Assembly: GCA_963674755.2 (NCBI GenBank)
Contig: CAXXVS010000002.1
Coordinates: forward strand, 2,176,001 to 2,240,000
Direction: 5' to 3'
From: Desulfobacterales bacterium
GTDB taxonomy: Bacteria > Desulfobacterota > Desulfobacteria > Desulfobacterales > UBA5852
Length of the DNA stretch: 64,000 nucleotides
Below the pieces are notes generated by a model. The model was not told where the DNA came from, made no database searches, and was given only the letters and a program-made list of their open reading frames with translations. The translations under genes and the position numbers were made by a program. Shown in pieces: positions 1 to 64,000 of this stretch (positions within the stretch are counted from its first letter, which is position 1; every line of letters begins with the position of its first letter).

Positions 1-211
1 CGTCGAACGCCATGGTTTTGATCTCTTCCATCCTCTGATTTGCCAACATGGTCGCCTGGCTGGTCATATTGCCCACAGCGGTATTGCGTACCGAAAGCAT
101 CTGCATACGGGCGACCGCCAAAAGACCAATGGCGAAAATACTGATACCGATCAATACTTCGATGACGGTGAACCCGGACTCCGCCGATTTTTGTCCTTGA
201 ATCTGTGTCAT
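1..211 (-). CDS. pilV: Type IV pilus modification protein PilV-like (partial, runs off window start)
   Basis: Manual translation MTQIQGQKSAESGFTVIEVLIGISIFAIGLLAVARMQMLSVRN... shows a prepilin G|FTxIE motif plus hydrophobic helix; lies directly downstream of a FimT-like gene. Confidence 0.75.
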   Translation of the reverse strand, partial: MTQIQGQKSAESGFTVIEVLIGISIFAIGLLAVARMQMLSVRNTAVGNMTSQATMLANQRMEEIKTMAFD

Positions 212-244
212 GCTTGCTCCTTTGCCATCACTCCCCTGATCGGT

Positions 245-715
245 CTATAGATGTTCCATCCGTACACGCCCGAACGAACTGACGACAACACTGTAACGCT
301 CACCACCTGGCGAGGTCATGGTAATCGTTCCGGTACTGCTTGGCCCGTTGGCCATGCCGCGCGAGTTGAACGCCATATCCTGGCCGACGAAAGTGTTATT
401 CGTAATGGTTACGCCCGGGGATAGTGTTCTTGAGGCAATGATGTCTTCGCCGCCGTCTCTAATGCCGTTGCCATTGGTATCCACAAAAGCCTGGTAGGAG
501 GTTGTATCGGGAAAAGTCACCACCACGTTGGTGTTGTGTTTGATGGCCCGCAGCTTGGCCGATTCAAAAACAGCGCGGAGTTCGCTGGCATCCCCCTTGA
601 CCTTGGATCGATCACGCCATGCCAGAAAAGACGGTGTTATGACACCTGCAAGCACACCGAAAATGGCGATGACGATCATAAGTTCAAGAAGTGTAAATCC
701 TTTATTGCGCGACAT
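245..715 (-). CDS. GspH/FimT-family minor pilin
   Basis: N-terminal KGFTLLELMIVIAI prepilin motif; C-terminal FNSRG...VSSFGRVR typical of FimT/GspH. Confidence 0.85.
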   Translation of the reverse strand: MSRNKGFTLLELMIVIAIFGVLAGVITPSFLAWRDRSKVKGDASELRAVFESAKLRAIKHNTNVVVTFPDTTSYQAFVDTNGNGIRDGGEDIIASRTLSPGVTITNNTFVGQDMAFNSRGMANGPSSTGTITMTSPGGERYSVVVSSFGRVRMEHL

Positions 716-1255
716 GTTTCCTCCTCACAGAAATGGATACTGGCGTATGAAGCAAAAAATATTCCATAACCATTGATAAAAACATCCGGATTCGCACATA
801 ACTGCTATCAATATTTTTAACTTTTCGTATTTATTTGATTTTTGTATAAGGATGGGCCGACTCTCATTATTCCAAAAACCTGTCTGCCATTGACAATCGA
901 GGGAAAAATCCGCTGGGTATTAAAAAATTTTGATCGCCCATTAACTTTTTTAATACTTTGTAAATTGCCCGTGCTATGGGGAAGGATGGCCTAACACAAG
1001 TGAAGACGCAGCGTTTGATCGTAGACACAACGGAACTCATTCGCAAACGCAGCCATGGGGGAAAACAAGGGAAATCGAATCGGCAATACACTAACAATTG
1101 CTGCTTTGACATAAAATTATGGATAAGACAGGGGCCTTACGATAGATGAGTTCCGTGCCCGCAATTTATAGCGGTCAGGTCCTGTTTAAGCCTTATAGCG
1201 ATAGCAAAACGCAATGTTATGCTCAGGCGACCGCGAATCCAGGCAGGACAGGGCA

Positions 1256-2077
1256 TCAAGCCTGAAGCCGGACGACCGCGTTTCGAAATAGCTGAACACC
1301 CGGCGCCAGGCCGTCCGGCAGGGGCACTTGCCCGTAGCGTCGATGGTCGTCGCACCGACGGGTCCACAAAGGATGATTAGTCCAGTGGTTATAGGCTTCA
1401 GGGTGCGGCATCAACCCAAAAACGCGACCGGTGGGATCGCAAATGGCGGCCACATCCTCCAGAGAGCCATTCGGGTTGAACGGGAAGGCCTCGGCGGCAG
1501 GCGTACCGTCCGGTTTTGCATAACAGGCCACGATCTGATGATTGGCCTCCAGCCGGGACAGAATCTCCGGGGCGGTGTAAAACTTGCCTTCTCCATGGCG
1601 GATGGGCAAATCAATCTGATCGATGCCCTCTGTGAACACACAAGGCGTTTGCGGGTTTATTTTAAGGGTTACCCAATCGTCGCGGAAATTGCCGCAATCG
1701 TTATTGGTCAGTGCGACGGAGCGGGTTTGGTAATCGCCGTCGAAGCCGGGCAGCAGGCCCAGGTTGACCAATGTCTGAAACCCGTTGCAGATGCCGATCA
1801 CCAGACGTTGATCGTCCACAAAAGACTGCAACTGATCCCCGATGTTGGTGCGCATACGTACGGCCTGGAGTACCCCGGCGCCATGGTCGTCACCCCAGCT
1901 GAATCCCCCCCCGAAGGCCAGGATCTGAAAATCGTCAAGACGCGCGGAACCGTCGATAAGGGCATTGATATGTACACGCTCGGTTTCGGCACCGGCCAGC
2001 TCCAGCGCATGGGCGGTTTCCAGGTCGCAGTTCAGTCCAAACCCGGTCAATACGAGGGCACGTATTTTGACAGTCAT
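1256..2077 (-). CDS. purQ: Phosphoribosylformylglycinamidine synthase glutaminase subunit
   Basis: GGFSWGDD, GICNGFQ and MPHPE motifs; overlaps the purL stop. Confidence 0.95.
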   Translation of the reverse strand: MTVKIRALVLTGFGLNCDLETAHALELAGAETERVHINALIDGSARLDDFQILAFGGGFSWGDDHGAGVLQAVRMRTNIGDQLQSFVDDQRLVIGICNGFQTLVNLGLLPGFDGDYQTRSVALTNNDCGNFRDDWVTLKINPQTPCVFTEGIDQIDLPIRHGEGKFYTAPEILSRLEANHQIVACYAKPDGTPAAEAFPFNPNGSLEDVAAICDPTGRVFGLMPHPEAYNHWTNHPLWTRRCDDHRRYGQVPLPDGLAPGVQLFRNAVVRLQA

Positions 2078-5070
2078 ACCAGATCTCCAAAGGGTTTTTT
2101 CCAGGCGGCCTGTAGCCGGTCAAGGGGCAGATCGACCAGTGCCTGGCCGTCATGGCCGCTGATCACCATGCGGGGCGCCTCGGTGACAACACCGAGGCAG
2201 CCGCAGGCATGCTTGCCCATGGTCTCTTCAAACGCTTTCTGGGATTGCGGCGGGACCGTCACCAGAAAACGGCCGGCCGACTCGGAAAAGAGCAGCTTGT
2301 CTTCCCTTAGCGATGTCTCCACAGGGATCTGGGGCAGGTCGAGCTGGAGTCCCAACCCTCCGGCCAGGGCCGCTAATACGGCATGAACGGCCAGGCCACC
2401 CCGGTAGATACCCCGCACCGATGCCACCAGGGAGGTGCTGATCGCCGTCTGCAAATCGCGGTAAAGGGGCTGGAAGCTCTCAGATCGCACCTGGGGTACG
2501 TTCTGCCCCACATAGCCAAGGTGCTCATAATATTCCGAGCCCCCCAGCTCATCCCGCGTCGTTCCCAGCAGGTAGACCAGATCCCCGGGCGCCTTGAGGT
2601 CCATGGTCATGCAGCAGGTGATGTCCGGCACCAGAGACAGGGCACTGAATTGAATGGTTTCCGGCGCGGACACCTTATGGCTGATGCCGTAACGGCCAGG
2701 CAAGTTGCCGTCCACATACATGCTGTCCTTGCCGGACAGCAGCGGAATGCCATAGGCCAGACAGGTGTCGCGCAAGGCCCGGCAGGCCCTCACCAACTGG
2801 GCCGCCTTGAACTTGCCGTCGGGATTTTTGTCCGGATGGTACTGAATGTTGGGCCAGCAGAAATTATCCACGCCGCCCACATGGTCGACAGCCCCGCCTA
2901 CGGCGATGACCCGCCGCAGGGCTTCGTCGATGGTGCAGGCCGTCATGTGATAGGCATCCACCGCCGAATAGGTCGGCAAAAGCGCCTGTGAAAAAGCCAG
3001 CCCGCTGCGGCTTGCCAGTACGGGCCGAATCACGGCCGCGTCGCTGGGCACATCGCGGTTGACGCCCACAAGCGGCTTGACGACGCTGCCGCCCTGAACT
3101 TCATGGTCGTACTGGCGCACGACCCATTCCTTGGAACTTACGTTGGGCCGGGCCATCATATCCAGCAGAAGCTGGGCATAATCCGACGGCGGTCCCAATA
3201 CCGGCTCCCGCAAGCCCCGGGCTTCCGGAGGCAACCACTCGGCGTCGAATTCCCATTGGGGAAAGCCGGATTCGAGAAAGTCCAAATCGACGTAGGCGCA
3301 CGTTTTATCGTTGTATTGGATGTGGAGCTTGCCCGAATCGGTATACCTTCCGATGACGGTGCTCTCCACGGCATGCCGGCGTGATAGCGCCATGAAGCGT
3401 TCCACATCCTCCGGTCGGACCGCAACCGTCATTCTTTCCTGGGATTCCGATACCCAGATCTCCCATTGATCCAGGCCTTCATATTTGAGCGGCACTTTTT
3501 CCAGATTCACGGCACATCCGTTGGAAAACTGGGCCGATTCGCCGATGGAAGACGACAGGCCACCGCCGCCGTTATCCGTAATGAACTGGATCAAGCCCTC
3601 GTCGCGGGCTTCCAGGAGAAAATCATGCATCTTCTTCTGGGTGTATGGGTCGCCGATCTGCACATGCCCGGCCGGCGTATGTTCGGAGAAGATTTCCGAA
3701 GAAGCCGTCACCCCGTGGATACCATCCTTGCCCACGCGGCCGCCGCACATGATGATGCAGTCCCCGGGGGTGGTGGTCTTCTGATCGGCCGGCGTGTCCC
3801 CCACCTTGGCCGGCATGAGACCGATCGCCGTCACGAATACCAGGCATTTGCCCAGATATCCCGGGTTGAACAGGATATGACCGAAAGTGGTCGGGATACC
3901 GCTTTTATTGCCCCCGTCCCGCACGCCTTCGATGACACCGTCCAGCAGGCGCCGGGGGTGCAGGTGAGGCTGAAGGTCCCCGTCGTAATCCCGCGGTCCC
4001 ACGCAATAGCCGTAGCCGCCCATCAGCAGTCGGGAGCCTTTGCCGGTTCCCAGAGGATCGCGGTAGACCCCCACGATACCGGTGATGGCCCCGCCGTAAG
4101 CCTCCATATTGGAGGGTGAGTTGTGGGTCTCACCGGTGATGACATAGAAGTGGTCCTCATCGAAACGGCCGATACCGGCATTGTCCCACAGGACCGACAC
4201 CACCCAGTCCTTTTCAGCCTGCAGCTTCAGGGTCGGCGCTTCGATGCAGGTCTTGAAAAGGCTGTCGATGTCTTCGGAAAATCCGGTCAGGGGTTCGGTG
4301 TAGTGAAACAGACCCCGAAAGGTATTGTGGTTGCAGTGATCGCTGCGGGCCTGGGAGATATATTCCAGCTCCAGGTCGGTGGGGTCGGACAAACCCACCC
4401 GGCGGCGCGCCGCCTGGACGCTCTCTTTTAGAAAGTACCGGCGAATCGTGGGAATGTCGTTGGGATTCAGCGCCAGGTTGCGTTCATCGCTCACGGCCTG
4501 CAGATGACGGTCGCTGTCGATGGGAATGGTGCTCACGGTGGGGGTATGGTCCAGCTTTACTTTGGGGAGGATGATGCCGACGCCTTGGGCGGGATCCCAG
4601 GCTTCGGCCTGGAAGACTTTCCATTGCTGGATAATATCATTGGCCAGGAGATCCCCGGCGATCTTGCGGGCGTCTTTTTCAGTCAGGCTCTGGCCTACCA
4701 GGCAGTAACGTTTGGAGGTGTACAACCCCTCCCCCGCGGCCAAGCGAATCCCCAGAATATCTTCGATGGCTTCCTTGCCCGTGCTGCCGGGATTGTCGCG
4801 TACCCCGGGGCGAAACCCGATCCAAACCGTCCAGTCAAAAGCCACCGGCAGCGGTTCGTAGGAGGACAGCTGGGTTACCGGATTGGTGAACACTTCCCCG
4901 CGAACGATGTCAAGCTGCTCCGGCGACAGATCGGCATCGATGGTGATGATCGATACGGTGCGCACCGTATCCAGCCGGATGCCGAAATAGTCCCATGCTT
5001 TGCGGCGAAGGGTTTCGCCCTCGGCATCGAACAATTCCGGTTTCAGGGTGACTTCAAGGCGATGAGGCAT
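2074..5070 (-). CDS. purL: Phosphoribosylformylglycinamidine synthase synthetase subunit with N-terminal PurS-like domains
   Basis: SDHCNH, ETHNSPS, DNGGGGLSS, SESQERM and QYDHEVQG motifs. Confidence 0.95.
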   Translation of the reverse strand: MPHRLEVTLKPELFDAEGETLRRKAWDYFGIRLDTVRTVSIITIDADLSPEQLDIVRGEVFTNPVTQLSSYEPLPVAFDWTVWIGFRPGVRDNPGSTGKEAIEDILGIRLAAGEGLYTSKRYCLVGQSLTEKDARKIAGDLLANDIIQQWKVFQAEAWDPAQGVGIILPKVKLDHTPTVSTIPIDSDRHLQAVSDERNLALNPNDIPTIRRYFLKESVQAARRRVGLSDPTDLELEYISQARSDHCNHNTFRGLFHYTEPLTGFSEDIDSLFKTCIEAPTLKLQAEKDWVVSVLWDNAGIGRFDEDHFYVITGETHNSPSNMEAYGGAITGIVGVYRDPLGTGKGSRLLMGGYGYCVGPRDYDGDLQPHLHPRRLLDGVIEGVRDGGNKSGIPTTFGHILFNPGYLGKCLVFVTAIGLMPAKVGDTPADQKTTTPGDCIIMCGGRVGKDGIHGVTASSEIFSEHTPAGHVQIGDPYTQKKMHDFLLEARDEGLIQFITDNGGGGLSSSIGESAQFSNGCAVNLEKVPLKYEGLDQWEIWVSESQERMTVAVRPEDVERFMALSRRHAVESTVIGRYTDSGKLHIQYNDKTCAYVDLDFLESGFPQWEFDAEWLPPEARGLREPVLGPPSDYAQLLLDMMARPNVSSKEWVVRQYDHEVQGGSVVKPLVGVNRDVPSDAAVIRPVLASRSGLAFSQALLPTYSAVDAYHMTACTIDEALRRVIAVGGAVDHVGGVDNFCWPNIQYHPDKNPDGKFKAAQLVRACRALRDTCLAYGIPLLSGKDSMYVDGNLPGRYGISHKVSAPETIQFSALSLVPDITCCMTMDLKAPGDLVYLLGTTRDELGGSEYYEHLGYVGQNVPQVRSESFQPLYRDLQTAISTSLVASVRGIYRGGLAVHAVLAALAGGLGLQLDLPQIPVETSLREDKLLFSESAGRFLVTVPPQSQKAFEETMGKHACGCLGVVTEAPRMVISGHDGQALVDLPLDRLQAAWKKPFGDLV

Positions 5071-5088
5071 GACGAGAACCTCTCTGGA

Positions 5089-6147
5089 CTAGAGGTGGAT
5101 AATGTCGTTATAGATCACGAAAATCATCAACAGAATCAGCAAAAAAATACCAAACTGCTGGGCAATTTCCCGGACCTTGATGCTTACCGGCCGCCGGCTG
5201 ATCATCTCGATGGTGAAGAAAAGCAAATGCCCGCCGTCCAGAACCGGTATCGGGAGAAAATTCAGTATCCCCAGATTGATGGAAATGACCGCCGTAAAGA
5301 CCATCAAATTCATCATGCCTTCTTTTGCTTGGGCACCGGCCATCTGAGCGATCTTGATGGGGCCGCCCAGGGTGGCGGCGGGCAGCTTACCCTGGATCAA
5401 TTTCACCACGCTCAATACCGTCAACTCGGTGATCTCCCAGGTTCGGGCAAAGCTCATTTGCACGGCATCCACGAAGGACAATTTCTTGGGAATCACATCG
5501 CCGGCCGAACGGATGCCGATAACATAGCGCTGGACATCCTCGCCGAAGAGATTCTGGGTGGTCGTAAGTTCGGGGCGCAGGTCGAGGGTCAGGCGCCGGC
5601 CGGCCCTCTCCACCACGACCGCCAGCGGCCGCCCCCCGCTTTCGGTAATCTGCGCCGCCATGTCCTCCCAGCTGCTGACCGCTTTACCATTGATGGCGAC
5701 GATCAAATCATCCTTTTGCAGACCGGCACGGGCGGCTGGCGACGGTGTATCCACTTCGCCCACCAAAGGCCGCAGAACATAGGTTCCGGAGATTTGAAAC
5801 ACCAGAAAAAAAATGATCACGGCCAGCAGCAGATTGAAAAATGGACCGGCGGCCACAATGAGAAAACGTTTAAAAACGCTTTTGTGGGTAAACGACTTGG
5901 GGATCAGGTAGGGTTCAATCTCCGAATCCGGCTCCTCGCCGACCATTTTGACATAGCCCCCCAAGGGGATCAGGGATATACGGTAATCGGTCATCCCGAA
6001 GGTCTTGCCGACGATGCGCGGGCCGAACCCCAGGGAGAATTTCTCGACACCGACCCCGAATAGGCGTGCCACCAGAAAATGGCCCAGCTCGTGGAAAAAA
6101 ATCAAGATCCCGAGAACGACGATGAATGCGAAAACACTGGTACTCAT
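5089..6147 (-). CDS. rseP: RIP metalloprotease RseP
   Basis: HELGH, GPFFN, PDZ domain, NFLPIPVLDGGH; follows dxr. Confidence 0.95.
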   Translation of the reverse strand: MSTSVFAFIVVLGILIFFHELGHFLVARLFGVGVEKFSLGFGPRIVGKTFGMTDYRISLIPLGGYVKMVGEEPDSEIEPYLIPKSFTHKSVFKRFLIVAAGPFFNLLLAVIIFFLVFQISGTYVLRPLVGEVDTPSPAARAGLQKDDLIVAINGKAVSSWEDMAAQITESGGRPLAVVVERAGRRLTLDLRPELTTTQNLFGEDVQRYVIGIRSAGDVIPKKLSFVDAVQMSFARTWEITELTVLSVVKLIQGKLPAATLGGPIKIAQMAGAQAKEGMMNLMVFTAVISINLGILNFLPIPVLDGGHLLFFTIEMISRRPVSIKVREIAQQFGIFLLILLMIFVIYNDIIHL

Positions 6148-6400
6148 TGGATTGACAGACGCTTTCCGAAGGCTGTCCCGGACCGTGCCGGGCGCATATG
6201 ATGGTAGTGGATTATTGCGAAGGGATCATAAGGGAATTGACGTGAAACTTCAAGCACCAGGTTGGCCCCCTGAAAAGATTGCCGCGGGGACGTAAGACGG
6301 TGCCAGGGCAGCGGGTATGTCAACGTCGGCAGGGACCCCGATGGGGTACCGCTTCCGGTAAAAGCTCCGGATAGCACCGGTTCCCATAGCGCTGCTGAAT

Positions 6401-6545
6401 AGTGCCCCTTCATAAATGGTAGATTTTGGTTTCTGACAAGGCCGCAGCCGACTGGCGCCCACAGGCGTAGCCCGGCTACGCCGAGGACCGACAGGAGGCG
6501 AGAACGCCGCCAGGGGCCAAAAAATGCTATTTATGAAGGGGCACT
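6401..6545. repeat. Structured inverted-repeat element (MITE/REP-like), copy A
   Basis: Perfect 17-bp terminal inverted repeat AGTGCCCCTTCATAAAT/ATTTATGAAGGGGCACT; core CAAGGC...AGGCGTA-N7-TACGCCGA...GAGAACGC shared with four other copies. Confidence 0.8.
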
Positions 6546-7702
6546 GATATGGCATCCGCGGCCGCCTGCCGGGCCCAACGATCCGCCGCACGGATCGTAT
6601 CGATGTCGGGCTGGGCCACCCAGGCATGCCGGGTCATGACCCCCTCGATGATGCGATGGATATCGGTAAAGGCCAGGCGGCGCTGCAAAAAAGCATGGAC
6701 GGCGATCTCATTGGCCGCATTGAGGACCGCCGGCAGGGTACCCCCCTGACGACAGGCCTCGTAAGCCAGGGCCAGGCAGGGGAACCGCTCCAAATCCGGC
6801 GCTTCGAAGGACAAATTCGCCAGAGCGGTAAAATCAGGATAGTCCAGTTGATGGGGCAGGCGTTTCGGATAGGACAGGGCGTAGCCGATGGGGCCTTTCA
6901 TGTCCGGGATACCGAGCTGGGCCAAAATCGAGCCGTCCACGAAGCCCACCATGGAGTGAATGATGCTCTGGGGGTGAACCACGACTTCGATCTGTTCGGG
7001 CGCCAGCCCGAACAAAAACCGGGCTTCGATAAATTCCAGGCCCTTGTTCATCAGGGTTGCCGAATCAATGGTAATCTTGGCGCCCATGGACCAGTTGGGG
7101 TGTTTGAGGGCATCCTCCGGGTGAATGGTGGCAAATTGGTCGGCCGGCAGGGTGCGAAAGGGCCCTCCGGAGGCCGTTAGAAAGATCCGGTCGACTTCCT
7201 GACGGGGATGGCGTCCGATGCATTGGAAAATGGCGCTGTGCTCGCTGTCCACGGGCAATATGGGCACCCCGGCGGCCGCGGCCCGGGCCATGACAAGCTC
7301 ACCGGCCATGACCAGGGTCTCCTTGTTGGCCAAAGCAATCGGTTTGCCCGCATCGATGGCGGCCAGGGTGGGCATCAAGCCGGCCGCGCCCACCACGCCG
7401 GTCACCACCATGTCGAGATCGGCGAGAGAGGCCGCGGCCGTCATGCCGGATTCGCCCCATAGCAACGCCACATCCAGATCGTCGGGCAAGATTTTCGCGA
7501 GTCGGTCGCGATCGGACTCTTCCAGCACCGCCGCCAGCCGGGGACGAAATTCCGTTATCTGGCCGGCGAGCCGCTCGATATTGCGCCCGGCCGTAAGGCT
7601 AAGGATGCGATAGCGGTCGGGGAACTGCCGCACGATGTCCAGCGTGCTGGTACCGATGGAACCGGTGGCGCCCAAAACCGCCAGATTTTTCTTTGCACTC
7701 AT
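6527..7702 (-). CDS. dxr: 1-deoxy-D-xylulose-5-phosphate reductoisomerase
   Basis: LGATGSIG, LANKE, PVDSEHSAIFQ, HPNWSMGAKITIDSATL; start placed at MSAKKNL (the ORF track extends to 7726). Confidence 0.95.
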   Translation of the reverse strand: MSAKKNLAVLGATGSIGTSTLDIVRQFPDRYRILSLTAGRNIERLAGQITEFRPRLAAVLEESDRDRLAKILPDDLDVALLWGESGMTAAASLADLDMVVTGVVGAAGLMPTLAAIDAGKPIALANKETLVMAGELVMARAAAAGVPILPVDSEHSAIFQCIGRHPRQEVDRIFLTASGGPFRTLPADQFATIHPEDALKHPNWSMGAKITIDSATLMNKGLEFIEARFLFGLAPEQIEVVVHPQSIIHSMVGFVDGSILAQLGIPDMKGPIGYALSYPKRLPHQLDYPDFTALANLSFEAPDLERFPCLALAYEACRQGGTLPAVLNAANEIAVHAFLQRRLAFTDIHRIIEGVMTRHAWVAQPDIDTIRAADRWARQAAADAISVPLHK

Positions 7703-7747
7703 GGTTAGGGGGTTCCTTAGCACCAAGGCATGGAAAAGGTGCCGACT

Positions 7748-8551
7748 TTAGAGCAGAACAATCAGGCCATAGGCCACCGGACCGGCAAACAGCAACGCGT
7801 CGATCCGATCCAGCATGCCGCCGTGGCCCGGTAGAATGCTGCCCGAATCCTTGATGCCGCTGGCCCGTTTCATCTGGGATTCGAACAGATCGCCGACCTG
7901 GCCGGCGGCCCCCACGGCCAGGCAGAAAAGCGCGCCCTTGCCCCAGGCGACGTCAGGGAATACAGCCAACTTCATGATCAGACCGGCCAACAGATTGCCC
8001 CCCAGGCCGCCCAGCGCGCCTTCCACGGTTTTCTTGGGGCTGATGGTGGGACAGAGCTTATGGCGCCCCAGGAAAGTTCCCGTGTAAAGCGCCAGGGTAT
8101 CGCCGGCGAAAACCACGAAAACCAGCGTGAAGATCAATAGGAACCCCTGGGGGGCCTGGCGGATGGGAATCAACAAAACGAGCAGCAGCGGAATGTAGAC
8201 GACCCCCAGGATTTGGCTCCGGACAATATCCAAAACCCGCGGGTCCCGGCCGAAATAGCGCAGGGACAGGACGCCGGACAGGAGGAGATTGGCCGCCAGA
8301 ATTCCCGGGATGAGGTCCAGGCGCCCGGCATGGGCAAGTGCGGTCAGGATCGGCACCATGAGCAGTCCCAGAACCGGAATCGGTCCAGGCAGGGTTTTCT
8401 GCCAGGCGTGGTAGGCAATGCGGTAGTATTCCAGCATCGCAGCCAGCCCCGCCGCGCCGATGAGGAGGACAAACAGGAGACCGCCGCGGTAAAGAATGTA
8501 GACCAGCACCGGGAGCAGCAGAAGGCCTGTAATCCAACGCTTTAAATGCAT
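7748..8551 (-). CDS. cdsA: Phosphatidate cytidylyltransferase
   Basis: ISPKKTVEG and GDLFESQMKRASGIKDSGSILPGHGGMLDRID motifs. Confidence 0.95.
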   Translation of the reverse strand: MHLKRWITGLLLLPVLVYILYRGGLLFVLLIGAAGLAAMLEYYRIAYHAWQKTLPGPIPVLGLLMVPILTALAHAGRLDLIPGILAANLLLSGVLSLRYFGRDPRVLDIVRSQILGVVYIPLLLVLLIPIRQAPQGFLLIFTLVFVVFAGDTLALYTGTFLGRHKLCPTISPKKTVEGALGGLGGNLLAGLIMKLAVFPDVAWGKGALFCLAVGAAGQVGDLFESQMKRASGIKDSGSILPGHGGMLDRIDALLFAGPVAYGLIVLL

Positions 8552-8608
8552 GCTCGCCCTCCTCGCTACGAAAATGGTTTCCGGCCGTTCGCCCGGTGCG
8601 GAGCGCTT

Positions 8609-9370
8609 TTAGCGGCCCGGGTCCGGATCGACTCGGCCAAAACGTCGTTCGCGCCCCTGGTAGTCCGTCAGGATCTGGATAAATTCCTCTTTCCCGAAAT
8701 CCGGCCACAGGGTGGGCGTGAAGCAAAACTCGGCATAGGCCAGTTGCCAGAGGAGAAAATTGCTCAAGCGCATTTCGCCGCTGGTGCGAATCAGCAGGTC
8801 GGGGTCGGGAATCTCCCGGGTGAACAGCTTGCCGGCCAGCAGCGCATCGTCGATGGAGGCCGGCGCCAGCCGCCCGGCGGCGGCCTCTGCGGCGACTTCC
8901 CGAACCGCATGGATGATTTCGGAACGCCCGCCGTAGCTAAGGGCCAGAATGAGGTTCAGCCCGTCATTGGAGCGCGTTTGGGAGCTGACCTCTTCCAGGG
9001 AACGGCGGACCTCGTCGGGCAGTCGATGGGTTTCGCCGATGGTGCGCAGGCGGATATTGTTGGTCCGCAGCTCCTCGGCCTCGGTTTTGAGAAATTTCTG
9101 AAGCAGGGCCATCAGGGCGTCCACTTCCATCTGTGGACGGGCCCAGTTTTCGGTGGAAAACGCGTAGAGCGTCAGGTAGGGGATGCCGATTTCGCGGCTG
9201 GCTCTGACAACGGCCCGCACCGCGTCCGCGCCTTTCTCATGGCCTTTGATCCGGTTGAGCAGCCGCTTTTTGGCCCAACGGCCGTTACCGTCCATGATGA
9301 TGGCCACATGCCGGGGCAGCCGTTGGGGATCGAGTCGGGCCGCTTCCGGTGAAGACGCATCAGAATTCAA
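8609..9370 (-). CDS. uppS: Undecaprenyl diphosphate synthase
   Basis: HVAIIMDGNGRWA, FSTENW, RTSGEMRLSNFLLWQ; probable TTG start at 9370 overlapping the frr end. Confidence 0.93.
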   Translation of the reverse strand: MNSDASSPEAARLDPQRLPRHVAIIMDGNGRWAKKRLLNRIKGHEKGADAVRAVVRASREIGIPYLTLYAFSTENWARPQMEVDALMALLQKFLKTEAEELRTNNIRLRTIGETHRLPDEVRRSLEEVSSQTRSNDGLNLILALSYGGRSEIIHAVREVAAEAAAGRLAPASIDDALLAGKLFTREIPDPDLLIRTSGEMRLSNFLLWQLAYAEFCFTPTLWPDFGKEEFIQILTDYQGRERRFGRVDPDPGR

Positions 9371-9917
9371 GGATTTCCTTCTCTTTGTCTTTATAGATAT
9401 CGTCGATCTGGCTGATGAATTCGTCGGTGATCTTCTGAACCTGGTCCTGCCCTTTGAAGGCGGCGTCCTCGGCAATCTCACCGTCTTTTTTGAGACTTTT
9501 CAGCAGCTCATTGGCATCCCGCCGGATATTGCGGATTGCGATCTTGTGATCTTCACAGGTTTTATGGACCGACTTCGCTAACTGCTTGCGGCGTTCCTCG
9601 GTCAGGGGCGGAATGGCGATCCGGATGATTTTGCCGTCGTTGGAAGGCGTCAGCCCGAGGTCGGACTTCATTAGGGCCTTTTCAATCTCCTTGATCACCG
9701 ACGCATCCCAGGGCTGAATCGTAATCAGCCGGCTTTCAGGCACGGACAACGAGGCCATTTGATTGATCGGAGTGGGGGTGCCGTAATAATCGACCCGGAT
9801 GCCGTCTAAAAGGGAAAGGTTCGCCCGCCCCGTCCGAACACGCTTCAGTTCGGTCTTCAGGGAGGCGATGGTTTTGCCCATAGTTTCCCGAGTATCCTCA
9901 TAGATGTCGTCTAACAT
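9360..9917 (-). CDS. frr: Ribosome recycling factor
   Basis: RTGRAN, YYGTPTP, PPLTEERR motifs; pyrH-frr-uppS synteny. Confidence 0.97.
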   Translation of the reverse strand: MLDDIYEDTRETMGKTIASLKTELKRVRTGRANLSLLDGIRVDYYGTPTPINQMASLSVPESRLITIQPWDASVIKEIEKALMKSDLGLTPSNDGKIIRIAIPPLTEERRKQLAKSVHKTCEDHKIAIRNIRRDANELLKSLKKDGEIAEDAAFKGQDQVQKITDEFISQIDDIYKDKEKEILEF

Positions 9918-9987
9918 GGGGCCACCTGTTCACTAAACGGTTGATCGTTGGGAAAGCGGCGGGGAACCACACCGACCGGAGAGCCGG

Positions 9988-10704
9988 TTAATGGTGAATC
10001 AATGTTCCGACGGACTCCCCACACACCACTTTCAGGATATTGCGGGCCTGATTGAGGTTGAACACGGAGAGGGGCAGCTTGTTATCCATCGCCAGGGAGA
10101 TGGCCGTCATGTCCATGACTTTCAGTTGCCGCTCCAGCACGTCCATGTAACTGACGTCCTTGAGAAAGCAGGCCTCGGGGTGGGTGACCGGATCCGCATC
10201 GTAAAGACCGTCCACCTTGGTGGCCTTGAGCAGGATTTCGGCATGGATCTCCTGGGCCCGCAAGACCGCGGCCGTATCCGTCGTAAAATAAGGATTGCCG
10301 GTACCGGCCGCAAAAATCACCACCCGTCCCTTATCCAAATGGCGCACCGCCCGTCTCAAAATATAGGGTTCGGCAACCTCGTGCATGGAAATGGCCGACT
10401 GGGTGCGTGTCTGGATGCCCTGCTTTTCCAAGGCATCCTGCAGGGCCAGGCTGTTGATGACCGTGGCCAGCATGCCCATGTGATCCGCCGAAGCGCGGTC
10501 CATGCCATAGGAACTGGCGGCAATACCGCGAAAGATATTGCCGCCCCCCACAACGATGGCGACTTGCACCCCCAGATCATGAACCGACTGCACTTCTTCG
10601 GCCACATACTTGATCATATCGGGGCTGATGCCGAAGCCCTGATCACCCATCAGGGCTTCGCCGCTCAGTTTCAGCAGGATTCTTCCATAGCGAGGTTGTG
10701 TCAA
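9988..10704 (-). CDS. pyrH: Uridylate kinase
   Basis: [27 protein letters not shown]. Confidence 0.97.
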
Positions 10705-10705
10705 A

Positions 10706-11305
10706 TCAGGACTCCCCTATCTGGAAACGCACAAACCGTTTGACGGAAATATTCTCGCCGATCTTGGCAATCAGCTCGTTGAGCAGGTCGGCAATCGTGA
10801 TGTCCGGATCTCGCACATAGGCCTGCTGCATCAGGCAGTTTTCTTTCAGGAACTTGTTCATTTTGCCTTCAACGATCTTTTCGATGACGTTCTCCGGCTT
10901 GCCGGTCTGTTTAGCCTGGTCCACGTAGATGGCCTTTTCACGGGCCAGGGTTTCGGCCGGCACATCCTCCGGCGAAATGCCGATGGGATTGGTGGCGGCG
11001 ATATGCATGGCGACATTCTTGGCGAACTCCTGGAAATCGTCGCTCTTGGCGACAAAATCCGTTTCGCAGTTGATTTCCACCATCACGCCCAGTTTCCCGC
11101 CGGTGTGCACATAGGGCTGTACCACGCCCTCGGTCGTGGCCCGTCCGGCCCGCTTGGCGGCCGTGGCCAGCCCTTTCTTGCGCAGGAAGTCGATGGCCTT
11201 ATCCATGTCGCCGTCGTTTTCGGTGAGCGCTTTTTTACAATCCATCATCCCGGATCCGGTCTTCTCCCGGAGTTGCTTAACCATGGCAGCTGTTATTTCT
11301 GACAT
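10706..11305 (-). CDS. tsf: Elongation factor Ts (short form)
   Basis: [16 protein letters not shown] and [10 protein letters not shown]. Confidence 0.97.
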
Positions 11306-11307
11306 AC

Positions 11308-12213
11308 CTACTCTCCTGTTTTCTCTGTATCGGGGGCTTCCGTAGCGTCCGTATCGACTTCTTCGACTTCTTCGGCTTCCGGTTCCGAACGACGAATGAT
11401 TTCAACCACCGGGCCATCCGTGCCGTCCGAGATGACTTTCCGCTCACCCGGCTTCAGATCCGCGCTGCTGGGGACTTCTTCGATCACCTCATCGGTGGCC
11501 TTGTCCGCCTCGGCCTGCTGCTTTTCCAGGTAGCGCTGGTGCCCTTCGAGGCAGGCATCGGCCATACGGGAAGTCAACAGACGAATGGCACGAATCGCAT
11601 CGTCGTTGCCGGGGATGATGTAATCGATATCATCCGGATCGCAGTTGGTATCCACGACGGCCACGATCGGAATGCCCAACCGGCGCCCTTCCTTGACGGC
11701 AATGGCCTCGCATTTGGGATCGATAACAAAGATGGCGCCAGGCAGGGAGGTCATCGTGCGGATACCGCCCAGGTTGTTGTCGAGTTTGACCCGTTCCTTG
11801 CCCAGTTTCAGGCGTTCTTTTTTAGGGAAAAGATTGATCGTCCCGTCATTTTCGATCGTATTGAGGTAGTTCAGACGATCGATGCTTTGTTTGATGGTCT
11901 GGAAATTGGTCAGCATGCCGCCCAGCCAGCGGTTGTGAACGTAATACATCTCCGCCCGGTTGGCTTCTTCATAGATGGACTCGCGGGCCTGTTTTTTGGT
12001 TCCCACGAAAAGCACGGATTTGCCCTTGGCGGCCGTATCCGTGATGAAGTTGTAGGCGTCTTTGAACATGCGGACGGTCTTTTGCAGATCGACAATGTAA
12101 ATCCCGTTACGCGCGCCAAAGATATAGGGCTTCATCTTGGGGTTCCAGCGTCGCGTCTGGTGGCCGAAATGGACACCCGCCTCCAACAATTCCTTCATCG
12201 TCACATAAGCCAT
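11308..12213 (-). CDS. rpsB: 30S ribosomal protein S2
   Basis: [22 protein letters not shown]; start at 12213 has an AAGGAG RBS; acidic C-terminal tail. Confidence 0.97.
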
Positions 12214-12389
12214 TGGTCTCTCCTTTAACGATTCGGTTTGGCCACCGTCCCCTTCCTCCCCGCCTCCGACTTTCAAAGAAAGCACCGGGAAGCCGGTCCG
12301 GGAACGTGTGATGTGTAATAAGGGATCAAATCCCAAAATCGAATTTCTTTAACAAAACATCCCTATAGATGCAACCGTTTTTTGTCCGG

Positions 12390-13271
12390 TCAAGCCCGCA
12401 CCATACAGGCCACCCGGTCCTGACCGGCGTAGTCCGGCCGACAAGCGATATCCCGATAAACGTGGCAGGCTTCGGCCAGCCCATGCACGGCCCGGTATTG
12501 ATCGTGTCCGATTTCGATCATCAACGCCCCACCTGGTTTCAACAGGGGGGGCACCTGCCGGATGATCGCACGCAGGCAATCCAACCCGTCGGCCCCGCCA
12601 TCGAGGGCCATGCGCGGCTCATAGCGGGCGATCTCCGGCTGCAATGCATCGATCTGCCCGGAAGGTATGTAGGGCGGATTGGACACGATAAGGTCGAAGG
12701 GCGCATGGGGGGCCTGCAGCATATCCATCCAATTCCCCGCCAACAGACCAACCCGATCCTGGAGCTGATTGCGCCGGCAATTGCGCTGGGCGATGGCCAA
12801 CGCTCCGAGGGAGCGGTCCACCGCCACCACCCGGTCTTCCGGGCAGCTATGTGCCAGGCTCAGTGCAAGGGCCCCCGAACCGGTGCCCAAATCTAGCAGC
12901 CGGCGTTCGGACCGGCCGGTGTAACGCTCTAAAAAGGCCAGGGCTGCTTCCACCACACACTCGGTTTCCGGCCGGGGGATCAGCACCTCCGGGCTCACGG
13001 CCAATTCCAGATCCCAGAACGCTTTGGTACCCGTAATGTAAGCCACCGGCTCGCGGGCCTTACGGCGTTGGACCAACGTGCGAAAGCGGTGCAGCTCTTC
13101 CGGATTAAGAGGCTGATCGTGACGCAAATAGAGATCGATCCGTGCGATGCCCAGGGCAAACGCCAGCAGGAGTTCGGCATCCAGCCGCGGACTCTCGATG
13201 GCCTGTTCTTCGAAATAGCGGGTGGTTCGCTGGAGAAGCGCGATGATGGTCCAGTTGTCAGGACGCTTCAT
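12390..13271 (-). CDS. prmC: Release factor glutamine methyltransferase
   Basis: [21 protein letters not shown]; follows prfA. Confidence 0.95.
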
Positions 13272-14325
13272 CTTGAAGGGCCTGGGCCTGGTAGTGGGAT
13301 ATCAGTTCATCGATGACGGGATCGAGAACGCCCTGCATGATTTCTTCCAGCCGGTAAAGCGTCAGCCCGATACGATGGTCGGTCACACGCCCCTGGGGAA
13401 AATTGTAGGTGCGGATGCGCCCGCTGCGGTCCCCGTCGCCAATCTGGTTCTTGCGTTCGGCCGAGCGCTTGGCATCCTGTTCGCGCACCATCTGATCCAG
13501 CAGCCGGGCCCGCAGCACTTTGAGGGCCTTGGCCTTGTTTTTGATCTGAGACTTTTCATCCTGGCAGGTCACCACCAGACCGGTGGGCAGGTGGGTGATG
13601 CGCACGGCCGAATCGGTGGTATTGACGCTCTGACCTCCCGGGCCGGTGGAGCGGTAGACATCGATCTTGAGTTCGGCGCTGTCGATTTCCACATCCACTT
13701 CTTCCGCCTCCGGCAGCACGGCCACGGTCACCGCCGAGGTATGAATGCGGCCCTGGGTCTCCGTAGTGGGAACCCGCTGGACCCGGTGGGTGCCGCTCTC
13801 ATATTTCATGCGGCTGTAGGCCCCCTGCCCCTGGACCATGGCGATAATTTCCTTGAACCCGCCCACCCCCGTGGCGTGTTCGCTCATCACCTCCACCTTC
13901 CAGCGCTGATTCTCGGCATAGCGGGCGTACATGCGGAAAAGATCGGCGGCAAAGAGGGCGGCCTCGTCTCCGCCCGTACCGGCGCGGATTTCGAGAATGA
14001 TATTCTTGTCGTCGTTGGGGTCTTTGGGAACCAGGAGTTTGTGGAGATCCACCTCCAGGGTATCACGCTTCTCGGTCAAGCGGGCGATCTCCTCCCGGGC
14101 CAGGCTTTTCATCTCAGGATCGTCATCCTGCAGCAGTTCCTGGCTTTCGGCCAAATCCGCGACCACTTGCTGATAGGCACGGAAAGCGGCCACCACCTTG
14201 CTCAACTCGGCATGCTCCCGACTGAGTTTGGTGAACGCCGCGCGATCTTTGACGACATCCGGAGCGCTCAGCGCTCTTTCGACTTCGTCAAACCGCTCCT
14301 CGACACCTTTGAGTTTATCAAACAT
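13258..14325 (-). CDS. prfA: Peptide chain release factor 1
   Basis: RVQRVPTTE (PxT anticodon mimic), GGQ motif, RTYNFPQGR. Confidence 0.97.
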
Positions 14326-14529
14326 AACGCCTCTGCAAGCGCAACCCGCGCATGGCCAGCCGGTTCAGGGCCGGTCGGCGGTCATGTCGCTGAAATGCTT
14401 GCGCTGTTCACGGGGTGGAACGCACCGGACACCACAGCAGGTACAGCAAACCCCGTCCGATGCATGCTATCCGGCCGGGGCGTCTTATGCCCTGCTGTCC
14501 GAAAGTGGGCAGGCAAACCTGTGGAAGCG

Positions 14530-14745
14530 CTACTTTTGGGGCTTCTGGAACTTTTCGTATTTTTTGCGGAACCGTTCGATGCGGCCGGCCGTGTCGACCA
14601 GCTTTTGTTTGCCGGTAAAAAACGGGTGGCACTGGGAACAAATTTCCACGGTGATGTCTTTCCGGGTCGAACCGACTTCGAATTCGGCGCCGCAATGGCA
14701 TGTAATTTTGGTCGGCTGGTAATCCGGATGAATGTCTTTTTTCAT
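14530..14745 (-). CDS. rpmE: 50S ribosomal protein L31 (Zn-binding form)
   Basis: MKKDIHP, CHC and [10 protein letters not shown]. Confidence 0.97.
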
Positions 14746-14776
14746 GGTGAACCTTTTACCTCCGAATATTTTAAGA

Positions 14777-16024
14777 CTAAGCGTTCATCGATCTGAGAAA
14801 GTCCTTATTATCCGACGTCCCGCCCATTTTTTCAAGTAAAAATTCCATACTGTCCACCGGATTGAGGGAAACCAGCAGTTTGCGCAGGATCCAGACCCGG
14901 TTGAGGGTCTCTTCGTCCAGCAGGAGCTCTTCCTTGCGGGTACCGGACTTCTTGATGTCGATGGCCGGAAAGACCCGTTTGTCGGCCAGGCGCCGGTCAA
15001 GCACCAGTTCCATGTTGCCGGTGCCCTTGAATTCCTCGAAAATGACCTCGTCCATACGGCTTCCGGTGTCGATCAGGGCCGTGGCGATAATGGTCAGGCT
15101 GCCCCCCTCCTCGATGTTGCGGGCGGCGCCGAAAAACCGTTTGGGGCGCTGCAGCGCGTTGGAATCCACACCGCCGGAGAGAATCTTGCCGCTGGGCGGC
15201 ACCACCGAGTTATAGGCCCGCGCCAGACGCGTAATGCTGTCCAGCAGGATAACGACATCCTTCTTGTGCTCCACCAGCCGTTTGGCTTTTTCGATCACCA
15301 TCTCGGCCACCTGGACATGGCGTTCGGCCGGCTCGTCAAAGGTGGAGCTGATCACCTCCGCGTCCACCGAGCGGTCCATGTCCGTGACTTCCTCCGGCCG
15401 TTCGTCGATCAGCAGCACAAACGGAACCACGTTTTTATGGCTGGCAATGATGCTGTTGGCAATGTTCTGAAGGAGCATGGTTTTACCGGTGCGGGGCGGC
15501 GACACGATCAGGCCGCGCTGTCCGAAACCGATGGGCGTCATCAGGTCCATGACGCGCGTGGAATAGTTGTCCGCCGCCGTTTCGAGATTGACCTTGCGTT
15601 CCGGGTAAAGGGGCGTGAGGTTGTCGAAAAGGATCTTTTCGCGGGCCACTTCCGGGTCTTCGTAGTTGACGGCTTCGACCTTGAGAAGGGCGAAATAGCG
15701 CTCCGACTCCTTGGGCTGCCGGATCTGCCCGGATACGGTATCCCCCGTGCGCAGGTTGAAACGCCGGATCTGGGAGGGCGACACGTAGATGTCGTCCGGA
15801 CCGGGCAGGTAATTGTAACCGGGGGAGCGCAGAAATCCAAATCCGTCCGGCAGGATCTCCAGCGTTCCGACGCCATAGATCGACCCGTTTTTTTCGATCT
15901 GGGCCTGCAGCAGCGCAAAGATCAATTCCTGTTTGCGCATGCCGGCTGCCCCTTCGATTTTGAATTCCTTCGCCATCAGGGTCAGCTCATTAATCTTTTT
16001 CTCCTTCAGTTCACTGATATTCAT
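14777..16024 (-). CDS. rho: Transcription termination factor Rho
   Basis: [39 protein letters not shown]. Confidence 0.98.
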
Positions 16025-16340
16025 GCAAATGCCACTCCGTTGAAGTAATAAAATACAGAGACACCCGTCTAAATCTTATTTTATCAGCACATGCCGGAAC
16101 TCGATCTATATCGGAAAAATGGACTGCGGGGGGTCAGACCGCCAAACGCAAAGCGGCCTTTCAAGGCACTATGGTCAATCAAGCTCTGGATTTTTAGTAT
16201 TCGTTATTTAGGTGTTTCTCTACTAAGATGTAATGATGAACAGGATCCTTGTTGGTTGTATTGGAGGAATAGATGTTTCAGATTATTTTGGATATGGAAT
16301 CACAAAAAAGGCGGGCCCCGTGCCTTTAATCACATGCCAA

Positions 16341-16367
16341 ATTATAGCATCACATGGATGCTGTCAA
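16341..16367 (-). promoter_or_regulatory. Probable sigma70 promoter of rho
   Basis: Minus strand TTGACA-N15-TATAAT with TG upstream of the -10; implies a ~310-nt leader. Confidence 0.6.
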
Positions 16368-16534
16368 GGGTTTTTCCTTTTTGCGGCGGGCATTTTAGCT
16401 TGCTTTTCAACGGCCCGCCCGCTTTATAGAAAGCAGCCCGCGGCATGCGCGGCGACCCGCCAGGGCGGGTCCCCTCAATCCGCCTCGGCCGGGTGGAAAT
16501 GGCCGCCTTCCCAAAAAACGCAAGGATTGACCCT

Positions 16535-17959
16535 ATGACACACTTGCCGTTGCCCGGCGATTTTTTGGCGACCCTGCCTGCGACACCAGGGGCCTACCTC
16601 GTGGGGGGAACCGTGCGCGACCTGCTGATGAAACGCCGTCCCACCGATATCGATATCGTCGTGGAGGGCAGCGCCGCCGCCTTCGCCCGGACCCTGGCCG
16701 AACGGGTCGGGGCACGGGTGGTGCCCATGGGCAAGGCCGACCTGACCACCTATCGCGTCACCTCGCGCCAGGTCTTGATCGACGTCACCGCCGTGACGGG
16801 CCCGTCCCTGGAAAACGACTTGCGGCGGCGGGATTTCACCGTCAATGCCATGGCCTGTCGTCTCCACGATCATCGTCTGGTTGACATCATGGGCGGCCGC
16901 CGGGACATCGAGACCCGCCGCATCCGGATGGTTTCCGAAAAAGCCTTTGTCCATGACCCCCTGCGGCTGCTGCGGGCCTTTCGCATGGCCGCCGTCCTCG
17001 ATTTCACCATTGAACCTGATACCCTCGCGGCCATCCAGCGCCACGGGCATCGCATCCACCAGCCGGCCGGCGAGCGCCTCGGCACCGAGTTTGTCCGGCT
17101 GCTGACCTGCCCGTCATCGACCGGACAGATCCTGGCCATGTCGGCAAGCGGCCTGCTGACCCATCTGATTCCGGAAATGCAACCCATGCGGGACTGCCGC
17201 CAAAACCGCCATCACGATTTCGATGTCTATACCCATACCCTGGAGGCCTTCGCGGCCCTCGAAACCTGCCTGCAGACGGCCGACCGTATCTCAGCCGCCT
17301 TGGGACGACGCTATCGCCAGGCGCCCTACCGCAGGAAAACCCCGGCCATCCTGAAATATGCGATCCTGCTGCACGACATCGGCAAACCCCCCACCCGGCA
17401 GACGGACGCCGAAGGCGATGTGCATTTCTACGGCCACGCCCAACGCAGTACGGAGCTGGCGGAAGCCGTTCACGCACGGCTGCGTTTCTCCAACGAGGAA
17501 GCCGCCCAGGCCCGGGCGATTATCCTCAACCACGACCGTCCCATGAACCTTCTGACAGCCCACAAGGCGCAAACCTTACGCCCCAAGGGCATCAACCGCC
17601 TCTATCGGGATTGCGATCCCTGGACGCCGGAAGTGCTGCTGCACGCCCTGGGCGACACGATGGGAAAAAAGCGAACACCCGATAGCGCCGTAGCAACCAC
17701 GCTGCACTTCATCCGCAGCCTGATCGACGACTACTTCCATCGCTACCGTCCCCTGGCCCAAGGCCGGCCCCTGGTGGGCGGCCGGGACCTGATGCACCAT
17801 TTCGATCTCCAGCCTTCCCCTCTTGTGGGCGAACTCCTGCAGGCCATCGAAGAAGAGCGCCTGGCCGGCCGCATCACCACCCGGGCCGACGCCATGGCGC
17901 ATGCGGCCGCCTGCCTGGCCCGCATCAGCCGGCCCGCCGCTCCTCCCGACGACCGGTGA
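16535..17959 (+). CDS. CCA-adding/poly(A) polymerase-family nucleotidyltransferase with HD domain
   Basis: VGGTVRD, DID, DLRRRDFTVNA, DPLRLLRAFR and LLHDIGK motifs. Confidence 0.9.
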   Translation: MTHLPLPGDFLATLPATPGAYLVGGTVRDLLMKRRPTDIDIVVEGSAAAFARTLAERVGARVVPMGKADLTTYRVTSRQVLIDVTAVTGPSLENDLRRRDFTVNAMACRLHDHRLVDIMGGRRDIETRRIRMVSEKAFVHDPLRLLRAFRMAAVLDFTIEPDTLAAIQRHGHRIHQPAGERLGTEFVRLLTCPSSTGQILAMSASGLLTHLIPEMQPMRDCRQNRHHDFDVYTHTLEAFAALETCLQTADRISAALGRRYRQAPYRRKTPAILKYAILLHDIGKPPTRQTDAEGDVHFYGHAQRSTELAEAVHARLRFSNEEAAQARAIILNHDRPMNLLTAHKAQTLRPKGINRLYRDCDPWTPEVLLHALGDTMGKKRTPDSAVATTLHFIRSLIDDYFHRYRPLAQGRPLVGGRDLMHHFDLQPSPLVGELLQAIEEERLAGRITTRADAMAHAAACLARISRPAAPPDDR

Positions 17960-17987
17960 GGGCGCTTCCCCTTTGCCTGCCCGCCAT

Positions 17988-18019
17988 AAAAAAATCCCGC
18001 CGGGCGGACCCGGCGGGAT
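17988..18019 (-). terminator. Intrinsic terminator of adk
   Basis: ATCCCGCCGGG-CGGA-CCCGGCGGGAT hairpin followed by a T-tract on the minus strand. Confidence 0.8.
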
Positions 18020-18044
18020 CAAGTAAGCTTGGGGCATGGAGAAA

Positions 18045-18722
<678 letters not shown>

Positions 18723-18874
18723 TCAGTGTGAAGTTGGGGGATGTCCCTCCATATAAAAAGGTCTTGCAAAAAAACCGCATCCGGCGGCTTTATCGTCGAT
18801 TCAAGCCGAAGCCCCAACAGGGCGATAAAGGCGGCAACAAAACGCCGCAGGATGGCAAATGCCACTGTACCCAC

Positions 18875-19005
18875 GACGATTTCGTAAAACGTTCAAGATC
18901 AAGGCGTACAAGGTCCGCGGAATACCGCAAACGCGGGAACCGAAGGCGGCGCACAACGCCGATACTTGTCCGCCTTCGGCGGATCGGGCTGCTTACGAAA
19001 CCGTC
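18875..19005. repeat. Structured inverted-repeat element, copy B
   Basis: Ends GACGATTTCGTAA/TTACGAAACCGTC; core CAAGGCG...GGAATA...CCGA...GCACAACGC; nested CCGCCTTCGGCGG mini-hairpin. Confidence 0.7.
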
Positions 19006-19135
19006 GCATAATTGCGCAAAGCCCTATGTCTGTCAAGATCTGGTTTGGCGCCCGGCGGCCCCTCCCGGTCGGGCCTGGCCGGGCGGCACTCTTGAGATAG
19101 GGTGGCAGAATGATTAAAGTACCTTGTAAAATAAC

Positions 19136-19164
19136 TTGCCAAGGACCGATGTTTCCAGTATAAA
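19136..19164 (+). promoter_or_regulatory. Probable sigma70 promoter of rpsU
   Basis: TTGCCA-N17-TATAAA. Confidence 0.5.
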
Positions 19165-19241
19165 TCTTTTTTCTTTTTTGAGACTATAAAAAACACTGGG
19201 GAGTAAGATAAAGACCCGGTGGCCGGAAGGGGGCGAGGCAT

Positions 19242-19445
19242 TTGAAGGAAATCGCAGTCAAAGTTTATGACAACGACATTGAAAAAGCGATGCGCATTCT
19301 GAAGAAAAAAATTCAGAACGACGGCCTGTTCAAACGGCTCAAGCTTAAAAAAAGCTATGAAAAGCCGAGTGAATTCCGACGCCGCAAGCAGCGCGAGGCC
19401 CTGCGCCGCGAACGTATCGCAGCCGCCCGCCGCTACCGACGTTAG
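19242..19445 (+). CDS. rpsU: 30S ribosomal protein S21
   Basis: IEKAMRILKKK...YEKPSEFRRRK; TTG start. Confidence 0.93.
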   Translation: MKEIAVKVYDNDIEKAMRILKKKIQNDGLFKRLKLKKSYEKPSEFRRRKQREALRRERIAAARRYRR

Positions 19446-19461
19446 TCATTCCCGCGTCATC

Positions 19462-19494
19462 AAAACCCGGCAGCCGCGGCTGCCGGGTTTTTTT
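19462..19494 (+). terminator. Intrinsic terminator of rpsU
   Basis: AAAACCCGGCAGCCGCGGCTGCCGGGTTTTTTT. Confidence 0.85.
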
Positions 19495-19511
19495 GTGGAA
19501 GGAATCGTCTG

Positions 19512-20792
19512 ATGGAATCCTACGCGCAGTGCCTCAAGACCATGTTCAGCCTCCATCGCTTCGGCATCAAGTTGGGGCTGGATATCATCACCCAGATCCT
19601 GACAGGCCTCGGCAATCCCCAGAGCGCTTATCGCACCATCCATATCGCCGGCACCAACGGCAAGGGCTCCGTGGCCTCCATGCTCACCGGCATGCTGCAG
19701 GCCGCCGGCTACTCCGTGGGGCTTTACACCTCCCCGCATCTGGTGCATTTCAACGAACGCATCCGCATCAACGGCCGTCCGGTGAGCGATGCCGAAATCG
19801 TGGACAGCTACCGGGCTATCCGCAAGGTGCAACAGGGCGACCGCGAGCCCACCTTTTTCGAGTTCACCACGGCCATGGCGCTCCACCTTTTTAAACAGCA
19901 CAAGGTGGACTGGGCCGTGATCGAAACCGGCATGGGCGGCCGCCTGGACGCCACCAATGTGCTGACGCCGGAACTGAGCATCATCACCAACATCTCGCTG
20001 GAGCACAAAAGCTACCTGGGCAACACCATCGCCACCATCACCTATGAAAAAGCCGGCATCATCAAGCCCCAGACCCCGGTCATCACCGGCGTGCACCAAC
20101 CCTCGGCCGTAGCCGTGGTCACAGAGCGCGCCGCCAAGCTCAAGGCCCCCTGCTACCGCATGGGCCACGATTTCCGCTGCCGCCGCCTGCCCTCGTGCGC
20201 TTTCCACTACACGGGTATCGACCACCGCTGGCGCAATCTCGCCACCAACCTGCTGGGCCGCCACCAGGTGGACAATGCCGGCCTGGCCCTGGCCGCCGCC
20301 GAAGTGCTCATGCGCAAGGGTGTCGCCATCGATGAAACCCATGTGCGCCACGCCCTCACCCATACCGCCTGGCCCGGCCGCCTGGAGACGGTCTGCCAAG
20401 AGCCCCTGATTATTTTGGACGGGGCCCACAACCTCGCAGCCGCCCGCAACCTGAGCCGCTATCTGGAAGAAACCTACCCGGATCGGGATATCATCATGGT
20501 GGCCGGCATCCTGGACGACAAGCCCGCCCAGGAGATGCTCGCCGCCCTGTTGCCCGTCTGTCGCCGCGCCGTGATCACCTCCCCCACCATCGGCCGCGCC
20601 ATCCCGGCCGAGGAGCTGGCCCCCATCGCCAAAACGTTTGTCGATGAAGTGGACGAGATCCCCACCGTGGACCGCGCCGTGGCCCGGGCCCTGCAAATCG
20701 TGGAGAGCGGTCAGGTCATCGTGATTGCCGGGTCGCTGTATGTGGTGGGTGAGGCCTTGAAAACGCTTCAGGAAATGGGGTTAGCGAAATAA
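19512..20792 (+). CDS. folC: Folylpolyglutamate/dihydrofolate synthase
   Basis: HIAGTNGKGS, YTSPHL, ETGMGGRLDATNV, WPGRLE, DGAHN, GSLYVVG. Confidence 0.95.
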   Translation: MESYAQCLKTMFSLHRFGIKLGLDIITQILTGLGNPQSAYRTIHIAGTNGKGSVASMLTGMLQAAGYSVGLYTSPHLVHFNERIRINGRPVSDAEIVDSYRAIRKVQQGDREPTFFEFTTAMALHLFKQHKVDWAVIETGMGGRLDATNVLTPELSIITNISLEHKSYLGNTIATITYEKAGIIKPQTPVITGVHQPSAVAVVTERAAKLKAPCYRMGHDFRCRRLPSCAFHYTGIDHRWRNLATNLLGRHQVDNAGLALAAAEVLMRKGVAIDETHVRHALTHTAWPGRLETVCQEPLIILDGAHNLAAARNLSRYLEETYPDRDIIMVAGILDDKPAQEMLAALLPVCRRAVITSPTIGRAIPAEELAPIAKTFVDEVDEIPTVDRAVARALQIVESGQVIVIAGSLYVVGEALKTLQEMGLAK

Positions 20793-20882
20793 GGCCGGCA
20801 CCCAGGGCAGCCTTCTGGCTGAACACTCAAGTGGCAGGTTGACAACGCTGATGAATTGCCATAATTGGAATTGCACAATTTC

Positions 20883-20958
20883 GCGCCCGTAGTCCAGGGG
20901 ATAGGACGTCAGCCTCCGGAGCTGAAGATCGCAGGTTCGAATCCTGCCGGGCGTACCA
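20883..20958 (+). tRNA. tRNA-Arg(CCG)
   Basis: 76-nt cloverleaf: acceptor GCGCCCG/CGGGCGT, anticodon arm TCAGC-CTCCGGA-GCTGA, GGTTCGAATCC T-arm, encoded CCA; TTGACA...CATAAT upstream. Confidence 0.97.
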
Positions 20959-20967
20959 AATAAAAAC

Positions 20968-20999
20968 AAAGGGTTAGCGGATTTTCGCTAGCCCTTTTT
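20968..20999 (+). terminator. Hairpin/terminator after the tRNA
   Basis: AAAGGGTTAGCG-GATTTT-CGCTAGCCCTTTTT. Confidence 0.7.
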
Positions 21000-21042
21000 A
21001 CTTCAACAATTATCTTGCTGATAAAAACATAAGGGGCGGCAA

Positions 21043-21876
21043 ATGAAACACCACGAAGGATATTTTAAAAGTATCCGTGATACCAATATTTATTATCAAT
21101 ATTGGTTGCCTGAAGGTGAGCCCAAAGCCATCCTATTAGTTGCCCATGGGATAGCAGAGCACAGCGGGCGATACATGAATGTTGTCAACCATTTTGTTCC
21201 CGCTGGCTATGCTGTGTATGGGGTCGATCACATCGGACATGGTAAATCAGATGGTAAGAGAGTTTGCGTGGAACGATTTCAAGATTTCACAAAAACTTTT
21301 AAGAAATTTTTTGACATGATTCGGGGCTGGCAGCCTATAAAACCGATATTTCTGGTCGGGCATAGTATGGGGGGATTGATTAGTGCCGCATACCTTTTGA
21401 AGCACCAGGATGAATTAACAGGCGTTGTTTTTTCTGGGCCAGGGATAAAGGTGCCCGAAAATATATCGAACGCCGTTATTTTCGCAGGAAAAATATTATC
21501 GGTCGTAATGCCCAAGGCAGGAATCATTCAATTAGATGCGGAAGGCATCTGTCGAGATCCGGCAGTGGTAGATGCATACCTCAATGACCCGTTGGTTTAT
21601 ACAGGTAAAATTACCGCGAGACTATCTGCAGAAATGCTTAAGACAATTCAGCATGTGACAGGGTCTGCGATAAAGATAAGATTACCCATAATGATTGTGC
21701 AGGGGGGAAGTGATAAATTAGTTGATCCGAGTGGTGCTCAGTTGCTCTATGACTCGGTAAGCTCAGAGGATAAAAAGATCAAAATTTATGACGGTTTATA
21801 TCATGAAGTATTCAATGAACCAGAACATGGGCAGGTGTTGGACGATGTCAAAGTTTGGATAGACTCCCATTTATAG
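21043..21876 (+). CDS. Alpha/beta hydrolase (lysophospholipase/monoacylglycerol lipase family)
   Basis: HGIAEHSGRY, GHG, GHSMGG nucleophile elbow, YHEVFNE. Confidence 0.9.
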   Translation: MKHHEGYFKSIRDTNIYYQYWLPEGEPKAILLVAHGIAEHSGRYMNVVNHFVPAGYAVYGVDHIGHGKSDGKRVCVERFQDFTKTFKKFFDMIRGWQPIKPIFLVGHSMGGLISAAYLLKHQDELTGVVFSGPGIKVPENISNAVIFAGKILSVVMPKAGIIQLDAEGICRDPAVVDAYLNDPLVYTGKITARLSAEMLKTIQHVTGSAIKIRLPIMIVQGGSDKLVDPSGAQLLYDSVSSEDKKIKIYDGLYHEVFNEPEHGQVLDDVKVWIDSHL

Positions 21877-22193
21877 GTATGTGTGGAAGATGGGCTACTG
21901 GTAAACTGCCTCGAAGCGGTTTCGTTATCTCCAACCTATTTGAAAATGCGACGGACGCCAGTTAGCCGCTATGCCCCCGCACTAATAACAGGTATGAAGC
22001 TCAGAGGTCTGCGGTGGATTATCTCAATATATCAGAAATTTCGTGATTGTTTCAGATCACAATATTTAGGGGTTCTATTCGATCTAAGAATACTCAAAAT
22101 TGTTCAATTTTTACATCGAAATATATCGATAAGTCAAAATCTGACGACGTTTATTAAAATCGATATCATGGGAAATACTTCCATCTAATAACA

Positions 22194-23216
22194 ATGCAGA
22201 AAAGAATGGCCATAGTAAATAATAGAAATATCGGTATAGATCTTCTCAGGGGCATATGCATGGTTTATATAGTTGGTTTTTGGCACATGATAGGTTATAC
22301 GAAAGCAATACAAAACTATAAGAATATTATCACCTACAGATTAACTTGGGTCATTCTTGCTACGTTTGTTTTTGTATCAGGTTATTTCATAGGGAAAAAT
22401 TCTATTGAGTTACATAAGCAGACATTAATATCATTTTATTTAAAAAAGGTAATGAGAATATATCCACTATATTTTTTATCAATACTGGTATTTACATATT
22501 TTGGATTGTCCGACTTTAAAACTTCAATAAAAGCATTTTTTTTAGTTTCAATGTTTGTTAAACCTTCGCCACCAACTTTATGGTTTATCACTATGATAAT
22601 GTTTTTTTATGTCATATCTCCATTTTTGATATTCGTTTGTAAAAATATTAAAAAAATAAAAATAATAGTCATCTATCTCATTGTGTCTTTACTGCTTATG
22701 CTATATTATTATTTTACAAAACTACTTGACTTAAGATTTATAGTGTACCTGCCAGCATTTATTTTTGGGATATTTGTTGCTGTTAATGATGAACAATCGA
22801 TTAGTACTAAATTAGTTATATTAGCATCTGTTGTCGGCGCATTAATTTCCTTTTTTCTTAATACTCCGCATAAACAACTAAATATGTTATTCTCAACATT
22901 GCTGGTAACCTCAGCCTCATTTTTTCTTTTTAATGTGTTCCGTAAAATGAGTTTCAAAAATACTAAAATCATGGCCTCTATTATTTTATTAAGCTATTCA
23001 AGCTACTGCATGTATCTGTTTCATCGCCCGATTTATATTATTCTTAAGAAATTATATTTCCCGAACTCACTTTTCCTACAATTATTATATCTTATCGTAA
23101 TTGGTTTGCCTTGCATCTTTATACTCTCTCTTTATTTACAAAAATTCTATGATAAATCAAATAGAATGTTAACAAATCACTATAATCTGGACGCCCCAAA
23201 AATAGCACGTCGTTGA
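22194..23216 (+). CDS. Acyltransferase_3 (OafA/YrhL-like) membrane O-acyltransferase
   Basis: IDLLRG, FVFVSGY, RIYPLY, LWF, SYCMYLFH; very AT-rich. Confidence 0.85.
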   Translation: MQKRMAIVNNRNIGIDLLRGICMVYIVGFWHMIGYTKAIQNYKNIITYRLTWVILATFVFVSGYFIGKNSIELHKQTLISFYLKKVMRIYPLYFLSILVFTYFGLSDFKTSIKAFFLVSMFVKPSPPTLWFITMIMFFYVISPFLIFVCKNIKKIKIIVIYLIVSLLLMLYYYFTKLLDLRFIVYLPAFIFGIFVAVNDEQSISTKLVILASVVGALISFFLNTPHKQLNMLFSTLLVTSASFFLFNVFRKMSFKNTKIMASIILLSYSSYCMYLFHRPIYIILKKLYFPNSLFLQLLYLIVIGLPCIFILSLYLQKFYDKSNRMLTNHYNLDAPKIARR

Positions 23217-23250
23217 AGCGCAGATTTAGGCACATGATATTGTGTTAGTA

Positions 23251-25037
23251 CCTGAATTTTGCATGCAGACGTCTATAGCGGCGCCTGTCCCCAATATTTT
23301 TCACCCCCCGTCACAGCCGCCGAGGCGGTTTTTCTCCCCAAGTAGGATCGGCAAAGAGAAATCGCTGAACTAAAACGCCCCGGCCATGCGTACGATATCT
23401 ATCTGAGAACAATCATGATATTTCCATGCAAAAAATTTTGTGCATGAGCTGTGCAGCTAATCGGCAGCGCTCTGGAGCATCCCATGACCCCACGGTCTGG
23501 GCTGCAATCGTTTTTCATCAATGTATTTTAGGAAAGATATCAGTGCCGGCGTTCGGCTGTCATGGGCCGAGTAACGAACTTTATTTTTATTGGAGGCCGT
23601 GACCACCTTGGCGGCTATCATCAGCATGCGTAAACGGGCGATACGGATGGTGTTGGTTTCTATTCCTGCCAGTCCATGGCCCTGTTCACTTTTTTCGGCC
23701 GGCTGCGTTGCTTTACTGCTTAACTCGGCGATCATCTTCAAATAGCGCCAGATATTATAGGCCAGCATGACGATTTGGAAATAGGCGTAGTTGTTTTTAA
23801 ATCGCGAGGAAGGAATGGCATCGAGGCCTTCACGTTTGGCTTCACCCACAAGGTTTTCAACATCAGCGCGCTTGTCATACGTCGCGATGACCTTGTGGGC
23901 CGAACGACCTATATCGGTACAAAAGATGCGGTATTCATAACGGTCTTCTTCAAACAGTTCGCATTGGATGCATTGATCTTTGACAACTTCTTTCCCTTTG
24001 GGCATGCGCATAGCCACAAATCGAACAGGCCGCTGCCATTCCTTGGGCTGGTAGAGGCAGTTGTTGAACTCGCATGCTTTGCGTTTATGCGGCTGGTACC
24101 AACGCTTAGGGTCAAACGGCGGTTCACATTGTTTGTTGGCAATGATGAAATTGTAGCCGGCCTTAAAGCACTCATGGACACTGTGCCAGCTTTGAAATTC
24201 GGCATCGGCGCGGATGAGCACCTGTTCAACACTATCGGGCAGGTAGCGTTTTATTTTGGCGATAAACGCTGCGGTTTGTTTACCGCTAATGGTCTCTCCC
24301 CTGCGAAGTTTGCCCATCAAGTATTCACGGCTTTGTTCAATGAAGCATAATACCGGACGATATCCCTTTTTACCCCGATTTTTCGGGTTGTGGCCCTTTT
24401 TCGCGCCCTGCTGGCTGCCGAAAACGGTTTCCACGGTCGTGTCGATATCCAGGCTGATGCGGTAGTAAGACACATCGCAAAGCTGCCAGACCCGTTTACG
24501 TAGCACCGCCATCAATCCAAGCAGCGCATGCGCCTGGTTGATGCCCAGGCTGTTGACATAACGCCAGAAGGTACTGGCGGCCGGCAACCGCGTCAGATTG
24601 AAAAATCCGCATAGCATCGCGTCCAGACGCAGACAAGAAAAATGCCAAATGCGATTGAATCCTATAAACAGTAGCATCAGCAAGCCTATCACCATCGCAT
24701 AATGGCCCAGCTTGGGCTCACGGCTCGGTGCCTTATAGGTAAAGTCAAAGATTTCCCGGAATTCGACCAGATCCAAAAATTTGATCAGCGCCAAAAGCCC
24801 GCCGAATGGGCTCAATTGTTCGCTGCACGTGTCATAACCGATAGAAGCGTTGATTTCTTGGCCTTTGCGCCATTGGGGCAAAACCCTTTAGGCTTGCGGT
24901 TTCCCTTCAAATTTGATTTCTTGGTTTTTACCATCTGGGTACCTCCTGTTTTTTGGAAGGTTTGTGGTGAACCCCCTTTATAACAGAGTTCCCAGATGGT
25001 TTTTACTCCTCACGAAGCATCTCGTGCAAAATTCAGG
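23251..25037 (-). mobile_element. IS1380-family insertion sequence
   Basis: Terminal inverted repeats CCTGAATTTTGCA/TGCAAAATTCAGG enclosing a DDE transposase (DIDTT, YRP, RADAEF, YDKRADVEN). Confidence 0.85.
23457..24934 (-). pseudogene. IS1380 transposase, apparently frameshifted near its 5' end
   Basis: The ATG at 24934 has an AGGAGG RBS but is out of frame with the 474-aa body starting at 24881. Confidence 0.65.
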
Positions 25038-25076
25038 TTCTGAATTCAATCACAACACATTTAAAGGGATAGTCTC

Positions 25077-26513
25077 ATGTCTGACAAATCAATTTCTCGG
25101 CAGATGGCGGAATTTGCTGTTAGTCTGAACTATGAAAATCTTCCGCAAGATGTTATCACCGCCGTGAAACGATTCCTGTATGATTCGATCGGTTGTGCCT
25201 ATGGGGGGATGAAAACCCGGGATGTAAAAACCATGCTTCAAATCTATCAGGAAATGGGCGGACAGCCGGAATCCCGTGTGATCGGGTTTGGCGATCGACT
25301 ACCGACGGTAAGCACGGCCCTAATCAACGCATTGATGATAAGGGCATTGGATTTCAACGATATCTACTGGAAAGAAGATCCCAGCCACCCCAGCGATCTG
25401 ATCCCTGCGGCTTTATCCGTCGCCGAAAAAGTGGACGCATCAATGAAAGCGGTGATTGTCGCCATCGTTCTGGCGTACGAGTTTGAACAGCGATTGTGCC
25501 TGTTTGCCAAGCCGGGCGTTCGTGAAAGGAAGTGGCACCATGCGACCTTGACCCAATTTGTTTCCCCTATCGTCGCCGCAAAAATCCTCGGCTTAACCGT
25601 CGATCAGATGGTCAATGCCATTGGTATCGGCGGATGTCATAACTACACCGTTGGATGCCCCACCGCCGGAAGACTGACCATGATGAAGAACACGGTGGAT
25701 CCCATGGCGGTGCAAGCGGGTGTGTTGGCCGCCTTGATGGCTCAAAGGGGCTACACTGGAACGGAAAAGGTCTTCGATGGCAAAGAGGGGTTCATGGATG
25801 CATTCATCGGTTGGAATGCTAACGAAGAAACGCTCCAGCCCACGGAGAATGAAGGCCGTGACGGCGTGTCTACCTGGACTTGGGATATCGACGCCCTGAT
25901 CGGGAATCTGGGTGAAGGCTATAAGATTCTGGAATGCGGGATGAAAGCATTCCCCACCGAGGCATTGACTCACACGCATATTTCATGTGTGTTGAAGGCC
26001 GTGATCGACAATGCGTTGAACTACACAGATATCGAGGAAGTCAGGGTGACCGCCTCTGCCCAGGCCTTTGACATCCTGTTCGATCCGGCAAAGTACAGAC
26101 CCCAATCACGTGAGACGGCCGATCATTCATTGCCGTATTGCCTGGCGGCGGCAATTGTGGACAGGAAAGTCACTCCCCAGTCTTTCTCGGCGGATAAGCT
26201 GAAAGATCCCGCGATTCTCGAAGTAATCGATAAAATAAAAGGCGAAGCCTCATTGGAATTTGAGAAAATGTTTCCTGCGAAACAGCCGTCAAGGGTCGTG
26301 ATCGCGACCACTGACGGACGATCGTTCGAGGAGTATCTCGACTATCCCATGGGAGATCCACGTCAGCCCATGACCACGCAGAACTTAGAGGACAAATTCA
26401 ATGGCTTGTCGGGTGACATGCTGGGCAGGGAGCGTTTGGCCGAAGTGAGAGACGCAATCTTCAACTGTGAAAACCTCTCTGCCAGAGACTTCATGTCGGC
26501 ATTGGTGGTTTGA
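25077..26513 (+). CDS. MmgE/PrpD-family protein (2-methylcitrate dehydratase-like)
   Basis: RALDFND, HPSD, WHH, KAFP, RETADHSLPY, GDPRQP. Confidence 0.9.
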   Translation: MSDKSISRQMAEFAVSLNYENLPQDVITAVKRFLYDSIGCAYGGMKTRDVKTMLQIYQEMGGQPESRVIGFGDRLPTVSTALINALMIRALDFNDIYWKEDPSHPSDLIPAALSVAEKVDASMKAVIVAIVLAYEFEQRLCLFAKPGVRERKWHHATLTQFVSPIVAAKILGLTVDQMVNAIGIGGCHNYTVGCPTAGRLTMMKNTVDPMAVQAGVLAALMAQRGYTGTEKVFDGKEGFMDAFIGWNANEETLQPTENEGRDGVSTWTWDIDALIGNLGEGYKILECGMKAFPTEALTHTHISCVLKAVIDNALNYTDIEEVRVTASAQAFDILFDPAKYRPQSRETADHSLPYCLAAAIVDRKVTPQSFSADKLKDPAILEVIDKIKGEASLEFEKMFPAKQPSRVVIATTDGRSFEEYLDYPMGDPRQPMTTQNLEDKFNGLSGDMLGRERLAEVRDAIFNCENLSARDFMSALVV

Positions 26514-26577
26514 ACATAACCTCCATGATGCGACAACAGGGATAATTCGGTTCGACAGGCCACCTGATCAACGGGCA

Positions 26578-26890
26578 TTATTTGGTAATCTGACAAATCC
26601 AGTCAAAAGCGGTTCCGCGCTTGATTTTTTTAAGGTGCAGACAGGTCTTGTATAGACCAGCATCATACGTGCAGTTGACCAGTTCGACCGGTTTGCCATG
26701 TTGGTCATACATGATTCTCTCGGTGAGCAGGGTCAGATTGCCGGGGAGGATCCCCAAATGTTCGGTCGTCTCTTCGTCGGCAAACGATGCTTCGATGGTC
26801 TGGAAGGCCTCGGTGAAATGAATATTCAGGTCATCTTCCAGAATCTTCAGCAACGGTTTGTCAAACAAGGCCTCCTCTTCTATCTGCTCC
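26578..26890 (-). pseudogene. C-terminal UTRA-domain fragment of a GntR/HutC-family regulator
   Basis: FTEAFQTIEASFAD...LLTERIMYDQHGKPVEL; no HTH and no start of its own. Confidence 0.7.
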
Positions 26891-27283
26891 CGCGACGATG
26901 GCCTCGATGAGCTGTTTGCCCGTTGCATTTTCCCGCTAGGCGATGGCCAAAGCCGCCGCCATGATCGCAACACCGGGGTGGGCATTGGCAAACCGGTGCC
27001 CATCATCCATGTCCAGGACATGTCCCTGGATGCCGTTTAACAGGGCCGCGTTGAGAACTGGCAGTTTTCTGCCGTCACCGATGATGGTCGCTTCTTCTGC
27101 GCCACCCTGATTGAAAATCGGGGCGGTAACGATGGGTGACAACCCCAGTCTGCTGCCGGCCAGGGCCATGCCCATGAAATCCAGCAAACAGCGTTTCACC
27201 TGATGAACAACCTGAACCGGCAAATCTTCAAATTTTATTTTTACTAAAAAATCTGCCAATATATCTCGTATTTTGGTTTCCAT
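26888..27283 (-). pseudogene. N-terminal fragment of a MmgE/PrpD-family gene
   Basis: HVLDMDDGH...HPG; TAG at 26936-26938, then homology continues (RENATGKQLIEAIVAG) to the junction with the UTRA fragment. Confidence 0.8.
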
Positions 27284-27509
27284 ACGGCTCCATGATCGTC
27301 ATCATTTGAATACTCTTGCAGGACATTTGATCTTTTCAAATTAAAAACATTAATAATTTTGCTGCTCTTGCCACTGCTTCAAGTCCCGCCATTTTTCCTA
27401 TTCAAGGAATACTCGACAGGCCTTGGCCCCCTTTCGGCCTTCCCCCACTCTTGGATTGGAATTTCTGAGATTCATGTTCTTCTAAATTTTGTGGTTATTT
27501 TCGGGCATA

Positions 27510-29396
27510 TCAAGCTTTCATCGTTATTGATTCACCCAATAATTTTTTTTTAATAATGGAGGTATTGGTCAATAGAAACGGGACTAAAATGCCAAGCCCG
27601 ACGACATCCGAAACCACCCCTGGCAGGATCATGGTTATTGCTCCCGCACCAAGCACGACGCGCCAGAAAAGATTGGTCTTTTTTTGATAAAATCCCACCA
27701 GTGCGATGGACAGCATCCACAGACCCGCCATGGCCGTGGTAAACGAAAAAAGAATCACATACCAATGGCCAAGTCCGAGCAGGGAATTGCCGTAGACGAT
27801 GATGTAGGGGAGCAAAAAACCGGTGAAACCGAGACGAAACGCCTGGAGCCCCGCCTTGAAGGGATCGCATCCAGCGATGCCCGCCGTAGTGTACGCGGCC
27901 AGCGCAACTGGTGGCGTGATGGGGGCGTAACAGCAGAACATGAATACGAAGAAATGCGCCACCAGCAACGGGAGGCCCATTTGGACAAGACTCGGTGCAA
28001 CGGTAACCGCCATGACGATGTAACATCCGGTCGGTGGCAGCCCCATTCCCAGAACGAGGGCAATCAACATGGCAAATATAAGGCCGAGAAATAGATGGCC
28101 TTGCGCCGCGCTCATCAGAAGATCGGAAAGCTTCAACCCCAACCCGGTCAGGCCCAACATGCCGATGATGATTCCAGCCGTCGCACACGCCACCGAAACC
28201 ACCAAAATTTTTCGAGGGGTTTCAATCAGCGCATCGAACAGGTGTTTTAGCGGCACCCGAAGTTCCGGCTTGAAAAAATTATAGACGAGCGTGGTGATGA
28301 TTAAAATTAAGGCCGAAAACAGCGCCGCGCGCAGTGGGGAGACGCGCAGTACTGAGAGCGATAAAACCAGGACGCCGAGCGGGATAACCAGCCGCAGGCT
28401 TTTTAGAACGGCCTCTTTTTTGTCCGGAATCTCCTCATCCGGCAGCCTCGACATATTCCCCTTGCGGGCTTCATTGCCAACGACAAAAATCAGTGCGGAA
28501 TAAAAAAGAACTGCAGGGATGATCGCGTGAACAATAATCTTGGCGTATGGAATGCCAGTAATATCGGCCATAACAAAGGCCGCCGCCCCCATTACCGGCG
28601 GCACCAATGAGGCCCCCGATGAGGCGACGGCCTCTATGCCGGCCGCCAGGGTAGGGCTATATCCCACTCTTTTCATCATCGGAATGGTGAACGCTCCCGT
28701 CGTGGCAGCATCGGACACGGGGCTGCCGGAAACCATGCCCACGGTCACGCTTGAAAAAATGCCGACCTTTGCGGGACCGCCTTGTAATTTGCCCGTAAAT
28801 GCGTTGGCAAGGTTGATAAAAAGATCCCCCACACCAGATTTTTCCATGAATGTGCCGAACAAAACAAAAAGAAAGACGTAGGTGGCCGCCACACCCAGGG
28901 GGATGCCATAGATGCCTTCCGTGGTCAGGCACAACTGGGAAACGATTCGCTCAAAATCCCGCCCCGAGTGTCCTAAAGGGTCCGGCAGAAAATTCCCAAG
29001 GTAGCAATACAGGAGAGAAAAAACCCCAAGCAGGGTCATCGTTAGACCAACGGTTCGTCGGGTTGCTTCCAGCAAAACAACTAGGGTCGTGAAACCGATA
29101 ATTAGATCCAGCGTATTGGGATCGCCGGCGCGATAAAAGAGATCATCGAAAACCAGATATAAATATAAGCCGCTAGAGATAGACATTAATGCCAAAGGGA
29201 TGTCGATCAAATAAGTGAGTTTCGATTTTTTTATGGCAGGGAAAAAGAAAAATACCAGCACAAGGACGAATGACAAATGAATGCTGCGCTGTAAAAGGGC
29301 AGTCATTAATCCGTGGGTTGCAGTAAAGATTTGAAAAAGCGTCAATAGCAACGAAATGGCCATGATGGCTTTTGCCGCTGCTTTTTTAGAAGTCAT
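27510..29396 (-). CDS. TRAP transporter fused 4TM/12TM permease (TAXI-associated)
   Basis: LEATRR, EGIYGIPLGV, GGPAK, PPVMGAAAF, GMGLP, TPPVALAA. Confidence 0.92.
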   Translation of the reverse strand: MTSKKAAAKAIMAISLLLTLFQIFTATHGLMTALLQRSIHLSFVLVLVFFFFPAIKKSKLTYLIDIPLALMSISSGLYLYLVFDDLFYRAGDPNTLDLIIGFTTLVVLLEATRRTVGLTMTLLGVFSLLYCYLGNFLPDPLGHSGRDFERIVSQLCLTTEGIYGIPLGVAATYVFLFVLFGTFMEKSGVGDLFINLANAFTGKLQGGPAKVGIFSSVTVGMVSGSPVSDAATTGAFTIPMMKRVGYSPTLAAGIEAVASSGASLVPPVMGAAAFVMADITGIPYAKIIVHAIIPAVLFYSALIFVVGNEARKGNMSRLPDEEIPDKKEAVLKSLRLVIPLGVLVLSLSVLRVSPLRAALFSALILIITTLVYNFFKPELRVPLKHLFDALIETPRKILVVSVACATAGIIIGMLGLTGLGLKLSDLLMSAAQGHLFLGLIFAMLIALVLGMGLPPTGCYIVMAVTVAPSLVQMGLPLLVAHFFVFMFCCYAPITPPVALAAYTTAGIAGCDPFKAGLQAFRLGFTGFLLPYIIVYGNSLLGLGHWYVILFSFTTAMAGLWMLSIALVGFYQKKTNLFWRVVLGAGAITMILPGVVSDVVGLGILVPFLLTNTSIIKKKLLGESITMKA

Positions 29397-29532
29397 TGGG
29401 CCTCCAAGAGATGCTTCCGGCTGAAATGCCGAGATCGAGGTTCTTGGTGATTAATAGAATATCCTGACGGAAAGCTATCTCACCATCAGCAGAAAAGGGG
29501 GGCAACTATAGGTACCCCCCTTCCCAAGGCGT

Positions 29533-30498
29533 TTATTCGTGATACGCGTTTTTTTCTTTATAGTATTTAATAGCTCCGGGGTGAACCGGTATCAAAGTAG
29601 GCGTAGCATTCTCTAATGTTGTTTCTCTTAAAGAAGGATGAATTGCATTGAGCTCATCTTTATGTTCAAAAACCGCTTTGACAAATTTATATACCACATC
29701 CTCAGGAATCTCTGGTCTACAAACAAGAATCGTTTTAGCTGCTACGGTATCAGTATCTTGGTCTACTCCTTTATAAGAACCACCGGGAATTGTCGCTTTT
29801 ACCAAGTATGGATAGGCAGCGACGACGGCATCACTCTCTTTTTCGGAAAAAGGAACAAGCCTTATTTTGTGTGTCATAGATAGGCTCGTGATTGAGGAAT
29901 TCGGTATGGGAGAACCAATAAATTCCGCTGAAATTGTTTTGTCTTGAAGGGCTTCAGTAGCTTCTGTAAACGATAAAAATTCAGGCTTGAAATCATCGTA
30001 TGAAATTCCTAAAGCTTTCAGAATTGCCCGTGATTTAACTTCAGTCCCGGATCCTGGAGAGCCTACTCCGATACGCTTTCCTTTAATATCTTCAATCGTT
30101 TTAATATCACTGCCGGCAAGTGTAACAAGATGAACGGGTTGGGTATACATGTTGAAAAGCGCCCTGACATCAATTTTATGGTCGAAATGTTTAGATTTTT
30201 CATAACCAAAGAAGGCATGGTAGGTTACGTCATAAGAAACCGTTGCCATTTCAATCTTTTTTTTATCGAGGAGCTTATAGTCTTCAACGGAACCGCCGGT
30301 TGACTCTACCGTAACGCTCAAATCCGGGACATATTTGCTGACGATATTCGCGATAGCACCTCCATACGGATACAGTCCTCCTCCGGTGCCCGCCGTTCCA
30401 ATGGACAGACGAGTGGTTTCAGCCATGGCGCCTGTCATGCCAAGACTCAGCAATGCCAAGCATGTGATCAGACCTACAACAAACCGTTTCGGTTCCAT
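29533..30498 (-). CDS. TAXI-family TRAP solute receptor
   Basis: Signal peptide, IGTAGTGGGLY, STGGSV, GSPGSGT, HPGAIKYY; start at 30498 has an AGGAG RBS. Confidence 0.92.
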   Translation of the reverse strand: MEPKRFVVGLITCLALLSLGMTGAMAETTRLSIGTAGTGGGLYPYGGAIANIVSKYVPDLSVTVESTGGSVEDYKLLDKKKIEMATVSYDVTYHAFFGYEKSKHFDHKIDVRALFNMYTQPVHLVTLAGSDIKTIEDIKGKRIGVGSPGSGTEVKSRAILKALGISYDDFKPEFLSFTEATEALQDKTISAEFIGSPIPNSSITSLSMTHKIRLVPFSEKESDAVVAAYPYLVKATIPGGSYKGVDQDTDTVAAKTILVCRPEIPEDVVYKFVKAVFEHKDELNAIHPSLRETTLENATPTLIPVHPGAIKYYKEKNAYHE

Positions 30499-30706
30499 AA
30501 CCATTCTCCTTTTTTGAATAATACGATTTGCCTCACCATTATTTGATTTAAGCCACATCCCATGTCGCGCGATGAGATCAATGTGGCGTTCCGACACCTG
30601 GCAGTTATCCCCAGGCGCATCGAGTAAATCGGTGCTCTCTTAGCTTATTCGACAGTGCCATATCCATGTTCACCGAGAATCTGATTCATTGTTTATTGAC
30701 TTGCCT

Positions 30707-30724
30707 ATTAAAATATCATGCCAA
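30707..30724 (-). promoter_or_regulatory. Sigma54-like promoter (non-canonical -12) of the TAXI-TRAP operon
   Basis: TTGGCATGATATTTTAAT, 17/18 identical to the site at 50152-50169. Confidence 0.55.
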
Positions 30725-31120
30725 ATCATGAGCATATTTGGATTGATCGTTATCCTATGCACCGATTGTTTAAATTCCATCGCCAAAATTCTTAACAAAC
30801 TTATTTAATAGAAAAAAATAAAAGTGAGCATCGTCGGGTAGTGTAAAGACGATAATCCCACACCATCGTTTCTTCCCATCGAGATCTGAAAGTGTTTCAT
30901 TTTTGATGCATTATCTGAAACCGATTAGAAACGGATGAAACCCCCTGACCCATCGGGATTGAGATGATCATCCTTTGGATATTGTGGGGGATGTCGTCCT
31001 CTGCTGATGGTTGGGTTGAATCCCGGGGACCCATTTTATTTTTCACGGGCGCCGCGGCGATGACGTCGATATCTCTTTTCAATAATTAATTCCCGGTGTC
31101 TTTCTCATTATTTAACCTGC

Positions 31121-32917
31121 CTACTTGTTGAGCAGCCCACCTTTGCGGTAGATATTCATCTGGACATCGGAAAAAAGGCCCTGGACTTCATCTCCGGATG
31201 GTAGCCTGATTTTACCGGTGACAAGGTCCACATCGATCCGTTGTCCGGTCTCGAGTCCGTTGCCGATCAACCTGGCGCAGAGGATGGGAAACCCCTTGTT
31301 GATCGCATTGCGTTCGTAGATTGCGCCGAAGGACTCGCCGATGATGCACGAGATGCCCAGGCTCTCGAAACAATCGACCGCCTGTTGCCTCGACGACCCG
31401 GCGCCGAAATTCTTGGGTACCACCACGATATCACCGGGCTTGGCCTTCTTGGCAAAGTCCTCGTAGCCGGCCAGATTATTGAAGGTGTACTGGCCCATTT
31501 CATTGATGTCGGTGATTGTCAGGTAGCGGTTGTGATAGATCATGTCGGTGTCGATGTCGTCCTCGTCGATGACCCAGACCTTTCCCGAAAAGCGGGTCGG
31601 TCGGTTGCCGACGGCGATGACCTTGGAGGACCCTGAAGCTGTGCGTATGTCTTTGGGAAACTGCGCCGGTATGGCAGGAATTGCATCGGCCGGGACGATT
31701 GCTCCGGCAATCGCCGATGCGGCCACTGTCGCCGGAGATGCCAGGTACACGTCTCCTTTGCCCTGCTTGCCCGCGAAGTTGCGGTTGCCCGTGCTGATCG
31801 TCACCTCTCCGGGACCGTTCTGTCCGATCTGACCGGCTGCGCAGCCAGCGCAGCCGGCGTTGCCCACCAGGGCCCCCGCCCTCTTGAAAATGTCGATGAA
31901 GCCTTCCTCCAAACAGCGCATCCAGATGTCGTCCGTGCTCGGCACGATCTTGAGTACCACGCCGGGGGCGATCTTTCTGTCTTTGAGTATTTCCGCCGCG
32001 GCCTTGAGATCCTCGTAGCGTCCGTTGGTGCATGAGCCGATAAACGCGGAATCGATCTTCGTACCTGCCAAAGCCTTGACCTCTACGACATCTTCCGGAT
32101 GACCGGGACGCGAGACCATAGGCCCAACTCCGTCCACATTTATCTCGATGGTTCTATCGTATGCCGCGTTATCATCGGCCAGCACGGATACTACTTTTTG
32201 ACCGCTGACCTTGGATGCGTATGCTACCACTTCCTGACTGGGTGGAAACAGGGCGATAATGCCCGCCATCTCCGTGGCCATGGATGCCATGGTGATCCTT
32301 CCGTCCAGGCTGAGCGTTTCCACGACATCCCCGTAAAACTCAGCCGAATAGCCGAGCAATGTGTTGGCGCCAAGCTGCCTGAGCACTGTCAGAACCAGGT
32401 CTTTGGACGTGGCCGACGGCGACGGCTTCCCCGTGAGGATAATTCTAGCCGACGGCGGCACCTTGAACCAGACATGACCGTATGCCCAGGCGTGAGCAAC
32501 ATCGACATCACCCATACCCTGCCCGAACGCGCCGATGGCACCAACGATGTTGGCGTGGGAGTCGGTGGAAACGAAAGCAGAGCCGGGCACCACCATCCTG
32601 GCGTCGATGGCCACATGGGTCCCGATCCCTTTGTCGACATCGAATACCGTTATGTTATGCTCGCGGGCGAAAATGCGGCAAATCTGCTGATTTGTGGCAT
32701 ACTTTGGATCCGAACCACCGGGATTGCAGTCAAATGTAAAGTAGGTCTTGCTCGCATCGTCGACGCCGAGCCCGCTGTCCTGAAGATTCTTGACCACGTT
32801 GGCGCCACCGAAATCGCGGGCCGCTCTGATGTCGATAGTAATGTCCACGATTTCGCCCGGGCAGACGTCACGCCCGCAATGTGCGCCGAGGATTTTCTCG
32901 ATTATTGTCTTACCCAT
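31121..32917 (-). CDS. Fused LeuC/LeuD-type (isopropylmalate/homoaconitate hydratase family) [4Fe-4S] hydratase
   Basis: TDSH, IGSCTNGR, CAGC, STGNRNF, then a swivel domain DIDTD...NFGAGSSRQQA...FGAIYERNAIN in one chain. Confidence 0.9.
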   Translation of the reverse strand: MGKTIIEKILGAHCGRDVCPGEIVDITIDIRAARDFGGANVVKNLQDSGLGVDDASKTYFTFDCNPGGSDPKYATNQQICRIFAREHNITVFDVDKGIGTHVAIDARMVVPGSAFVSTDSHANIVGAIGAFGQGMGDVDVAHAWAYGHVWFKVPPSARIILTGKPSPSATSKDLVLTVLRQLGANTLLGYSAEFYGDVVETLSLDGRITMASMATEMAGIIALFPPSQEVVAYASKVSGQKVVSVLADDNAAYDRTIEINVDGVGPMVSRPGHPEDVVEVKALAGTKIDSAFIGSCTNGRYEDLKAAAEILKDRKIAPGVVLKIVPSTDDIWMRCLEEGFIDIFKRAGALVGNAGCAGCAAGQIGQNGPGEVTISTGNRNFAGKQGKGDVYLASPATVAASAIAGAIVPADAIPAIPAQFPKDIRTASGSSKVIAVGNRPTRFSGKVWVIDEDDIDTDMIYHNRYLTITDINEMGQYTFNNLAGYEDFAKKAKPGDIVVVPKNFGAGSSRQQAVDCFESLGISCIIGESFGAIYERNAINKGFPILCARLIGNGLETGQRIDVDLVTGKIRLPSGDEVQGLFSDVQMNIYRKGGLLNK

Positions 32918-32932
32918 TTTGATTTCTCCGCT

Positions 32933-33508
32933 TTACTCGATAAGCTTGCCGTTGTTCTTCATGACGATCGGGTTAAAGGCCGCGAAGTCGGCCTGGTGGA
33001 TGAGCACAGTTTCGATGATCTGCGGACTTCCGTCGCCCTCCTTGGCGTGGCAGGCGATCATGTTGAGTGTTTTGTCGTCTATACCGACCCTGGCAGCCAG
33101 GACCGTTCCATAAATCGGGTGCCGCAAACACCTGCCAGCGATGCTTTTGGTGAAACCGCCCTTACCGTCCTTGATCGTCTCCACGAGCTTGCCGACATCG
33201 TGTAGAATGCCTCCCGCGACCAGTCGGTCATAATCGATCTTCAACGGCATTTTCCTGTAGGCTGCCTCCTGGGCCTTTCCCAAGGCATAAGCACCTTCGG
33301 TAACGGCGATGGTGTGCTCAATGATATTCACGCCGTGTGTGTCGGTCAGCGCGGTGAACGGCATGGTCTCAATCTCTTCGATGCTGTTCCAACCGCCCTG
33401 TTCGCAGGCCGCTTGCCATGTGGCGATGACCTTATCACGAAGCTCTTGGCAGCTGATTTTTTCGAGCTGTTTTTCGAATCGTTTCTCAATATCCGTTTTA
33501 CTGATCAT
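32933..33508 (-). CDS. HD/HDIG-domain phosphohydrolase
   Basis: EHT, LHDVGK, RHP, CH, HQAD. Confidence 0.85.
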   Translation of the reverse strand: MISKTDIEKRFEKQLEKISCQELRDKVIATWQAACEQGGWNSIEEIETMPFTALTDTHGVNIIEHTIAVTEGAYALGKAQEAAYRKMPLKIDYDRLVAGGILHDVGKLVETIKDGKGGFTKSIAGRCLRHPIYGTVLAARVGIDDKTLNMIACHAKEGDGSPQIIETVLIHQADFAAFNPIVMKNNGKLIE

Positions 33509-33525
33509 ATAGCTGATTCCTTCCT

Positions 33526-33645
33526 AGTTTGGCCGCGATCAAGGCGCGTGAAAAATTGAACCGCAGGCATATAGTTGATATTCCGAAGATTAAATATTTC
33601 GCACAACGGCGATATCGGGCAAATTGGCCATTTATGGATGGGCAC
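33526..33645. repeat. Structured inverted-repeat element, copy C (left end truncated)
   Basis: Core CAAGGCG...AGGCATA-N7-TATTCCGA...GCACAACG; right end ATTTATGGATGGGCAC resembles the copy A TIR. Confidence 0.7.
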
Positions 33646-34603
33646 GTGTTAGCAGCCTGATCGGCCGACCATCCAACCAGGCCAGTAAATCTTCCACTGC
33701 GTCCTGGTAGTAAACCTGGAAATTTTCCTCGGTCGCATAGCCCAGATGCGGTGTCAGGCTCACGTTATCCAGACTCACAAGGGGTTCGTCTTCACCGGCC
33801 GGTTCCCTGCTGTAAACATCGATACCCGCACCGGCGATGCGCCTGTTTTTAAGCGCCGCCAACAGCGCCTCCTGGTCGACCAGCCCAGCCCTGGCGGTGT
33901 TGATTAAATATGCGCCGGGTCGCATAAGACCCAGCTCCGACGGCCCCACCATGTTTCGGGTGCGCTCGCTGAGCACCATGTGCAGGCTGACAAAATCGGC
34001 CCGGGCAAAAAGCTGCTGTTTGCTTACCGGCTGAACACCGAGATCCAGCGCTTTTTGCCGGTCGAGGTTCTGGCTCCAGGCCAGGACCCGCATGCCAAAG
34101 GCCCGGCCGATGCTGGCCATTTGGCTGCCCAGCTTGCCCAGCCCCACCAAGCCAAGAGTTTTGCCGCTGACGGTGCCAGCCAGGGCCGTCTGCCAGCGCC
34201 CGGCGCGCAGGTCTCGATCGGCACCAACCAATCCCTTGCTGAGGGTCAGGATGTGGGTCCAGGCCAGTTCCACGGTGGACGCCACCGGCCGCTTCGCCGA
34301 TCGCGTACCGCACACCATGATGTCGCGCTGTTCGCAGAATTTCAGGTCGATGGCCAGGTTGCGCATGCCGGTGGTGATGATCAGCCGCAGGCCGCTCAGA
34401 GCGGCCAGCAGCCCGGCCTCGAGCCGGGTACGCTCACGCATGGCCACAATGACCTCGAAACCGGCTAATTGTTGGGCCGCCTGAGTCTGATCGGCAAAGG
34501 GGCGATCAAATAGCCGGACACCAACCGCTGACAGCAACCGGGACCAATCTGCGCAATCCATGGCGTTGTGTAAATAATCATCCAGTATGGCCACTTGGGG
34601 CAC
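33632..34603 (-). CDS. D-2-hydroxyacid dehydrogenase family protein
   Basis: MRERT, GLGKLG, INTARAG, DVY, TPHLGY; GTG start with AGGAG RBS. Confidence 0.9.
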   Translation of the reverse strand: MPQVAILDDYLHNAMDCADWSRLLSAVGVRLFDRPFADQTQAAQQLAGFEVIVAMRERTRLEAGLLAALSGLRLIITTGMRNLAIDLKFCEQRDIMVCGTRSAKRPVASTVELAWTHILTLSKGLVGADRDLRAGRWQTALAGTVSGKTLGLVGLGKLGSQMASIGRAFGMRVLAWSQNLDRQKALDLGVQPVSKQQLFARADFVSLHMVLSERTRNMVGPSELGLMRPGAYLINTARAGLVDQEALLAALKNRRIAGAGIDVYSREPAGEDEPLVSLDNVSLTPHLGYATEENFQVYYQDAVEDLLAWLDGRPIRLLTRAHP

Positions 34604-34774
34604 TGTAAAACTCCTAGTTGAATAATTCCCGAGAAAGACGCATTCGCGCGCTCTAGGCGGCAACTTCACTTCTGGCAGATTGTCCAATAATGGTCTGGGG
34701 AATGAGAACCGCGAACAACATCGACGTGCATTTCTTGATAGACTCCCTCCTTCATGGTTGTGGTATCCAGTGCA

Positions 34775-36133
34775 TTACGAATCCATTTGATTTTTCCATA
34801 GCCTGACAAGCTCCGTTGCATCGTGGCTGTCCACAGTCCTCGAGACACAGGCCATGATTTTCTCCATATGCGCTGGCGAGTAAATCTTCTTGCATGAATT
34901 GATAAATTTGCCTTTCACCTCTTCTGGATCGCCTGACATCCCTGATAGCCGGTCAATGGTCTGCGTGTGGATTCTTCCATCGCGCATGTTTATGATGATC
35001 TCGGCGCCGCGAATATCCGGATAGACTGCATTCCAATGGTCGGTGGAATAGGCCTTGACCTTTCTGGCGGTTGCTCGGATATCACTGCGGTCAATGGCCT
35101 TGTTGGTGAAGTCGTCCAGCCCCACGAAACCCGTATGCAGCGCCACGGCCAAGAGATAGTTCATGCTGAATCGGGCTTCCTGGGGGCTGTTGGGGTTTTG
35201 ATTTGAGGCGGTGGCGTCGATGGCGATATCAAAGGTGTTGACGATGATTTCGTTTATGTCTTCCAGATTCGATATGGATTTTCTTAGATGAAAGGATGCT
35301 TCGATAGCGGCGTGGGTATACCGGCAACAGGGGAACAGCTTGGTGTAGGTGTCATTGATCAAGGGTTTTGCGCCTAAATCGGCAAGACAATCGTTTACGA
35401 TTTGCTGGATCGGCAGATCGGACAAAATTTGGAACAAGCCCTTATCGCCTTCGAATATTTGCAGGGGCGCTTCCAGGTTTTGTTTTGCCAGTAGTGCGGC
35501 CGAGATCCCTCTCTCCGCCGCATAACCGACTTGCACCGGTTTGGCCATTTGTCCTTCGATCAGGGGCTGGCGGTATCCCGAGACGGCCAGGCCGGCCAGA
35601 CCCATGGCATAGGCCAACTGTCTTTCGGTCAAGCCGATCAGCTTGCCGGCCGTTACGGCGGCCCCGATCACTCCGCAGGTGCAGCTGCCATGAAATCCCT
35701 TTTGGATATGGGATTTCCCCAGGGCTTTTCCCAGCCGGTATTCCACATCATACCCGGCGATGATCGCTTCAAAGAATAAACTACCGTTGACGTTGTATTT
35801 GGGAGCTATGGCAAAAGCGGTTCCGATGACCGGCCCGGCGGCATGAATCCCTGCCCAGAGATGTCCATCGTCAAAATCGAGACAATGGGCAAGCGCTCCA
35901 TTCAAAAATCCCGCGATATTTTGGGAATACGCCTTGTCGCCGGCGCTACCACCAGACGATAGGGCATTGGCATAGTTGATCAGCCGCTGCGGAATATCGG
36001 AGTAATGAGTCGCCGCGGCAGATACGGTGATATAGTCTAAAATGCGCGACTTGACCGTTTCAACGGTATCCTGGTCGATTTCCGATAGTTTCAGATTGAA
36101 GACATAGTGGGACAGCGTTTCCGATAAAGTCAT
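34775..36133 (-). CDS. MmgE/PrpD-family protein
   Basis: HCLDFDDGH, GFH, KLFPCC, ARFS. Confidence 0.88.
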   Translation of the reverse strand: MTLSETLSHYVFNLKLSEIDQDTVETVKSRILDYITVSAAATHYSDIPQRLINYANALSSGGSAGDKAYSQNIAGFLNGALAHCLDFDDGHLWAGIHAAGPVIGTAFAIAPKYNVNGSLFFEAIIAGYDVEYRLGKALGKSHIQKGFHGSCTCGVIGAAVTAGKLIGLTERQLAYAMGLAGLAVSGYRQPLIEGQMAKPVQVGYAAERGISAALLAKQNLEAPLQIFEGDKGLFQILSDLPIQQIVNDCLADLGAKPLINDTYTKLFPCCRYTHAAIEASFHLRKSISNLEDINEIIVNTFDIAIDATASNQNPNSPQEARFSMNYLLAVALHTGFVGLDDFTNKAIDRSDIRATARKVKAYSTDHWNAVYPDIRGAEIIINMRDGRIHTQTIDRLSGMSGDPEEVKGKFINSCKKIYSPAHMEKIMACVSRTVDSHDATELVRLWKNQMDS

Positions 36134-36277
36134 GGCAGGACCTTCCTCAAGCATTGGGGGCAAGCTATAATGTTAAGACAATGTTCTTGGCTAGACCAGA
36201 GGGAGGAAGCTGTATAACCAATTCCGCTTTCGACCGATAACGCAGCCCCAAAACATTATCTTGAATACGGTTTATCA

Positions 36278-36295
36278 AATCAATTATCGTGCCAA
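36278..36295 (-). promoter_or_regulatory. Sigma54-like promoter of the mmgE-dehydrogenase-HD-leuCD operon
   Basis: TTGGCACGATAATTGATT; TGAAAC/GTTTCA motifs about 160-200 bp upstream. Confidence 0.55.
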
Positions 36296-36565
36296 CTCGC
36301 TGGCCGATCTTACTTGGTAGATTTTTTCAACGACTGATATTTTAAATGAACAACGTTAAGTGTTAACAATTTGAAAAATACTTATAATTTTGCGTTTACG
36401 GGATGGAATGCTGTAGACATCGAGAATCGGCAAACGCCCCTTTTTTATCTTGAAACAAGTGTCTGTTTCAGTTGTGTTTCAATTGGTGAAAAAAAACGCA
36501 ACATAATGGCTACGCCTTGAAAACGTCTGGGTACTGAAATTATACTTACTGGTCGCGATCTTATC

Positions 36566-36973
36566 ATGTTTAGCCATGATCCCGATGAGGTGCGGTTGAG
36601 TGATTTTCAGTTCAGGATCAACGAGTGGTTTCTATGCGAATACGATTTCACCGACCAATGGCGGCATCAGATTCGGATCGAAAATATCATGGAATATGAT
36701 CCTCCCAAGGATTATCCTCTGTGTATCGGCGGCCGTCGGTCGTGTCCGCCCGAGGACTGCGGCGGTCCATGGCGGTTCATGGCTCTGCGACAGCACTACT
36801 CTCTGATTCAAATAATGGACCGGTTACTCGAGATCATCGAGGCCGAAGATCCTGAAGACAATGTGGAGGAACTATATACACTGCGCTACTGGTTAAACGT
36901 GGACCGCTTTGATCGAAAAGCTGTGAACAAGAAGCTTCATGATCACGCCCGCGGGGAAAACGTGTTCATGTAG
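36566..36973 (+). pseudogene. 5'-truncated pRiA4b ORF3-like passenger gene of an ISKra4-type element
   Basis: YDFTDQWRH, CIGGRRSCPPEDCGGP. Confidence 0.7.
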
Positions 36974-38412
36974 GCATAACCGGGAGGTGCGCGATGAAAA
37001 TCAGGGTGCATGTCCTTATCGAATCAGAGACAGGGAATACCGATGCGGCTGAAAACATAGTTTGCCTGGAACGAGAGGATCTACGACTCGAAAACTTGGG
37101 TCTGGCCCTTGCCGAAGCCAAATCGATCCTCGCTGGTGTTCAGCAATCCATGGTTGACCGGCAAATCGAGGAATATATAGATCAAGAAGCCTGCTGCTCT
37201 CTGTGGGAAGGCACTGCGCCACAAAGCGCACCAGCCCATTACGTATCGTACGCTGTTTGGTAAATTGCGATTGCGCAGCATGCGCTTCTATCATTGTGAG
37301 TGCCAACCACAAACGACGAAGACTTTCAGCCCATTAACACACTTGCCCCCGGAGCACACGGCTCCAGAGTTGCTCTATCTGGAATCAAAGTTTGCATCCT
37401 TGATGTCCTATGGGTTGTCGATGCAGATGTTAAAGGAGGTACTGCCAATCGGGCAAGCGATCAATGCGGCTAGCATCAGAAATCATGTACAGTCCGTTGC
37501 CCGGTGAATCGGTGCTGAACTTGGAGACGAACAGATGTTTCTTATCGATGGTTGTGAATGGGATTGGGAAGACCTACCCCAGTCGGATATGCCGCTAACG
37601 GTAGGCCTTGACGGTGGGTATGTCCTCTCATGCGCTAAGAAAATCCGCAAACATGGATGTTTTGAGGTCATTGCGGGCACAAGCGTCGCCAATGATGGCG
37701 CTTGCAAGCGGTTCGCCTTCGTCCACAACTACGACGAAAAACCCAAACGGCGGGTGTTTGAAGTGCTCAGATCCCAAGGCATGCAGATGAATCAGCTGGT
37801 CACCTTCCTGTCCGATGGCGCCGATACCGTAAGAGATCTGCAGTTATACCTGAACCCCAACGCGGAGTACATCATAGACTGGTTCCACATCACAATGCGA
37901 ATCACCGTAATGTGTCAGATGGCAAAGGACTGGGTCCACCGGGGTCTAAACTCAGAGAATCGATACTGAAGGAATTGGAGCGGGTCAAGTGGTATCTATA
38001 GGATGGGAACGCGTTTATGGCGATAGAAACCGTGAGCTGGCTTCCTGATGATATTTTTGTTGAGGATCACACTGAGAACCACAAAAAACTGATCCGGAAG
38101 CTGGAAGAGTTCGAGACCTATATTCGTAACAACGCAGCATTCATCCCCAATTACGGCGAGCGCTATCGGTATGGAGAGACCATCTCCACCGCTTTTGCCG
38201 AATCGACCATCAACCAGGTCGTGAGCAAGCGGATGGTTAAGAAACAACAGATGCTCTGGAGTCAGAAAGGCGCCCACCTCCTGCTGCAGGTCCGTATCCG
38301 GGTCCTAAATGGTGAGCTTCGGGACGAGTTCCGGAAATGGTACCCAAGGTTTGATCGAAGCGGTGAGGTGCTGCCGTTGGCAGCGTAGCTCCCCCGGTTT
38401 TTTCCGGTTTCC
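36566..38412 (+). mobile_element. Degraded ISKra4-family element
   Basis: Transposase split over four ORFs (36994-38388) with GLDGGY, FLSDGA, DWFH, ESTINQVVSKRMVKKQQM motifs; right end CCCCCGGTTTTTTCCGGTTTCC; left end not found. Confidence 0.8.
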
Positions 38413-38624
38413 AATATCCGCTAACTTCAAAACATTATCGAAAAGGTGGGCATCCTATCGGAGGGAGAATCTAAGCCACTGTTTTCGATGACATTTATCA
38501 AGAGTTGAAGTGCTATTCGGTTTGCGAAGGCCAGGAAGATGATAAGCCGATTCCCATGACGCCTGAAACAGTCGTCAACAAAATAATTGAAGATGAAGCA
38601 AAAGTTATTTTAGATGCAATTGGA
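38413..38624 (+). pseudogene. 3' remnant of a paralogue of the PrpR-like regulator
   Basis: Clear nucleotide similarity to ~52006-52217 (shared TATTCGGTTTGCGAAGGCCAGGAAGATGATAA). Confidence 0.85.
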
Positions 38625-38714
38625 TGTGCAAACAACGCCTCGATTGATCTTATTATTTGTTTTTGTCACAGGCTTCCTTTGGGTTCGGTAATTTTGCGCA
38701 AATTTTTCAGCAAC

Positions 38715-38749
38715 AAAAACTCCCCCATTGTCAGTGGGGGAGTTAAAAA
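38715..38749 (-). terminator. Intrinsic terminator after the SMP-30 gene
   Basis: AAAAACTCCCCCATTGTCAGTGGGGGAGTT hairpin. Confidence 0.65.
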
Positions 38750-38799
38750 TTATCATATTTTTTGGGTTATGCTGAGGATATTAGCATTCTATACTCATT

Positions 38800-39846
38800 T
38801 TATTCTTGATAGAAACCGCGATGCAAGGTCTTGATTCGCAATAATTTCCATGGCATCCCCAAACCGGTTGTAATGTACAGCGAGTTTGCGTCGTCACCAC
38901 GCCCAAAGCCCACATTACTTGGCCTGGTTCCCTCTGGCGGGATTAGCTTTGCTATCACTTTTTCCTTGATGGGATTCAGGACAATGATTTCACCTGGTAC
39001 TGGGGGCGTTTTACCATTGTGTATCGCGAGGTAGAGATTGCCATCAGTATCCATGGCCATCCCGTCGACATTGTAATGTTCGTGCTTGAAAATAGCATGG
39101 CCATTAGAAATCTTTCCATTTTCATCAAGGTCGTAAGCAACGACCCCTCCATGCTCGATATTGAACTTATCCTTTAGAGGGCCCAGAGGATTGGCAAGCA
39201 GCCGTTTTTCATTAGCAGCTGCCACGTAAAGATGTTTACCATCAGGTGAGACTTCTATGCCGTTGGGACGGAAGATATCGGTTGAAATTTGCGTAACCGT
39301 ACCGTCTGTATCAATCCGGTAGACCGCATTAGGCAGTTCCCAGGGTAGCGTTTTGCCTCCATAGCGTGCATCGGTAAAATAGATCCTACCCTTCGCATCA
39401 CTGGTGACATCATTTGGTGCTACATAGTGTTTGCCTTTATATTTGTCTGTGATAACTTCTGTTTCCCCGGTTGTTAAATTGTGTCGACGGATTCCCTGCG
39501 GGCCGCCACGAGTATCTGATGAAGCAATAATGAGATCATTGTTTTTATCAATATGTAACCCTAAAGCTGAACCGGACGGCTTCATATACTCAGAGGTTTT
39601 CCCAGTGACAGGATCGAAACAGTAGATCACTCCATTTTTTATCGATTCGTTAAGCCAGGTTACACCAAGGGTGTAGATCTTACCGTCTTTTGCAGCGACA
39701 ACGCCTTCATTAAATCCTATGCCATCTCTGGAGACGATTTCTAGCTGAGCACCGTCAGCAAAAATACGAGTTTCTTGATTGGCCAGCGAACTAGACACCG
39801 ACAGAAAGAGGATAGCCAACAGTAGTCCCATGATTTTTCTTTTCAT
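38800..39846 (-). CDS. Secreted SMP-30/gluconolactonase-family beta-propeller
   Basis: Signal peptide; EG, PND, FTD, PNGI, DGM motifs. Confidence 0.9.
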   Translation of the reverse strand: MKRKIMGLLLAILFLSVSSSLANQETRIFADGAQLEIVSRDGIGFNEGVVAAKDGKIYTLGVTWLNESIKNGVIYCFDPVTGKTSEYMKPSGSALGLHIDKNNDLIIASSDTRGGPQGIRRHNLTTGETEVITDKYKGKHYVAPNDVTSDAKGRIYFTDARYGGKTLPWELPNAVYRIDTDGTVTQISTDIFRPNGIEVSPDGKHLYVAAANEKRLLANPLGPLKDKFNIEHGGVVAYDLDENGKISNGHAIFKHEHYNVDGMAMDTDGNLYLAIHNGKTPPVPGEIIVLNPIKEKVIAKLIPPEGTRPSNVGFGRGDDANSLYITTGLGMPWKLLRIKTLHRGFYQE

Positions 39847-40269
39847 TGTAATTATTCTCCTTTTTTGATTATTGAAAATAAAAGATAAACAATGATATTA
39901 TACTATGCCTTGATCCTATCAATGAATAGGAGCTTACCTTTCAGAGAACTATCATAACCGATAAGACAATTTTCCGTTTTATGGTCATGTAGATCCCATA
40001 ACATCTCCGCCGATTATCATCTCAGACCCGTATTTTCGACATCTTCCCTTCTGCCCTTATAGAACTCAATTTACGTGTCAACTTGCAGACAGAACTGAGA
40101 ATGACGAGCGTCGTTAAGGATTCAAAATCGGAATAACATATCAATCGTCTCGGTTTTCTCAAGGCTCTTGAGAAGATTGAATCTTTCATCTTTGGTTTTT
40201 TCACAGGGCGTTCCGGCAACCATATTGTCGAATTTCGATTTCGGCATATCCAAGCCAAGTGGCGTCTCC

Positions 40270-40524
40270 ACACCCGCCATCACCGGAATGTCGACTGCCT
40301 GGATAACATTCCAGGTCGCGGACATGCATGATATCCTGCATTTGCATGATCCCCACATCGGGCTTGCCAAGCCAGGATCCAGCCAAGCCGAAGCCACTGA
40401 TCTGAACGGCCTCGAATCTAGCCGCTTCGATGATCATGGCGCTGAGCGCATCATGGCAACCCGGAACCACCAAGGCGCTTTTTTCGTTTATCTTCGATCG
40501 CAATATTTTGCTCTTGCTGGCCAT
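40270..40524 (-). pseudogene. Isocitrate lyase/PEP mutase (PrpB-like) family fragment
   Basis: VVPGCHDALSA...SGFGLAGSWLGKPDVG, a frameshift, then TWNVIQAVDIPVMA, then truncation. Confidence 0.8.
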
Positions 40525-40598
40525 GTGCTGCTCTTCATTCGACAATTTTTACGATCAGATAAGGTAGGGGTGATCGGCCGCTTACCCCTACGGCAGGG

Positions 40599-41138
40599 TC
40601 AGGCGTTTCTTCCCAATTCCAGCCCCAGTTCCAGGGCCTTCTGGTTCATGTCGATAAACCCGGACGGAATGCGTTCTTTGAGGACGGCCATGATGGATGC
40701 CGGCTGCACCAGCTCGGTCAGGGCCACCACCGCCCCCAGCATGCAGATGTTGAACACAATCGGTTTGCCGATCTCGTCCAACACCGTCTGGTACATGGGC
40801 AGTTCCACCTGCCAGGCGTCCACCTTGCGCTCCTGCTTGACGAAACGGCTGTCCGTCAAGAGCAGCCCCCCCGGTCGAATGATCGGGGCATACGACGTGT
40901 AGGCCTCCTGCGTCAGGCACACCAGCATGTTGGGCTGAACCACCTTGGGGAAGTTGATCTCTTCTTCAGATATAATGATGTCGGAACGGGTCGCCCCCCC
41001 CCGGGCCGCCGCGCCGTAGGCCTGGGACTGGGTGGCATTGAGCCCTTCGTAAATAACGGCCGCTTCGGCGAATATGATGGCTGCGGTTATGACACCCTGG
41101 CCGCCGGAACCGGTAAAGACCATCCGCATTCTTTCCAT
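40599..41138 (-). CDS. 2-oxoacid:ferredoxin oxidoreductase gamma subunit
   Basis: GSGGQG, YGAAARGG, NICMLG. Confidence 0.92.
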   Translation of the reverse strand: MERMRMVFTGSGGQGVITAAIIFAEAAVIYEGLNATQSQAYGAAARGGATRSDIIISEEEINFPKVVQPNMLVCLTQEAYTSYAPIIRPGGLLLTDSRFVKQERKVDAWQVELPMYQTVLDEIGKPIVFNICMLGAVVALTELVQPASIMAVLKERIPSGFIDMNQKALELGLELGRNA

Positions 41139-41143
41139 GGAAA

Positions 41144-41944
41144 CTAACCTTTCATCGCCTGTTCTATGATTTTGTCGTATTCACGGCAGTATTCCGGCGC
41201 TTCCTTCTGGACGAAGATGCCCCGTTCGATCAAATCCGGATTGTCTTTTTTCTTCTGGGATCCGATGGGCACCGTAATGTCCTTGTAGTGCTGCATCATG
41301 TCCGCGGCCGCACCCAGCTTGTTCTTGCGCCCGAAGTGCGTCGGGCATTGGGAGAAAATCTCCACCACGCTGAAACCCTCGTGCAGGATCGCCTGTTTGA
41401 TCAGGTCGGTGGCTTGCTGGGCATGAAAAGTTGTGCTGCGCGCCACAAAGGTGGCCCCGGCGGCCGTAGCCATCTCCACCACATCAAAATCCCGGTCGAT
41501 GTTGTGGAAGGGAGCGGTGGTGGCGTTGATCCCCACCCCGCTCATGGGCGAAAACTGACCGCCCGTCATCCCGTAAATGCGGTTGTTCATGACAATGGCC
41601 GTGATGTCGATATTGCGCCGGCAGGCGTGAATAAAATGGTTCCCGCCAATGGCCAGGGCGTCGCCGTCCCCCATGGGGACAATCACGTTTAACTCCGGTT
41701 TGGAAAGCTTGACCCCGGTGGCAAACGCCAGGGCCCGGCCGTGCAGCGTGTGCAGGGTGTGAAAATCCACATACCCGGAGATGCGCGACGAACATCCAAT
41801 ACCCGAGGCCACCACGATTTCGTTCTTGGAGAGCCCCAACTGCTCCACGGCCCGCAGCAGACTGTTCAAGACGGTGCCGTGGCCGCAACCCGGACACCAC
41901 ATGTGCGGGAAAAAGCGCTGGCGCAGATAATCATGAATGGCCAT
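41144..41944 (-). CDS. korB: 2-oxoacid:ferredoxin oxidoreductase beta subunit (TPP)
   Basis: WCPGCG, GIGCS, GDGD, YGMTGGQ, QCPT. Confidence 0.9.
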   Translation of the reverse strand: MAIHDYLRQRFFPHMWCPGCGHGTVLNSLLRAVEQLGLSKNEIVVASGIGCSSRISGYVDFHTLHTLHGRALAFATGVKLSKPELNVIVPMGDGDALAIGGNHFIHACRRNIDITAIVMNNRIYGMTGGQFSPMSGVGINATTAPFHNIDRDFDVVEMATAAGATFVARSTTFHAQQATDLIKQAILHEGFSVVEIFSQCPTHFGRKNKLGAAADMMQHYKDITVPIGSQKKKDNPDLIERGIFVQKEAPEYCREYDKIIEQAMKG

Positions 41945-41945
41945 T

Positions 41946-43094
41946 TTATACCCCCTTTCCCTGGATGAGCCGCAGCAGTTTACGAATATCCATCGGGGTG
42001 ATGAACACACCGTCGATGCGGTTGGCCAGGAAGACCCGCTCCGGAAAATCCACCGCTTTCTTAACTTCCTGCATGACCTGTCCCATGTTCTGCTCCACCA
42101 CGACGACCGCCTCGGCCTGCGCGCATTTTTCACGCACGATGTCCCTGGGAAACGGCCACAGGGTCTGCAATTCCAGCAGCCCCAGACGTTCGCCCCGTAT
42201 GCGCCGATCCTTGACCACGTGCAGGGCCGAGCGGGCCGACGCACCGTAGGACACCAGAACAATCTCCGCATCTTCGAGAGAATGTTCTTTGTAGCGCGCC
42301 AATAGACTGGCGCGATTTTCGATCTTGTCCACCAGGTGGCGGATCAGGCCGTGCACGACGTCCGGGTCCGCCGACGGAAACCCCCACATGTCGTGGTAGA
42401 GACCGGTGACGTTGTAGCGGTGTACGTCACCGAAGTCGCTCATGGGCAGCCGGCCGTCTTCCCGGGGCAGATAGGGATGGTAGTTGACCCCACCCTTGAC
42501 CGAGGTCCGCAGCCGTTCCACCAGGGGAATTTCTCCGGGTTCGGGTATCTCCAGTTTCTCCCGCATGTGGCCCACGATCTCGTCGAACAACAGGATCACC
42601 GGCGTACGGTAGGTCTCGGCCATGTTATACGCCTCGATCGTCATGGCAAAGACATCCTGATGATTGGAAGCGGTCAGCGCAATAATCGCATGGTCCCCAT
42701 GGGTTCCCCAGCGGGCCTGCATCACATCCCCCTGACTGCCGTGGGTGGGAATGCCCGTGGAAGGCCCCCCGCGCTGGACATTGGTGATGACACAAGGAAT
42801 CTCGGCCATGACGGCATAGCCCAGGGCCTCCTGCATGAGCGAAAAGCCCGGGCCGCTGGTGGCCGTCATCACCTTGTGACCGGTCAGCGAGGCCCCGATG
42901 ATCGCAGCTATCGACGCAATTTCATCTTCCATCTGGATGAATTTGCCCCCCGCGGTCGGCAACCGTCGGGCCAGTAATTCCGCAATTTCCGATGACGGGG
43001 TGATGGGGTACCCGGCAAAAAAATCCAGACCGGCATACAGGGCCCCTTCCACACACGCCTCGTTGCCCTGAACGAATTTAACCTGAGTGCTCAT
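41946..43094 (-). CDS. korA: 2-oxoacid:ferredoxin oxidoreductase alpha subunit
   Basis: GYPITPS, QMEDE, TSGPGFSL, QRGGPSTG. Confidence 0.9.
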   Translation of the reverse strand: MSTQVKFVQGNEACVEGALYAGLDFFAGYPITPSSEIAELLARRLPTAGGKFIQMEDEIASIAAIIGASLTGHKVMTATSGPGFSLMQEALGYAVMAEIPCVITNVQRGGPSTGIPTHGSQGDVMQARWGTHGDHAIIALTASNHQDVFAMTIEAYNMAETYRTPVILLFDEIVGHMREKLEIPEPGEIPLVERLRTSVKGGVNYHPYLPREDGRLPMSDFGDVHRYNVTGLYHDMWGFPSADPDVVHGLIRHLVDKIENRASLLARYKEHSLEDAEIVLVSYGASARSALHVVKDRRIRGERLGLLELQTLWPFPRDIVREKCAQAEAVVVVEQNMGQVMQEVKKAVDFPERVFLANRIDGVFITPMDIRKLLRLIQGKGV

Positions 43095-43309
43095 GATCCG
43101 CCCTCTTCGGTTTCGATTTCGATGGCAAGATCCGGGCAGCGGATCTCACAAAGTTTGCAGGCGATGCAATCTTCCATTCGGACCACTTCCGATTTCTCCT
43201 GCTGGTTCAGCTCAAGCACATGCTTGGGGCAAAAGGCCACACAAATGCCGCACCCCTTGCACCATTCGGCGTTGATTCTTATCTCGCTGACGTTCGTTTT
43301 GTTAACCAT
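43091..43309 (-). CDS. 2x[4Fe-4S] delta subunit of 2-oxoacid:ferredoxin oxidoreductase
   Basis: CKGCGICVAFCP and CIACKLCEIRCP. Confidence 0.92.
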   Translation of the reverse strand: MVNKTNVSEIRINAEWCKGCGICVAFCPKHVLELNQQEKSEVVRMEDCIACKLCEIRCPDLAIEIETEEGGS

Positions 43310-43393
43310 TTAGGATACGATCCTTTATCCTGCTTCCATGAGTGGTTCGACTCCATCAGATGCGCCTATTAGGGAATGAACCGCGCAAACTCC

Positions 43394-44953
43394 TCATGGG
43401 ACGACTTTGCGGACGGCATCTATCACCGTACCATCAACCCATTTCACAATGGCGACGATCTCCTCATCGAGTTTCGGTTTTTCAGGCTTGCCGCAAATTT
43501 GTTCCGCCATGGCCTTGAGTTCTTCAATGGGTTTGATCGGCAAGGAAGATCCCTTGACGGCATCCATCAGATCTTGTCGCTTGGGATTTATAGCGATGCC
43601 GCGTTCGGTGACGATGACATCGATCATTTCACCAGGGCCGCAGAGGGTTGTTACCTCATCGAGAATCACCGGGATGCGCCCTCTGAAGAGCGGGAGAGGG
43701 AAGATAACGCATTTTGCTGCCAGGCAGTTCTGCCACCCGCCGATGCCGTGCAATAGATATCCGTCGGAATGGGTCACCACATTGCCGTTGAAATTCAAAT
43801 CCACCTCGGTGGCACCCAATATGACGACATCCAGCATGGAAGCAAAGTTGCCTTTGCCATGATAATTATAGCTGGTGAAAGGGCTGGTATCGACGTGGTT
43901 TGTGTTCTCGCGCATGGACCGGACGCCGTCGAGGTCGAAGGTTTGTCCATCCAGGATATACTTGGTCAGGTTACTCTCCAGCATTTCCACCAGGTACTTA
44001 TTGCTGCCGCCCCGAGCAAATGCGCAGGCGAGTCCCTTGCGTTTCAGAATTTCTCCGAAATAGATGCCGATGGACAAGGCGGTTCCGCCGGCGCCGGCTT
44101 GAAAGGAAAAGTGGTCATGAAACAATCCGGCGGCCTCACAGAACTGGGCCGTCATCTCCGCCAGAAGCAGGCGGTCCGGACTTTTCGTGACCTGGGTAGT
44201 GCCGGAAATGATTTTTTCAGGAATTCCAACCTTGTCCACCTTTACGGTATAATCTACGTAGTTTCCTTGAATCTGCCAGGGAATACAGGGAAAGGGAACA
44301 AGGTTGTCTGTCACCACGATAGTTTTATCGGCGTACTGCGCGTCCGCTAATGCGAAGCCCAGAAGGCCGCAGGCCGTCGGCCCGTAAAGCCCGTTGGCAT
44401 TCCCAAAACTATCCGCTGCCGGTGCGGCGATCACCGCGATATCAATATGCAAATCGCCGTCCTGGATCGCCTGGTACCGTCCGCCGTGTGATCTAAGCAC
44501 ACCGGTGCCGCGCATGTGACCCTGAGAGCAAAAACGGCCGAGGTCCCCGTTCATACTGCCTTCGATGTGATGAATAACGCCGCTTTTTAAATGGTCTATG
44601 ATGGGGTTATGGCAGGGAAACGAAGCTGACGGCGCCCAAACCAAATCTTTGAGGCCCAACTGCGCAGCGATCTCAAACACCTGGTTTGCAATGAGATCAC
44701 CATTGCGAAAATGATGATGGGTCGAAATGGTCATTCCATCTTTCAATCCCGCCTTGATCAAGGCCGATTTTAAATCCGGCTGCAATTTGTTTCCATCAGC
44801 CGGATAGTCGGCGCAGGTGGCGATGGGAGGGCCGTATTTGCGCCCCGACGGCCTGTATTTCCCAACTCCTCTGAATGGTTCCAGCGCTTTACCGTTCGCT
44901 ATAACAGGAACCATCCGACCTGCCGTGTTTTGAACACAATTCATATTACTCAT
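43394..44953 (-). CDS. citF: Citrate lyase alpha subunit (CoA/ACP transferase)
   Basis: TISTHHHFRNGD, RSHGGR, FQAGAGG, LGATEVD, VTERGIAINP. Confidence 0.9.
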   Translation of the reverse strand: MSNMNCVQNTAGRMVPVIANGKALEPFRGVGKYRPSGRKYGPPIATCADYPADGNKLQPDLKSALIKAGLKDGMTISTHHHFRNGDLIANQVFEIAAQLGLKDLVWAPSASFPCHNPIIDHLKSGVIHHIEGSMNGDLGRFCSQGHMRGTGVLRSHGGRYQAIQDGDLHIDIAVIAAPAADSFGNANGLYGPTACGLLGFALADAQYADKTIVVTDNLVPFPCIPWQIQGNYVDYTVKVDKVGIPEKIISGTTQVTKSPDRLLLAEMTAQFCEAAGLFHDHFSFQAGAGGTALSIGIYFGEILKRKGLACAFARGGSNKYLVEMLESNLTKYILDGQTFDLDGVRSMRENTNHVDTSPFTSYNYHGKGNFASMLDVVILGATEVDLNFNGNVVTHSDGYLLHGIGGWQNCLAAKCVIFPLPLFRGRIPVILDEVTTLCGPGEMIDVIVTERGIAINPKRQDLMDAVKGSSLPIKPIEELKAMAEQICGKPEKPKLDEEIVAIVKWVDGTVIDAVRKVVP

Positions 44954-46160
44954 GACTTCCTCTCCAATCCTCCGACAGTTTACCCAGTTGAATTGCTGCC
45001 ATAATGGTTCGCTGGGCTTTCTCCACAACGGGCGCATCGATCATTTTGGTGCCGACTGAAACAACCCCTTTACCTTCTCCAAGGGCTTTCTCGAATGCCT
45101 TGGCGATGGTCTTGGACTTCAGGATCTCCTCCTCGTCCGGAGAATACCCATCATGGATGATCCTGATTTGCCGCGGGTGAATACAGCCCATGCCTTCGAA
45201 GCCTAATGTTTTTGAACGCTGAACCGTCTGCTTCAGACCTTCGGTGTCACCCACGTCGGAAAAAACGGAATCGATGGCCTGGAGGTCGTACGCTTTGCAC
45301 ACATTGACCAGATGGCTGCGTGCATAGAGCGATTCAATGGCCTCGGTGGACCGTCTGACGCCAAGATCGGCCGTGTAGTCCTCCAGTCCGATGGCTAAGG
45401 CGACGATATTCTTCCCGGCCGCGGCAATTTTTTCGGCGTTAAGAACCCCTTTGGCGCTCTCGATGATCGGCATGAGGAAAACTTCCTGCTCCGATTTCTC
45501 ACCTGACTTGATCGCCTCGATGCGGTCATTGACTTGTTCGATTTCTGCGCCGGATTCGCATTTGGGAATGAGAATGACGTGCACGTTGTGGGGCACCACC
45601 TGATCGAGGTCCGTCAGCCCCCGTGGAATCTGGTTGATACGCACCATTCGCTCGGCACCGTAAAAGTCGACCTGCCGCAGTGCATTGCGAACCAACAGGC
45701 GGGCTTCATCCTTTTTATCCACCGCCACGGCATCCTCCAGATCCAGAATTACGGCGTGGGGGTGATGAATACCCGCGTTGATCATCATTTTGGGGGTATT
45801 CCCCGGAAGATAAAGACGCGACTGGCGCAACTGCTTGCGGGCCGATCCATACTGGTTGGCCGGCAGTATATCCGGCAAGAAATTGTGCTCAACCGGGAAT
45901 GCCTTCTTGATGCAGGCTTCAATCCTGGCGGCCAGGACAAAATCCAGCGCGCCTGCGTCTTCGATATGGACATCGCCTTTCTCGATACTGAAAAAGTCAA
46001 AGACCTTTCTGGCCGTTGCGGCAATGGCCTTGCCAAAGAGAATATCGACCCGGCTTTCCACGCGGATAGCGAGGTCTTTGTCCGCCTCCGGGTCGAAGGT
46101 TATCAGACAATCACCGCGTACCTTGGTTCCTTTGTTGCCTGCTGTAACCGGATATTTCAA
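44946..46160 (-). CDS. CitD(ACP)-CitE (citryl-CoA lyase) fusion
   Basis: N-terminal ~90 aa CitD-like (IEDAGALDFVLAARIE); C-terminal CitE (LYLPGN, DLEDAV, VRIN, IPK, IESA, CIHPRQ, MIDAPV). Confidence 0.88.
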   Translation of the reverse strand: MKYPVTAGNKGTKVRGDCLITFDPEADKDLAIRVESRVDILFGKAIAATARKVFDFFSIEKGDVHIEDAGALDFVLAARIEACIKKAFPVEHNFLPDILPANQYGSARKQLRQSRLYLPGNTPKMMINAGIHHPHAVILDLEDAVAVDKKDEARLLVRNALRQVDFYGAERMVRINQIPRGLTDLDQVVPHNVHVILIPKCESGAEIEQVNDRIEAIKSGEKSEQEVFLMPIIESAKGVLNAEKIAAAGKNIVALAIGLEDYTADLGVRRSTEAIESLYARSHLVNVCKAYDLQAIDSVFSDVGDTEGLKQTVQRSKTLGFEGMGCIHPRQIRIIHDGYSPDEEEILKSKTIAKAFEKALGEGKGVVSVGTKMIDAPVVEKAQRTIMAAIQLGKLSEDWRGSHE

Positions 46161-46162
46161 TT

Positions 46163-47137
46163 TTAGGCTCCTTTGTTCAATACTGATGCGGTGTGTGAAA
46201 ACACCGCGTCGGGTCGCTGGACGACGGTGATACCGGCATCCTCCAGGACGTTTCGTTTATACGCATAGGATTCTTCTTCATTGCGGATCATGGCTCCCGC
46301 ATGGCTCTGGGCCACGCCGGCTTTCGAGAACTTACCCCCCAGGAACAGCACAATGGGTTTGGTGATCGCCCCGGTCCTCACGGCTGCCGCCAGATCATTT
46401 TCCTGGGTGGTGCCGGTTTCGCCGTAAACGGCCATTACCTTGGTGCGGGGGTCTTTTTGAAAAGCACGTGCGGCATCGAGGAGGGTGACGCCGGGAATGG
46501 GATCCCCGCCGATGCACAGGACGGCACTGACGCCTGGATAGGTCTCGTCCCACAGGGGACCAAAAGATCCATCAGGACGCGGCCCGGATAGATGAGGGCG
46601 GCAATGAAACGCGCCGAAGAGTTGGGACAACCCGCCGGAGCGGGAGATGATGCCGACACAGCCGGGCAGATAGTTTTTCCTGGCCCACTCCGCATTGCCG
46701 CCGATCAGCCCGAACAGATAACCGGTTGTGTCCAGCATGCCCACCGTATTGGGCCCCAGGTAGAGGCTTCCTTTTGCCCGGGCGTATTCCTTGACGACGA
46801 TCTGGTCGTGGATCGGTACGCCGTCGGCCGTGAACACCAGGAATCTAATCCCGGCCTCCATGGCGTCCATGGCCGCCGCCTTAACGGCACCGGCCGGGAC
46901 GTAGGTGACTGCGCAGTTGATCTCGGGAATGGCTGCCACGGCCTCGGCGGCGGAATTGAAAACCGGTACGCCGTCGACCGACTGCCCGCCCTTTCCCGGG
47001 GTACAGCCGGCGAGAATCGGCGTTCCCACCGCTTTCATCGTTCGGCTGGCATTTCTGCCCATCTTGCCGGTGATGCCGAAAACCAGAACGTTTGGGGTTT
47101 CAATATCAGCCAGATGTTTTAGAATTCCGTCCATCAA
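46163..47137 (-). CDS. Succinyl-CoA synthetase alpha-like CoA ligase subunit
   Basis: GITGKMG, TPGKGG, GPNTVG, SRSGG, IGGD, SHAGA (phospho-His). Confidence 0.85.
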   Translation of the reverse strand: MMDGILKHLADIETPNVLVFGITGKMGRNASRTMKAVGTPILAGCTPGKGGQSVDGVPVFNSAAEAVAAIPEINCAVTYVPAGAVKAAAMDAMEAGIRFLVFTADGVPIHDQIVVKEYARAKGSLYLGPNTVGMLDTTGYLFGLIGGNAEWARKNYLPGCVGIISRSGGLSQLFGAFHCRPHLSGPRPDGSFGPLWDETYPGVSAVLCIGGDPIPGVTLLDAARAFQKDPRTKVMAVYGETGTTQENDLAAAVRTGAITKPIVLFLGGKFSKAGVAQSHAGAMIRNEEESYAYKRNVLEDAGITVVQRPDAVFSHTASVLNKGA

Positions 47138-48621
47138 TTCATCTCCGGAATATCGAGCTTTATGCGCAGCTCCCCATTGCCCTCGAGCAGGGATACGGTC
47201 TCACACAAGAGGCAGCCGATGCATCGGGCGTCTTGCGCCGGTTCCACCCATCGTCTATCCGGATTCCACTTCAGGAACTGCGTCGGACAAATCGTGACGC
47301 ATGGGGGTGGGGTCGGCTGCGTCCATTTCTGCGGATCGAAATAAAATTCACCCGGTGGGAGATCGACGCGGAAAGCGGGTTCTCCGCCGGGTTGATCTTC
47401 CGGCACGACGGTCATCCGTTTTTCCGATGCCATCTGCGCAATATGGTCGATCATGGCACTGGGGAACAGGTGGGCCGGAAAGGTTTTCACCTTAACCGGC
47501 AGACTCGGCATGACCCTTTCCATCAGGGCCTGGGCTTTGTCCTCCTCGGTACCCCCGAACCGCAACAGGGAGGGCAAGGGGGTCGGGCTTTCACGCAGCG
47601 CTTTCCAGACCGCCGCAGCCAGGTGATATTGATTTTGAAACGCCATGCCCGATCCGGTGAGCAGCAGGACTTGAGGGGTATCGAGCGCCAGAATGGCCCG
47701 CAGCAATCGATAACTCTTAAAGGCCGAGAGTCCGCCTGACGTATCGGATTCGTTCGCACTGTAAATATCCTTTCGTCCGCCCACGGCCATCTCCCATAGC
47801 ATCTTGCCGCCGCCCCCGCACAGATTGGTGGCCACGCGGTATGCACCGGCAGGGACCGGCGCGCGATTTTCACGGATGAAACCGGTTCCGGCCGGTTCAA
47901 GGGCGTTGATTTTTTCGACGATGCGCTCGATACGGGTCTGCTCCTCACGACCGGCGTCATGGATAGTGAACAATGGCTTATCGGCTTTGGCGATGGCATG
48001 CCTTTCGAATTCGGCACGGCAATCGATCACCAGCAAGGATCCGTCTTCCCGCACGCCCACGGGGTTGACTTCCAGTACGGTGAGTTTGTAGCGAATAAAG
48101 GTATTGATGATGCCTTCGAGAAAGGTGGCCAGGGCCTCGGGATGATCCAGTTCGGCGAAATGACCGGTGAGCATGTCTGCCGTGGGCGGACGAAGCAGGG
48201 AGAAAGATATTTTCTTCAGGCTTCCGGACCGCTCTTCAACCCCGGATCCGCCCTGGGACGAAAACATGAGGATGCCGCCGGGAAGTTTGTTGGCGCTGCC
48301 AAAGTCCAATATGCAGCCCACATAATACTCGTGACAAAGTTTGGCTGCGGATGTCACCAGCAAGCCTTCAACAGGCCCTTGCGCCTTTGCGGCGAACATC
48401 TCCTCGATATCCGATGCCATTTGAAGGGGATCTTCCACCCGCCGGACGAGTCCCTGGGCGGCCCGGCTGGTCGCACCCGTAATTTGGGCCTTCAGGTAAA
48501 CCGGGGGGGGGAGCCGATCGCGGCCTGGATCGTTTTGCGTATTGAGAAACACGCCGTCCACCAAAGGGACGCCTTGGTTGGCGAGCAGGCGGCGCGTCTT
48601 GTATTCCGGTAGCGCGGTCAT
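47134..48621 (-). CDS. Succinyl-CoA synthetase beta-like ATP-grasp subunit with C-terminal ferredoxin-like domain
   Basis: EY, KAQ, GGSGVE, EVNP, GGGG, N..DTSG, RFGG; C-terminal CVTICP...CIGCLLC. Confidence 0.8.
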   Translation of the reverse strand: MTALPEYKTRRLLANQGVPLVDGVFLNTQNDPGRDRLPPPVYLKAQITGATSRAAQGLVRRVEDPLQMASDIEEMFAAKAQGPVEGLLVTSAAKLCHEYYVGCILDFGSANKLPGGILMFSSQGGSGVEERSGSLKKISFSLLRPPTADMLTGHFAELDHPEALATFLEGIINTFIRYKLTVLEVNPVGVREDGSLLVIDCRAEFERHAIAKADKPLFTIHDAGREEQTRIERIVEKINALEPAGTGFIRENRAPVPAGAYRVATNLCGGGGKMLWEMAVGGRKDIYSANESDTSGGLSAFKSYRLLRAILALDTPQVLLLTGSGMAFQNQYHLAAAVWKALRESPTPLPSLLRFGGTEEDKAQALMERVMPSLPVKVKTFPAHLFPSAMIDHIAQMASEKRMTVVPEDQPGGEPAFRVDLPPGEFYFDPQKWTQPTPPPCVTICPTQFLKWNPDRRWVEPAQDARCIGCLLCETVSLLEGNGELRIKLDIPEMN

Positions 48622-48638
48622 GGTCTGTTCCTTGTGAC

Positions 48639-49778
48639 TTATCTGATGAACGCATTCCCGCTCATGAGCAGGCGAGCTGTCCGGCTAAGTAGAATTTTTT
48701 GAACCACGCCCTCACTGGATATCAAAGTCTCCAAACTCATCGTCCCGCTGGGATGGCCGATCCTGATCTGATAGGTTTCGCCGAGACCGGCGTTTTCGGA
48801 AGTCATGAATTCCGAGGCGATCGTGCCGGGCAGGCAGCACGCCGCCGCGGTAGCGACCGAGCCGGTACCGGGGTAGGCCTTGGAAAACAGTCCTCTGGTG
48901 ATGCTTCTGGAAAACAGGTCGTAACCGTCGGCAGGGATATCGTCTCCATTCAACGTTGCGTAATCACGCGGCGCACCGACGATAAACAGCAACGGATTCA
49001 TCTTGATTCTGAACTCGTCGGAATCCAGAGTGGCATCGATATAGCCCAGGGAGATGGCAATCGAGGCCCGAATCGTCTCCAGTTTTTTTACCAGGGTCCG
49101 GTTTTCCTGAAGCGTGACAATATCCGTCGAATCGTCCATGCCCACATCGGACGCGCGAATAAAGATGCAAAGGTTGGCCAGATCGACGACCGACGCGTCT
49201 ATCTTACCAAGATTGGGCACGTCATAGGTGTCGCATGGGGAGCCGGTCGGCAGAATGCCCCGGCCGAGGATACAGCCGGAGAAATCGCTGAAATCCAGGT
49301 CCAGACGCGCCGCCGTACCCGGGACCCCGCCGATTGAATAGCCGCCATCGATCTTGGGCTGAGAATTCTCCACCGGCACGGTAGCAATCAGGGTCCTGCC
49401 GGTATTCACCTGGTGGATTCTGACCTTGGCGGCTTCGCCTTCGGTGGCGACGTATTTTTTATGCACGGCGTAAAGCGCCGCTCCGGCCGAGATATTGCCG
49501 CAGTTGCTCTTCCAGTCGATAAAGGGCAGGGTGATGTTGACCTGACCGAACAGGTAATCGATATCACAATCGTCCTTTGTCGGCGCGCCCATCACGGCAA
49601 CCTTACTGGTCAATTTGTCGGCCCCGCCGAGACCGTCGATTTGCCTTGCATCCGGGCTGCCAAACAAGGATAGAATTTCACGGTCGAATCGATCTTTTTC
49701 GCTTGGCAACGCTTTTCTATCGATGAAAATACCTTTGCTGGTGCCGCCCCTGATAATATCGCACGGTATCTGCTTCAT
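48639..49778 (-). CDS. prpF: PrpF-family isomerase
   Basis: RGGTSKG, QIDGLGGA, TSK, NCGNIS, HPSG, RTAR. Confidence 0.9.
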   Translation of the reverse strand: MKQIPCDIIRGGTSKGIFIDRKALPSEKDRFDREILSLFGSPDARQIDGLGGADKLTSKVAVMGAPTKDDCDIDYLFGQVNITLPFIDWKSNCGNISAGAALYAVHKKYVATEGEAAKVRIHQVNTGRTLIATVPVENSQPKIDGGYSIGGVPGTAARLDLDFSDFSGCILGRGILPTGSPCDTYDVPNLGKIDASVVDLANLCIFIRASDVGMDDSTDIVTLQENRTLVKKLETIRASIAISLGYIDATLDSDEFRIKMNPLLFIVGAPRDYATLNGDDIPADGYDLFSRSITRGLFSKAYPGTGSVATAAACCLPGTIASEFMTSENAGLGETYQIRIGHPSGTMSLETLISSEGVVQKILLSRTARLLMSGNAFIR

Positions 49779-50151
49779 TTTTTTCTCCTTTAATTGATAG
49801 TGTTATTTTCAGATGTCCCACTCGAACATTGCAGAAAAAACTTCCCCGTACTCATTAGGCGACCTTGAAACGGGTGTTGAATGGGATAGTGTGGATCATC
49901 CGGTCGGTAATCCGCTTGAGTTGGCTGAAGTCGGCTAACCCCAGACAGGTATGGTAAAGCCAGTGGTAGTACCAGCTCGGCAGGACAGCCGCCGGACCGA
50001 TAGCAGAATGGCTTTCTTTATTCTCTTCATTTGCCTGTCCTCGAACATCACCTTTCACGGATAACCGGATAAATACTTTTTCTTTGGCCTTTTTCGCACC
50101 GCTTGAGGCGTCCGGCCGTATCTATGGTAATTTTGGCTTTTAGCCCTCCTA

Positions 50152-50169
50152 ATTAAAATATCGTGCCAA
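50152..50169 (-). promoter_or_regulatory. Sigma54-like promoter of the prpF-ligase-cit-kor operon
   Basis: TTGGCACGATATTTTAAT, divergent from the sigma54 activator gene. Confidence 0.6.
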
Positions 50170-50391
50170 TTTGCAAACAAATTCTAAATTGTCCATTTTC
50201 TTGATTCCCGATGTTTCGTAATTTGCCTCATATTGCATATCTATTCGAAATAAAGGAGATTTTAGACTTATGAGGAGGAGCCTGACGCGATGAGCAAAGG
50301 CGCATGTTCATCCCTTGATTTGCATTGACACGAAATATAGTTGCATGTATGTTCCACATAATGAAATATATTTGAAACACAGGGGTTGCAC

Positions 50392-52314
50392 ATGCAAAAC
50401 GACATCGTCATTGGAATCATTTCCGCTACCCGGGAATTCATCGAATGTGCATCTTACGTCGCGGATCAAAAGAAAATTAAAATCTTGATTTCGGAAGCCG
50501 GTCTCGAAGCCAGTGTTGAACACGGGCAAAGGATGGAAAAGGAGGGCGTCGATGTGGTCATCGCCTGGCGGGCGGGAGCGGAAATTTTGCGCAAAACACT
50601 CAACATCCCCGTCTTGACCGTTCAATTTACCGCCTATGATTTGATCGCTCACATCAAAGACGCCAAAACGTTGGGCAATAAAATCCTAGTGACCGCCTAT
50701 CGCTCCAAGCCACCGCACCTGGATCTGCTGAGCCAAATATTTGATGTCAAGATCACCGCCTGTATTTACAACAACTCCAAAGAACTCGAAAATTTGATCA
50801 AGCAGGCGAAAACAAACGAATACGATGTGATCATTGGCGGCGGGATTACCCTGAGATTGGCCAATATATATGGACTGAAAAGCGTCGCCTACCGTCCGGC
50901 GGTTGAAAGCATGGAATCCGCTTTCGACGATGCCATCGCGATTGCACGCATCGCCCGGCAAAAGCACCAATGCGAATCCGACTACTCGTCCATCATCGAC
51001 GCATTCAACGAGGGGGTCGTTTCAATCAACGATAACGGTGTGGTGTCTTCCATCAATCAATTCGCCCTCAAAGCGCTGAACCTGGAAGTCGGCGATGTCG
51101 TTGGCAAAAATTTCCGGTCGATTTTCCAAAGTTCATCCATTGACACAGTCCTTGCCACCGGCAACGCATTGTGGGGAACCATCGAGGTGATCAACAACAA
51201 CAAATTCATTACGAATTATGTGCCGTTGATCAACCAGCAACAACCCATTGGCGTTGTTTTGATGTTCAAGGACATTTCCACCCTGATTAAAGAGGAAAAC
51301 CAAGTCAGACGCTCGCTGATCCGCAAGCACCGGGCCAAATACAAGATCGCGGATTTCATCCATAAATGCGATCTCATGAAGCGCATGATAAAAAAAGTCA
51401 AAACGTTTTCGAAAACCGATGCCACCGTTTTAATCAGTGGAGAAACCGGAACCGGAAAGGAAATCATCGCACATTCGATCCATCAACTCAGCAACCGTAA
51501 AAAAGGATCCTTTATTTCCATTAATTGTGCTGCCATTCCGGACAATCTGTTGGAGAGCGAATTGTTCGGGCACGAGCAGGGCGCGTTCACTGGATCCAAA
51601 AAAGGGGGGAAAATCGGATTGTTCGAATTGGCCCACAATGGGACCATCTTCCTGGATGAAATTGGATCGATGCCGGTCGGTTTGCAGAGCAGTCTGCTCA
51701 GGGTGTTGCAGGAGAGGGAAGTGATGCGCATCGGCGGAGAGCGGCTGATTCCCATCGATGTGCGTGTTATCGCCGCGGCCAACCAAAATATTCCCAAGGC
51801 GGTCAAAGAGGGTGCCTTCAGGGAAGACCTTTATTTCAGGCTCAGCGTACTGACGGTTTTTATTCCACCGCTTAGGGAGCGATTGGCGGACCTGGATTTA
51901 ATCGTCGACTTTTTAATTGAAAAATATTCCAGACAATTTAGGACATCGCCATTCAAGGTGCCGGTACTTTTCATTGAGCGCCTCAAACGAATGCAATGGC
52001 CGGGCAATATCCGCCAACTTCAAAATTTCATCGAAAAGATGGTTATCCTATCGGAGGGGAATTTCTCATCCGATGTGTTCGATGACATTTACCAGGAGTT
52101 GGAGTACTATTCGGTTTGCGAAGGCCAGGAAGATGATAAACTGATTTCAGTGACGCCTGACACAGTCGCCAACAAAATAATAGACGATGAAGCCAGAACC
52201 ATTTTGGATGCCTTGGAGAAATCCAAACTGAACAAGAAAAAGGCCGCCGATTACCTCGGCATCAGCAGGACCACACTCTGGCGTAAGATGCGGACTCTGA
52301 AAATAAAAATCTAA
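50392..52314 (+). CDS. PrpR-like sigma54-dependent activator (PrpR_N, PAS, AAA+, Fis HTH)
   Basis: GETGTGKE, ESELFG, GAFTGS, FLDEIG, WPGNIRQL, LGISRTTLWRK. Confidence 0.92.
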   Translation: MQNDIVIGIISATREFIECASYVADQKKIKILISEAGLEASVEHGQRMEKEGVDVVIAWRAGAEILRKTLNIPVLTVQFTAYDLIAHIKDAKTLGNKILVTAYRSKPPHLDLLSQIFDVKITACIYNNSKELENLIKQAKTNEYDVIIGGGITLRLANIYGLKSVAYRPAVESMESAFDDAIAIARIARQKHQCESDYSSIIDAFNEGVVSINDNGVVSSINQFALKALNLEVGDVVGKNFRSIFQSSSIDTVLATGNALWGTIEVINNNKFITNYVPLINQQQPIGVVLMFKDISTLIKEENQVRRSLIRKHRAKYKIADFIHKCDLMKRMIKKVKTFSKTDATVLISGETGTGKEIIAHSIHQLSNRKKGSFISINCAAIPDNLLESELFGHEQGAFTGSKKGGKIGLFELAHNGTIFLDEIGSMPVGLQSSLLRVLQEREVMRIGGERLIPIDVRVIAAANQNIPKAVKEGAFREDLYFRLSVLTVFIPPLRERLADLDLIVDFLIEKYSRQFRTSPFKVPVLFIERLKRMQWPGNIRQLQNFIEKMVILSEGNFSSDVFDDIYQELEYYSVCEGQEDDKLISVTPDTVANKIIDDEARTILDALEKSKLNKKKAADYLGISRTTLWRKMRTLKIKI

Positions 52315-52460
52315 TCGGCGTCCATCAGGAAGCTTAACTTATTGGTAATTTTGATATTCTGTCAATGTGCCATCAACGTCTGATAAAATATCTTTCGTCG
52401 TGTAAAGGGTACAAACAGAAAGCTTCGGCAATGAAGGCCATCGAATCTATCAAAAATTTG

Positions 52461-53159
52461 TCAGGCGGAAAGCTGGATGTGGGCGGAGATGCGTCGCTCG
52501 ATTCGACGGAAGACGAACAGCACGCCGTAGACCATCACCAGATAAATCAGCGCGGCGGCAATGAACATCTCGTAAAAGGCGAAGCTGCGGGCCGCGATAA
52601 CCCGCGTCACGCCGGTCAGGTCCATGACGGTAATGATCGAGACCAGTGAAGTGGCCTGCAATAGAAAAACCACCTCGTTGGTGTAGGCTGGCCATGCCAG
52701 CCGGAAGGCTTTGGGCAGGATGATCCGGCGGAACATCACGCGGGTGTTCATACCGCAGGCCCTGGCCGCCTCAATCTCGCCCCAGGGAACGGCTTCGATG
52801 GCGCCACGCAGGATTTCAGCAGTATAGGCGGCCGTGTTCAGGGTCAGCGTCAGCACGGCGCAGAAATAGGCCTGTTTGAAAAACGGCCACAGACCGATGG
52901 TTTCGAGGAAATCGACGAACTGACCGCTGCCGTAATAGACAAGAAAGATCTGCACCAGGAGCGGCGTCCCCCGGAAGTAAAAACAGAAGGCATAGCTGGG
53001 GATCGACAGCAAACGGTTGCGGGCCACACGCATCAGGGCCACCGGGACGGCCAGGCACAGGCCGATGACCACCGCCAGGGCCGTGATCTGTACGGTCACC
53101 CAGGTGCCGCTCATCAGCCGCGGCAGACTGTCGACGACGATGTCAGGGATCAGGGGCAT
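52461..53159 (-). CDS. Polar amino-acid ABC permease (HisM-like)
   Basis: RGTPLLVQ, AYTAEILRG, EAARACG. Confidence 0.9.
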   Translation of the reverse strand: MPLIPDIVVDSLPRLMSGTWVTVQITALAVVIGLCLAVPVALMRVARNRLLSIPSYAFCFYFRGTPLLVQIFLVYYGSGQFVDFLETIGLWPFFKQAYFCAVLTLTLNTAAYTAEILRGAIEAVPWGEIEAARACGMNTRVMFRRIILPKAFRLAWPAYTNEVVFLLQATSLVSIITVMDLTGVTRVIAARSFAFYEMFIAAALIYLVMVYGVLFVFRRIERRISAHIQLSA

Positions 53160-53163
53160 GCCA

Positions 53164-53862
53164 TCAGGCCTTTCTGACGCCTTTGCTGGCCCATTTTTCA
53201 AGTTGCCTTTGCCCGACCAGGGAAACGACGGTGATCGCGAGGTAAAAGAGCGAGGCCAGAAAGTAGCAGGTGAAGGGCAAGCGGGTGGCCCGCGCGGCGA
53301 TGTCCGAATTGCGCATCAACTCGGGCAACTGAATGACCGATATCAGGGCGGTGGCCTTGATGAGGACCATCCATACGTTTCCCAGACCCGGCAGGGCGAA
53401 CCGCCACATCTGAGGCAGCAGAATGCGGCGGAAACACAGCACGCGTCCCATGCCCACCGAGCGGGCGGCTTCCACCTGTCCCCTGTCGACCGCCAGGAAA
53501 GCGCCCCGGAAGACTTCGGTCGAAAAAGCACCGTAGATGAAACCGATGGTGCACATGCCGGCGACCAGGGGATTGAGGTCGATGAAGAGTTCCACATCCA
53601 GGGAAGCGGCGATGTCCTGAATCAGAGTGGGGGCGCCATAGTACACCAGCAGGATCAAAACGAGTTCGGGTACGCCGCGCACGATGGTGGTGTAGGTCCC
53701 GGCGGCGGCATTGGCCAGGGGCGAGCGTGCCAGCTTGCCCCAGGCCCCCACCAGTCCGAGCAGAATCGCAATCCCCAAGGAACAAACGCCCACCAGCACC
53801 GTCAGCTTGGCGCCGTCCACAAGCAGCGATCCGTATCCCTGCAGGTTCAGAAAATCAGGCAT
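53164..53862 (-). CDS. Polar amino-acid ABC permease (HisQ-like)
   Basis: RGVPELV, EVFRGAF, LPGLGNVW..KATA. Confidence 0.9.
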   Translation of the reverse strand: MPDFLNLQGYGSLLVDGAKLTVLVGVCSLGIAILLGLVGAWGKLARSPLANAAAGTYTTIVRGVPELVLILLVYYGAPTLIQDIAASLDVELFIDLNPLVAGMCTIGFIYGAFSTEVFRGAFLAVDRGQVEAARSVGMGRVLCFRRILLPQMWRFALPGLGNVWMVLIKATALISVIQLPELMRNSDIAARATRLPFTCYFLASLFYLAITVVSLVGQRQLEKWASKGVRKA

Positions 53863-53894
53863 GGAACTCCTGTTTCAGTCAGTGCTTCCCGGCG

Positions 53895-54680
53895 TTAGTC
53901 GCCGTAAAGATCGAAATCGAAGTACTTGGCGTTGATCTTCTGGTATTCGCCGTTTTTACGGATTTCCTTGATGGCTTTGTTGAACATCGCTTTCAGGTCG
54001 CCGTCCCCTTTGCGCACGGCGATGCCGATCCCCTCGCCGAACCATTTCTCGGCCGTAAAGGACGGTCCGATGAAGGCATAACCCTGGCCTGCCTCGGTAT
54101 CCAGAAATCCGCCCTGCAACACGGTCGCATCCGCGATGACCAGATCGACCCGGCCGGCGGTGAGGTCCATGTTGGCTTCGTCCTGGGTGGCATAGGATTT
54201 GATCTGGACGCTGTCGCCGAAATTGTCGCGGACAAAGTTTTCGTGAATGGTCGCGCGCTGGACGCCCACCACCTTGCCCTTCAGCCCCTCTTTGCTGACA
54301 TCGATGTCGGCGCCCTTTTTCGCCACGAAACGGGCCGGCGAGACATAGTATTTATCGGTGAAATCGACTTTTTGCTTGCGCTCTTCGGTTATGGACATGG
54401 AGGCCACGATGGCATCGTACTTTTTGGCCATCAGGCCGGGAATCAGTCCGTCCCAGTCCTGAATCACCATCGTGCACTCGACGCCCATCTGCTTGCACAG
54501 CGCCTTGGTGATATCCACATCGAAGCCCTGCAGCTCACCGTTGCTGTCCACCAAATTGAACGGAGGGTAGGCACCTTCGGTAGCGATCCGTATGGTTTTC
54601 CAATCCCCCGCGGGGGCCGGCGAAACCAGCATCATCGTAATGGCAAAGGCGGCCAGTAACGCGCTCAGTCGTATTCTCAT
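53895..54680 (-). CDS. Lys/Arg/Orn/His-type ABC substrate-binding protein
   Basis: Signal peptide, EGAYPPF, WDGLIP, SMSITEER. Confidence 0.9.
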   Translation of the reverse strand: MRIRLSALLAAFAITMMLVSPAPAGDWKTIRIATEGAYPPFNLVDSNGELQGFDVDITKALCKQMGVECTMVIQDWDGLIPGLMAKKYDAIVASMSITEERKQKVDFTDKYYVSPARFVAKKGADIDVSKEGLKGKVVGVQRATIHENFVRDNFGDSVQIKSYATQDEANMDLTAGRVDLVIADATVLQGGFLDTEAGQGYAFIGPSFTAEKWFGEGIGIAVRKGDGDLKAMFNKAIKEIRKNGEYQKINAKYFDFDLYGD

Positions 54681-54700
54681 CTTTTCTCCTCCTGCTCGTT

Positions 54701-55525
54701 TTAGGTGGTGGGAACATCGTCGGTCCGATCCTGCCACAGGAAACGGGACAGGAACTGACGACAGCGAATCGAATCGGGGGCGTTGAAAACTTTTTCCGGG
54801 GGGCCCTGCTCTTCCACACGGCCTTCGTCCAGAAAGATGACCTGGCTGGAAACGTCACGGCAGAAGTCCATTTCATGGGTCGCGACGAGCATGGTGCGCC
54901 CCTCTTCGGCCAGCTGCCGCATGACCGCCAGCACATCGCCGACCAGTTCGGGATCCAAGGCGGATGTGGGCTCGTCAAGCAGCATGACGGTCGGCTCCAT
55001 GGCCAGGGCACGCGCGATGGCGGCCCGCTGCTGCTGACCGCCGGAAATCTGCGCCGGATAGCTTTTCGCCTTATCCGCGATGCCGACCTTTTCCAACAGC
55101 GCCATGGCCGTTTCTTTGGCCTCTTTTTTAGGCTTACCGAGAACGTGGACCGGCGCCTCGATGACGTTTTCCATAACGGTCATGTGGGTCCACAGGTTGA
55201 ACTGCTGGAACACCATGCCCAGCTTCGTCCGGATGCGATCCACCTGTTTACTGGATTTTGGAATGGTGTCGCCCTTGCGGTTGGCGGTCATCTCGATGAG
55301 TTCGCCGTTGACCCAGACGTGGCCGGAGTTGGGAATCTCCAGGAGGTTGATACAGCGCAGCAGGGTGCTCTTGCCGGATCCGGAGGAACCGATGAGGGAA
55401 ATGACATCCCCCTGGTTGGCCGTGAGGGAAATGCCTTTGAGAACCTCTAACGCGTCGAAACTTTTGTGCAGATCCTCGACCTTCAGCGCCGGCGGTTGTT
55501 GGCTTGCAGTCGTGTCCTTGTGCAT
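54701..55525 (-). CDS. Polar amino-acid ABC ATPase (HisP-like)
   Basis: GSSGSGKST, ISGGQQQR, DEPTSALDPELVG. Confidence 0.92.
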   Translation of the reverse strand: MHKDTTASQQPPALKVEDLHKSFDALEVLKGISLTANQGDVISLIGSSGSGKSTLLRCINLLEIPNSGHVWVNGELIEMTANRKGDTIPKSSKQVDRIRTKLGMVFQQFNLWTHMTVMENVIEAPVHVLGKPKKEAKETAMALLEKVGIADKAKSYPAQISGGQQQRAAIARALAMEPTVMLLDEPTSALDPELVGDVLAVMRQLAEEGRTMLVATHEMDFCRDVSSQVIFLDEGRVEEQGPPEKVFNAPDSIRCRQFLSRFLWQDRTDDVPTT

Positions 55526-55570
55526 GACCCCCCATTTTGGCCGTAATGGAATGAATCGCCAATCAGCTTG

Positions 55571-55728
55571 GGGCTCGCGCAACAATAAATTCGCAGATGG
55601 TCAGTGCTCAAGCGCTCGCTCAGCAAGGCGTGAAAATTAAGGAATATCATGTCTATTCCGAATTTTCGCAACGCTCCTGAGTGAGATAATTGGGCTCTGA
55701 GAATGTGAAGTTATTTTTGCGCGCGCCC
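55571..55728. repeat. Structured inverted-repeat element, copy D
   Basis: Imperfect TIR GGGCTCGCGCAACAATAAATTCGCA/TGTGAAGTTATTTTTGCGCGCGCCC; core CAAGGCG...AGGAATA-N7-TATTCCGA...GCAACGC. Confidence 0.75.
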
Positions 55729-55731
55729 TTA

Positions 55732-55893
55732 ATGGTCCTGTTCGTAAATACGGTGACGTAATGAAGTCGTCAAGTCGCCTGGCGGACAAGGCGCGCAAAC
55801 TAAGGCCTATTCGGAATAGGCTGTGTTTGCGCAACACCGTACGACAGGATGAATTGGCGGCTGAATGCCAGCGTATTTGTGAATAGGGCCACT
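55732..55893. repeat. Structured inverted-repeat element, copy E (tandem with D)
   Basis: Imperfect TIR TGGTCCTGTTCGTAAATACG/CGTATTTGTGAATAGGGCCA; core CAAGGCGCGC...AGGCCTA-N7-TAGGC...GCAACAC. Confidence 0.75.
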
Positions 55894-56108
55894 TAGTCCG
55901 TTCAAAGCCCATTGACCGTTGCCGTGCGACTGTAGCGTTGTAAGGTTCAAAATGCAATCTCAAATTCCCCCGCCGTCGCGGCCTCGCCAAACCCCCGAAA
56001 CCGTAGAAGGTGGGACGCCGGCCCCCTGGCCCAACGGTTCAGGCGCCGAATTCCCGCGATCCGAACCGCAGGCGTTGGCAGTGCCATCTCCAAAGCGATT
56101 TGGATTTT

Positions 56109-57029
56109 TCAGCGTTCGGGGAGGGCGGAGGGGGACAGGGATTTGTACCAGATGTTCATGCTCTGCACCCGACCGGAAATGTTGGTGTTGTTGACCAGGG
56201 TTCCGCCGAACGTGTAGCCGGCCCGGGCGAACAGGATGTTGATGCCGTAGGACACGGCGCGGGCAATGGTGAAGGCCGTTTTCACACCGTCCTGCCAGGC
56301 GTTGGCCTCCATGGCGGCCAGCAGGTGAGCGCCGAAGCTGGCGCGCCGATGTGCGGGGTCTGTTGCAAAATCGGTCATCTCCACCCCGCTCCCGGTTCGT
56401 TCGGCCGATGCCAAGGCGATCAGGGTTGCCTCGTAAAGGATGCCGACATAGCTGAAATTCTCATCCATGGAGCGGCGGATGTAAGCCGGATCGAAAATCG
56501 GGAAGGGATAGCTGTCGAACACCCGGCGGTACAGGGCGGCCATCTGGGGGGCGCGATCCGCGTGCATGACGGCCAGGTCGCAGCCGGCCGGCAACGGACG
56601 GCGAATGCCGGCCCCGGCCTTCCGCGAGGCGACCGCCAGCACCTTTTGGATGCGCTCGGCATCGCTCGGCCGGCGCCGACTTTCACATTGGAAGCGGGCC
56701 ACGAAAAGGGCCGCGTCCCCCCCGGCGTAAAAATCGGGAATCCGGGCTTCGATTTCGAATCCAGCATCCAGGAATACAGGGGCACTTTGGGAGGGAATTT
56801 TGGCGAAGAGCTTGGTGTAGCCCTCGGCCTGCGCCATTTTCCGCATCTCGGCGATGACCGTCTCAGCCTCGCCGGGGGCCAGTTGCATGAGGTAGACCCT
56901 GTCGGACAAAAGACCGTACTGAATCCGGGACTGGCCAATGGTTTTGATGCTGTCTGGGGTCACGGTACACCCATTGGAGGAACGTTGTTGCCCGACAAAA
57001 CCGGGTAGGTCCAAGGGGTCATTAAACAA
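56109..57029 (-). CDS. ablB: Putative beta-lysine N-acetyltransferase (AblB-like GNAT)
   Basis: DRVYLM, GYTKLFAK, FDSYPFPIFDP, EMTDFAT, FTIARA.SYGIN, NNTNISG..SMNIWYK; true start may be GTG 56963. Confidence 0.85.
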   Translation of the reverse strand: MFNDPLDLPGFVGQQRSSNGCTVTPDSIKTIGQSRIQYGLLSDRVYLMQLAPGEAETVIAEMRKMAQAEGYTKLFAKIPSQSAPVFLDAGFEIEARIPDFYAGGDAALFVARFQCESRRRPSDAERIQKVLAVASRKAGAGIRRPLPAGCDLAVMHADRAPQMAALYRRVFDSYPFPIFDPAYIRRSMDENFSYVGILYEATLIALASAERTGSGVEMTDFATDPAHRRASFGAHLLAAMEANAWQDGVKTAFTIARAVSYGINILFARAGYTFGGTLVNNTNISGRVQSMNIWYKSLSPSALPER

Positions 57030-57363
57030 GGTTGAAACGGGGTGTCCATCTTTTTAATGCCAATCACGACAGTTAAAATTGTCCTCAGGGGATTAGATAC
57101 GCCCTTTCCGGTACATTGCGATGGCTCCCATACCACGGACAGCCCGCAATGTTAAGGACCTGGAGATTGCTTAGCTTTAAAATATCGTCCCTTGTGCCGG
57201 CGCCTGCTTTAGCATTTCATCCAAAGTTCAGTGCCAAACATGCCCCTACATGCCCCATGCCCTTTCCAAGTTGGAAAAATAACTGACACCAAAAACGACA
57301 GCGCTTTTGCGCCGCAAACCCAAATCATCTATAAAATCATATCCATATGGACGTCTTGATCTC

Positions 57364-57379
57364 CGGCATATTTATTGCT
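57364..57379 (+). promoter_or_regulatory. Sigma54 -24/-12 promoter upstream of the PilZ gene
   Basis: CGGCATATTTATTGCT (GG-N10-GC). Confidence 0.55.
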
Positions 57380-57557
57380 GAACAAATGGCGAAAAAGACC
57401 ACAAATCTCCGAAGCCACGAAGATCTAAAACAGGTCTGATCACGCCCGATTCATGCTGTCGTTTCCTTTATGCCGCACGCTCTTGCATTGCTTTCCACAA
57501 GGGATGTGCGCCCCCTCTCATCTGAGCAATAACCCGTTGACGCCAAAGGGGATCGCC

Positions 57558-57902
57558 ATGAATGCCATGCCAGCGAATATCCATCATGATTCGAGAACCG
57601 ATGAACGGTTTGCCACCGAGGTGGAAATTATCTGCCAGCCCTATGGCAGCACCCGAACGATGCGTTCGGTCCAAGGGGTTATTCGTAATTTTTCAAGAGG
57701 GGGATTGTACATCGAAATCGATCATGCCTTCAAAGCCGGTACGATTTTGATGGTGCGCATGGTTGGCTGCCCATCGTCGCCCTCAACGACCGGATGCCGT
57801 GATAAACCGCGGTCCAACTGTCTGGGGGAAATCAAATGGCGGCAGGATCTGGGCTCTGAGGAAGCGCCGCACTACGGGATGGGATTGCGCTATCTCGACT
57901 AA
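57558..57902 (+). CDS. PilZ-domain protein
   Basis: RxxxR (RTDER), NxSxxG (NFSRGG), C-terminal GMGLRY. Confidence 0.8.
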   Translation: MNAMPANIHHDSRTDERFATEVEIICQPYGSTRTMRSVQGVIRNFSRGGLYIEIDHAFKAGTILMVRMVGCPSSPSTTGCRDKPRSNCLGEIKWRQDLGSEEAPHYGMGLRYLD

Positions 57903-58113
57903 GTCATTCATTCAGGTGGACAAAAGCGGTTGGGATGTATGACCAAGCCAAGTCCCTTCGCATATTGGCGGATACACCGGAAGTGACCTTCGTTCCACGC
58001 GGCATGGGCTCGGGGGCAGGGACAATTTCCGCGAAGGCCTGAGGATTGAGGGATATCTGTACGGCGTACCGGAAATTGAAGATTTCCGATTTGAAGAATA
58101 CCCTTGGGTTCTC

Positions 58114-58701
58114 TCACAATCGCGCATCCCTCACCATAAACCGATTTGGAATTTGGAGAATGACTTTTTCGAGAATAAAGTTAAATCCGAATTTTTCATA
58201 AAAGCGCACGTTTTCATCCAGATCCGTTTCCAAAAAAGCCTTTGCCGCGCAACGATCCACTTCCTTGCAAAAACGCTCCATCAGTTTGGATCCAATGCCC
58301 TTCCCCCGGTAGGCGGGCAGAACGCCGATCGGGCCAAGATGCCAATGCTGTTCTTGCGGGTCCTGGTTTGACCACTCCCGGTGCCAGATGGCTTTCCGGG
58401 AGCTGATGTCATTCCCGTCCTTCGGCTTTTGCGCTTCATCCGTGGTTTTCCCACCAACACATGACTTCATCCGCATAACACCAATGATGTTGTCATTCGC
58501 TTTCGCAAGGAATACGATACCGGGCACTGTGCTGAAAAGATCCAAAAACATCTTCTCGATTTCCAGGCGCTCATCCTCGCCATTGCCCTGGAAAACGGCC
58601 ATATGCATGGGATTGTTCAGCATGGCGATGCTGAGGACCTTTGCTGATTCCGGAATGTCGCCAAGTTCCATAAAAGAAATATTGAAGTTGCCCACCTTCA
58701 T
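58114..58701 (-). CDS. GNAT-family N-acetyltransferase
   Basis: HWHLGPIGVLPAYRGKGIG, LET, NVRFYEKFGF. Confidence 0.88.
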   Translation of the reverse strand: MKVGNFNISFMELGDIPESAKVLSIAMLNNPMHMAVFQGNGEDERLEIEKMFLDLFSTVPGIVFLAKANDNIIGVMRMKSCVGGKTTDEAQKPKDGNDISSRKAIWHREWSNQDPQEQHWHLGPIGVLPAYRGKGIGSKLMERFCKEVDRCAAKAFLETDLDENVRFYEKFGFNFILEKVILQIPNRFMVRDARL

Positions 58702-58885
58702 TCCTTTCCCGCCAGGAAGGTTTTAAGAACAGGCATATCAATGCCGCCCTAATCCCGTAGTTCGTCTCCGCCGCTTTGACCGAGAGCCGGCATCCCTGCT
58801 TCACGAAGCGCCTGTGCCTGGTTTTCAGTCTCAGGCCGGGTACCGTTCCCGTCAAAGGGTATGCCAAGAAAACCGATTTTCATTA

Positions 58886-59362
58886 CTATTTCTTACAGGT
58901 GATGTTGCCGCTTTCAGGCGAAGAGACCGATTCTGGAGCGGTAGCTGGTTGGCGCAGCGCATATTTTCTGTAACTCGATAGCCTTTCTGATAACGTTCCT
59001 GTATGCAACTCAAATAAATGGTTGTCAAAATCGTAAAAATAGACAGAACGACCTTCTCCCGCAATGCGACTTCGGTCTTCAACGATATCCAATCCAAATT
59101 CTCGGATCTTTTCGATATATTCCCTTAAATCAGATTCTGAAACCTTGAAGGCCACATGGTTATAGGATCTCTCTGAAGTAGGGTCACCTTCGATAATCGC
59201 AACCCATGTTCCGCCAATTAAGAGAAATTTTTCGTATGCTACGGAAAAATTCTTTTGGGCGCTATCATATACTTCTTGAGCGCCGAAAATCGAGCAGTAC
59301 AAATTGGCGCTTCGCCCGACATCCTTCACAATGAAAGTTATATGGCTTATTGACCCTATCAT
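58886..59362 (-). CDS. fosX: FosX-family fosfomycin resistance hydrolase (VOC fold)
   Basis: ISHITFIVKD, EKF, YNHVAF, GEGRSVYFYDFDNHLFELHTGTL match the FosX pattern. Confidence 0.85.
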   Translation of the reverse strand: MIGSISHITFIVKDVGRSANLYCSIFGAQEVYDSAQKNFSVAYEKFLLIGGTWVAIIEGDPTSERSYNHVAFKVSESDLREYIEKIREFGLDIVEDRSRIAGEGRSVYFYDFDNHLFELHTGTLSERLSSYRKYALRQPATAPESVSSPESGNITCKK

Positions 59363-59368
59363 TGTACG

Positions 59369-59430
59369 GTTTAACGCCGGGCATCAGCGGGCGCCCGCGT
59401 TTTGCGCTCCCCTGGATGCCCTTGCTCGGC
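59369..59430 (-). other. attC-like integron cassette recombination site
   Basis: 62-bp imperfect palindrome GCCGAGC...GGGCATCCAG...CTGATGCCC...GTTAAAC ending 6 bp before the fosX ATG. Confidence 0.6.
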
Positions 59431-59751
59431 GCAGTCAGAGATATGAAATGAATAAAAAAGGTTTAGGAATGAAAAACTGCCCCTCTCTGTTTTTCCATCT
59501 CAGCACTGACGAACGCACCACCACTGTTTTTTGAGCCAGACGTATCCACCCTCCGCGATTTCTTTGCAGCAAAAGCTACATTGCATGGACGTCTCCTAAG
59601 CCTGGCTATCGATTAACAGGAATTTTTTCCGAACAAATGAACCATTTAGCATCCAAGTCTCACTAATGCAGCAAGAGACCAAGGGCAAGGAGCAAGGAAC
59701 GGAAATGTTTAATAGCTTTTTCGCTAACGGTTTGCATAGGGAGGACACGTA

Positions 59752-60624
59752 ATGAAAAGATCAATGATTTTAGCATGTGCTTTGGCTGTCGGGCTAATGT
59801 TATCCGTGAATTTGAACACCAGCATAGCATCTTCCGATTCAATCATTCCAACCAAACGGAAGGCTGCTTCAATGCCCGCGCAACGCGTTGCCCCTGTGGG
59901 TAAAACATCAACATCAACCCTTAAGGCGGTTATCATTAAAGCTGCGATAACAGATTTGCAAATCGGCACCGGTCCAACCGGGGGATGGTTCTGGCAGGCA
60001 ACGGTTAAAAATACCGGTAATACATCGATCAACGGCAGAGATTTTACGGTGCAGGGCTTGAAAAAATCATTTCCAGCGCCGCAAAACAACTGGACGCCTG
60101 CATCCGGATCGATCATCAGCACAACCGTTATTGCACCCAACCAATCGGTGGTCGTTAAACGAAATTGGACCCGTTGCTGTCAAACTGATCAACTCAAGGT
60201 CGACTTGCGAAGAGCGTCCAATAATACGGTCATGGACACCAAGCTGCTGACCAACCTGCTAAAGAACCCCGCCCAGAATATTCCCGTAGACGTTCGGGTG
60301 AAAAGAATTGATTGGGACAGCAACACCAAAAAGTGGCGGGCCACCTTAAAAAATCTTTCTCCGTACACGGTGAAGATTACCGTCCAGGGTGTCCTTTGGC
60401 CCCAAGGCGCCACCAGTCCATTGCCGGCAGGCGGCCATATGATTACCGTGGGAGCGAACGCCGAAGCCACCACCATGTGGTTGTCCGGCGGCACCAATGC
60501 GCAGAATGGGGATATGCTTCAAGTCCATAAAAAGTTCATCATGGGATCATGCAATGAAAGCAATGAGGATTGCGGTTATAAAGGTTCCAACAATATCACG
60601 ATCCCCAACAGTCGAAGCTTTTAG
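59752..60624 (+). CDS. Secreted hypothetical protein, probably two beta-sandwich domains
   Basis: GGAGG RBS, signal peptide, two W.AT(V/L)KN repeats. Confidence 0.7.
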   Translation: MKRSMILACALAVGLMLSVNLNTSIASSDSIIPTKRKAASMPAQRVAPVGKTSTSTLKAVIIKAAITDLQIGTGPTGGWFWQATVKNTGNTSINGRDFTVQGLKKSFPAPQNNWTPASGSIISTTVIAPNQSVVVKRNWTRCCQTDQLKVDLRRASNNTVMDTKLLTNLLKNPAQNIPVDVRVKRIDWDSNTKKWRATLKNLSPYTVKITVQGVLWPQGATSPLPAGGHMITVGANAEATTMWLSGGTNAQNGDMLQVHKKFIMGSCNESNEDCGYKGSNNITIPNSRSF

Positions 60625-60649
60625 CCATAGGGATGGTCGCGGCAGCCTG

Positions 60650-60686
60650 CGCCAGATACCTCCGGCTTTGCCGGAGGTATCTGGCG
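60650..60686. repeat. Perfect 17-bp hairpin
   Basis: CGCCAGATACCTCCGGC-TTT-GCCGGAGGTATCTGGCG with no U-tract. Confidence 0.8.
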
Positions 60687-60827
60687 AATAGTCCTGCCAA
60701 AGATGGAATAAACCCCTTCCTTGCAATCTTGAATGAATACCATTTTCAAAGCTTATCGGATTCATCTGCGGTCTGTTTTAGTCGATTAAATTTGAAGTTT
60801 ATAAGTTCAGGGCGTCCCGTTGATGGC

Positions 60828-61167
60828 CCTGGTTTGACCACTCCCTGTGCCAGATGGCTTTCCGGGAGCTGATATCGTTCCCATCCTCCGGTTTTGGCGC
60901 GTCATCCGTGGGTTTTCCACCGACGCATGATTTCATCCGCATGACGCCAACGATTTTACTCCCCTCCTTTGCCAGGAAAACGATGCCGGGAAGTGTGGTG
61001 AAGAGGCCCAAAAACATCTTTTCGATTTCCAATCGTTCTTTTTCACCGTTGCCCTGCAACACGGCCATATGCATGGGATTGTTCAGCATGGCAATGCTGA
61101 GCACATTTACCGATTTCTGAATGTCGCCAATTTCCATAAGAGAAATATTAATGTTGCCCACATTCAT
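60828..61167 (-). pseudogene. 3'-truncated paralogue of the GNAT at 58114-58701
   Basis: Near-identical protein up to WHREWSNQ, then homology stops; acetyl-CoA motif is missing. Confidence 0.85.
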
Positions 61168-61273
61168 TCCTTTCGGGGTAGAAAGCTTTTCGAAAAGGCA
61201 TGGGTGAATTATTTTTAGGGTTTTTAAAGTTTATAAGTCCAGGACGTCACCAAACTGCTACTGATTGAAAGCT

Positions 61274-62680
61274 TCATTTTTCGATTTTATCGATTAACAT
61301 TTCCAAGATAGATTTAGGCAAACTGACGTCTTTCTTTGATAATTTTGCTGCCTCAGTCTTTTCAGATATTGGGTTCTCAAAAATTTGTCCGATTGTTTTT
61401 ACGACAAAATTTCTATAGTCAGAACTTTCTGGTGTATTCTCAATATCATTTACAAGATCCAAATAAGGCGACAATGAATACGAAAGAACCGATTTAAACC
61501 CATATAGTTCTTCAAATTCTCTTTCTCGTGCGTACTGATGAATAGCATAACCGATAAAAAAAATAATAGGAATGCTTGCTGTTATTCTCAGAAGGAAGGA
61601 TGGACTAAGAAAATATGAAGTTGCACTATCCAGCTTATCTATGATTTCAGGGGCAGATTTTGCTACCCATATAAAAATTATGACCTGTGCCGTAATCGCT
61701 GCAGCTGTTAGTCCTGCCCAAACCCATTTGGATTTGGAGATTCTATTTTTGCGCGATTCAAAAGCACTAAATAGAGAAGCACCAACGGCTTTTAATAAGT
61801 GTTCTTTAATTTGATCCTGTAAATCCCTATTTTCATCAATAATTGTTCCTATCTCATTTTTTGATATTTCTACTGTAGTTTTGGCAAGTTGATGCGCTTC
61901 ATCTATGGATTTTGAATAGTTATCAATACTATTGAAAAATTCACGTATTTTTGACTCTATTGCACCAACCTCGTCACTTGCCCCTTTTGATTGCTGTTGA
62001 TAAGATTTGACCTCATCTTTAAGGCTTTTCACTCGTGTGGCATTTTCAGCTATACTCTCAAATGTTGATTGGGCTTGATCATTAACTGATTTGACTGATT
62101 TATTTATTTCTTCTATTTCGATCAATATTTCTTTTATTTTCTCTCTATTTTTTTCTGCAAATGTTCCCGCATTTTCCACACTTGCAGTTAAGTTGAGAAG
62201 CCTTTCCCCCTCTTGAATTGCCTCTCTTGCAGACTTTGTTAATGATGATAAGTATGATGCTTGCAGGTCTACATCTGACTCCGTTGGCCCTGAAATTCTT
62301 GGGAAATATGATTTAATAAGTGAAACTAGGTTCTCTGCCGATTTTGAATCCCCTCCTTTGATTGTAACGGTAATTTTGCCGTCCACCAAATCCGAGAGCA
62401 TATTTAACTCTAGATTTTTCTCATCATGGAAAGTCGCCGTAATTCTGATTGACATAAACTCTTTATTTTTTAATTCCTCATACTCTCTGGAGACCGAACT
62501 AATTTCCCCTGTTATTGTTATTGCATCCAAAGAACCTCTTAAGTCTATTTCAACAGTATGTTGAGAACCGAACTGTATTTCCTTTTGCAAATCCATTGCA
62601 AATGCCAAAAAAACATCTGCATTTTTATATTTATCGCCAAACAACCATGCCAATTGTCTTTGGGCGACTTCTTTTAACAT
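61274..62680 (-). CDS. AT-rich hypothetical coiled-coil protein with two C-terminal transmembrane helices
   Basis: 468-aa ORF with GGAGG RBS; heptad-rich middle; WVWAGLTAAAITAQVIIFIW and RITASIPIIFFIGY segments. Confidence 0.75.
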   Translation of the reverse strand: MLKEVAQRQLAWLFGDKYKNADVFLAFAMDLQKEIQFGSQHTVEIDLRGSLDAITITGEISSVSREYEELKNKEFMSIRITATFHDEKNLELNMLSDLVDGKITVTIKGGDSKSAENLVSLIKSYFPRISGPTESDVDLQASYLSSLTKSAREAIQEGERLLNLTASVENAGTFAEKNREKIKEILIEIEEINKSVKSVNDQAQSTFESIAENATRVKSLKDEVKSYQQQSKGASDEVGAIESKIREFFNSIDNYSKSIDEAHQLAKTTVEISKNEIGTIIDENRDLQDQIKEHLLKAVGASLFSAFESRKNRISKSKWVWAGLTAAAITAQVIIFIWVAKSAPEIIDKLDSATSYFLSPSFLLRITASIPIIFFIGYAIHQYAREREFEELYGFKSVLSYSLSPYLDLVNDIENTPESSDYRNFVVKTIGQIFENPISEKTEAAKLSKKDVSLPKSILEMLIDKIEK

Positions 62681-62865
62681 GAGCAGCCTCCTATATTTGT
62701 TCGAGCAGGTCTTTTGGGGACTCCCTTCATATTTCTATATTGAAATTACCTTTTGGTCTTTTTGGTAACATTCTATGCCCTTAACTTATAAACTTCCCAT
62801 AAAAGTTGACTTCATTGTCAAACGTCCCCTACCAACTAAACCTCATACAACATCGCCCCCACCAT

Positions 62866-63549
62866 TTAATTCCCGCCAACAGCAACCTGCATCTGCTCCC
62901 GAACATCCAACGGCATCCCCCAGGAATACCTTGCCAAAATCTCCTTATAAGTCGTTTTCCACCCGGCCGCATCGCGCTTTTGCAACTCATCCTGCCGCTG
63001 CACCAGCAGCGACCTTAATTCAGACACGTTGTGATAGTCAGGATAAATTTTCTGGGCCTCGGAAAAGGCGTCGGCGGCGGCCTGAACGTTCCTGGCGATG
63101 AGATACTCGAAGCCGAGGCGTTCCCAGCCCCTCGCCGTGGTGGGATTCTCCCGCGTCCCCGATAGCGGGGCAGTTTTGGCCGGTTCGGCCGGGAGCTGCT
63201 GTTCCGGGAGGGTTTCCCGGATGTTCCGGATCTCCTTGCGGACCCCCTCCTGGGCGTTTTGGATAGCATCCCTCGCCTGGGTGGCATAGCTTTCCACCTG
63301 GCCGGCATCCGCCGGGTTCTTCAGGATTTTGTCGAGATACTCCTGCTGCACCAGGAGCTCTTCCTTGAGGGTCGCCTCCAGGTTCGAGACGCGGTCACCC
63401 ACCTCGATGATCCCGATCTTCCAGGTGCGGCTTTTCAGGATCTCCTTTATATCGGGCCCCAACCACAGGACAGCGATGACGGCGAGGGTCGGCCAGATGA
63501 AAATCTTCACAAACTCCAGGATGATTTCCGGTTTGCTTTTTTCAGCCAT
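62866..63549 (-). CDS. Membrane-anchored hypothetical protein with a TPR-like C-terminus
   Basis: AGGAG RBS; N-terminal IFIWPTLAVIAVLW; WERLGFEYL...AADAFSEAQKIYP. Confidence 0.7.
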   Translation of the reverse strand: MAEKSKPEIILEFVKIFIWPTLAVIAVLWLGPDIKEILKSRTWKIGIIEVGDRVSNLEATLKEELLVQQEYLDKILKNPADAGQVESYATQARDAIQNAQEGVRKEIRNIRETLPEQQLPAEPAKTAPLSGTRENPTTARGWERLGFEYLIARNVQAAADAFSEAQKIYPDYHNVSELRSLLVQRQDELQKRDAAGWKTTYKEILARYSWGMPLDVREQMQVAVGGN

Positions 63550-64000
63550 GGCCTAAGCTCCTTTTTTAATTCAGGGCCTGTTGAGACGGCCTTGATCAGG
63601 TGAAGTTACCGGAGCGAATAGTGCGGAGAAAAGCACCACAAGCAGTGCTGAGTTCTGTCGGATCGATTTGTGACGGTACTCTTCGCAGCGCACGGCATGG
63701 CATCCCCGCGGGTATCTGTTTGGGAATTTAAATTTGCCGGCTAATGAGGAGGGGTAAAGGCGACAGCCAGTTTTGAAATCCTGAAACTGACTTGCTGGAA
63801 TATGGACATACGCCAATCAGCGCAAAATATCAACCATAACAATCAGATGGATCTCTAAATGGATCGGGATGAGATGAGGGGATACCAGCTCCGGGATTTC
63901 CGGATAACGAAAATTCCGATTTGATTATGGTGCGTTTGCCGATGCTGCCCACCTCTTCCGCGAGATTTATTTCGACAAACCCAATACCGCGTCATAGCCA

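Follow-up and report, generated by a model that had tools for sequence, protein, structure and literature searches.

A candidate acquired island for the free-CoA breakdown of a polycarboxylic acid in a Desulfobacterales genome

Gene content and distribution of the island

The island lies at positions 25077-52314 of the analysed window, the whole stretch of 64,000 nt, which is part of a 6.7-Mb genome estimated to be 97% complete. Gene calls were checked by Pfam and NCBIfam, and every gene named in an earlier sequence-only reading of this DNA was found at the place given there (Table 1). The scan of ORFs of at least 90 aa yielded neither a Citrate_synt nor an AMP-binding protein, agreeing with that reading on the absence of prpC and prpE from the window, and the absence of citC, citG and citX extends to the entire genome, with no match to any of the three families.

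Table 1. Features of the island, with coordinates in the window
Feature	Position	Strand	Evidence or remark
PrpD1, MmgE/PrpD family, beside regulator and PrpD fragments	25077..26513	+	Pfam, NCBIfam
Fused TRAP permease	27510-29396	-	Pfam, NCBIfam
TAXI solute-binding protein	29533-30597	-	Pfam, NCBIfam
Promoter motif TTGGCATGATATTTTA, upstream of TAXI-TRAP genes	30709..30724	-	
Fused LeuC-LeuD [4Fe-4S] hydratase	31121..32917	-	Pfam, NCBIfam
HD-domain protein	32933..33508	-	Pfam
D-isomer-specific 2-hydroxyacid dehydrogenase, PGDH-related	33632..34687	-	Pfam, NCBIfam
PrpD2, MmgE/PrpD family, first gene of operon 1	34775..36163	-	Pfam, NCBIfam
Promoter motif TTGGCACGATAATTGA, upstream of PrpD2 operon	36280..36295	-	
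SGL-type lactonase, signal-peptide-like N-terminus (predicted secreted)	38800..39846	-	Pfam, ORF list
PEP-mutase/isocitrate-lyase-family remnant (PrpB/Dml type), truncated, frame-shifted, directly after KorC	40122..40545	-	Pfam PEP_mutase at 40201-40545, E 2e-8, profile positions 4-59 of 240
Four-subunit 2-oxoacid:ferredoxin oxidoreductase	40599..43309	-	Pfam, NCBIfam, ORFs
Oxidoreductase gamma subunit	40599-41138	-	
Oxidoreductase beta subunit	~41144-41947	-	
Oxidoreductase alpha subunit	41946-43094	-	
Oxidoreductase delta subunit	43091-43309	-	
CitF, citrate-lyase alpha-type CoA transferase	43394..~44953	-	TIGR01584; start 44953 or 44944
CitD-CitE fusion, pseudo-ACP domain and HpcH/CitE C-C lyase	44946..46160	-	Pfam, NCBIfam
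SucD-like ligase subunit, CoA-binding, HAGA motif	46163..47137	-	Pfam, NCBIfam
SucC/ACL-beta-like ligase subunit, C-terminal one-cluster Fe-S tail	47134..48621	-	Pfam, homologue alignment
PrpF-family double-bond isomerase, first gene of operon 2	48639..49778	-	Pfam PrpF E 6e-90
Promoter motif TTGGCACGATATTTTA, -24/-12-like, upstream of PrpF operon	50154..50169	-	1 of only 3 genome matches
PrpR-type sigma-54 enhancer-binding activator (PrpR_N sensor, AAA+, HTH_8), divergent from PrpF operon	50386..52314	+	Pfam, NCBIfam

The island is accessory and probably horizontally acquired. A tRNA-Arg adjoins it, the folC-leuC interval is variable within the genus, none of the island genes was found in the 11 same-genus genomes searched, nor did any of the 400 further genomes sampled from the phylum yield the module. 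The island sequence is present in rhizosphere, marsh and marine-sediment metagenomes, and the region from CitF to PrpF (43391-49808) is covered at 93-99% identity by contigs from rhizosphere or root RNA libraries (X16, X17 and X18, from two studies), such contigs being no proof of transcription.

Further elements in and beside the island are a DDE transposase (23457-24881), a third MmgE/PrpD fragment with a UTRA regulator fragment (26578-27283), PRiA4-like mobile debris (36566-36973) and the remnant of a second PrpR-like gene (38413-38621).

A promoter motif shared by three units

The 16-nt sigma-54-like motif TTGGCAYGATAWTTKA has three exact matches in the window, against 0.31 expected even allowing two mismatches, and these are the only matches in the genome. 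Each precedes one unit on the same strand, namely PrpF-Kor, PrpD2-LeuCD and TAXI-TRAP. Because the motif is common to these three units and found nowhere else in the genome, they probably form a single regulon, as judged from the promoter sequences. Half-sites that may bind the activator (TGAAACA/TGTTTCA) occur five times across the three upstream regions, compared with 0.116 per kb genome-wide, among them a candidate at 50373 in front of the PrpF operon; the PrpD2 operon is preceded by a palindrome, TGAAAC-N8-GTTTCA, at 36451-36470.

The rpoN gene was found in the genome. The consensus of the sigma-54 -12 element is TTGC, from which the -12 half of the island motif (TTTA/TTGA) deviates, and the canonical sigma-54 pattern with one mismatch allowed gives five matches, which is not above chance, only the one at 36280 preceding a unit. 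PrpD1, merely 22% identical to PrpD2, and the lactonase have neither the promoter motif nor a conserved link to the island genes and are candidate members at most.

The CitD-CitE fusion and the predicted use of free CoA

The CitD domain of the fusion carries an Arg at the serine column, which we take to be the cofactor attachment site. Stand-alone CitD proteins show [EQ]-S-[GNS]-D at this place in all eight sequences compared (E. coli and seven from the phylum sample), whereas all 12 fused CitD-CitE proteins (that of the window and 11 others) show Arg or Lys, so that the Arg is a family-wide trait of the fused proteins and no local defect. Since the domain lacks the cofactor-attachment serine, the enzyme is predicted to operate on free CoA, as the sequence-only reading had proposed, and the genome-wide lack of CitC, CitG and CitX points the same way. 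The missing CitG would by itself be weak evidence, because two of the four genomes tested with a stand-alone, serine-bearing CitD also have no CitG match.

An Fe-S-tailed ligase family

The genes for the SucC-like and SucD-like subunits overlap by 4 nt, and their adjacency is kept in 51 of 55 genome loci. The cysteine tail of the SucC-like subunit (C445, C467, C470 and C473) is invariant across 67 homologues, although Fer4 matches to it are weak (E 0.004). Canonical SucC above its cut-off is present as well in all four other ligase-bearing genomes tested, and the Fe-S-tailed ligase is for this reason ruled out as the housekeeping SucC.

Other phyla link an HD protein and a fused LeuCD (59-78% identity) to the ligase, upstream of which they lie in 7 of the 55 genome loci and in 2 of the 20 metagenome loci. 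In two annotated loci, L002 and L005, a second LeuC/LeuD and a Citrate_synt-domain protein stand between HD-LeuCD and the ligase, with 2-oxoacid oxidoreductase genes nearby in L002 and Iso_dh in L005; the citrate-synthase-like family uses oxaloacetate-derived tricarboxylates. About eight metagenome contigs seem to pair the ligase with CitD-CitE, as judged from equal contig sizes and not from reading the DNA: seven matches to the two proteins share source and longest-contig size (27198, 8331, 9112, 16632, 11728, 9830 and 12113), and an eighth coincidence is at 25671. As a control, close PrpF homologues gave no size coincidence with the SucC-like list, placing them off the ligase contigs. In the tree, the window and eight of the nine CitD-CitE-paired rows form a clade (96/90) that is sister to the citrate-synthase-linked clade (100/99).

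The sequence-only reading had made joint conservation of the gene set a point on which it could fail. Since CitDE, CitF or PrpF stand beside the ligase in none of the 75 loci, the complete set does not stay together in other genomes, whereas a core of ligase and C-C lyase, in some loci with HD and LeuCD, does.

An alternative is a mosaic, in which unrelated or decaying modules, i.e., TRAP uptake, an operon for a hydratase and a dehydrogenase, and a degenerate citrate-lyase operon that has lost its accessory genes, would have come together in a variable region and would not make up one working pathway. Pseudogene remnants show that the island is eroding, and the transposase, the PRiA4-like debris, the PrpD and UTRA fragments, the second PrpR remnant, the truncated lyase gene and the variable folC-leuC interval would all fit such a mosaic. 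However, the promoter motif is exclusive to the three island units, the core genes are all uninterrupted ORFs that abut closely or overlap, the Arg or Lys runs through all fused CitD-CitE proteins, the CitF-PrpF region recurs in the RNA-library contigs, and clusters at 90% identity hold 16 (ligase) and 27 (CitD-CitE) member sequences from several sources, making a mosaic improbable.

Another reading of the ligase is a role in central metabolism, in which ligase and CitE would form an ATP-citrate-lyase-like step and the oxidoreductase and hydratases a segment of a reductive or branched TCA cycle, instead of the catabolism of an imported acid. In Planctomycetota and Myxococcota, the neighbours of the ligase family include a citrate-synthase-like lyase, a pair of aconitase-type hydratases, Iso_dh and 2-oxoacid oxidoreductase genes, and the SucC-like fold matches ACLY and citryl-CoA synthetase as well as SucC. 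By its motif, however, the module is probably co-regulated with an uptake system of its own and with a substrate-type activator, its island is accessory, and both the CitF CoA transferase and the isomerase would be superfluous for carbon fixation, so we regard this role as very improbable.

Substrate and proposed pathway

As to the substrate, signals for tricarboxylates and for branched dicarboxylates are both present. We lean toward a tricarboxylate because CitF clears the citF equivalog cut-off (510 versus 501 bits), because the orthologous HD-LeuCD-ligase clusters hold citrate-synthase-like and Iso_dh genes, and because PrpF-superfamily enzymes of the tar system are proven aconitate isomerases (PMC11495376).

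Branched C5/C6 dicarboxylates (itaconate, citraconate, mesaconate, methylitaconate/dimethylmaleate or citramalate) are favoured by two other signals. The top solved relative of the PrpF-family protein is 3-methylitaconate isomerase (281 bits versus 213 for PrpF), and the LeuD-like domain is nearest to the isopropylmalate/citramalate isomerase small subunit (105 bits versus 74 for homoaconitase), with a specificity loop, YLTI, that resembles YLVY of that isomerase and does not contain the Arg of homoaconitase YLRT. With the same architecture and free CoA, the isomerase would convert an itaconate-type into a citraconate-type acid, hydration by LeuCD would give citramalate or methylmalate, citramalyl-CoA would be formed by CitF or the ligase, and CitE would release acetyl-CoA and pyruvate, the ferredoxin oxidoreductase then oxidising pyruvate or 2-oxobutyrate. 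Nicotinate fermentation ends in an isomerase-hydratase-lyase tail, which the isocitrate-lyase-family remnant after KorC recalls, and RipC_Ccl, the model of an itaconate-pathway lyase, matches the CitE domain as well, at 157 bits. Against this, citE outscores RipC_Ccl at 254 bits, itself far under the 443-bit equivalog cut-off, CitF and the neighbours of the HD-LeuCD-ligase clusters point to tricarboxylates, the scanned ORFs include none of the CoA_transf_3 or MaoC-type genes known from the itaconate route, and the likeness to one solved enzyme may mirror phylogeny and not substrate. A dicarboxylate substrate appears rather unlikely, though more plausible than a mosaic.

Our preferred reading, to which we give about even chances from gene content and motifs, is that the three units with the shared sigma-54-type motif form an acquired island that would take in a C5-C7 polycarboxylic acid and degrade it anaerobically with free CoA, the likeliest substrates being trans- or cis-aconitate or another citrate-type tricarboxylate of plant roots. 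The acid would be taken up by the TAXI-TRAP system, and the PrpR-type activator would sense it or a product. The PrpF-type isomerase would shift the double bond, e.g., from trans- to cis-aconitate, and the MmgE/PrpD protein (the closest solved relatives of PrpD2 being IDS epimerase and IRG1/cis-aconitate decarboxylase) would, together with the Fe-S LeuCD-type hydratase, in which the three cluster cysteines are evident, fix the hydroxyl position to give a tertiary (citrate type) or secondary (isocitrate type) alcohol. A search for a solved relative of the HD protein found none.

The tertiary-alcohol acid would be converted to its CoA thioester by CitF, using acetyl-CoA, and/or by the SucCD-like ligase, using ATP, and the CitE domain would cleave the thioester into acetyl-CoA and a 2-oxoacid, the secondary-alcohol branch being oxidised by the D-2-hydroxyacid dehydrogenase. 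The four-subunit oxidoreductase, which includes a 72-aa ferredoxin subunit with two clusters, would turn the 2-oxoacid into an acyl-CoA. Alternatively, the ligase may harvest the acyl-CoA thioester energy as ATP. A ligase and a CoA transferase are redundant for a single activation step, which counts against the preferred reading.

The predicted chemistry departs from the methylcitrate cycle as well as from classical citrate fermentation, as the sequence-only reading had concluded, and we judge it a real, probably undescribed variant of citrate-lyase/ATP-citrate-lyase-type chemistry, in which a citrate-lyase-like enzyme would act on free CoA, probably helped by an uncharacterised Fe-S CoA ligase.

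Gene content and arrangement of the island

Scans against Pfam and NCBIfam recovered every gene that the sequence-only reading had listed for the island, at the coordinates collected in the table. The minus strand is organized into three tightly packed units, A, B, and C, and several gene junctions in unit A overlap or are at most 20 nt apart. The Citrate_synt and AMP-binding families were not found among the scanned window open reading frames (ORFs) of at least 90 aa, in line with the claim that prpC and prpE are missing. The HD protein has no solved relative that we could find, the protein atlas giving generic HD clusters only.

Features of the island and its left edge, in order of position in the window
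Feature	Coordinates	Strand	Position or remark
tRNA-Arg(ccg)	20883-20958	+	Left edge of variable region
Second MmgE/PrpD gene (PrpD1)	25077-26513	+
UTRA (GntR/HutC-type) regulator fragment and third MmgE/PrpD fragment	26578-27283	-	Beside PrpD1
TAXI binding protein and fused TRAP permease	30597-27510	-	Unit C
Fused LeuC-LeuD hydratase	31121-32917	-	Unit B, last gene
D-2-hydroxyacid dehydrogenase, then HD protein		-	Unit B, between PrpD2 and LeuC-LeuD
MmgE/PrpD (PrpD2)	34775-36163	-	Unit B, first gene
PRiA4-like mobile debris	36566-36973
206-nt remnant of a second PrpR-like gene	38413-38621	+	Direct repeat of 52005-52211; adjoins the PRiA4-like debris
Secreted SGL lactonase	38800-39846	-
Truncated, frame-shifted PEP-mutase/isocitrate-lyase-family gene (PrpB/dimethylmalate-lyase type)	40122-40545	-	Directly after KorC
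KorD, KorA, KorB, KorC (in this order)	43309-40599	-	Unit A, end
CitF	43394-~44953	-	Unit A
CitD-CitE fusion	44946-46160	-	Unit A
SucD-like ligase subunit	46163-47137	-	Unit A
SucC-like ligase subunit	47134-48621	-	Unit A
PrpF	48639-49778	-	Unit A, first gene
PrpR-type sigma-54 activator	50386-52314	+	Divergent from unit A

A putative promoter motif common to the three units

The upstream regions of PrpF and TAXI have the sequence TTGGCA(C/T)GATATTTTAAT in common, and TTGGCACGATAATTGA is its counterpart upstream of unit B. This island-specific motif was first spotted by eye and afterwards tested by pattern search, in which TTGGCAYGATAWTTKA gave 3 exact matches in the window, compared with 0.31 expected even when two mismatches are allowed, and exactly three matches in the whole genome. 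Each of the three sites (50154, 36280, and 30709 for units A, B, and C) lies on the same strand as the operon downstream of it, and units A to C probably form one regulon. The -24 half, TGGCAC, fits the sigma-54 consensus well; given a weak -12 half, the assignment as promoters is putative. The genome contains rpoN, and a sigma-54 enhancer-binding activator is encoded in the island. TGAAACA/TGTTTCA half-sites are located about 200 nt upstream of each motif, with five of them in about 1.2 kb, compared with a genome-wide density of 0.116 per kb. Of only four perfect TGAAAC-N8-GTTTCA palindromes in the genome, one lies in these regions. PrpD1 and the lactonase gene show no motif like that of the three units.

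The canonical sigma-54 pattern TGGCAC-N5-TTGC with one mismatch was discarded as a search pattern, its 5 matches not exceeding chance and a single one (36280) being a putative unit promoter.

A leader of about 375 nt (49779-50153, minus strand) separates the predicted promoter from the PrpF start and includes a 67-aa ORF (49855-50058) with no family match. The Rfam search of the window returned tRNA only, with no riboswitch or other match in this long leader.

The CitD-CitE fusion and the predicted use of free CoA

CitF reaches the level of the citF family, with 510.3 bits for TIGR01584 against a cut-off of 501.45 bits, and the CitE part of the fusion stays below equivalog level (TIGR01588, 254.5 bits against a cut-off of 443.4 bits), with the HpcH_HpaI domain detected. 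We aligned the CitD domain of the window with E. coli CitD, seven stand-alone CitD-type proteins from a 400-genome sample of the phylum, and 11 fused homologues. The stand-alone CitD proteins all (8/8) carry the motif [E/Q]-S-[G/N/S]-D, in which the serine column is the one that we take to be the phosphoribosyl-dephospho-CoA attachment site (Ser14 in E. coli CitD). The window domain reads V-R-G-D, with Arg at this column, and among the 11 other fused CitD-CitE proteins in the alignment, 10 carry Arg and 1 carries Lys. The fusion is widespread, being represented by at least 120 homologues among the matches listed, each at least 56% identical.

The families of the maturation genes citC, citG, and citX (PF08218, PF01874, and PF03802) have no match each in the 6.71-Mb, 97%-complete genome, with a positive E. 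coli control, which extends to the whole genome what had been claimed for the window. In the genomes with a stand-alone serine-bearing CitD, the CitG match is missing in two of the four tested, so the absence of maturation genes alone is weak evidence. The combination of a CitD without the serine and a genome without the maturation genes makes the classical acyl-carrier mechanism very unlikely for CitD-CitE, as judged from sequence, and both findings agree with the earlier proposal that the enzymes use free CoA.

In two genomes of the phylum sample, G405 and G245 (loci L107 and L112), which encode a stand-alone serine-bearing CitD-type acyl carrier protein (ACP), the CitG family is not matched, whereas it is in a third genome from that genus.

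A SucCD-like ligase with an Fe-S tail

The SucC-like protein is composed of an ATP-grasp domain, a middle region with no Pfam match, and a C-terminal tail, in which four cysteines are invariant and follow a one-cluster ferredoxin-like pattern. Neither Citrate_bind nor Ligase_CoA of Pfam matches the protein. Its AlphaFold model (pLDDT 85.7) resembles beta subunits of the SucC type, ATP-citrate lyase (ACLY) of human and archaeal origin, and the Hydrogenobacter citryl-CoA synthetase (CCS) about equally, with Foldseek E values of 1e-22 to 1e-20, and by fold search the ligase cannot be assigned to succinyl-CoA synthetase rather than to ATP-citrate lyase or citryl-CoA synthetase. In the profile search, SucC aligned over the ATP-grasp part only and ACLY over residues 115 to 391. 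The fold and profiles of the SucC-like protein fit SucC, ACLY, and CCS alike. The SucD-like partner retains the HAGA motif, which we read as bearing on the phosphohistidine subunit. The ligase is not a housekeeping succinyl-CoA synthetase, since a canonical SucC scores above the curated cut-off in the four other ligase-carrying genomes tested.

The survey of ligase loci comprised 55 loci from species-representative genomes and 20 metagenome loci, 75 together. The ligase family is represented in at least four phylum-level groups (as titled). The SucC-like and SucD-like genes are adjacent in 51 of the 55 genome loci, the remaining four running off the contig end. In Fermentibacteria and Aegiribacteria, radical-SAM and DUF362 genes precede the ligase pair (clusters present in 34 and 28 of the 55 loci). 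The HD protein and a fused LeuCD that is 59 to 78% identical to that of the window precede the ligase in seven genome loci, five of them Planctomycetota or Myxococcota by title and the other two uncultured Enterobacterales, and the same arrangement is found in 2 of the 20 metagenome loci. At the annotated loci L002 and L005, a second LeuC/LeuD pair and a protein with a Citrate_synt domain follow, and genes nearby encode Iso_dh (L005) or a 2-oxoacid oxidoreductase (L002).

At L009 (7922-12462) and similar loci, the ligase pair preceded by radical-SAM and DUF362 genes has no adjoining C-C lyase.

The proposal of a single pathway had implied that the gene set would be conserved together, which the survey contradicts, as CitDE, CitF, and PrpF lie beside the ligase in none of the 75 loci. 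Read from hit tables by coinciding source and size, seven SucC-like homologues (59 to 66% identity) seem to be paired with CitD-CitE homologues (61 to 70%), having the same source and an identical longest-contig size, and an eighth such pair combines a SucC-like homologue of 64% with a CitD-CitE cluster of 71%; the PrpF hit table, used as a control, shows no coincidence with the SucC-like list. Among 29 ligase sequences in a maximum-likelihood tree, the window groups with eight of the nine CitD-CitE-paired rows in a clade (96/90) whose sister is a clade with the citrate-synthase-linked rows (100/99). Because the choice of rows followed their labels and left out close homologues on short contigs, the tree shows what appears to be an old association of the ligase with CitD-CitE and does not imply exclusivity.

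Comparison with known systems

The island would work like citrate lyase and like the known pairs of ligase and lyase. With the classical citrate lyase (E. coli citCDEFXG) it has in common CitF, a CitE-type protein, and a CitD-like domain in the same order, D-E-F. It differs in that CitD is fused to CitE with Arg at the serine column, CitC, CitG, and CitX are absent, a SucCD-like ATP-grasp ligase is encoded directly upstream, and the operon holds no oxaloacetate decarboxylase genes.

A SucCD-like ligase that works with a CitE-like lyase is known from malate thiokinase and malyl-CoA lyase, and the likeness to the island lies in this combination acting on a free CoA thioester. ATP-citrate lyase and the citryl-CoA synthetase and lyase of Hydrogenobacter thermophilus (PDB IDs 6hxq, 6hxj, and 6qfb) likewise place a two-subunit SucCD-type ligase beside a citryl-CoA-type lyase, and ligase relatives of the window also adjoin a citrate-synthase-like protein. 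The ACLY and CCS matches, by profile and by fold, span the whole beta-type subunit of the ligase, whereas similarity to CcsA is low (E value of 1e-6 by profile). In contrast to these enzymes, the window ligase has an extra conserved Fe-S tail, its partner lyase is of the CitE type and not of the citrate synthase type, and a CitF transferase is added. The citrate-synthase-homologous citryl-CoA lyase expected of a split ATP-citrate lyase is not in the window; it stands beside the ligase at L002 and L005.

A second module of the genome (G000:C2, 154-158 kb; locus L106, G000:C2 150000-162000, genes at 4174-7819 of the locus) encodes GntR, SucC-like, SucD-like, HD, and CitE-like lyase proteins and continues with GntR and fumarate-reductase/succinate-dehydrogenase genes. 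Here, the HD protein again accompanies the ligase-lyase pair, being encoded between the two, and the SucC-like protein has a weak Citrate_bind match. The two ligases are 25% identical, over the ATP-grasp part only, and the L106 module differs from the island in having no Fe-S tail, CitD domain, or CitF.

In the tar trans-aconitate system of Bacillus velezensis, a PrpF-superfamily isomerase is accompanied by its dedicated importer, and a positive regulator is encoded next to them (PMC11495376). The island has a PrpF-family protein, and its importer and regulator come from other families, a TAXI-TRAP transporter and a sigma-54 PrpR-type activator in place of the MFS importer TarB and the regulator TarR. 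In the tar system, cis-aconitate enters the TCA cycle directly, whereas the island adds hydratases, a lyase, and a ferredoxin oxidoreductase. Itaconate degradation by Ict-Ich-Ccl (PMC12290011) ends like the island in a CitE-family lyase, which converts a citramalyl-CoA-type thioester into acetyl-CoA and a 2-oxoacid. The RipC_Ccl model gives 156.9 bits for the lyase of the island against a cut-off of 375 bits, and neither a family III CoA transferase (CoA_transf_3) nor a MaoC hydratase of this route is present among the scanned window ORFs.

The AcnD-PrpF variant of the 2-methylcitrate cycle (PMC5690661) resembles the island in the PrpF isomerase, an aconitase-superfamily hydratase, MmgE/PrpD, and a PrpR-type activator. 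In the island, PrpC and PrpE are absent from the scanned ORFs and PrpB is represented by a truncated PEP_mutase remnant only, and equivalog level is reached neither by the PrpD models (at most 78 bits against a cut-off of 575 bits) nor by PrpF (244.8 bits against 440.55 bits). The island thus does not qualify as a classical CitDEF system, from which it departs in the serine and the accessory genes, nor as a methylcitrate cycle, an itaconate route, or a split ATP-citrate lyase, and the statement that it is neither a methylcitrate cycle nor a classical citrate fermentation stands. Our literature search found no description of the cluster or of a fused CitD-CitE.

A variable and partly eroded region

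The window protein is the only full-length match to the fused CitD-CitE among 41 relatives, the ligase occurs in 1 of the 401 genomes of the phylum sample, which is the window's own, and a search of 12 same-genus genomes for the fused LeuCD and PrpF gave only paralogues of 33 to 39% identity. Left of the tRNA, a folC-like gene is shared with the nearest relative at 93% conservation. There, folC and the housekeeping leuC are about 18 kb apart, compared with about 61 kb here, and the ABC-transporter genes right of the island are not syntenic. The island, which by these comparisons was probably acquired, thus sits next to tRNA-Arg in a region that is variable relative to a same-genus genome and spans about 43 kb. 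The tRNA is followed by a low-GC stretch (21000-24900, 36.5%) with an acyltransferase and a DDE transposase (23457-24881); a search for an att-like repeat of the tRNA-Arg end found none.

The island is also partly eroded. The UTRA and MmgE/PrpD fragments beside PrpD1 suggest a former separate module, and the remnant of a second PrpR-like gene is 70 to 78% identical to residues 541 to 610 of the intact activator. The PEP_mutase remnant covers profile positions 4 to 59 of 240, and a C-C lyase of another kind probably once closed the ancestral operon.

The segment 43394-49778 is present in runs labeled rhizosphere, marsh, and marine-sediment metagenome and also in RNA libraries labeled rhizosphere and root. 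Contigs of three RNA libraries from two studies lie on CitF to PrpF with 93 to 99% identity, which neither proves transcription nor ranks the genes, and one of them extends to 50069, within the predicted PrpF leader. The PrpR gene and most of the ABC-transporter flank (50299-53945) are not covered by any such contig, an absence that is uninformative.

Substrate and proposed route

We see about an even chance that the substrate is a citrate- or aconitate-type tricarboxylate. MmgE/PrpD enzymes act on tri- and tetracarboxylates, and aconitate is abundant in grasses; the habitat labels fit plant-derived aconitate. The CitF score above the citF cut-off and the orthologous HD-LeuCD-ligase clusters with citrate-synthase-like and Iso_dh genes point to the same class, as does the tar system, in which aconitate isomerization by PrpF-superfamily enzymes is proven (PMC11495376). 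A branched C5/C6 dicarboxylate is a less probable substrate, for which the PrpF protein, being closest to 3-methylitaconate isomerase, and the LeuD-like loop argue; the loop reads YLTI, like the YLVY of isopropylmalate/citramalate isomerase, and is without the Arg of the homoaconitase YLRT. Some other substrate is less likely still.

With aconitate as a single hub, every enzyme would have a role. The isomerase would produce cis-aconitate, from which the PrpD-type and LeuCD-type hydratases would form citrate and isocitrate; citrate would be cleaved by CitF, the ligase, and CitE, and the D-2-hydroxyacid dehydrogenase and the ferredoxin oxidoreductase would take isocitrate to 2-oxoglutarate and succinyl-CoA. 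The pathway as a whole is one that we infer, and it is not conserved as one set.

Two features of the island are truly surprising, the CitD-CitE predicted to be carrier-less and the Fe-S ligase. A tentative joint reading, rather improbable in all its parts together, is that a carrier-less CitD-CitE/CitF acting on free acyl-CoA and the Fe-S ligase perform a convergent ATP-citrate-lyase chemistry for plant aconitate. The serine-less "ACP" domain, changed from Ser to Arg across the fused family, would then be a structural piece only, CitF and CitE would turn over free acyl-CoA, and an uncharacterized Fe-S member of the SucCD/ATP-citrate-lyase superfamily would supply or harvest the thioester. On at least two occasions, this ligase would have come together with a different C-C lyase, a citrate-synthase-like one in Planctomycetota/Myxococcota and a CitE-like one here, and rhizosphere sulfate reducers consuming plant aconitate would use an independent, convergent form.

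If this reading is true, citrate-lyase-type enzymes would be able to dispense with both the phosphoribosyl-dephospho-CoA arm and the three genes for its maturation, and, the fused form being widespread, many "citrate lyase" annotations without citCGX would need rereading. The link of the ligase to C-C lyases would give a function to an unnamed, Fe-S-tailed family of the SucCD/ACL type and bears on the evolutionary assembly of ATP-citrate lyase. The promoter motif and the activator offer an immediate experimental handle on the island, which may reflect the use of plant organic acids by sulfate reducers in marsh and root-zone sediments.

Follow-up and report, generated by a model that had tools for sequence, protein, structure and literature searches.

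The minus-strand gene described here, which lies in a 64-kb stretch of DNA (the window), is best read from its sequence as encoding the beta subunit of a split ATP-citrate-lyase-like ligase with a ferredoxin-like domain at its C terminus. With a probability of roughly 0.55, the ligase supplies a CitE-type lyase with the coenzyme A (CoA) ester of citrate or of a closely related hydroxy-polycarboxylate, and the single [4Fe-4S] cluster predicted for the tail is structural. According to this reading, a two-subunit CoA ligase of the phosphohistidine type would convert the acid, ATP, and CoA reversibly into acyl-CoA, ADP, and Pi, after which the CitE-type lyase would perform a retro-Claisen cleavage to acetyl-CoA and a 2-oxoacid, which for citrate would be oxaloacetate. 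Together, ligase and lyase would make up a split equivalent of the ATP-citrate lyase step, which could also be reversed with a yield of ATP. The acid would probably derive from a tricarboxylate taken up by the cell, aconitate for example, by way of PrpF and an aconitase-family hydratase, and the predicted cluster likely would serve assembly or stability and not catalysis. The features of the locus are listed in Table 1.

Table 1. Features of the ligase locus, in coordinates of the window
Feature	Position	Strand	Remarks
TAXI-type TRAP transporter (binding protein and fused permease)	27510..30597	-	
Fused HacA/HacB (LeuC/LeuD)-type aconitase-family hydratase	31121..32917	-	70% identical to copy in the ligase operon of locus L002
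HD-domain protein	32933..33508	-	59% identical to HD protein of a ligase operon elsewhere (L002)
MmgE/PrpD-family dehydratase-like gene	34775..36163	-	
Four-subunit 2-oxoacid:ferredoxin oxidoreductase (delta, alpha, beta, gamma; KorDABG)	40599..43309	-	
CitF, citrate lyase alpha (CoA/ACP transferase)	43394..44950 (ORF extends to 45037)	-	Above TIGR01584 cut-off
CitD-CitE fusion (ACP-like domain and CitE-type acyl-CoA lyase)	44946..46160	-	Likely lyase partner
Alpha subunit (SucD/CcsB-like)	46163..47134	-	ATG overlaps beta stop
Beta subunit, ADP-forming acyl-CoA ligase (ATP-grasp, acid/CoA-ligase domain, C-terminal ferredoxin-like domain)	47134..48621	-	495 aa
Ferredoxin-fold domain of beta, residues ~417-492	47146..47373	-	Predicted single [4Fe-4S]
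Predicted [4Fe-4S] ligands of beta	C445 47287-47289; C467 47221-47223; C470 47212-47214; C473 47203-47205	-	Invariant Cys
PrpF-family isomerase	48639..49778	-	First gene of run, immediately upstream of beta
PrpR-like sigma-54 activator	50386..52314	+	Divergent, at head of run

The beta subunit matched Pfam ATP-grasp_2 (PF08442) above the cut-off at residues 4 to 188. A homologue search with this protein gave 168 matches among 7998 scored candidates, and the best 120 of the 168, which were 54 to 95% identical to the query over nearly the full length, were compared with it. The ATP-grasp residues K44, R53, E98, E184, N186, and D200 were invariant in all 121 sequences (the query and these 120). 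The nucleotide loop reads ITGATSRAAQGL, versus HAGGRGKAGG in the SucC rows of the same alignment, and it is judged to be divergent and not broken, since Lys44 and Arg53 are invariant. In the alpha subunit, the phospho-His motif SHAG and the catalytic Glu were invariant in 34/34 aligned clade members; the conservation of these residues along with those of the ATP-grasp domain suggests that the enzyme should be active. An ATP-grasp domain with the conserved Lys, Arg, Glu, Asn, and Asp, next to an alpha subunit with a CoA-binding domain and a phospho-His, places the pair in the NDP-forming ligase superfamily of succinyl-CoA synthetase (SCS), citryl-CoA synthetase (CCS), and ATP-citrate lyase (ACL), and a whole-chain model of the beta subunit (pLDDT, 89.1; pTM, 0.59) matched structures of all three. 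An independent assembly spans positions 46596 to 50400 with 17 substitutions and no gaps, ruling out the possibility that the fusion is an assembly artifact.

SucCD (Thermus 3UFX and Escherichia coli 1SCU) shares the ATP-grasp and ligase-domain fold and a phospho-His alpha subunit with the window pair and gave the best E-values, SCS structures ranking ahead of CCS structures for both alpha and beta, which counts against a CCS-like reading. We nevertheless regard it as very unlikely that the protein is a divergent SCS saving ATP from the succinyl-CoA of the adjacent oxidoreductase. Its scores against the SucC profiles NF001913 and TIGR01016 (60.9 and 52.2 bits) were far under the cut-offs of 370 and 375.6, its acid-binding loops differ (GNGAGL, DxGGG, and FGGI are missing, as is the GGG-A of the SucC rows in the alignment), and it carries an extra Fe-S domain of ~90 residues relative to SucC. 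The score against the MtkA profile NF010647 was likewise low (25.9 bits versus a cut-off of 604). Genes for IDH-, aconitase-, and OFOR-like proteins beside some relatives would suit an SCS, as would the lack of a complete SucC over the cut-off in the host genome, where only an 83-aa fragment at a contig edge, possibly SucC, was found; another candidate for a canonical SucC in this genome, C2:154215, was excluded at 251 to 260 bits versus 370 and has its own CitE alongside. A separate canonical SucC was present in 3/5 carrier genomes tested, and the two Fermentibacterota genomes tested had none over the cut-off. A divergent SCS would also leave the pairing with lyases, described below, unexplained.

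Core trees were built with FastTree (79 sequences) and with IQ-TREE under LG+G4 (42 of these; at most 120 UFboot iterations). The preliminary description had looked to phylogeny against SucC, MtkA, CcsA, and AclA/B to place the protein, and in these trees, which took in no CcsA or MtkA sequence, the close family was set apart from SucC by both methods. In the IQ-TREE tree, the close family was sister to a branch linked to citryl-CoA lyase (UFboot, 100) inside a module-bearing clade (UFboot, 80), and this clade was in turn sister to ACL-like proteins (UFboot, 92); FastTree placed the close family as sister to the rest of the module-bearing clade (0.93). The branch leading to the close family is very long, at 1.97 substitutions per site. 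The divergent GGRGK loop and the distinction from an ordinary SucC that had been claimed at the outset both held, though Lys44 and Arg53 of the loop are kept, and the claimed new class of acyl-CoA ligase now stands as a distinct, apparently undescribed branch. The preliminary description was also right about an SCS-like ligase body joined to a ferredoxin tail; it had overlooked CCS plus lyase as the closer functional model.

That model is CcsA/CcsB with Ccl of Hydrogenobacter thermophilus (PDB 6HXQ), where alpha, beta, and lyase are likewise separate. A family profile aligned with CcsA (6HXQ_B) in a single stretch over residues 3 to 396, that is, over the whole core, with the linker and the GNPP/K-x-Y region in common, and in a Foldseek search with the beta subunit, 6HXQ_B had the highest query TM-score (0.62) among the matches listed; Thermus SucC scored above 6HXQ_B against the family profile. 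Unlike the window protein, CcsA has no ferredoxin tail, the alignment stopping at residue ~396, and the Hydrogenobacter system uses Ccl, whereas the lyase of the window is of the CitE type. With ACL (the bacterial AclB types and the N-terminal part of human ACLY), the window pair shares an S-G motif in place of the G-G-G of SucC, the GGGG loop, and the SRSGG motif of alpha; here, however, the lyase is not fused to alpha, and the citrate-binding Asn, Thr, and Arg are not retained. PF16114 had no match at E ≤ 1e-12 in the host genome. The numbering of individual residues within the aligned ACLY citrate-binding segments is presumed. These segments are residues 343 to 348 and 379 of human ACLY according to PMC11365397. 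At the aligned positions, A-F-Q-N-Q and R-F-G-G-T replace A-N-F-T and R-R-G-G-P of the ACL rows (A-N-N-T and R-R-N-G-P in CcsA; combined patterns, A-N-[FN]-T and R-[RG]-[GN]-G-P), so citrate is not expected to be bound in the known mode, and the beta subunit was therefore assigned to neither CCS nor ACL. The acid site instead carries the clade-specific set S295/K302/R305/Q329. The accessible portion of PMC13147460 describes a two-step cleavage of citrate and, of the autotrophs surveyed there, names Aquificaceae and Leptospirillum alone as having CCS and CCL.

The run of minus-strand genes comprises prpF, beta, alpha, citD-citE, citF, korDABG, a frameshifted PrpB/ICL-like gene, and a lactonase gene; beyond IS debris lie the prpD-like gene, a gene for a 2-hydroxyacid dehydrogenase, and the genes for the HD protein, the fused HacAB-type hydratase, and the TAXI transporter. 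KorDABG is 84% identical at the nucleotide level to a second copy in the tricarballylate locus of the genome, and this second PrpR/PrpF/Kor locus contains TcuA, TcuB, AcnA, and IDH, which ties the PrpR/PrpF pair to tricarboxylates. Related operons have an AksF-like dehydrogenase and a citryl-CoA lyase, neither of which is in the 64-kb window. It is conceivable, if unlikely, that the substrates are unsaturated or branched acids (aconitate, itaconate, mesaconate, citraconate, or methylitaconate) in place of hydroxy acids like citrate, with the ligase serving a route of PrpF, hydratase, and lyase. The position of PrpF directly upstream of beta, the nearby PrpD-like, HacAB-like, and PrpB/ICL-like genes, and the clade-specific residues in place of the ACL citrate residues would all agree with such a route. 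PrpF, however, was near none of the 159 other loci scored, whereas lyases recur, and the operon showed no enoyl-CoA hydratase.

The recurrence of lyases was examined across loci. As in enzymes of the CCS/ACL type, a partner lyase is at hand in the window, with CitD-CitE two genes downstream of beta; its CitD domain had no sequence match in the PDB. A citrate-synthase-fold lyase was near 9/11 close loci outside Fermentibacterota and near 50/80 broader loci (44 of the 53 with room downstream), and the two copies tested exceeded the PRK06224 cut-offs. CitE was near 18/24 split-module loci, often together with glycolate-oxidase genes. The ligase-plus-lyase reading draws its main support from the way in which two unrelated lyase folds repeatedly replace each other next to this ligase. 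MtkAB and malyl-CoA lyase follow the same logic of a ligase and a CitE-family lyase, and MtkA is not known to carry an Fe-S domain. By its glycolate-oxidase genes, the split-module branch likely has this function and probably handles malate, so that the substrate would vary within the clade. Further observations count against the preferred reading of a ligase that feeds CitE: no lyase was found in the fetched flanks of 44 Fermentibacterota-type loci, and CitF in the window could supply citryl-CoA without a ligase. The four Fermentibacterota genomes tested all carry an unlinked CitD-CitE fusion, ~40% identical to that of the window; CitF was found in none of the four and a citrate-synthase-fold gene in one. 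As for a classical citrate lyase (CitCDEFXG), the CitC, CitG, and CitX needed for loading and acetylation of the ACP are missing: citC, citG, and citX had no match in the host genome (97% complete), with an E. coli control positive for all three, and CitE therefore likely needs a free CoA ester.

The C-terminal end of the beta subunit reads ...PPPCVTICP...RCIGCLLCETVS... and contains C445, C467, C470, and C473, which we take to be the ligands of one cluster in the standard layout of two-cluster ferredoxins. Together with E474, these cysteines were present in 121/121 sequences (the query and the best 120 of the 168 homologues), a conservation that rules out a chance run of cysteines. In the same set, C441 was variable (76/121), position 433 was Trp in 102/121, and position 477 was Ser or Ala in all 121 and never Cys. 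By this pattern, the predicted ligand set for one cluster is complete and the ligands of the other are lost; in place of the eight cysteines of a bacterial-type 2x[4Fe-4S] ferredoxin, there are four ligands and the variable C441. Fer4_7 matched residues 441 to 476 weakly (E = 0.004, below the Pfam cut-off), and profile matches to Fe-S subunits had an E-value of 2e-4. A model of the isolated tail (pLDDT, 92.8; pTM, 0.82) aligned best with ferredoxin-type Fe-S domains in VIA-align, at a modest Z of 6.0 (rmsd, 2.7 over 65 residues). Foldseek with the isolated domain gave no match at E ≤ 0.001, and ESM Atlas scores for the tail were all < 0.9, with ferredoxin-like leads. From these results, the tail is predicted to have a ferredoxin fold that holds one [4Fe-4S] cluster. 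A decaying or Zn-binding remnant without an Fe-S cluster is extremely unlikely: while the below-cut-off Pfam Fe-S matches, the low structural Z, and the near-complete loss of Cys in some relatives would allow it, the four invariant cysteines coincide with the complete ligand set of one ferredoxin cluster, and the tail is conserved as well as the N-terminal domain (mean identity, 59% versus 52% in the same 121 sequences). The preliminary description had made its one-cluster tail depend on the conservation of the cysteines in homologues and on profile and structure prediction for the last ~90 residues; the former came out in its favor, and the latter did so modestly.

What that description had overlooked was the derivation of the one-cluster tail from a widespread eight-Cys module that is sometimes a separate gene. 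A search among representatives revealed a wider group at 25 to 34% identity, with proteins of ~515 aa that have an eight-Cys tail and proteins of ~420 aa without a tail. When one wider-group protein served as the query, both Cys motifs were present in 118 of the 119 relatives listed, which came from Zixibacteria, Anaerolineae, KSB1, Acidobacteria, and others. The tail was fused in 54/56 close loci (the other two being cut by contig ends) and in 80/80 broader metagenome loci. In genomes of the host's own phylum, it is a separate gene of ~95 aa, placed between those of beta and alpha; among 24 distinct loci, 22 were clear cases and two were weak or truncated. The sampled bacterial loci of the clade thus nearly all bear the module, either fused or as the ~95-aa gene. 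Of 160 tails found, 114 were non-redundant, and 91 of these were aligned. Eight cysteines were seen in 49/49 broader fused rows and in 5/33 close rows, the remaining 28/33 close rows keeping only the cluster of the window protein; the separate-gene rows (9/9) keep the opposite cluster and miss one ligand of the window-type cluster. In three representatives, most or all Cys are gone while the domain and its Glu persist, and another three seem to lack the cluster that the window lineage has lost. The eight-Cys rows and the differing losses between lineages point to the eight-Cys form as ancestral and the one-cluster state as derived, with the domain more constant than either cluster.

Loss of one or both clusters by lineage, while the domain and the Glu stay, favors a structural or assembly role over that of an electron wire. 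There is a precedent in the ferredoxin-like domain of Rpo3 of archaeal RNA polymerase, which, according to PMC5300874, has zero, one, or two cluster motifs depending on the lineage, is non-essential, and aids assembly. Here too, a non-redox enzyme bears a ferredoxin domain of the Fe-S type, and the Rpo3 chain 2pa8_D was among the fold matches of the tail; the host enzymes are unrelated, and the resemblance in the shifting Cys pattern is an analogy. The cluster is likely structural or regulatory and not catalytic, and the structural element that the preliminary description had listed among its options is plausible. The four invariant cysteines could also suit a sensor. A possible but doubtful alternative is that the cluster of the same ligase responds to redox state, O2, or iron as a switch, or that it passes electrons to or from KorDABG, so that the use of ATP at the citrate node is gated. 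A more elaborate version, which we hold just as tentatively, is a branch of three-part enzymes (alpha, beta, and Fe-S module) with a new Gln/Lys/Arg acid site, in which ATP-linked cleavage or synthesis of C-C bonds at the citrate/malate node is gated by the cluster, either as a reader of redox state, O2, or iron or through coupling to a 2-oxoacid:ferredoxin oxidoreductase; if so, the one-cluster lineage would reveal the working cluster. The invariance of the four ligands, the retention of the module as a separate gene in the own-phylum loci, the co-orientation of KorDABG with the ligase, and the origin of the named carriers, mostly uncultured sediment or digester lineages, are in keeping with a switch. 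Nevertheless, lineages differ in the cluster kept and some are almost Cys-free, the ligase reaction is non-redox, the oxidoreductase owns a delta ferredoxin subunit, and a KorA-like gene was near only 3/11 close loci outside Fermentibacterota, 4/80 broader loci, and 1/24 split-module loci. The redox link to the co-encoded oxidoreductase proposed in the preliminary description is accordingly less supported.

The clade is patchy. It was present in 22/301 genomes of the host's own phylum and, at E ≤ 1e-90, in 1/251 genomes of the phylum of genome G357, namely G357 itself. Among 60 relatives of the host there were two matches, both of the distant split type. The close-type gene was found in none of 12 same-genus and 4 same-family genomes searched; because it was missing from these 16, the gene looks like an accessory acquisition, and vertical inheritance in the host genus is unsupported. 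Members of the family are annotated as succinyl-CoA synthetase beta or as hypothetical proteins in many lineages that are uncultured, among them Fermentibacterota, Myxococcota, Zixibacteria, Anaerolineae, KSB1, and others.

A literature search, mostly at the level of titles and abstracts, found no description of a ligase-ferredoxin fusion, and the available part of PMC11237513 does not mention one; an Fe-S module on an NDP-forming CoA ligase is thus apparently without precedent in the literature searched. The window adds a one-cluster lineage on a long branch, next to CitD-CitE/CitF, and shows that clusters are lost in a reciprocal pattern. If this is truly a split system that cleaves citrate or malate with ATP, then the direction in which the tricarboxylic acid (TCA) cycle runs, the potential for reverse TCA cycling, and substrate-level ATP formation have been missed in genome-based calls for these anaerobes. 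Since nature offers modules with eight Cys, with one or the other cluster lost, and with hardly any Cys, in fused and in separate form, the role of the module is directly testable. Metatranscriptome contigs from two studies cover parts of prpF-citF, including beta, but not the adjacent PrpR gene; they give a weak hint that the ligase run is transcribed, weak because the RNA runs were found using the same DNA stretch. One RNA run (X15) left the Fe-S tail itself uncovered, which is uninformative. Two other RNA runs cover the PrpR gene.

The ferredoxin-like module of the ligase was also found as a separate gene. At five loci (L141, L142 and L216-L218), the gene order was beta subunit, small Fe-S gene, alpha subunit and CitE-like lyase; GlcD/E/F-like genes accompanied these loci, often together with a GntR-like regulator, which suggests that they serve a glycolate-malyl-CoA-malate route with ATP gain. 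Among representative relatives, P0136 (whose cluster includes a Planctomycetota MAG) and P0166 each retained two of the C-terminal cysteines and P0169 none, and all three kept both the tail domain and the conserved Glu.

An HD-domain protein of unknown role, encoded in the window and at 29 of 93 clustered loci, co-occurred with lyase/aconitase/IDH-like genes in ligase operons. At Fermentibacterota-type loci (L010-L055), the ligase genes lay downstream of a radical-SAM/SPASM gene, often also with a DUF362 gene, in place of TCA-like genes.

Elsewhere in the same genome, the second PrpR/PrpF locus contained TcuA, TcuB, AcnA, IDH and tripartite-transporter-like genes. It also has a copy of KorDABG that shares 84% DNA identity with that of the window, and is apparently a tricarballylate/aconitate catabolic locus. 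A further, non-canonical SucCD-like pair scored under the SucC cut-off and formed its own clade in trees. Downstream of it lie genes for a CitE-like lyase and an SdhA/FrdA-like flavoprotein; the Fe-S module was absent at this locus.

The window's CitD-like domain has R-G-D, whereas all four related CitD-CitE fusions have K-S-D. Because no match to citC, citG or citX was found in the genome, the ACP is probably not loaded. The PrpB-like gene appears truncated, its remainder lying in a different frame after a frameshift. The catabolic region is broken up by a transposase-like ORF and IS fragments, together with a short PrpR-like fragment, and GC falls to 0.37-0.48 there.

Features in the window and elsewhere in its genome (G000)
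Feature	Location	Strand	Remarks
Transposase-like ORF and IS fragments	window 23457-24881 and 36500-38900
HD-domain protein	window 32933-33508	-
Short fragment like PrpR C-terminus	window 38505-38834
PrpB/isocitrate-lyase/PEP-mutase-like gene	window 40122-40545	-	Pfam PEP_mutase on first 74 aa
CitD-like domain of CitD-CitE fusion	window 45861-46160	-
Non-canonical SucCD-like pair	G000:C2:154215-157815		L143, L197
Second PrpR/PrpF locus	G000:C2:1905000-1935000		L139, L140
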